IMG/VR virus record: IMGVR_UViG_3300032218_003043
Span: 1-25,146 of that record
DNA: 25,146 nucleotides
Source: a virus
Lineage: Duplodnaviria; Caudoviricetes
Reading direction: 5' to 3' (one strand)
Below are positions 1 to 25,146 of the stretch, in pieces. The position numbers and the translations under genes are program-made. The stretch's first letter is position 1. Each line of letters starts with the position of its first letter. The notes below the pieces were generated by a model. It was not told the DNA's origin, did not search any database, and saw only the letters and a list, made by a program, of their open reading frames with translations.

Positions 1-347
1 AGTGGCGAATGTTTGCACAAAGTAGCGAAAAGTACTACCTATTGCAAAACAATTATAGTTTTCTTTAATGTGGTCTGGCAAAACACCGAGCTGAGACCCA
101 AATAATAGCATAAATGCTAAAGAAAACTAGAGTACCCTATAATTATACCCCCTAGTATAATACCGCTCGGTAAAAATATACCCCCCCCTATTGATATCAA
201 GAGCAAATATTCCCCCTCGGTAAAAAATAGCCCCCCTACCTTATATATAGCACAGACAAAAAGTACTCCTAAAAAATATAGTTTATGCTTGGTGTGGAGG
301 TAATACGTACAAAAAAGTCGGCTGATGGCGTAAAAAAAACACCCCCC

Positions 348-368
348 CTATCTTGCTTCGCAAGATAG
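348..368 (-). promoter_or_regulatory. Perfect 9-bp hairpin with C-GAA-G triloop on the minus strand (GCGAAGC core)
   Basis: + strand CTATCTTGC-TTC-GCAAGATAG. The structure is clear; the function is inferred. Confidence 0.5.
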
Positions 369-392
369 AACCTAAATCGTAGGGCTTCGGGC

Positions 393-413
393 TTAATTCC
401 CTTCGGGAATTAA
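393..413 (-). promoter_or_regulatory. Second perfect 9-bp hairpin with C-GAA-G triloop on the minus strand
   Basis: + strand TTAATTCCC-TTC-GGGAATTAA. Different stem sequence, but the same loop and stem length as 348-368. Confidence 0.5.
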
Positions 414-436
414 ATCGCAAAAAAAAATCCCCTTTT

Positions 437-722
437 GCGTACACGCTCGCTCGAGTGTGTACGCTTGCACGCTTGCTCGCACGCACTCGCCTACGCACAC
501 ACGCTCGCCCAGGATCGCACGCACGCCCAGGCACGCATAGAGCTTTCGATTCACATTTCAAAATTTATTTGTTATTTAGAACGATTCTAAATTTCATCGA
601 ATATTTTTTTCTTTGCTTCGCTTCGCTTACATTACGCCCAAGCATAACGCTTGCACACACGCTCACGCATACGCTTGCGTACGCACGCAAACGGTTTTTC
701 TTTCACATTTCCAAATTTATTT
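437..722. repeat. Two GC-rich blocks of 4-nt-periodic WYGC (acgc/tcgc/ttgc), each followed by the 21-bp repeat TTCACATTTC(A/C)AAATTTATTT
   Basis: Blocks at about 437-538 and 613-688; 21-bp repeats at 550-570 and 702-722. Confidence 0.8.
574..592. promoter_or_regulatory. 19-bp dyad ATTTAGAA-N3-TTCTAAAT (Fur/PerR-like operator geometry)
   Basis: Perfect 8-3-8 inverted repeat; a second copy with one arm mismatch lies at 846-864. Confidence 0.45.
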
Positions 723-793
723 TCGTGAATTTAACATCGATTTTTTTGATATTTGTTTAAACGAACATTGAATCGATAAAATTATTTTCACTT

Positions 794-942
794 TGTAACT
801 TATTGAATTTCAACAACTTAAGATTTTTTTTTATCTTTTTTTAACATTTATAATGATTCTAAATAAGATAGTTAATTCATTGATAATCAACAACTTACAT
901 TTATCAATTTTCTTGTAACTCATTGATAATCAACAACTTACA
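794..942. repeat. Three copies of the dyad TGTAA-N4-TTGA-N3-TCAA-N4-TTACA, containing IHF-consensus sites (WATCAANNNNTTR)
   Basis: Copies at 794-820, 872-899 and 914-942. AATCAACAACTTA matches the IHF consensus exactly in copies 2 and 3, which also match on the minus strand. Confidence 0.75.
846..864. promoter_or_regulatory. Second copy of the 19-bp dyad (ATTTATAA-tga-TTCTAAAT)
   Basis: One arm mismatch relative to 574-592. Confidence 0.4.
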
Positions 943-965
943 CCGATTTTTTTATTCCGATTATT

Positions 966-984
966 ACCCTAATCTTTGTAGGGT
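966..984 (+). promoter_or_regulatory. Candidate early promoter: variant Bacteroidota -7 box (TAATCTTTGTA) inside the ACCCTA/TAGGGT inverted repeat
   Basis: Near-match to TAnnTTTG directly upstream of the structured leader; no clear -33 TTTG. Confidence 0.35.
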
Positions 985-1420
985 CGAAACAACAAAACGA
1001 CAACACAAAACAGACATACACAAACGATAAACACACACACAAAAAAACACTTTTTGCTTGCCTAAGTAATTTATTACACACAGCAAAAAGTTATCTGTCC
1101 AATTTACTGGTCAGTGCCATCTAATCGGGTAGTGGAAGAACTATACCCTTTGTGAGCGACTGCATAGTGTCGTGGCGAGCCTCTCGTGACCAAGTCAAAA
1201 AATCTACCTTAATAGGGTAGGCGAGGCGTATGTAAGTTCTTGGAGAGAAAACCGAGGGCGTGTAAGTCAAGGGATTAAACCCTCGCAATCATACTACTTA
1301 GGTTCAACCGCCCCTTAAGGGTGAGAAACCGAATAAATAAAGGTGCACTCAAACTATCGATGCCATCCGTAGCCTTTGACCTATGGGGTGCAGTCTGTCG
1401 TGTCAGACCATCGGTAGCCA
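983..1420 (+). ncRNA. Putative large structured RNA / 5' leader of the early transcript
   Basis: No ORF. Nested stems: 1049-1058/1082-1091, 1108-1113/1187-1192, 1116-1119/1173-1176, 1127-1148, 1156-1173, 1204-1220, 1228-1232/1290-1294, 1236-1243/1252-1259 (several G-U pairs, favouring the + strand) and 1270-1283. Confidence 0.55.
1354..1420 (+). ncRNA. tRNA-like element 1 (acceptor-like stem + T-arm-like hairpin + CCA)
   Basis: CTATCGATG (1354-1362) pairs with CATCGGTAG (1409-1417); GTCTG-tcgtgt-CAGAC; CCA at 1418-1420. Confidence 0.6.
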
Positions 1421-1432
1421 AACCTTTAATAT

Positions 1433-1825
1433 ATGAAAAACACAACAATCAAAATCGAGAATCACGAGTCATCAATCCAATTTGACTTAACCACCAACAA
1501 CACCAAAGACAACGCAAAAGTGAGGCGAGCCCTTGTTTATCGTTTCTTTGACTATTACAACACTATGCGAGTAATCGGTGCAAAGGGTTTCAAGGCAAGC
1601 GAGCCTTTCAAAATCTCCTTTGTTGTCGATGGTAAAATCTCATTCTGTACTACTCAGTGCACTACGCAAGCACAGACAACGCTTAAATTAATCAACACAC
1701 CTAAGGGGCGTGGCAAGTTCGAAATGCGTTTCGAGAATCTTGTAGCCTTAGCACAGCGTATGGGGGTTACTGATACCGATGAGGTTATCAAGCAAGCCGA
1801 AGTTATGCTTATGGCTGTTAATTAA
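1433..1825 (+). CDS. Hypothetical protein (first early gene)
   Basis: 130-aa ORF with an AT-rich start context, followed by a terminator. Confidence 0.8.
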   Translation: MKNTTIKIENHESSIQFDLTTNNTKDNAKVRRALVYRFFDYYNTMRVIGAKGFKASEPFKISFVVDGKISFCTTQCTTQAQTTLKLINTPKGRGKFEMRFENLVALAQRMGVTDTDEVIKQAEVMLMAVN

Positions 1826-1848
1826 TTAAATAGTAAATCTATTATCTG

Positions 1849-1883
1849 AGCCCCATTCACAAGATGGGGCTTTTTCTTTTTTT
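1849..1883 (+). terminator. Rho-independent terminator
   Basis: AGCCCCAT-tcacaag-ATGGGGCT followed by TTTTCTTTTTTT. Confidence 0.85.
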
Positions 1884-1928
1884 AGTTAGATCCAGACTGG
1901 AGCTCACTCATCAGGGGGAGTCCCACCG

Positions 1929-1976
1929 TCCTATGCCATAGGGTTGCCGTCTGTTCAAGTCAGACCATAGGAGCCA
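1929..1976 (+). ncRNA. tRNA-like element 2 (mini-tRNA lacking D and anticodon arms)
   Basis: 7-bp stem TCCTATG/CATAGGA, 5-bp stem GTCTG/CAGAC with 7-nt loop TTCAAGT, discriminator G1973, CCA at 1974-1976, ATG at 1979. Confidence 0.7.
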
Positions 1977-1978
1977 TT

Positions 1979-2314
1979 ATGAAAACACAGCAATTTTATT
2001 GGGGTGCTCACAAAGACTTTGTCTTGTCAACCCTTGCCGACCAAATCGAAAGTCACGACCTACCTTACACACTGACAGATGTCAGTTATTCAAACGACAC
2101 TTGTCCTTCAGTCGAAATTTCGGGTGAGTCAATCAAGCCCGCCATTCTATTCCTCCCTAATTCTTGGACAAACGATGGCGAACTGACTACCAAATTTATG
2201 ATGATTCGAGACGAAGAGTACGGAGCAATTGATAAGTTCGAATTCTTTAAGGACTTGGACGAAGTAATTTGGCACTTATGTTTATGTAACGAACACAACA
2301 CAAACCTTATATGA
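1979..2314 (+). CDS. Hypothetical phage protein (DVSYxNDxCPS motif)
   Basis: 111-aa ORF; first gene of a tightly packed operon. Confidence 0.8.
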   Translation: MKTQQFYWGAHKDFVLSTLADQIESHDLPYTLTDVSYSNDTCPSVEISGESIKPAILFLPNSWTNDGELTTKFMMIRDEEYGAIDKFEFFKDLDEVIWHLCLCNEHNTNLI

Positions 2315-2601
2315 AAACCTATGTAACCCGTCACGCTGTATCCTCAGTGTATGCCGACTCAGTTAACCTTTGGAATGCAGATGAAGTTATTATCATCTAT
2401 CCTTATGGTGACATCTACGAAATCTTTGCCGTTCGTAAAGGTGAGCAATACGAAATAGAATTCGACCGAGACATATTCTTGGTGAGTTTAGAAGATGCCA
2501 AGGTTATGTCTGAGATATGGTATGACCACGAAGACATTGTTGCGATCCGCAAATATTTTAACACCAAAGTAAAACCTACAAAAAATGATATACAACATTA
2601 A
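2311..2601 (+). CDS. Hypothetical protein
   Basis: 96-aa ORF with an ATGA overlap with the previous gene. Confidence 0.8.
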   Translation: MKTYVTRHAVSSVYADSVNLWNADEVIIIYPYGDIYEIFAVRKGEQYEIEFDRDIFLVSLEDAKVMSEIWYDHEDIVAIRKYFNTKVKPTKNDIQH

Positions 2602-2869
2602 AATCACGACCTTTCGTCCCCTTGACTTGACAGTTTTTGCTGACGATGAACACAATTTCAATCTTATCTGGCAGTTCGGTATTGACTGCAACGACCCTAA
2701 GACCATCAAAGATGTTGACCGCATTCAAGTATTAGAAGTCAATGGAGCAAATGTATATACCTACTGCGATATGGATGGTATGTATTACCTCCGTCTAAGG
2801 GAGAGTATCTATAATACAAAAGACTTTCTTAATATCATCAGCGTATTACACGACTATGTCCTTAATTAA
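2585..2869 (+). CDS. Hypothetical protein
   Basis: 94-aa ORF in the operon. Confidence 0.75.
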   Translation: MIYNIKITTFRPLDLTVFADDEHNFNLIWQFGIDCNDPKTIKDVDRIQVLEVNGANVYTYCDMDGMYYLRLRESIYNTKDFLNIISVLHDYVLN

Positions 2870-2884
2870 ACTAACCTATAAACT

Positions 2885-3046
2885 ATGACCAAAGCACTCA
2901 TCACAGCCTCGCTCATCTTCGGATTGCTTGGTACTATCGTCTTCGTCTACTCAGTATTCACTTGTGATTTTGCAGTAGCACTTCCCTCTATGTTGTTCGC
3001 ATCCTTTTGGATTATCCTTGCTTGTAAATCTGAGACCCAAAACTAA
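2885..3046 (+). CDS. Small two-TM membrane protein (53 aa, not in ORF track)
   Basis: MTKALITASLIFGLLGTIVFVYSVFTCDFAVALPSMLFASFWIILACKSETQN; fills the gap between neighbouring genes. Confidence 0.7.
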   Translation: MTKALITASLIFGLLGTIVFVYSVFTCDFAVALPSMLFASFWIILACKSETQN

Positions 3047-3052
3047 AAACTT

Positions 3053-3361
3053 ATGAAACTAATAACTCAAAAATCTGTCACTGCATTTATGAATGCAAAA
3101 CCGTTCAAACAAGACAACACCGAAGTAGTTGTCCTACCCAATGTCACAATCCTCAAGTTGTTTGGTAATGAAATTGCCTACCTATACAATGATCCAGACC
3201 GCACACTTAGTATTACAAATTGTGGATGGTTTAGTCAAACTACCAAAGAACGCCTCAATGCTATACCAAATGTATCAATCAGACAAAGCAAAGGTCTATG
3301 GTATCTCAATGGTGCGTATTGGGATGGTAAGTTAATCGATGTTGTTGAATTAGTTTATTAA
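3053..3361 (+). CDS. Conserved phage hypothetical protein (GWxSxTTKxRLN motif)
   Basis: 102-aa ORF; the motif recurs in phage early proteins. Confidence 0.8.
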   Translation: MKLITQKSVTAFMNAKPFKQDNTEVVVLPNVTILKLFGNEIAYLYNDPDRTLSITNCGWFSQTTKERLNAIPNVSIRQSKGLWYLNGAYWDGKLIDVVELVY

Positions 3362-3372
3362 TCTGAGACCCT

Positions 3373-3600
3373 ATGTTATACGATGTAATTATTGACGAAA
3401 TCACATACCACTGCGAGACCCCTATCGAATCACTCGAAGAACTGTATGAATGGGCCGATCGAATAGGCGTGACTCATGTCCGAGAAAACTATAGTGAGTA
3501 CCCTACAGAAACACAAGATACCATAGGCAAACACGGAGAGTGGATGGATATGCTACAACTTGAAACCTTAGTGTACGAGTACAACACCACAAGAATATAA
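3373..3600 (+). CDS. Hypothetical acidic protein
   Basis: 75-aa ORF in the operon. Confidence 0.7.
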   Translation: MLYDVIIDEITYHCETPIESLEELYEWADRIGVTHVRENYSEYPTETQDTIGKHGEWMDMLQLETLVYEYNTTRI

Positions 3601-3608
3601 AAAAAAAT

Positions 3609-4328
3609 ATGTCTAAAAGAATTATCTACCGCCAAGGTGACACCGTCACCATCATCACTATGGGTGCAACATCCAACAAAAAGATTGCGATGCCCAAGGA
3701 GAAAATTGTACAGACCTACCACTTCAGTAGGGAGCAGTACGAGGTTGCCCAGGGGAAGACATCTATGCGAGAATTCTTCTCACACGATGGCAAGGTATGT
3801 ATGGACTGCCCATTTGCTGTCAGTAATGGGGCTCAGTTATCCGCTTGCTATACTCACAAGATGATGCAGTATAGCGGATTCCTATCCTCGCTCCGATCGA
3901 TCGGCAAACTACACGAGTCCTTTGATGACATACCCGACATAGATGCCAAGATTCATATGCAAATTGTAGGGCTATGCGAAAATAAGTATGTACGATTTGG
4001 TACATATGGTGAGCCATCTCTAATGCCCGTTGACTTGGTGGGAAACATTATCAAGGGTGCGAAATCTTGGACGGGATACACACACCAATGGCGTAAGAAA
4101 CCCGAATACGCCCCATACTTTATGGCTTCAACGCACACTGAATATGAGGAAACAGTAGCTTCACTCATCGGGTATCGGTCTTTTGTTGCATCACCCATAC
4201 CCATTGCACAATTCATATCTTGCCCCGCCTCTGAGGAAATGGGCTTCAAATCTAATTGCTCCAAGTGTGGAATATGCTCTGGCACTATGGGTAAGGGTAG
4301 CAAATCAGTAATCATTCTCGAACACTAA
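3609..4328 (+). CDS. Cys-rich phage protein, probably GP88-like / radical-SAM-related Fe-S protein
   Basis: CxxCP...CY near the N-terminus, RFGTYGEP, TGYTHQW, and C-terminal CP...CxxCxxC. Confidence 0.55.
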   Translation: MSKRIIYRQGDTVTIITMGATSNKKIAMPKEKIVQTYHFSREQYEVAQGKTSMREFFSHDGKVCMDCPFAVSNGAQLSACYTHKMMQYSGFLSSLRSIGKLHESFDDIPDIDAKIHMQIVGLCENKYVRFGTYGEPSLMPVDLVGNIIKGAKSWTGYTHQWRKKPEYAPYFMASTHTEYEETVASLIGYRSFVASPIPIAQFISCPASEEMGFKSNCSKCGICSGTMGKGSKSVIILEH

Positions 4329-4329
4329 T

Positions 4330-4611
4330 ATGGAATATGTAGAACGAACTATGGGGTACTCACAAGATTGGCATCGCTTATATGTCTATGGTGAGTACCT
4401 AACTAATTTGGATGAAGCAATCGCCTTATCCAAAGAAATCAACCTCAAAGTACAACTCCGCAAAGGTGATAAGACTTGGAACAATTTAGACGATCCAAAC
4501 GCTATCACACCGGGGTATGTATTTAGTCAAGCAGAATTAGATGACCTTGAACGACAGAAGAAAGAAATCAAAGAACACTTAACCAAATTATATCCACCTA
4601 AAAACATATGA
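4330..4611 (+). CDS. Hypothetical protein
   Basis: 93-aa ORF. Confidence 0.75.
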   Translation: MEYVERTMGYSQDWHRLYVYGEYLTNLDEAIALSKEINLKVQLRKGDKTWNNLDDPNAITPGYVFSQAELDDLERQKKEIKEHLTKLYPPKNI

Positions 4612-4868
4612 TAAACCTATCTAAAACACAAGTCTCTTGGGACTCGCAAGTAATCGCATTCAAGTGGTATCAGAACATCGGTGATGCCCTCTCTCACTTT
4701 GCTCACTTCTCTTCTTTCAAATCTGAGGCCCAAAGAGAAGAAGCACTACAATTAATTGATTCCTATACAAAAAATTGGCGAACTAAACACGAAGACCTTA
4801 TCATCCTCGAAAAAAATGTAATCATTGCACCAATCAAATCAGACAAACCAACAATAGCAAAAGTATGA
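4608..4868 (+). CDS. Hypothetical protein
   Basis: 86-aa ORF with ATGA overlaps on both sides. Confidence 0.75.
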   Translation: MINLSKTQVSWDSQVIAFKWYQNIGDALSHFAHFSSFKSEAQREEALQLIDSYTKNWRTKHEDLIILEKNVIIAPIKSDKPTIAKV

Positions 4869-5056
4869 ACACAGAAGAATTTTACCAATGGGTAGTCAAC
4901 ATAATGGGAGCATTCCCTACAGATGCTGACAAGAGAAACCAAATCAAAGAACTTTACTACTTAGCCCTCAGCGAAATCGAAGAAGGTGGATCCGAGCAAC
5001 ACGAAATTTCCTTAGCAGTAAATGACATCAACGAACTAATAAACGAAAGCAAATGA
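4865..5056 (+). CDS. Hypothetical protein
   Basis: 63-aa ORF with ATGA overlaps. Confidence 0.75.
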   Translation: MNTEEFYQWVVNIMGAFPTDADKRNQIKELYYLALSEIEEGGSEQHEISLAVNDINELINESK

Positions 5057-5274
5057 CCTACCTAAACTTAACGAGATTACACTTTACTATACAAGGCGAA
5101 GTAAAAGAAACTATTCTGTATGTAAATCCTCAGCACATCAGAGTATTCAGCGAAGAGTATTCAGATGACTTTGAAATGTTTGTAACTACAATCAGTTGGG
5201 CAAATGGCTCATTAATGGAGACCCGTGTAAAAGAAACACCTTACCAAATAGAACAACAACTAACACTATGCTAA
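5053..5274 (+). CDS. FlbD/SwrD-like small protein, copy 1
   Basis: LTRL...YVNPQHI...TTI..ANG...VKETPxQI pattern. Confidence 0.55.
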   Translation: MTYLNLTRLHFTIQGEVKETILYVNPQHIRVFSEEYSDDFEMFVTTISWANGSLMETRVKETPYQIEQQLTLC

Positions 5275-5477
5275 TAAAATTAACGATATCAGAGAGAAAA
5301 GAATTTGTCTATATCAACCCTAATCACATTGGTCATCTCTATCGAGTACCCTACACAGAAAAATATAGTAAACCAATCGAAGAGCATACAAGAGTTGGAG
5401 TAACAACTCACAACAATGGAGGCTTTGAAGTAAAAGAAACACCCGAACAAATCATCAAACTAATAGAAAAACTATGA
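5268..5477 (+). CDS. FlbD/SwrD-like small protein, copy 2 (start moved to ATG 5268)
   Basis: MLIKLT...YINPNHI...VKETPEQIIKLI; paralogous to the preceding ORF. Confidence 0.55.
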   Translation: MLIKLTISERKEFVYINPNHIGHLYRVPYTEKYSKPIEEHTRVGVTTHNNGGFEVKETPEQIIKLIEKL

Positions 5478-6145
5478 GAAAACTTAATGTATTAATCGCT
5501 TGTGAATTCAGTGGCACCGTTCGTGATGCCTTTCGTAAACTTGGTCACATCGCAGTAAGTTGTGACCTCGAACCTACCGATGCCCCTGGGCTACATCACC
5601 AAGGTAGTGTATTGGAGATATTCGATAAGAATCCTTTTAACGACCAAAAGTGGGACTTAATGATTGCCCACCCACCTTGTACCTACCTTACCTTAGCGGG
5701 TAACAGATGGTTCAAGCCCGAATACGCTGATAAGTTTCCTACTCGTATTCAAGACAGACAAGATGGTGTTGACTTCTTTATGGAACTTATGAACGCTAAC
5801 ATACCACACATATGTGTAGAGAATCCTATTGGGGTTATGTCCTCTCTCTTTCGTAAGCCCGACCAAATCATTCAACCTTGGCAGTTCGGAGACCCATTCC
5901 AAAAGTCTACTTGCCTATGGTTAAAAGATCTGCCTTCACTCATCAGTACCAATATCGTTGAGAAAGGTGAATTCTTTGAATGGACTGATAAGAAAACCGG
6001 CAAGGTTAAACGCCAAGCACAATGGTATATGGATGCCCTAAAAGGTAAGACTGCATACGAACGACAGAAGATTCGTAACAAGACCTTCCAAGGTATAGCC
6101 GATGCCATAGCCGACCAATACTCAACATACATTTTAACAAAATAA
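5474..6145 (+). CDS. Short DNA cytosine-C5 methyltransferase-like protein
   Basis: VLIACEFSG (variant motif I), SCDL, AHPPC (catalytic PC) and VENP. Confidence 0.8.
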   Translation: MRKLNVLIACEFSGTVRDAFRKLGHIAVSCDLEPTDAPGLHHQGSVLEIFDKNPFNDQKWDLMIAHPPCTYLTLAGNRWFKPEYADKFPTRIQDRQDGVDFFMELMNANIPHICVENPIGVMSSLFRKPDQIIQPWQFGDPFQKSTCLWLKDLPSLISTNIVEKGEFFEWTDKKTGKVKRQAQWYMDALKGKTAYERQKIRNKTFQGIADAIADQYSTYILTK

Positions 6146-6178
6146 TTTCTAATTATACTAAAATATAAAATTAAATAC

Positions 6179-6188
6179 TATCTTTGCA
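6179..6188 (+). promoter_or_regulatory. Bacteroidota sigma-70-type -7 box TATCTTTGCA
   Basis: Exact TAnnTTTG match in an AT-rich intergenic gap, 21 nt before ATG 6210. Confidence 0.7.
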
Positions 6189-6209
6189 CACACTAACAAC
6201 ATAATAGAT

Positions 6210-6464
6210 ATGAACAAAAAACAAGCAATCGCAATTATCAAGAGTAACAAATTCTTCTCAGCCGAATTCACTAAGAAAGACGGCACAATCAGATTCATCA
6301 CCGCCAGGGCCGGTGTAAAGAAAGGTCTCAAGCCCGATGCTAAACCCAAAAGTTACAACGCAAGTGAATTGGGTTATGCAACTGTATGGGACTTAAAAGA
6401 AAAAAACTATCGCCTTATCAATCTTCAAACATTAATCAGAGTTAACAAACAAATCGTAAAATGA
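6210..6464 (+). CDS. WYL_2-like / Sm-like SH3 beta-barrel protein
   Basis: FxKKDGTIR...VWDLxxxxYRxIN pattern. Confidence 0.65.
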   Translation: MNKKQAIAIIKSNKFFSAEFTKKDGTIRFITARAGVKKGLKPDAKPKSYNASELGYATVWDLKEKNYRLINLQTLIRVNKQIVK

Positions 6465-6703
6465 TAAAGACATTCAAAATTGGTGAATCTGCCGTAGGTG
6501 GTATCATCAAAGTTCAAAAGATCATCAGTAAGAAAGCTCTTCGTGAAGATACTTACAACATCAAGATTATAGATTGGGATACTAAAGAAGTTATTCTTTG
6601 GAGATACACATATGGTATCCAAGAGACATACGAATACTTATCCATATACACTACCCACTATTGGGCAGAAACTATTGTATCATACTTTAAAAACAAAAAA
6701 TAA
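6461..6703 (+). CDS. Hypothetical protein
   Basis: 80-aa ORF with an ATGA overlap. Confidence 0.75.
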   Translation: MIKTFKIGESAVGGIIKVQKIISKKALREDTYNIKIIDWDTKEVILWRYTYGIQETYEYLSIYTTHYWAETIVSYFKNKK

Positions 6704-6707
6704 GACT

Positions 6708-6845
6708 ATGACCAAACAAGAAATTTTAGATGGTATTGACAAAGCAATCGATGTAATGTTAACCTACAATCAAGATGAACCAACAGAGAAAATTATTCAA
6801 GCCTTAAATTGGGCTTGGGATAAAGTTAACCAATTAGAAAAATAA
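6708..6845 (+). CDS. Small hypothetical protein (45 aa, start moved to ATG 6708)
   Basis: MTKQEILDGID...; preceded by the same TAAGACT linker as the next gene. Confidence 0.65.
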   Translation: MTKQEILDGIDKAIDVMLTYNQDEPTEKIIQALNWAWDKVNQLEK

Positions 6846-6849
6846 GACT

Positions 6850-7545
6850 ATGCCAAACCATGTTTATTACCACTTCATCCCTGCTGAATTAACCGCAGAG
6901 CAGACAGAAAAACTACACACAATTGCCCGGACTCTTAATGGATTTTGTGGTCACTACCGCCCAATGCCCGATGACATCCGCAACACTACATCTCCTTGTC
7001 GTATTGTAACTCAGAAGGAGTACAATAAACAAATGAAGGAGAACGAGAAGATCGATCGGACTCAGCCTTGGTATCACGAACCTAAGCCCATCACCAAGAA
7101 GATGCAGAAAGCATTGATTGAGAAGTATAGCACAGACAATTGGTACAATTGGGCTTACGACAATTGGGGTACTAAGTGGGGATGTTATGACCACGACATT
7201 GACGGTGGTAACCTACGCTTCTCTACCGCTTGGAATCTATTTGATATCTCTCTGCTTACAGAGATAGCAGTTGACTTCCCTACATTCGTCTTAGCCTATG
7301 AAGAAGAGCAAGGATGGGGTGGTGAGTTTGTATTCGAAGATGGCGAATGTATTGAACGCACAGAATACGATGCACCTACGTGGCACTCTACTGATATCGA
7401 AACAGAAGATGGAACTATCACGCAGTTGTTGTTCCCAATATCTGAGTCCCATTTCAATGAGGGTGCTGACGAAGGTTACTACTATGACTATGACACCAAC
7501 TGCCCCGTTCCTGAAAGTTTCTTAAACCAATATAACTTAAAATAA
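6850..7545 (+). CDS. DUF1281/YubB (Api92-like) ferredoxin-like-domain protein
   Basis: MPNH start, WYNWxxxNWGTKW, FSTAW and YEEExGWGG motifs. Confidence 0.75.
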   Translation: MPNHVYYHFIPAELTAEQTEKLHTIARTLNGFCGHYRPMPDDIRNTTSPCRIVTQKEYNKQMKENEKIDRTQPWYHEPKPITKKMQKALIEKYSTDNWYNWAYDNWGTKWGCYDHDIDGGNLRFSTAWNLFDISLLTEIAVDFPTFVLAYEEEQGWGGEFVFEDGECIERTEYDAPTWHSTDIETEDGTITQLLFPISESHFNEGADEGYYYDYDTNCPVPESFLNQYNLK

Positions 7546-7552
7546 AAAGACT

Positions 7553-7678
7553 ATGGAATATACAATCGAATTCGCAAATGGAGTGTACAATGTTATGCTC
7601 GAAGGTAAGGTAATCTACAGCACCAAAAATTATGCAGCTGCTGAAATGTATTTAACTCATATGGAAAGGGCACACTAA
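7553..7678 (+). CDS. Small hypothetical protein (41 aa, not in ORF track)
   Basis: MEYTIEFANGVYNVMLEGKVIYSTKNYAAAEMYLTHMERAH; fills the gap. Confidence 0.65.
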   Translation: MEYTIEFANGVYNVMLEGKVIYSTKNYAAAEMYLTHMERAH

Positions 7679-7679
7679 T

Positions 7680-7904
7680 ATGAACTTATATCAAATTAAA
7701 ACGACCGCTTACGATGAGGAGGATATGCTCCTTGTAACTGATGCACCTGATGATGCTATCGAGAGAGTACTAGAACCTATGGTAAAAGCAGAACGAGAAG
7801 AAGACCAATGGTTTGATCACGATGATTACCTCAGAGCCTTGGAGACAGCACTACCACAATTTACTTTCTTTTATTACACCGAACCTCATGTTATAGACCT
7901 ATGA
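7680..7904 (+). CDS. Hypothetical acidic protein
   Basis: 74-aa ORF. Confidence 0.75.
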   Translation: MNLYQIKTTAYDEEDMLLVTDAPDDAIERVLEPMVKAEREEDQWFDHDDYLRALETALPQFTFFYYTEPHVIDL

Positions 7905-8182
7905 AAAAAACAACACTCATTCAACAACTCCTCAAAAAATATCCTAAAATGTTAATCTTTGCCGATGGCAATGGATGGACTGAGAACTCACCGGATTGTT
8001 TCTCTGTCTCAGCAGAAGAGCCGGTGATGGACTCTCGTGGATACGATATGTTCAACTATTGGACAGAGAACTACACCCACTACGATTTAGGTGTAAGTAC
8101 AGAACTAACAGCCTTCCTTGAAAAGAGTGGCTACTTTGCTCAGTGGGTTAACCCTGGCGTTATCGGAATCTATAAAGACTAA
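7901..8182 (+). CDS. Hypothetical protein
   Basis: 93-aa ORF with an ATGA overlap. Confidence 0.75.
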   Translation: MKKTTLIQQLLKKYPKMLIFADGNGWTENSPDCFSVSAEEPVMDSRGYDMFNYWTENYTHYDLGVSTELTAFLEKSGYFAQWVNPGVIGIYKD

Positions 8183-8194
8183 ATAAAAAAAAAT

Positions 8195-8578
8195 ATGAAA
8201 CAACAAATTATTGCTCAAGTAGAAGAATCAGATCGCAACATTTACATTACCATCGAAGATGGTTCTTTGGTATCTGTTAATTACTCACAAGGACTTGGAG
8301 ACATCGACCTCCATTTTCTCAATACTCATAGTGAAGGAATCACTTCGTTCGTTATTCGTGAACTTGAGAAACAAGGAGATGACTTGTACTCACCAGAGTT
8401 CTTCTTTCCATCGCCATATTGGGATCAGCAAGTTAAGGCTATCGATGATGCTATTTGGAGCTTGTTTAAAATAGAAAACAAGAAAGACGAACTAATAGAA
8501 CGCATCGAGAAGTTGGAAAATGAAATAGGTAATCTAAAAGCTGAAATTAAAATAATCGATCGCACTTATGGAATTTAA
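8195..8578 (+). CDS. Hypothetical protein with a C-terminal coiled coil
   Basis: 127-aa ORF; heptad LIERIEKLENEIGNLKAEI. Confidence 0.75.
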   Translation: MKQQIIAQVEESDRNIYITIEDGSLVSVNYSQGLGDIDLHFLNTHSEGITSFVIRELEKQGDDLYSPEFFFPSPYWDQQVKAIDDAIWSLFKIENKKDELIERIEKLENEIGNLKAEIKIIDRTYGI

Positions 8579-8891
8579 GATAACACACACACCGATGCAC
8601 TCTCCCGAATTGGGAGTACAAAAACCAAAGGAGATTACTTTTTCCTTAGGCCAAATTGACCAGATGTATGAAGGCAGAGGTAACTGCTGTCGCTGTGGAT
8701 GTGGTGGTAATTACCACACCTTGGAGCATAATTCTCGCAAGATTATCAATGCACTACAGAAAATGGCATCAGGCAAATACCATGTGGAATCTATTGATGA
8801 CTACATCTTCGAGATTGTCCTGAAAGAGTACACAAATAAATGGGGAGAGTTCAGTAGAAATAAAGTACAAACTATTTACCTAAACAAATAA
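8568..8891 (+). CDS. Hypothetical protein with a CCRCGCGG motif
   Basis: 107-aa ORF. Confidence 0.75.
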   Translation: MEFKITHTPMHSPELGVQKPKEITFSLGQIDQMYEGRGNCCRCGCGGNYHTLEHNSRKIINALQKMASGKYHVESIDDYIFEIVLKEYTNKWGEFSRNKVQTIYLNK

Positions 8892-8898
8892 AACAGAC

Positions 8899-9522
8899 AT
8901 GAAAGTATTAGAATTATTCGCAGGTTCTCGCAGTATCGGTAAGGTATGTGATGAGTTAGGTCACGAGGTTTTCTCCTCAGATTGGACTCCCTATGAAGGT
9001 ATAAACTATGTGGCTGATATCAATCAGTTCAATGCAGATAAAGTACCCTTCATCCCGGATATGATTTGGGCCTCACCTCCGTGTACTACATTCTCTGTTG
9101 CCTCTATAGGTAAGCATTGGACATTAGATCGGAGACCCAAAACACAAGATGCTATTATGGGCTTGCAGATCCTTAAGAGAACGATTAGCATCATCGAGTA
9201 TTATCAGATGTTGAACCCCAATCTAATATGGTACATTGAGAATCCAAGAGGTATGATGCGTAAGATGGATGTATGGGGTAAGATACTCCACATCCGTAAC
9301 ACTGTCACCTATTGTCAGTATGGCGATACCCGTATGAAACCTACAGATATTTGGACCAATAACTACCAATGGCAACCACGCCCAGCCTGTAGTAACGGAA
9401 TGTCTTGTCACATCTCTGCCCCCCGTGGTAGCAGAACCGGTACTCAAGGCCTGAAAGGTTCTTACCTCAGATCACAAGTCCCACAACAATTATGTAAGGA
9501 GATAGTAGAATGTACTCATTAA
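8899..9522 (+). CDS. Short DNA cytosine-C5 methyltransferase-like protein
   Basis: VLELFAGS (motif I), ASPPC, IENP, YCQYG and KPTDIW. Confidence 0.85.
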   Translation: MKVLELFAGSRSIGKVCDELGHEVFSSDWTPYEGINYVADINQFNADKVPFIPDMIWASPPCTTFSVASIGKHWTLDRRPKTQDAIMGLQILKRTISIIEYYQMLNPNLIWYIENPRGMMRKMDVWGKILHIRNTVTYCQYGDTRMKPTDIWTNNYQWQPRPACSNGMSCHISAPRGSRTGTQGLKGSYLRSQVPQQLCKEIVECTH

Positions 9523-9893
9523 TAGCAGATAAACTAAAAAACAGAGGGACTGTTGTATACAACCCCTTTCACTATGGTACTAATCCTCCGAGATACTTAG
9601 TCCCTTTAATCGGATGGAATGAACCAATCGGTGATACATCCATAGAAGAATTTCTAATCTCCTTGGAGGATGAAATAGAAGATACCTTAGAATTCATCAA
9701 CCAACACTCATCTACCATCTCCAAAGATTCACTATACTTTGAGGTGGATGCACAAGAATCCTTCTATTGTTGGACAGCCGACCTCTACTTCGATGACCTT
9801 CAGGAGGCTATAAAATATGCGTGGATATTTGAAGCAGATGATATCTATGACTCAGTCGAACAAGAAATTATTTACTTAGATGAAATCGATTGA
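9510..9893 (+). CDS. Hypothetical acidic protein
   Basis: 127-aa ORF with a very D/E-rich C-terminal half. Confidence 0.7.
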   Translation: MYSLIADKLKNRGTVVYNPFHYGTNPPRYLVPLIGWNEPIGDTSIEEFLISLEDEIEDTLEFINQHSSTISKDSLYFEVDAQESFYCWTADLYFDDLQEAIKYAWIFEADDIYDSVEQEIIYLDEID

Positions 9894-10167
9894 TGCATAT
9901 ATCCCTAAAGAAGTCTATGATGAATTTATCGCACAGCATAGCAATTCTAAAAAAGCTCTTGACTATCTCTCTATTATTTTGGAAAATCGTATACGATCCG
10001 AACGATTTCTTATATCGAGAGATTTAATCAAACAAGTGGACCATCAGAAAATTAGTATTCCGGTTAAGGACCATTTGATGCCGTACCTCAATGAGTATTG
10101 TGTGATTAAAGGTATTACCAAACAAGAACTTATTGTCAAACTTATTAAAAGAAAAAGAATCATATGA
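9880..10167 (+). CDS. Probable ribbon-helix-helix DNA-binding protein
   Basis: C-terminal ISIPVKDHLMPYLNEYCVIKGITKQELIVKLI has a strand-helix-G-helix pattern; the N-terminus is similar. Confidence 0.45.
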   Translation: MKSIDAYIPKEVYDEFIAQHSNSKKALDYLSIILENRIRSERFLISRDLIKQVDHQKISIPVKDHLMPYLNEYCVIKGITKQELIVKLIKRKRII

Positions 10168-10844
10168 AAGCAATTGGCTACATCCGGGTGAGTACGGATA
10201 TGCAAGCAGAAAAAGGTACATCCTTGGACAACCAAGTAGCACGCATCAAAGAATTTGCTGAACGCAAAGGATTTATACTGGAAAATATTTATGAGGATGC
10301 TGGCTTTAGTGGAAAAAATACCAACCGACCAGCATTCCAAGAGATGTTTAATCGACTAAAAAAGGGTGATGTAAACGCTGTCATTGTTTGGCACTCCACA
10401 CGATTTGCTCGTAATCTCCGTGACTTCTTGAATCATATGGACATCCTAGAAAAAAAGAAGGTTAAGTTCTACTCTATAGAAGAACCTGAGATGAGCGGAT
10501 CATCCGGTAAGGCTATGCGAAATCTGATGGCCGTGTTTGCCGAGTACCAAAGCGATGTCACCGGAGAGTACACACGATCCGTTAAAATAAATCTTAAGAA
10601 GACAATGAAAGTCTATTGTGCATATCCTCCCCTGGGATTTAAGAATGAGGATGGTAAATTGGTCCGAGACCCAAAGGCATATCAAATTGTTGATCAAATT
10701 AAAGTATATCACAATCAAGGTTTATCATTACGCACCATTGCTCAAATGATTAATATGATGGGACATACGGGTAGTAAAAATGGAAAATTTCATGCAAGTA
10801 CAATTCAAAAAATACTAAAAAATAATATATATGATATACATTGA
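10164..10844 (+). CDS. Serine recombinase (resolvase catalytic domain + short recombinase-type DNA-binding domain)
   Basis: GYIRVST (catalytic Ser), EDAGFSG...RP, RFARN, and C-terminal PPLGF...SLRTIA...STIQKIL. Confidence 0.9.
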   Translation: MKAIGYIRVSTDMQAEKGTSLDNQVARIKEFAERKGFILENIYEDAGFSGKNTNRPAFQEMFNRLKKGDVNAVIVWHSTRFARNLRDFLNHMDILEKKKVKFYSIEEPEMSGSSGKAMRNLMAVFAEYQSDVTGEYTRSVKINLKKTMKVYCAYPPLGFKNEDGKLVRDPKAYQIVDQIKVYHNQGLSLRTIAQMINMMGHTGSKNGKFHASTIQKILKNNIYDIH

Positions 10845-11190
10845 AACCAAACAGCAAACAAATGCTAAGAATAAAATTGTGGAAATAATTGAGGAAGAAT
10901 TTGGTGTACCCCGTGAGTTATGGGAGGTGCGCAGAACCCGTATGAATGATGAAGTTTTTATACGACACATCTATATTTATATGCTGTACAACTATGCTAA
11001 GATTACTTTACAAAATATTTCTAGATTGGTGGGCCTCAAAGGACACGCCACAATAATTCAATCGCTATCCAGATCTAAAAAATGGTTAGAGACCCCAGAA
11101 GAATACCAAACTCAATATGAATTCATCAACAATGTAATTAAAACTTATGAGCAAAGAAATACAAATACTGTTGAATTATCTGCTAGATAA
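10831..11190 (+). CDS. DnaA C-terminal (domain IV) HTH-like protein
   Basis: RTR..DEVFIRHIYIYML...TLQNISRLVG.KGHATII resembles the DnaA domain IV signature. Confidence 0.7.
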   Translation: MIYIETKQQTNAKNKIVEIIEEEFGVPRELWEVRRTRMNDEVFIRHIYIYMLYNYAKITLQNISRLVGLKGHATIIQSLSRSKKWLETPEEYQTQYEFINNVIKTYEQRNTNTVELSAR

Positions 11191-11458
11191 GGCCAACCCT
11201 TCGTGGCGGTTCAACGAAACCTTAATCGAGGCATTCGATAATTTGAATGCTCCTACCTCTAAACGATTTCAACCACCTACTCTGAATGATGTATGGCTTG
11301 AACTACAAAGACTCAAGGTCCGACATCCTATGGAACAAGGCGAAAAGTTTTGGAACTTTTATGAATCTAAGAATTGGATGATTGGGAAGAACAAGATGAA
11401 GAATTGGAAAGCTGCAATAAAAACTTGGAACTTTGAGAAAGATAATCTTATTATATGA
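11147..11458 (+). CDS. Protein resembling a phage replication-initiator C-terminal domain
   Basis: FQPPTL..V...FWNFYESKNW.IGK.KMKNWKAAIKTW motif. Confidence 0.6.
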   Translation: MSKEIQILLNYLLDKANPSWRFNETLIEAFDNLNAPTSKRFQPPTLNDVWLELQRLKVRHPMEQGEKFWNFYESKNWMIGKNKMKNWKAAIKTWNFEKDNLII

Positions 11459-11577
11459 AGAAGTTTTTACGCTCTATCGCATTGATAGTTTGGGTGTTAT
11501 ACATCATAGTAATGATGCTCGCAGCAATCTTGTCGATACTTTATATCGATCATATCATCGAACACCCCAATCAATAA
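11455..11577 (+). CDS. Small single-TM protein (40 aa, not in ORF track)
   Basis: MKKFLRSIALIVWVLYIIVMMLAAILSILYIDHIIEHPNQ; ATGA overlap. Confidence 0.6.
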   Translation: MKKFLRSIALIVWVLYIIVMMLAAILSILYIDHIIEHPNQ

Positions 11578-11630
11578 CTTGGAATTTTAAAAATAAATAT
11601 ATATTATTGTAACCCTTTATAACAAATTAT

Positions 11631-12125
11631 ATGAATTACTATTTGGACTCAGACCTTAATTTAATCCCCCGACCTAAGAAACCTTGGGGGAAAATACTAA
11701 TTGTACTCTTGATGTTATCAATTGTATACTTATTGGTGAAATTACTTACAACTACACCAACTTTTAAAGTTGTGTATAAATATATTCACCCTACAGAACA
11801 GCAAGATATTGAATTGTCTGAAGAGGCAATTGTTAAATGTTTGCACGACAACGGTTGCGTTCTAGCCAATGTGGCTGTGGCCCAGGCGAGATTAGAATCA
11901 AATCTTGGAAAGAGCAATGTAGGAAAGCAAGCCAAAAATATGTTCGGCATCACTCATCACAAATGCAAATATGTTTCTGGTAAACATGGGGTGTACGCCA
12001 AGTATAAAACATATGAGGATAATATTAAATGCTACATTCACATTCAAGATCGATATTTGCAGAACATCAACGGTGTGTATGCAACTGATCCTACTTACAT
12101 CACTAAACTAAAAGAACAGAAATGA
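11631..12125 (+). CDS. Membrane-anchored glucosaminidase (GH73-like peptidoglycan hydrolase)
   Basis: N-terminal TM helix; AQARLES, NMFGI and YATDPxY motifs. Confidence 0.8.
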   Translation: MNYYLDSDLNLIPRPKKPWGKILIVLLMLSIVYLLVKLLTTTPTFKVVYKYIHPTEQQDIELSEEAIVKCLHDNGCVLANVAVAQARLESNLGKSNVGKQAKNMFGITHHKCKYVSGKHGVYAKYKTYEDNIKCYIHIQDRYLQNINGVYATDPTYITKLKEQK

Positions 12126-12382
12126 CAAACAATAAACAACAAACGGCAGTAGATGAACTGTGGGATTATTTAAAAGGATGGATTCCACAAGGACAATATG
12201 CAGGAGTACGTGAGGCTTATTTGGAAGCCAAAGAAATGGAGAAGCAACAAAAGGAAATGAGTTATGCCGATGGTTATGCGGAGGGGTATAAACGGGCATT
12301 GGAAATGATTGAGTGGTACATCAAAAACCACATTAGTGGAATGCCACAAGACCATATTGGTGACACCAACAAAATGATATGA
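12122..12382 (+). CDS. Hypothetical phage protein (QTAV...AKEMEKQQ type)
   Basis: 86-aa ORF with an ATGA overlap. Confidence 0.75.
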   Translation: MTNNKQQTAVDELWDYLKGWIPQGQYAGVREAYLEAKEMEKQQKEMSYADGYAEGYKRALEMIEWYIKNHISGMPQDHIGDTNKMI

Positions 12383-12543
12383 ACAAAGTATATGAGATTA
12401 AACGATTAGACTTCGCATTGTGCGAACACGATCCTAGGGCTCAGAGTGTCTGTGAACCACCTAAAGCACTAACCTTTAATGAATTCCAAAAGAATGTTAA
12501 AAAAGAACTAAAAAAATTATATGACAATCAGAGAAGCAATTAA
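12379..12543 (+). CDS. Small hypothetical protein (54 aa, not in ORF track)
   Basis: MNKVYEIKRLDFALCEHDP...; ATGA overlap with the upstream gene. Confidence 0.55.
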   Translation: MNKVYEIKRLDFALCEHDPRAQSVCEPPKALTFNEFQKNVKKELKKLYDNQRSN

Positions 12544-12763
12544 GTTCCGGTTCGAGAAAAAGACCGTGACTACAGAAGAAAGTGGAGATGACCAAGTGTA
12601 TCACTACTTTACCAAGGATGTAGGTGACATCACCTTTATGATTAGTAAGGAACAGCGAGGCGTATGGATAGGTACAATCTTTGACTATGGGGTTAAATTC
12701 TACAACGCTGGTTCCTTTAAGGATGTAATTAAAGCAGTTGAGAAAGGCGAATGGGATGGCTGA
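12521..12763 (+). CDS. Hypothetical protein
   Basis: 80-aa ORF. Confidence 0.75.
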   Translation: MTIREAIKFRFEKKTVTTEESGDDQVYHYFTKDVGDITFMISKEQRGVWIGTIFDYGVKFYNAGSFKDVIKAVEKGEWDG

Positions 12764-12905
12764 TAATATTGAAATATTTTATGCTCTTGTCAATGGCATT
12801 CCTGAATGGAGAGTTTATATGAACTACGAATTGAAATATAAATTTCCCACTAAAGAACGAGCAGATCGTTATGTTAAGTCACACAATAAAAAGAAAAAGA
12901 AATGA
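12756..12905 (+). CDS. Small hypothetical protein (49 aa, not in ORF track)
   Basis: MADNIEIFYALVNGIPEWRVYM...KKKKK; stop overlaps the next ATG. Confidence 0.6.
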   Translation: MADNIEIFYALVNGIPEWRVYMNYELKYKFPTKERADRYVKSHNKKKKK

Positions 12906-13126
12906 AAGCAATACTAGAATTTAATTTACCAGAAGACCAATTAGAATTTGACCTAATGAGTAAAGCATCTAAGTGGTACAACCTAGCGTGGGAATTAGAC
13001 CAGCACTTAAGGTCTCAGACCAAGTACGCCCCCGATACTATGCCCGATGAGTACTACAAGGCCCTCAAGGATACACGAGATAAACTTTATGCTTTACTTC
13101 TTGAAGATGGTTTATCATTTGACTAA
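12902..13126 (+). CDS. Hypothetical phage protein (MKAILEFNLPED type)
   Basis: 74-aa ORF. Confidence 0.8.
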   Translation: MKAILEFNLPEDQLEFDLMSKASKWYNLAWELDQHLRSQTKYAPDTMPDEYYKALKDTRDKLYALLLEDGLSFD

Positions 13127-14865
13127 TGAACGCAGATAAACTAGTCAAGTTAGGCATTGACTTACGAGATCGATGGAGCGGAGAGGTTAAGACTGTCTGC
13201 CCTAAGTGTGCTCATACTCGCAAGAAGAAGAATGATCCATCCTTAGGCGTTAATATAGACACCGGAGTATGGAAGTGTCACCACTGCGGTTGGAGTGGCT
13301 CAGTGAACCAGTATGTGCGTCCTGAGGCCCGTCCAGAAGTTTCGCAACCTAAAATCTTTGAGTACTTCGAGAATCGTAAGATAACTCCACAGACCGTTAA
13401 GCATTTTCGCATCAGCGAATCTAAGGAATGGATGCCACAAGACCAGGCAGAACACAAGGTCATATGTTTCAATTACTTTCTCAATGATGAATTGATTAAT
13501 ATAAAATTCAAGACATCAGACAAGAAATTTAAAATGGTCAAGGATGCCAAGAAAGTTCCCTACAATATAGATGCGATTAAAAATTCACCATATGTTATTA
13601 TTTGTGAAGGAGAAGAAGAGACAATGGTCTGGCATCAGTCTAACTGCGTTGGAATTTCTGTACCTAACGGTGCTTCTGTTAATAACAATAACCTCGATTG
13701 GTTGGACGGTGTGTATGACTTATTTACCGATAAGATAATATACCTTGCCACCGATAACGATGAGCCAGGCCGGAAGTTAAAGACCGACATTGCTCGCAGA
13801 TTTACCCATCACGATATAAGAATCATAGACTTCCCTCTTAATGAGAAGGATGCCAATGACTGCCTCAAGCGGTATGGACAAGAGTTTATCACACGCTTAT
13901 TCCACGATGCCAAGCCTCTACCAATTGCCGAGATATCCTCGGCAGTTGACTACTTATCTGTAGTCAACTCATATAGGACAGATGGGTATCCGATTGGGGC
14001 TCACGTAGGAATGTCTGAGACCGATGAGCATCTTTCTTGGAGCAGAGGAGAATTAGTTGTTGTAACAGGTATTCCAGGATCAGGCAAGAGTACTTGGCTT
14101 GACTTTATGTTTATACGCCTTGCTTATTTGAAAGGATGGCGTTTCGGAATGTTCAGCCCAGAGAACCTTGCCCCCTTAAAAATCACACGGATGAGCGAAC
14201 AACTGCTTGGCAAAGCACTAAACAAAATGAACTCTGTAGAAGTTGAAACTGCTGTTGGAATCATAAACAAACACTTTTGGTTTTACAATGTCGAAACCAT
14301 CCAAGACTACAGCATCACCAACCTATTGCGTTTGGCTGAGATGTTGGTTAAGCGTAATGGTATTGATTGCTTATGCTTAGATCCTTTTAACTACATCGAG
14401 CAAGATAGTTCTGAAGAGAGTTCTAACGAGAAGATTGGTAACTTGTTACGCAAACTAAAGCAGTTCGCTGTTAAGTTTAATGTCAATGTATGCCTAGTGG
14501 CCCACCCTCGTAAGATGGACAAGACAGCTTCTGGTTACAATGTACCTCGTCTGTACGATATTTCGGGCTCACATCATTTCTTTAATGTACCCGACATTGG
14601 TATTGCAGTACACAGAGCGTTTCAGAACGGACAGAAAGATCCGGTAGAAGTACACATTCAGAAAATGAAATACCATTTCCGTGGTAAGTTGGGCCGAATA
14701 GATTACGAGTTTAATCGTGAGTCGGGTCAGTACACAGAAGATGGAATCTTTAACAATTTAATGACGATAAAAAATGATATTGAGACAACTGAGAATGATT
14801 TGTTTAACTCACCAAATGCGTGGGGAAGAGGTGCTGGAATTCAACCTGAGTCCATATTATTTTAA
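13126..14865 (+). CDS. Bifunctional primase-helicase (Twinkle / T7 gp4-type)
   Basis: Zn-binding CPKC...CHHC, TOPRIM (CEGEE, DNDEPG, KDAND), SF4 helicase Walker A GIPGSGKS, LDP, AHPRK and DISGS. Confidence 0.93.
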   Translation: MNADKLVKLGIDLRDRWSGEVKTVCPKCAHTRKKKNDPSLGVNIDTGVWKCHHCGWSGSVNQYVRPEARPEVSQPKIFEYFENRKITPQTVKHFRISESKEWMPQDQAEHKVICFNYFLNDELINIKFKTSDKKFKMVKDAKKVPYNIDAIKNSPYVIICEGEEETMVWHQSNCVGISVPNGASVNNNNLDWLDGVYDLFTDKIIYLATDNDEPGRKLKTDIARRFTHHDIRIIDFPLNEKDANDCLKRYGQEFITRLFHDAKPLPIAEISSAVDYLSVVNSYRTDGYPIGAHVGMSETDEHLSWSRGELVVVTGIPGSGKSTWLDFMFIRLAYLKGWRFGMFSPENLAPLKITRMSEQLLGKALNKMNSVEVETAVGIINKHFWFYNVETIQDYSITNLLRLAEMLVKRNGIDCLCLDPFNYIEQDSSEESSNEKIGNLLRKLKQFAVKFNVNVCLVAHPRKMDKTASGYNVPRLYDISGSHHFFNVPDIGIAVHRAFQNGQKDPVEVHIQKMKYHFRGKLGRIDYEFNRESGQYTEDGIFNNLMTIKNDIETTENDLFNSPNAWGRGAGIQPESILF

Positions 14866-15016
14866 AGAACTCAAAAATGGATATTTTACTTACAACAATA
14901 TTAAAATACTAGTTTATAGCACTGGTTGGAACAAGATAAAAGATTATTATTATTTAGAAATTCAAACTCCCGAAGGTATTGTGATGTGTCATAGTTTAAC
15001 ATATAAAATAAAATGA
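14774..15016 (+). CDS. Hypothetical protein (true start may be ATG 14816)
   Basis: Bridges the helicase and polymerase genes; ATGA overlap with the polymerase. Confidence 0.55.
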   Translation: MILRQLRMICLTHQMRGEEVLEFNLSPYYFKELKNGYFTYNNIKILVYSTGWNKIKDYYYLEIQTPEGIVMCHSLTYKIK

Positions 15017-16941
15017 TAAAAGTATATGATGTAGAAACATTTTCTAATTGTTTTACTTACATAGATTATGATCCTCAGACCGAGGAAATGAATGAGTTCG
15101 TGATTACTGATTTCAAGAATCAATTCGATGAGTTTGTTAAGTATATCAAGATGCTTGAACAAAAGAAAGCCGGAATGGTAGGCTTTAATAACCTACACTT
15201 TGATTGGCCAGTGGTGTCTAGCATCGTGGAAAGTCGATTGAATAAAGGAGAATTGATATACGCCTTTGCTCAGACATTAATCAACGCTGAGAAAAAGACT
15301 TATAGCAAGCAGACCATTAATCAATTGGATTTGTATCTGCTAAACCACTATGACAATAAGGCGAGGTCAACTTCTTTAAAAGCCTTAGAGGTTTCGTGTG
15401 GATGGGATAACGTAATGGATATGCCTATGGACCACACCACCACCATTACTCCAACCAATCTGCCTACTCTATTAGAATACAACAAGAACGATGTGCTATT
15501 CACCGCCAAGTTCTATTCTATGTGCAAGGAGAAGATAGAGTTGCGTAAAAAAATCAGTAAGAAGTACAAACTTAAGGTGATGAACAAGAGCGATGTAATC
15601 ATAGGCGAGTCAATCTTTTTGAAGTACCTATCTGATAATATGGGAATGCCGGTACCCGAGCTGAAAGAGATACGTGGGAAGAGAACAGATGTCGCTCTGA
15701 AAAAGATTATCTTTCCTTATGTTTCCTTTGTTGAGCCTGGCTTTCAGAAGTTGATGAGACTAATGCAAGGAACTGTATCGTCTGCACAATTCCTTAAGAA
15801 TTTTGTAGAGAATATGGATACTCGATTATCTACCAATGATTTATACGACAAATTTCGTGATAACAATATTCGAGTACAGAGAATCGCCCAACAAAAGAAA
15901 TCATTCTCATTCAGCGTTCAGTACAACAATATTCAAATCGATTACGGAGTAGGTGGTATACACGGATGCGTTAAGCCAGGGGTATATCAGTCAAATTTTA
16001 CACACGGAATACTTGACATCGATGTGAAGTCATATTACCCTAACTTGTTTATTCAGAATCGCTTACACCCTAAACAGATGGACCAAGATACCTTTGTCAA
16101 GGTATACTCTGATATCTTCCAAGAGAGAGTCAAGGCACAGAAAGAAGGGGACAAGTTAACCTCTGATGCATTGAAGTTGGCACTGAATGGTTTGTTTGGT
16201 AAGACGGGCTCAGATGTATCTTGTTTCTACGATCCGAATGTATTCTTTGCAGTCACTGTAAACGGACAATTGCTTTTATCAATGTTGGTAGAACGCTTAG
16301 TTCGCCAAGGTGCATCCCTATTGCAAGTTAACACAGATGGTGTAACAATTTTATATAATTATTTGTTACGAGATGATATCATAAAAATCTGTCAAGAGTG
16401 GGAAGTAATCACCAAGTTGCAATTGGAATACGCTAATTACTCCAAGATGATTATCCGGGATGTAAACAATTACATTGCTGTAGATGAATTCGGAAAGATT
16501 AAAGAGAAGGGAGCTTTTGAAACCAAGAAAGATTGGCACAAGGATAACTCATATATGGTCGTGCCTCTGGCAGTACGAGAATACTTTGTAAACAATACGC
16601 CCATCGAAGTTACATTACGCAAGCACAAGAACATCTTGGACTTCTGTGGTCGTTACAAGGCTTCTAAGGGCTGGCACGTAGAGTTTGCTTACCTTGATGG
16701 CAACGAGGAAAAGAGATTGGAATTCGGTAAGATTTATAGGTTTATTCCGGTAATCAAGGGCGGTGTATCGCTTAAGTTAAATAAGGATGGTAGACAGCAC
16801 CACTTGTGCGAGGGATATCAAACCTTCCCCTACAATAAATTGGAGGAATTTGATTTGAATAATTTAAATATGGACTTTTTTATAAAGGAATGCAACAAAC
16901 TAATAGAACTGATCAAACCGACCCAACTCACGCTATTATGA
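15013..16941 (+). CDS. polB: Family B DNA polymerase with 3'-5' exonuclease
   Basis: ExoI YDVETF, ExoII FNNxxFD, ExoIII YNKND; polymerase motifs DVKSYYP, KLALNGLFGK and NTDG. Confidence 0.92.
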   Translation: MIKVYDVETFSNCFTYIDYDPQTEEMNEFVITDFKNQFDEFVKYIKMLEQKKAGMVGFNNLHFDWPVVSSIVESRLNKGELIYAFAQTLINAEKKTYSKQTINQLDLYLLNHYDNKARSTSLKALEVSCGWDNVMDMPMDHTTTITPTNLPTLLEYNKNDVLFTAKFYSMCKEKIELRKKISKKYKLKVMNKSDVIIGESIFLKYLSDNMGMPVPELKEIRGKRTDVALKKIIFPYVSFVEPGFQKLMRLMQGTVSSAQFLKNFVENMDTRLSTNDLYDKFRDNNIRVQRIAQQKKSFSFSVQYNNIQIDYGVGGIHGCVKPGVYQSNFTHGILDIDVKSYYPNLFIQNRLHPKQMDQDTFVKVYSDIFQERVKAQKEGDKLTSDALKLALNGLFGKTGSDVSCFYDPNVFFAVTVNGQLLLSMLVERLVRQGASLLQVNTDGVTILYNYLLRDDIIKICQEWEVITKLQLEYANYSKMIIRDVNNYIAVDEFGKIKEKGAFETKKDWHKDNSYMVVPLAVREYFVNNTPIEVTLRKHKNILDFCGRYKASKGWHVEFAYLDGNEEKRLEFGKIYRFIPVIKGGVSLKLNKDGRQHHLCEGYQTFPYNKLEEFDLNNLNMDFFIKECNKLIELIKPTQLTLL

Positions 16942-17237
16942 CCTTGAATATCCCTCACTATGGGATAGACTTAAGAGTTATTTTATCGGCTTTGAAGAAT
17001 GAATTACCTAAGAGAAAAATTCATTTTGCTCCTTCTTTTAGTGAGCGAGATGATGTCATCATACCTACCTTGATGCGCAGATTCCATACTACTCCTATTA
17101 ATGGGTATTTGGTTGTGCTATACAAACGTAGAATTAAAATACAAATGGAAATGGATGGTCCTAATCTGTCACAAAAAACTATAGATGTTCTTGTTGACTA
17201 TTTAGAACGATTAGAAATAAACCATTTTAAATTTTAA
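16938..17237 (+). CDS. Hypothetical protein (start moved to ATG 16938)
   Basis: ATGA overlap with the polymerase stop; last + strand gene, overlapping the terL stop by 11 bp. Confidence 0.6.
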   Translation: MTLNIPHYGIDLRVILSALKNELPKRKIHFAPSFSERDDVIIPTLMRRFHTTPINGYLVVLYKRRIKIQMEMDGPNLSQKTIDVLVDYLERLEINHFKF

Positions 17238-19038
17238 CGGTCTTCCAGACACGCACATATCTACCACCTCTGAGTTCCAAAAATGGTATCTCCTTGGTGG
17301 TTAGTGCTTGTGGTTTCTTTACTTCGAACTTACGTATAATGTTTTTGTGGAGAATCTCACAGGCAACCATAGCATCGACAACATCCGTGTTTTCAATCAA
17401 GTAATTCTTGAGCTCTTGAATTATTTCAATAAACCATATGTCATTGCTATACGAATTTAAATAATCAATCATATAACTATTGCCACGTTCTGCTGTCACA
17501 TCATTCTTATAGTAACCTATAGAATCATCATCCTTCCAGAATCCTTTCCCCAAGAAGATAGGTTTCTTTGCTAGCAGATTTAATTTACCTGAGTCCTTGT
17601 ACTTCTGTTTTACAACACCACCACGGTTAATCTCTATCATTGCTATGGCGTTATTATAATACTCTTGAAGTAGTATCATATTGTTCACAATAGCATCTGG
17701 ATCGGTATCTCTTTCAGCATAATATGCTACATACCTGTTGGTATCTATGTCTTTGATTGCTATTGCTTGCTTAGACCCATCACCCATATTCTTAGAGTTA
17801 AATGGAATCGGGTCAATCCCAGCGATGTATGTATGTCCTTCTTGGGGATCTTCAAGAAAATACATAGGGCTATTGTTAACCGGCCTTTTAATTATCGTTC
17901 CGTCATAATTTCTGTGTAAAACTGATCTATCGATAGGAGGACGAGACGCTAAAATCATACGCTCTTGCGTATCCAATTTATCCATAATCGATCTTGGAAA
18001 AGCACCTTGACCACTTACTGAGAATACCTCTTGGATGTCCAAAGGGTATTGTTTAATAAAAGAATTCAAATACGATTTATCTTCCATACTGTCAAGCACA
18101 CCACGTGTTTGCATAATCCAATCTGTCGCAGCCTTCTCATCGCTGTAACCATTGGGGCAGAAGTTTAATATTTTGCCAGTTTCCTTACCATTTTCGTCTA
18201 ATTCGGGGGCTTCCATAATCCCTTGATAGCCAGGGAGAAAGATAGTTAGAATCTTCAAAGCCTCGGCATTATCCCACAATGTTTTGGCTAACTTCTGGCC
18301 AATTGATGTAGCCTCACCAGCGCTACCACCAATGACAATTGGGGCAACCTTAACGAATCCTGATTTGGTACTCGCTTGAGCCGATTTATAAACCTTATCG
18401 GCCTTAGGATGAAGCATACATTCGTCTATAAAAATATGCATCGCACGATACGCCTCGAATGCTGTTGGTGTTTCAACTGTCTCCTTGGTGATAATCTGAG
18501 AATCCAATCCGGTAACTGAGCCCGTCTTGGCATCCCTACGACCTAAGTGGAGGTATCCTTCTTGACGAGTAGATACAATTCCAGGACGGGCATACTCTTC
18601 AAACTCATCGTACACTACACGTGTCTTATCTTTAAACAAAGCCTCAAGACGTTTTTTATCTGCTGAGGTGATGAGTGATGTGCTTCCAGGATTGGTCATC
18701 GCAATCCACATTGGAATGATTCCACCAAAGATAAAAGATAGACCAACCTCACGTCTCTTAGTTACAAATAAATCGTGATTGGTTCTACGGGCTTCCATAT
18801 ATCCCTCATAGATTAATTCATCTATATCTCGCCAAAGCGGTCTTTTTTTGAAACCTCTGGCGTCTTTTACCCATCCTTGTGTTAGTGCAAAGTAGTGAGG
18901 ACCAGTCAATCCGAAACGACCTTCAATCCAAAAAACACGTTCTTGTGCCCACCAGATATCCTTTTCTTTCATAGAAGCTAAGGGGCTCAGACCGTACTTG
19001 CTGAACCATTCGTCATATACGAATTTAGGTTTTTTCAT
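17227..19038 (-). CDS. terL: Terminase large subunit
   Basis: KRREVGLS (Walker A variant), IFIDE (Walker B), RNase-H-like nuclease YIAGIDP...IEINRG...DVVDA. Confidence 0.88.
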   Translation of the reverse strand: MKKPKFVYDEWFSKYGLSPLASMKEKDIWWAQERVFWIEGRFGLTGPHYFALTQGWVKDARGFKKRPLWRDIDELIYEGYMEARRTNHDLFVTKRREVGLSFIFGGIIPMWIAMTNPGSTSLITSADKKRLEALFKDKTRVVYDEFEEYARPGIVSTRQEGYLHLGRRDAKTGSVTGLDSQIITKETVETPTAFEAYRAMHIFIDECMLHPKADKVYKSAQASTKSGFVKVAPIVIGGSAGEATSIGQKLAKTLWDNAEALKILTIFLPGYQGIMEAPELDENGKETGKILNFCPNGYSDEKAATDWIMQTRGVLDSMEDKSYLNSFIKQYPLDIQEVFSVSGQGAFPRSIMDKLDTQERMILASRPPIDRSVLHRNYDGTIIKRPVNNSPMYFLEDPQEGHTYIAGIDPIPFNSKNMGDGSKQAIAIKDIDTNRYVAYYAERDTDPDAIVNNMILLQEYYNNAIAMIEINRGGVVKQKYKDSGKLNLLAKKPIFLGKGFWKDDDSIGYYKNDVTAERGNSYMIDYLNSYSNDIWFIEIIQELKNYLIENTDVVDAMVACEILHKNIIRKFEVKKPQALTTKEIPFLELRGGRYVRVWKTVKI

Positions 19039-19382
19039 CGCCTAGTATTTACACGATCAAGGAAAGAACCTTCCTCATCGTCTTTATTTTCTTCTGGATA
19101 CGCCTCTAACTTGGCTAACTTAAGGCTCTTGTTAATCTTATCTCCTGCTTGTAGCAATTGAAACAAACCTTTCTGATATGAATCGTCAAGGTCTAAGGTC
19201 TTATCCTTTACAGAAGTCATCAATTGTTTTGATGCTGAGACCAAAGTTGTATAAAAATCCTTGGCAGGATCGAAATCTTGCAGATGTAATCTTTCGATTG
19301 CTTCCTCTTCAGAAATACTATTTTCCTTGAGGTAGTCCCAAAGTTTTTCTAAGGCTGTTGATTTTTCGTTTTTGGTCTTCAA
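19035..19382 (-). CDS. Helical protein upstream of terL; candidate terminase small subunit (TTG start proposed)
   Basis: Stop overlaps the terL ATG; TTG at 19382 follows an A-rich leader. The function call is positional only. Confidence 0.45.
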   Translation of the reverse strand: MKTKNEKSTALEKLWDYLKENSISEEEAIERLHLQDFDPAKDFYTTLVSASKQLMTSVKDKTLDLDDSYQKGLFQLLQAGDKINKSLKLAKLEAYPEENKDDEEGSFLDRVNTRR

Positions 19383-19506
19383 TTTCTTTTTGTGCTTTGT
19401 TTGCCTCAATTGGATTGTCGATGGCGGTATAATACTCACACCATGAAATTAGTTTTTGAAGTTCTCTGACTTCGTCCTCAATTATTTGTTTATTGCTTTT
19501 AGCCAT
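19318..19506 (-). CDS. Small coiled-coil hypothetical protein
   Basis: 62-aa ORF. Confidence 0.6.
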   Translation of the reverse strand: MAKSNKQIIEDEVRELQKLISWCEYYTAIDNPIEANKAQKEIEDQKRKINSLRKTLGLPQGK

Positions 19507-19853
19507 TGCTCTAAGTTAAAATTTGCGAAGTCTCCTTCCTCGATAACTTCTCCCAAAGATAAATAGAATCTTACTACATTTCCAAGGGCGAGAAGTTGCT
19601 CGGTTGTTGCTGTATCTTTATATCTGCAATCAGCATCTAATCCTCCGATTAGAGCCAAGTGCACTTCGTTTCCTGGACAATAATTAATAGCGTGCAAATA
19701 ACCTTTACTACTAATGCAATGAGTTAGTATAGGCGTTCTATCTAATCCTCCAATATGGGTTGAATCAGAAGAAAAACGAACCTTTTCTTGCTCGTGTTTA
19801 CAAACCTCTGAAGGCTTTAAATTTGTTCTGCTATATGTCCAGTAGATTTTCAC
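19482..19853 (-). CDS. Degenerate N-acetylmuramoyl-L-alanine amidase (T7-lysozyme-like fold, Zn ligands apparently lost)
   Basis: HCISSKG...LALIGGLD...KDTATTEQLLAL...FNLEQWL follows the amidase_2 pattern but lacks the N-terminal HC(S/T), the GH and the CP motifs. Confidence 0.55.
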   Translation of the reverse strand: MKIYWTYSRTNLKPSEVCKHEQEKVRFSSDSTHIGGLDRTPILTHCISSKGYLHAINYCPGNEVHLALIGGLDADCRYKDTATTEQLLALGNVVRFYLSLGEVIEEGDFANFNLEQWLKAINK

Positions 19854-20116
19854 AATTTGCTAAAGTACACCGCATTTGGATGTACGAATTCTTCCTTTGG
19901 TTCTTGCTCGTACTGCTCAATCATTTTGTTCAAGTACCACTGAGCTTTTTTCATATCTTCCATACCACCCTTAGATTCGCAGCGCCATAAGTATTTGATT
20001 ACATTGGCGGTGCATACGGCATCTAAGCCTTTCTTGTTGATGGTAGCAGATGCGATTGCGTCAATGCACTCGACCTTTGAATTTCTGTAATAATCCGGGG
20101 TAATTTTATTATCCAT
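19850..20116 (-). CDS. DUF3310 protein (T7 gp1.7-like, putative nucleotide kinase); start moved to ATG 20116
   Basis: PDYY...ECIDAI...NVIKYLWR...KGG.ED.KKA.WYL. Confidence 0.85.
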   Translation of the reverse strand: MDNKITPDYYRNSKVECIDAIASATINKKGLDAVCTANVIKYLWRCESKGGMEDMKKAQWYLNKMIEQYEQEPKEEFVHPNAVYFSKL

Positions 20117-20120
20117 AACT

Positions 20121-20816
20121 TTATTTGTATCTCCAGCCATATCCGTACGCTTGTTTAAACTTGCCTTTGCAAACCGACCCAATGTTTGACCTATAAGCCA
20201 AATTTTCCAACTTAATAGCAGCGTTTGAAACTGAATCAAATTCCTCCATAACCATACCCGTGCTTAAACTTAGTTGTTCAATAGGTCGCTTAAAACAATG
20301 TTCGTTTCTACCTTTTAATGTTTGACTTATTTTCTCTCTTGTTTCAGTTGATATTAATTTTCCCTTATTGCTTACGCTCATTTTTATTTTAGATTCTTCG
20401 GAATGCTTTCTGCCAATTCTTGCTAATGAAATTTTCCTCTTGCTTTCTTCAGACATTACTTTTCCTTTGTGCAAAATACTATTTTTAATTTTAGACTCCT
20501 CCGATGCAACTCTTCCAGTTGGTCCACGTCCTCCATCGCACAAATTTAATCCATTAGATTTCGGATATTTGGCACAATTGGTTTGCAATTCTTCAATCCA
20601 AAACTTTTCACGCTCCATTAAAATTTCAACATCAACTTGTTCTATGATTTCAAGTTTATGACCATCAAATCCATATTTTTTAAGACTTCGATACAGCCTG
20701 TGTTGATTTTTACATTGTAAGGTTTTATAATAACGAGTTCGTTTTGCTAAATCCATAGTTTGCCCTATGTATATTTTTCTAGACGGACTTACTATTTTAT
20801 AAATTACACCTTTCAT
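20121..20816 (-). CDS. Free-standing GIY-YIG homing endonuclease with NUMOD3-type repeats and a C-terminal HTH; start moved to ATG 20816
   Basis: GVIYKI...IYIGQT, four SEES/STET-KxKIS repeats, C-terminal FDSVSNAA...AYGYGWRY. Confidence 0.9.
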   Translation of the reverse strand: MKGVIYKIVSPSRKIYIGQTMDLAKRTRYYKTLQCKNQHRLYRSLKKYGFDGHKLEIIEQVDVEILMEREKFWIEELQTNCAKYPKSNGLNLCDGGRGPTGRVASEESKIKNSILHKGKVMSEESKRKISLARIGRKHSEESKIKMSVSNKGKLISTETREKISQTLKGRNEHCFKRPIEQLSLSTGMVMEEFDSVSNAAIKLENLAYRSNIGSVCKGKFKQAYGYGWRYK

Positions 20817-21256
20817 ACTATAAATTCTTGTTTGGGCACAAATATACACAATTCTTTCGGAACTCTATAAAATTCATCTGTTCCTTTTCTTTGTGTTGTA
20901 TTGATGTAAATTTTCTCTTTATATTTCTCATCAAAGATAATGTCTGATCTACACATCAAAGCAGCTTGGGTCTCAGAGCATATGATAACATACCAGAACG
21001 TAGTTTCTTTCCATTTCGCCTTTCTATTGAGAAAGGAGACAGTCTCAAATGGAAAATCTTCTCTACAGGTCCAAGGTCTTTTAATCTTCATCTCCACCTC
21101 CCATTTGTATTCTATGCCATCTTTTTCTGTGACAAGATCAATACCATATTTGTCACAATTATTTGAAACATTGTGACACTTACTTTCAAGAAAGGCAGTA
21201 AGCAATTGCCTGCCTATCTTATCATATTCATCAAAAGATTCTTGGTTGAACTTCAT
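20813..21256 (-). CDS. PD-(D/E)xK-like nuclease-fold protein; start moved to ATG 21256
   Basis: YGIDLV...WEVEMK motif; ATGA overlaps at both ends. Confidence 0.6.
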   Translation of the reverse strand: MKFNQESFDEYDKIGRQLLTAFLESKCHNVSNNCDKYGIDLVTEKDGIEYKWEVEMKIKRPWTCREDFPFETVSFLNRKAKWKETTFWYVIICSETQAALMCRSDIIFDEKYKEKIYINTTQRKGTDEFYRVPKELCIFVPKQEFIV

Positions 21257-21657
21257 TTTCTTAAGTATAGGGCGAGTATCATACCAAAAAGGAATGCGCC
21301 TGCAATATACCACCAATTTATGAATTCTTTAGTAATCACCCTTCCGGCCACTTTAACTTCGTATGCTACCGTATCTCTGAAGGTTATGGTATCAGGCTTC
21401 ACTGTTACCCCAAACAAATTTCCTTTCTTGTAAACAATCAATTTCTTTGTCTCAATAAACGTATCGCACTGAATAATAAATGAATCTTTGTACTCGGTGA
21501 TGGGCACTTTGATTTCTTTAATGATGGTGTCCTTTACAATTACCGTATCAGTTAACGATAAATACGGATATTTGCGTATCAAACGATCGTATCTATGCTT
21601 AGGAGAGCAAGATGAAATTACCGTAATGCACATTGCGATAAATAATAAATTTTTCAT
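21253..21657 (-). CDS. Lipoprotein with a C-terminal TM helix (unimolecular-spanin-like topology)
   Basis: Signal peptide + lipobox ISSC(17), beta-rich DTxxxxDT core, C-terminal WWYIAGAFLFGMILALYLRK. Confidence 0.65.
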   Translation of the reverse strand: MKNLLFIAMCITVISSCSPKHRYDRLIRKYPYLSLTDTVIVKDTIIKEIKVPITEYKDSFIIQCDTFIETKKLIVYKKGNLFGVTVKPDTITFRDTVAYEVKVAGRVITKEFINWWYIAGAFLFGMILALYLRK

Positions 21658-21659
21658 AG

Positions 21660-21669
21660 TGCAAAGATA
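21660..21669 (-). promoter_or_regulatory. Bacteroidota -7 box TATCTTTGCA directly before ATG 21657
   Basis: Exact TAnnTTTG match. Confidence 0.65.
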
Positions 21670-21674
21670 AGATA

Positions 21675-21722
21675 TAAACTTATAGGTTTACTATAAAGTA
21701 TAAATTGTAAACGTATAGGTTA
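21675..21722. repeat. Two copies of the imperfect palindrome TAAAC(T/G)TATAGGTT(T)A
   Basis: Copies at 21675-21690 and 21708-21722. Confidence 0.65.
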
Positions 21723-21901
21723 AAAGCCCACCTATTAATTCTTTGTTTACTAGTTTATTACTAATATAAAAATAATAACCATTTCAAGTTTTCTCCTTGA
21801 CGATGTCGGAGACCAAGAAACATTTCACCCATTTTGCAGGGTCGTTATCCGATTTGAGTTTCCTCCAGATAACACAAGTCAATTGTTTTCGGTGGGCTTT
21901 T
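21721..21901 (-). ncRNA. Putative structured RNA closed by an 11-bp long-range stem
   Basis: AAAAGCCCACC (21722-21732) / GGTGGGCTTTT (21891-21901) enclose three internal hairpins; a G-U pair and a GAAA loop favour the minus strand. Confidence 0.5.
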
Positions 21902-21905
21902 TAGT

Positions 21906-21960
21906 AAAAGAGGTAGCTAGTGCCACCTCCAATACCCTAAACAAAAAATAAATATGAAAC
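21906..21960 (-). ncRNA. Putative ~55-nt sRNA (U-rich anti-start-codon seed + terminator hairpin)
   Basis: Starts after a consensus promoter. Sequence GUUUCAUAUUUAUUUUUUGUUUAGG, then GAGGUGGC-acua-GCUACCUC-UUUU. Confidence 0.6.
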
Positions 21961-21962
21961 AA

Positions 21963-21996
21963 TGCAAACTTATGCAAAAAATCCTTAAATGCCAAA
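21963..21996 (-). promoter_or_regulatory. Consensus Bacteroidota promoter (-33 TTTG, 20-nt spacer, -7 TAAGTTTG)
   Basis: TTTG at 21996-21993, TAAGTTTGCA at 21972-21963. Confidence 0.75.
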
Positions 21997-22018
21997 TTTG
22001 TGAAAAACAACCAATATA

Positions 22019-22371
22019 TTGTGCAATTTGTGCAATTTTGGGATCATTTAACCATTATAATGTGCAATTATGGTACAATAATGAGCTTTAAGACACCCAA
22101 CAGGGTACGAAAATGAGCCATATATGACACATTATATGCGTTCGGGTATACACTAAACGATTCTAGTGGGGTTTCGCAAATTGATATATGCACTTCAATA
22201 TAATTTTCTAAAAACTAAGGCATGAAAAAACACAAAAAATGTATGAATAATCAGTCATAATATGCATTTAGATACATTAATGTATGAAAAAACCCACACT
22301 ACTGTCAAATAATGTGGGTCTTCTCGGCATTTTTCCGAATTTGTCCTGTTTTTATTGCAAAAAACTAGACA
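22019..22371. repeat. Array of distinct short imperfect palindromes
   Basis: Examples: 22113-22132, 22133-22150, 22151-22168, 22181-22198, 22243-22258, 22272-22285, 22324-22338 and 22342-22371. Confidence 0.6.
22287..22319 (-). terminator. Rho-independent terminator downstream of the RNR gene
   Basis: Minus strand ACCCACATTATT-tgac-AGTAGTGTGGGT followed by TTTTT. Confidence 0.75.
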
Positions 22372-22377
22372 TTTTAC

Positions 22378-24237
22378 TTATGAAATCTCACAAGCACCAC
22401 CAGCGCAAGCGACTTGCTCACTTAGGCTAGTCTTGTCGCTAATCTCTACAATTTTTGCGACATCCAAAGCGTTACAATTTGTAACGAGTTGCTCGTATTG
22501 CTCCTTTGTAATGCTTTCGAATGGAGTCTGTTGATACGATCCTAAGTCTTTAGGTAAGAAGGAAAGACCATTGTAGTGGTTTTGATTTTCCCATAACCAT
22601 TCTCCTACCATTGCCCACTCGTTTTTCTTCAGCGTAACTGTTGCACTGACGTTATGAGTGTTTTCTCCTGCTATGTGGCCAGGTTTGATCCATTTCTCGT
22701 GGATTAACTTCACCCTCTCTAGGAATTGAATAGCACTCTCTGAGCCCCTTGTAATAGCCCCTTGTGGAGCAGATACAGGAACAGATACAACCGATTGATT
22801 CTGTGGAGACATTACATCGTCCTCAAGCAATTCTGGATGATATACCGATAGGTATGTATATAAAGCCTCGTTCTTACCCAAACGGATTCTGCGCAAGTAG
22901 TATTGGTCATGCCAAGCGTGTACCCCAGAAGATGTTCCTAAGACCAAAGAAGAGGTTCCTGATGGCTTAACACAAGTGATTCTGTAAGCACTTTTAATTC
23001 CAATTTCATCGGCAGTACTTCTATTGACTCTATAAGCAACCTCAGCAGCTTCTGGCATATCTAATTCAAGAACTTTGCCCGATGCAATACCCGTCATTCC
23101 GATTCCCAATAATGCTTCTCTCTCCGTTACTTCTTTCCACTCTTGTCTGAGGTAATGAAAATCAGTATAAGAGGCTTGGAGCGTTCCAATAAAGGCTGCT
23201 GCGGCTGTTCTTTCTTCGTAGTCATGCTGATCGATTAAATCGGAGGCATTGATTTCTACAAGGTTACAGAACTGAAAAGAATTCAAAGAAATCTCACAGC
23301 AAGGATTCGTACCCAATTCAATATCATTGGTGAAATAGAAACCCGGTTCGCCAGAGTTACTTAGTTCAACCTTCTTCCATAAATCCAAAAAGTCGCTTTT
23401 AGTGACAGCACCATTCCTTTTGATAACGGCACTGTTGTTAGAACGACCACGTTGAGGATTTAACTCCCACCAATTACCAAACTTTGAAGTCAACATTGTT
23501 TCATCATTGTAATCAAACAAAGAAATCATTGCTGACCTACGGATTCCACCGCTTAGTACAGCATTTGCAATGTGACATAGGATATCGTGGCACTCTAAGG
23601 ATGATAGTTGTTCTCCATCTTGTTTGCGTTCGAGAATGCTTTCGATATGCATTAAACAAATCTTCAAAGGCTCTGGACCTGGAGCAACCCCACCACTTGT
23701 AATTAGTCTCTCCCCCTTTGCACGGATGGCACGATAATCAAAATTGGGTTTCCATTTGCTGAGACCCAAATAAGACTTCATCAAAACCTTAATTGAATCG
23801 GCCCATCCCTCAATGTTATCAGGAATTAAATATCTCCGATTGGTTTTTGCTTTTTGTACGGCTGGCAATTTAGCCACGTGATGCCTTTGAACCGAATAGC
23901 CAACGCCTGTACCAGACAATAATAAAAACATCGTCTCATTAAATGCCCTATAGTCATCAATGTGCAGATAACTACAATTGAATAGGCGAGCATTGTTGAC
24001 CTCAATCGGCTTACCGCCAAACTGAAGTGAGCGCATAGACGGAAGAACTTTTTTGTCATATACAAATTTGTAAGCGTTTTTGATTTCTGATTCTAATTTA
24101 GGAAACTTACGAATGTGCATCTGCATATTGCGATCCACAATCTCTTTCCATGTTTCTCTCCTCTGTAAACTTTCTTGAAACTTGGCGTACTTAGACCATA
24201 CTACAACGTCAGATAAAATTTTGTGTTCTATATTCAT
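22378..24237 (-). CDS. nrdJ: Class II (adenosylcobalamin-dependent) ribonucleotide reductase, monomeric RTPR type
   Basis: LPSMRSL, FNCSY, TNPCCEI active-site loop, KPSGT, C-terminal CAGGAC redox pair; no beta-subunit gene adjacent. Confidence 0.88.
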   Translation of the reverse strand: MNIEHKILSDVVVWSKYAKFQESLQRRETWKEIVDRNMQMHIRKFPKLESEIKNAYKFVYDKKVLPSMRSLQFGGKPIEVNNARLFNCSYLHIDDYRAFNETMFLLLSGTGVGYSVQRHHVAKLPAVQKAKTNRRYLIPDNIEGWADSIKVLMKSYLGLSKWKPNFDYRAIRAKGERLITSGGVAPGPEPLKICLMHIESILERKQDGEQLSSLECHDILCHIANAVLSGGIRRSAMISLFDYNDETMLTSKFGNWWELNPQRGRSNNSAVIKRNGAVTKSDFLDLWKKVELSNSGEPGFYFTNDIELGTNPCCEISLNSFQFCNLVEINASDLIDQHDYEERTAAAAFIGTLQASYTDFHYLRQEWKEVTEREALLGIGMTGIASGKVLELDMPEAAEVAYRVNRSTADEIGIKSAYRITCVKPSGTSSLVLGTSSGVHAWHDQYYLRRIRLGKNEALYTYLSVYHPELLEDDVMSPQNQSVVSVPVSAPQGAITRGSESAIQFLERVKLIHEKWIKPGHIAGENTHNVSATVTLKKNEWAMVGEWLWENQNHYNGLSFLPKDLGSYQQTPFESITKEQYEQLVTNCNALDVAKIVEISDKTSLSEQVACAGGACEIS

Positions 24238-24239
24238 AA

Positions 24240-24638
24240 TTAAAATGCTTTTCCGTGTTTGTAGCCTCTAAGAGAATTGTACTTCATCTTCAACTCGATA
24301 TGTTTCTCAAGGTCAATGTTCATACCTCCGCAAAGGTCAAACAAACGGATAGCAACATCGGCAACTTCATCTTCGAAAGATGATTTGATTTTCTCCTCGA
24401 ATAAAGATTTCCAAATTCCAATGTCCATCTTGAACTCCTCATCGTAGTTATTCAATTCTAAATCTTTCTGTAATCCATCAGCAATGGATTTTTCTGCGTA
24501 GTGACCTTTACGCAGTGCTTCTTGGGCTTCTGCTAGTTCACTAACAATTAACATTAACATCTCGGAGACGTTTCTTTCCGTGTCCCAAAAGCCTTTATCT
24601 TTGGCTACTTGGTGTGCTTTCTTAACTAAATCTTTCAT
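24240..24638 (-). CDS. MazG-like NTP pyrophosphohydrolase
   Basis: SELAEAQEA and EDEVADVAIR acidic motifs; C-terminal KMKYN..R.YKHGK. Confidence 0.85.
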   Translation of the reverse strand: MKDLVKKAHQVAKDKGFWDTERNVSEMLMLIVSELAEAQEALRKGHYAEKSIADGLQKDLELNNYDEEFKMDIGIWKSLFEEKIKSSFEDEVADVAIRLFDLCGGMNIDLEKHIELKMKYNSLRGYKHGKAF

Positions 24639-24644
24639 AAGGGC

Positions 24645-24679
24645 TACAAATATAATCTGAGACCGAATGAGAAAGCAAA
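24645..24679 (-). promoter_or_regulatory. Consensus Bacteroidota promoter for the MazG-like/nrdJ unit (-33 TTTG, 21-nt spacer, -7 TATATTTG)
   Basis: TTTG at 24679-24676, TATATTTG at 24654-24647; ATG 8 nt downstream. Confidence 0.7.
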
Positions 24680-24687
24680 TTAAATTA

Positions 24688-24963
24688 TTATTTTTTTGTT
24701 GACTTACCGTTTTGTCCGTTACGGGCCCGGTTCTTACTTGTGCTTTCTAGTACCATCTTGCCACTCTTGGTATGCGATAAGTCTTTTCCAGCAGCGTGAC
24801 GCTTGCCGTAAATGCCACGTTTACGAGCCTCTTTAGTTAACTCGACTCTTCTAGCAACCTCTTCAGGTTTTTTATTGTATGCGGCTTGAATGGCAATATT
24901 ACGACCTGTGGCCTTAGTGCTTCCAGGCTTCTTGCTCTTTCCAACTATTTTATTTTTTGGCAT
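24688..24963 (-). CDS. Basic protein with a degenerate HNH-like motif; start moved to ATG 24963
   Basis: GKDLSH...LES.SKNRARNG. Confidence 0.6.
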   Translation of the reverse strand: MPKNKIVGKSKKPGSTKATGRNIAIQAAYNKKPEEVARRVELTKEARKRGIYGKRHAAGKDLSHTKSGKMVLESTSKNRARNGQNGKSTKK

Positions 24964-25057
24964 CTCTTCTTTCAATTATTTCTCCTATGAGGTAGGATAT
25001 TCCTATTGTAAAGGTAACAAATAATAACCCGAATAGGAATCCTTGTAACATCATCAT
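24950..25057 (-). CDS. Small single-TM protein (about 35 aa, not in ORF track)
   Basis: MMMLQGFLFGLLFVTFTIGISYLIGEIIERRDAKK; ATGA overlap with the upstream ORF. Confidence 0.55.
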   Translation of the reverse strand: MMMLQGFLFGLLFVTFTIGISYLIGEIIERRDAKK

Positions 25058-25146
25058 TTCTTTTTAGCAGTCTTGGCAGATTGTTTAAATGCCTTTGCAG
25101 TCGGAGCCCCTTTAGTGCCCGGCTTTCTCATTACTTCTCCGCTGCC
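25054..25146 (-). CDS. Partial small basic phage protein (3' end only)
   Basis: ...GSGEVMRKPGTKGAPTAKAFKQSAKTAKKK-stop; continues beyond the window. Confidence 0.65.
   Translation of the reverse strand, partial: GSGEVMRKPGTKGAPTAKAFKQSAKTAKKK

Follow-up and report, generated by a model that had tools for sequence, protein, structure and literature searches.

A strand-polar, evenly spaced DNA word in a freshwater crAss-like phage family, a candidate start site for the phage's own primase-helicase

The window analysed here, a whole stretch of 25,146 nt, is part of a freshwater crAss-like phage of 63-72 kb. It carries genes for a primase-helicase, a DNA polymerase, the terminase large subunit and ribonucleotide reductase, and also encodes two methyltransferase-like genes and several nucleases. 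The word CTGAGNCC occurs 23 times in the window, 15 times on the plus strand and 8 on the minus; all coordinates were rechecked, and every coordinate and strand listed in an earlier note on this DNA matched. The copies and two of the genes are as follows.

91..98, plus strand, copy with N=A, intergenic
1846..1853, plus strand, copy with N=C, intergenic, in a terminator-like stem
3030..3037, plus strand, copy with N=A, sense in a 53-aa ORF
3363..3370, plus strand, copy with N=A, intergenic
3829..3836, minus strand, copy with N=C, antisense in a 239-aa ORF
4723..4730, plus strand, copy with N=G, sense
7058..7065, minus strand, copy with N=T, antisense
7442..7449, plus strand, copy with N=T, sense
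11645..11652, minus strand, copy with N=T, antisense in a glucosaminidase-like gene
12437..12444, minus strand, copy with N=C, antisense
13011..13018, minus strand, copy with N=A, antisense
13126..14865, plus strand, T7 gp4/Twinkle-type primase-helicase gene (Cys4 zinc finger, TOPRIM, DnaB-like helicase; phrog_239, Toprim and DnaB_C matches)
13322..13329, plus strand, copy with N=G, in the primase-helicase gene
14015..14022, plus strand, copy with N=A, in the primase-helicase gene
14846..14853, plus strand, copy with N=T, at the end of the primase-helicase gene
15013..16941, plus strand, phage DNA polymerase gene (phrog_1252; in 16/16 family genomes)
16206..16213, minus strand, copy with N=C, in the polymerase gene
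17589..17596, plus strand, copy with N=T, antisense in the terminase large-subunit gene
18516..18523, plus strand, copy with N=C, antisense in the terminase large-subunit gene
18983..18990, minus strand, copy with N=C, sense in the terminase large-subunit gene
19235..19242, plus strand, copy with N=A, antisense
20969..20976, minus strand, copy with N=A, sense
22740..22747, plus strand, copy with N=C, antisense in the ribonucleotide reductase gene
23759..23766, plus strand, copy with N=A, antisense in the ribonucleotide reductase gene
24657..24664, plus strand, copy with N=A, intergenic

In our gene set, 19 of the 23 copies lie inside genes, in several frames and both orientations, and 4 are intergenic, including the copy at 1846 that had been placed in a terminator stem. 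The earlier estimate of about one expected copy, made with an assumed GC content of 37% (38.6% by our measurement), is close to the 1.40 +/- 1.37 given by dinucleotide shuffles of the window, none of which (0/100) reached 23, and to the 1.0-2.4 expected under Markov orders 1-4. Using 1,000 synonymous-codon shuffles, which left the 4 intergenic copies in place, we obtained a mean of 5.1 and a maximum of 9. The enrichment thus survives codon- and Markov-aware nulls, and protein sequence does not account for it, as the note had argued. Among all 7-mers and one-gap 8-mers, CTGAGNCC is the highest-scoring word in the window, and it is sharp, since its 21 single-mismatch variants have just 0-6 copies each; most of these variants are near background. 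The reported flanking preferences were reproduced (5' T at 14/23 copies, 3' C at 12/23), and the next base after that 3' position is A or T in 22/23. The N of CTGAG-N-CC is most often A (0.47). The full word is (T)CTGAG-N-CC(S), with 7 fixed and about 3 preferred letters.

CTGAGNCC was found in all 15 relatives retrieved, at 6-46 copies per record and up to about once per kilobase in the densest genomes, with an enrichment of 4-16-fold depending on phage clade. Counting genome pairs in both directions, the fixed letters are conserved at 501 of 588 third-codon positions, compared with 342.7 expected, while the N position shows no excess (35/46 versus 32.3 expected). Individual sites turn over between relatives. 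The nulls and the synonymous conservation agree on a DNA-level signal, as the note had proposed, and the word is held by purifying selection on DNA. The word and its 3' tail form dialects that vary clade by clade; low-density relatives carry the relaxed word CTGARNCC (five genomes in the alignment). In these relatives ACCTTNGG was considered as a substitute and rejected, being weak across whole records and missing from the top words under codon shuffling. Searches for cultured relatives by terminase or capsid protein, and for bacterial records carrying the window's polymerase or primase, found none, and tRNA scans gave no host lead. One simple pattern found no DFDGD-like motif in 15 giant proteins.

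Across the family, one strand is favoured 2.3:1 (299 versus 132 copies). This polarity is not merely a coding effect, because it persists outside called genes (40 versus 13). Repressor stoperators of mycobacteriophage L5 are mainly intergenic and oriented with transcription, unlike the present word, for which 378 of 431 family copies fall in called genes and 267 of these are antisense. The minus-strand sites did not support a model of replichore halves (27 versus 16 in the two late halves); their density tracks the early arm. Even spacing holds within each strand taken by itself: across 10 diverged genomes, 10 pairs on the same strand lay closer than 300 bp against 29.8 expected, with 0/1,000 null runs as low, while opposite-strand pairs numbered 20 against 23.6 (P 0.26). 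Such strand-wise spacing is as predicted for a single-strand reader, and together with the polarity it is compatible with any directional reader.

The spacing bears on several options raised earlier. Since only same-strand neighbours are avoided, both nicks and a duplex genome-organising protein are disfavoured. We consider it very unlikely that the word is a mark for base modification or for programmed single-strand nicking of virion DNA, or a product of biased repair without selection. The methyltransferase-like genes and nucleases of the window would suit it, as would a slight scarcity of opposite-strand pairs closer than 50 bp (1 versus 3.8, P 0.10). However, copies lie on both strands, neighbours on opposite strands show no avoidance at 300-400 bp, and even spacing within one strand is not expected from mutational drive. 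The methyltransferase genes are restricted to the window's subclade and have no BLAST match in five word-keeping relatives (G312-G316), which still have 21-37 copies; this speaks against the modification mark suggested by the note. The window's DnaA-type HTH protein and RHH protein, tried as readers and rejected, likewise had no BLAST match in these five relatives. In T5- or tf-like phages the programmed nick sites all lie on one strand, in contrast to the 15:8 and 299:132 distributions found here.

A further suggestion was a Chi or protein-binding site of the host. We regard it as improbable that the word is the Chi of a host lineage not sampled here, gathered by the phage so as to engage AddAB/RecBCD of the host, as Chi-rich lambdoid phages do. 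In PMC12315714, the 23 Chi sites of phage LLS are oriented 20:3 and occur once per 1.86 kb, and those of MD8 are oriented 32:0. Comparable density and polarity are therefore reachable with a host Chi, and some Chi-rich phages in the same account have an exonuclease yet many Chi sites. The likeness extends to the use of a polar 8-mer about once per 2 kb, far over chance, but the LLS and MD8 word is that of the host Chi, lies near one end and occurs mostly in phages without a recombination module (PMC12315714). The phage words described here are evenly spread, whereas lambdoid Chi sites cluster near one end; the present word is also clade-specific, unenriched in sampled hosts and found alongside the phage's own exonuclease.

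No host-like signal of the word was detected in 401 genomes of Bacteroidota, the inferred host phylum, although the actual host may lie outside this sample. Among 301 genomes of the phylum of G006, the top CTGAGNCC density was 0.21 per kb and the top ratio to the reversed control 5.8; in the top genomes CTGAGGCC dominates, and the excess vanishes when N is A or T. The clearest outlier of the 401 (G145) reflects an intergenic repeat, and another genome (G116) stood out with 16 versus 1. The family of G202 was set aside, its modest excess over the reversed control being mostly CTGAGGCC in G202 itself. In the single-contig genome G346, the sole one tested for skew, the word shows no strand or replichore bias, and the host-enrichment check proposed in the note thus came out negative on both counts. 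DNA uptake sequences and HIP1 occur in hundreds to thousands of copies per bacterial chromosome, an abundance absent from the sampled genomes. As the word and its 3' tail follow phage clade and host-like signal was not found, a phage-encoded reader is indicated.

Two further phage groups each have a word of their own, alike in build and polarity: CCCGA-N-C (family 2) and GGTC-N-CCC (group 3). Both encode a T7/Twinkle-type primase-helicase and a 327-aa YqaJ exonuclease, as does the family of the window (family 1). In all three words N is mostly A, then C, with A at 0.44 in family 2 and 0.73 in group 3. Within 500 bp, family 2 has 16 same-strand pairs versus 28.2 and 27 opposite-strand pairs versus 21.7, and its word stays below host-signal level in 151 genomes. 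The group 3 word is one-stranded, a feature shared with the T5- and tf-like nick sites: on the primase-coding strand it is enriched in genes of either orientation (22 versus 3.3 and 19 versus 6.6) but not on the other strand (8 versus 12.7 and 3 versus 3.2). Its median gap is 3.3 kb, with 3 gaps below 1 kb against 10.5 expected. The crAss-like families 1 and 2 have identical polarity relative to the structural genes. Three other candidate words were rejected: codons account for GANTTAGA in phages JQ and phi10:1 (24 versus 21.0 and 33 versus 25.0), ACGGNCG in G479 is clustered and mainly in one reading frame, and CCCTGGT in G476 belongs to a CCWGG excess and is neither polar nor evenly spaced. 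We found no published description of such an evenly spread phage word.

Which phage protein might read the word? One unlikely answer is a conserved protein other than those considered below that moves along one strand and binds or stops at it, such as the terminase or packaging motor, ejected cargo proteins (a 3,000-4,200-aa protein), a helicase loader or the polymerase. It is favoured by the equal polarity of the two crAss-like families relative to structural genes and by several universal family genes without family assignment. Against it, G474 and G475 have the portal, terminase, capsid and cargo genes of family 2 but not the word, a homologue of the window-type polymerase was not found in the examined parts of G471-G473, and no positive link connects the word to any such protein.

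We tentatively propose that the word, a selected phage-specific signal, is where the T7 gp4/Twinkle-type primase-helicase of the phage, our best candidate reader, starts its primers. Of the earlier suggestions, the DNA-level signal is supported and the host, modification, nick and organiser options are not; priming sites were not among them. This zinc-finger, TOPRIM and DnaB-like enzyme is encoded by the same replicon as the word and is present in 16/16 family genomes. Its best PDB sequence matches are DNA primase/helicase and Twinkle chains; an AlphaFold2 model (pLDDT 75) contributed no further evidence. The zinc finger is almost invariant in the window's subclade. In the alignment, an ICFNY-to-INFNY change in the primase domain is common to the five low-density genomes and represents one or two evolutionary events.

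All three words read 5'-G-T-[cryptic]-3' on the opposite strand. T7 primase synthesizes pppAC at 5'-GTC-3', where the C is cryptic, and 5'-GGGTC-3' is a site that it uses (PMC5737085). In plants, the homologue has a pair of cryptic bases, and its primers, made on 5'-(G/C)GGA-3', are C-rich (PMC5737085, PMC10557236). The commonest family-1 variant contains the GGTC of T7 on one strand, a register match noticed after the fact. By analogy, the primase-helicase would read the template strand 5'-SGG-N-CTCAGA-3', with CTCAGA serving as a long 'cryptic' element, and every 2-3 kb would lay down pppN-C-C-S primers, mostly pppACC, for extension by the phage DNA polymerase encoded at 15013..16941. A main fork that travels in the direction of the late genes would account for the surplus on the primase-coding strand, and a second fork for the additional opposite-strand sites of the early arm.

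As in T7 and plants, where the reports describe the same enzyme family (PMC5737085, PMC10557236), the word is asymmetric and strand-specific, its enzyme is encoded beside the sites, and its C-rich tail would be the primer. Unlike the 3-5-nt sites with 1-2 cryptic bases in those reports, it has 7 fixed and about 3 preferred letters, and a site of 8-10 nt would be new for this primase class. The T7 genome is only 1.2-1.5-fold enriched in its own primase sites, as against the 4-16-fold found here. The phage NrS-1 primase-polymerase recognizes 5'-TTTGGTTA-3', also 8 nt, but, as described in PMC8718748, it belongs to the archaeo-eukaryotic primases, has a helix-bundle domain and primes at GTG too, whereas the present enzyme is of the zinc-finger TOPRIM type.

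Each word is confined to one primase clade, with related primases lacking words and the exonuclease co-varying. No strong long word was detected in six cultured phages with homologous primases at 31-38% identity or in the complete records G478 and G479, which also have a homologous primase, and no long word in crAss-like G474 and G475. The three word-bearing primases form no single supported clade; that of G475 nests among the word-bearing clades in one tree and beside family 1 in another. G309 retains an intact primase and just 6 copies, and L521/L522 have both primase and exonuclease genes and no polar word.

This co-variation brings in the main rival, possible though doubtful, in which the word would act as a self-Chi at which the 327-aa YqaJ (lambda/SPP1-type) 5'-3' exonuclease of the phage stops or pauses in a strand-specific manner. 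The consequence, to which we give equally little credence, would be that resection of phage DNA is limited and its ends passed to an annealing protein, while host DNA without the word is degraded. All three word-bearing groups encode this exonuclease (the G001 copy lies at L104:16253-17233), those of families 1 and 2 share a clade that excludes the SPP1 and Firmicutes enzymes (SH-aLRT 90), and the polarity and same-strand spacing fit it as they would any directional reader. G474 and G475, with family-2-like structural genes (51-56% identity), the same primase type and no long word, have had the exonuclease replaced, in G475 by DUF3799 and a RecT-like gene. Lambda exonuclease, of the same broad family, pauses strand-specifically at GGCGA(TTCT) (PMC7496540), although the effect reported there is a stochastic pause at a short motif rather than a selected genome-wide array. 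However, the exonuclease of G476 (87% complete, no Twinkle-type primase match) also nests in the clade of families 1 and 2, yet this genome has no long polar word. SPP1 lacks one as well, nothing comparable was seen in seven Firmicutes prophage-like loci, and the exonuclease gene of L521/L522 is likewise unaccompanied by the word. The shared (A)C register is left unexplained, and our literature search found no case of an 8-bp-specific stop in the lambda/SPP1-type family.

Taking the primase and exonuclease readings together, it is reasonably probable that Bacteroidota crAss-like phages have evolved private 8-10-base 'self' words whose reader is one of their replication or recombination enzymes, whether a T7-type primase with a long lineage-specific code or a lambda-type exonuclease with its own Chi. 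As a tag, the word has already revealed contigs of a word-bearing phage within a bacterial genome bin. On either reading, specificity is accessible with purified proteins and synthetic oligonucleotides, without phage culture, and the three natural sets of word and enzyme (CTGAG-N-CC, CCCGA-N-C and GGTC-N-CCC) make the code readable by domain swaps. If the exonuclease reads the word, phage DNA would be spared and host DNA degraded by a phage-encoded Chi system, a self/non-self marking of which we found no report. If the primase does, a T7-type primase can become specific enough to prime its own genome and not that of the host, and the priming sites of an uncultured virus, with fork direction and Okazaki spacing, would be legible from sequence; these viruses would then write their replication map into their genes.

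The earlier note had reported 23 copies of an over-represented octamer, CTGAGNCC (CTGAG-N-CC type; hereafter the word), in the window, and all were recovered at the positions it gave. The codon- and Markov-aware nulls that it proposed leave this count far above expectation, with 1.4 copies expected from a dinucleotide shuffle, 1.0–2.4 from Markov models of orders 1–4 and a mean of 5.1 (maximum 9 in 1,000 runs) from a synonymous-codon shuffle that kept four intergenic copies in place. Nineteen of the 23 lie inside genes, in several frames and both orientations.

The word is found throughout the window's phage family (family 1) and is under selection. Fifteen fetched relatives carry 6–46 copies each (2–3.5 expected), and at least two copies were present in 99/99 loci fetched via terminase and polymerase, at 0.23–1.44 per kb, in a redundant set in which many contigs are counted twice. 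The profile from 225 sites reads T(0.69)-CTGAG-N(A 0.47)-CC-S(0.82)-A-A. Enrichment is 16-fold in the window's clade (3′ tail S-W), 8- and 6-fold in two other clades (3′ tail C-C) and 4-fold in a fourth, which has the relaxed form CTGARNCC. Within four genes (22–45 sequences, <90% identical), sites are spread over 13–21 different alignment columns per gene, the majority of them restricted to few lineages, and 210 uses were counted where the amino acids permit the word, versus 18.9 expected. Synonymous conservation, another check named in the earlier note, bears this out: using disjoint pairs, nine genes and counting both directions, third-codon positions at the fixed letters were conserved in 501/588 cases versus 342.7 expected, the N position was close to background (35/46 versus 32.3), and between paired relatives retention of a site was scored 186 times and loss 78 times. 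Nicks, modification or mutational drive would be a highly improbable origin of the word.

Near-complete relatives measure 63–72 kb, and their gene products include a crAss-type muzzle and ring protein, a portal, a 448-aa capsid protein and a cargo protein of 3,000–4,200 aa. The window itself, a 25-kb virus record, carries genes for a primase-helicase, DNA polymerase, large terminase, ribonucleotide reductase, serine recombinase and two methyltransferase-like proteins. Freshwater metagenomes are the majority of sequencing runs containing window DNA. We infer a Bacteroidota host from TAnnTTTG-type words near 21660 and 21965, which we take to be promoters of the Bacteroidota-type consensus, and from homologous primases encoded by phages of Flavobacterium and Cellulophaga. 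CATG, AGCT, CGCG and GATC are strongly avoided across the window (1–25146). Its first 1,430 nt (1–1430) form a long non-coding stretch upstream of small early genes, with (A)CGC-rich low-complexity tracts at ~430–690; similar gaps occur in relatives G001 and G002, and the stretch is possibly a genome end or origin. Other features are as follows.

Window 5474-6145: phrog_757 methyltransferase-like gene
Window 8899-9522: phrog_757 methyltransferase-like gene
Window 13126-14865: primase-helicase gene
Window 20121-20816: GIY-YIG/NUMOD3 homing endonuclease gene, among late-orientation genes
L109:4798-5144 (relative G002): predicted tmRNA gene

Small word-dense contigs (C18, C22, C34, C40, C41 and C45; also L100 and L501) were seen in a Sphingomonadaceae bin, G007; they encode the family-1 ribonucleotide reductase and exonuclease and are probably mis-binned phage.

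The search for host enrichment and replichore skew suggested in the earlier note came out negative, with no host-like enrichment among 401 sampled genomes and no strand skew of the word in genome G346. None of 301 genomes belonging to the same phylum as G006 (a Kapaibacterium bin, treated here as Bacteroidota) approached the word density of the window's clade, and the highest ratios disappeared when N was restricted to A or T. In the clearest outlier of the 401, G145 (L292, L295, L298 and L301), the excess is a dispersed intergenic repeat containing TCTGAGACCC, in ~48 copies. The word was not found as a signal of any host among these genomes, which are a sample of a large phylum. It works like a Chi site but differs in having no host enrichment in the sampled genomes, and Chi of an unsampled host (compare PMC12315714) is a very unlikely identity.

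When genomes were oriented with the primase gene on +, the word was found 299 times on + and 132 times on − (40 versus 13 outside called genes), the − copies mainly in the early arm and the + copies throughout. Same-strand neighbours within <300 bp numbered 15 versus 35.6 expected across all 16 genomes (opposite-strand, 23 versus 26.8) and 10 versus 29.8 in 10 diverged genomes (20 versus 23.6), and same-strand pairs fell short of the genome's own null in 11/16 cases; the spacing P values are optimistic because the genomes are related. This avoidance between neighbours on one strand, with none between neighbours on opposite strands, points towards a reader acting on a single strand or in a single direction. 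That this is another phage motor or cargo protein seems quite unlikely.

An outward search with primase alignments, which covered 80 of several hundred matches each time, reached a second crAss-like family (G471–G473 and 20 further loci), 35–38% identical to family 1 in the primase and 29–34% in the exonuclease.

Family-2 members: G471-G473; L422-L441, L555, L562, L574

Its genes include an integrase-like 434-aa gene, a Rad52-like annealase, a YqaJ exonuclease and a Twinkle-type primase. Its word, C-Y-CCCGA-N-C-T-G (CYCCCGANCTG), favours the primase-coding strand (counts of 50:19, 25:15 and 22:7) and is evenly spaced, with close same-strand spacing avoided. A third group, comprising 18 loci that are close relatives of one another (L523–L554), carries GGTC-N-CCC, biased 78:1 towards the primase-coding strand (loci only), enriched in genes of both orientations and with a median gap of 3.3 kb. 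The 5′ halves of the three words differ; common to them is a free position, A being its commonest base, after which come a C that never varies and a tail rich in pyrimidines, and all three have the same orientation with respect to the primase gene.

All three word-bearing groups encode both a Twinkle-type primase (the homologues of family 2 and the third group include those in L342 and L550, respectively) and a YqaJ exonuclease of 327 aa (genes at L104:16253-17233 and, on the minus strand, L408:14618-15598); neither gene alone sufficed for a word. Among sequences with the primase but not this exonuclease, no strong long word was found in G474 (79% complete), G475 (64% complete), G478 and G479 or in six cultured phages, and the exonuclease search gave no match in sniff9-2, phi10:1 and the other cultured phages. 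About 17 further primase-only loci have weaker words only. The exonuclease-bearing, primase-less G476 and SPP1 have no word, and loci L521/L522, with both genes, no polar word. In G475 a DUF3799 gene occupies the exonuclease slot, and the placement of G474/G475 differs between primase trees. A stop site for the phage's own exonuclease, for which pausing by lambda exonuclease offers a precedent (PMC7496540), would account for word loss in G474/G475 but leaves G476 and the shared (A)C register unexplained, and we consider it unlikely. The methyltransferases, a DnaA-type HTH gene and an RHH gene were rejected as readers, being confined by BLAST to the window's subclade while G312–G316 keep the word.

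Other short words were in excess in several of these sequences. CCWGG-containing words are over-represented in G474, G475, G476, L521 and L522 (in G474–G476 at 2–4 times the level given by a third-order Markov model). AGCGG, the Chi of Bacillus subtilis, is enriched 2–3-fold in sniff9-2 (L286) and phi10:1 (L289), and AGCGGC is enriched in SPP1 (L511; 52:19 by strand).

Among mostly openly readable papers (main text), searches returned none containing the word strings, none dealing with primase sites enriched in the genomes of phages and none on octamers in Crassvirales; for freshwater crAss-like primases, nothing was relevant by title and opening of abstract. The word works like a primase recognition site but differs in length. 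The complement of the common register reads 5′-G-T-[3′ element]-3′. T7 primase makes pppAC in a 5′-G-T register with a cryptic base 3′ of T (PMC5737085), and in plant Twinkle the zinc finger allows this cryptic portion to grow to two bases (PMC10557236). From the register common to the three words and T7, and from the plant two-base precedent, we tentatively suggest, at a little under even chances, that the words are sites of priming, 2–3 kb apart per strand, whose cryptic element is long and particular to each lineage. Against this, the site length is without precedent, T7's own sites are only weakly enriched and homologous primases without a word exist. If the words are priming sites, the strand on which they are written here would correspond to newly made lagging strand, at a fork that moves in the direction of the late genes.
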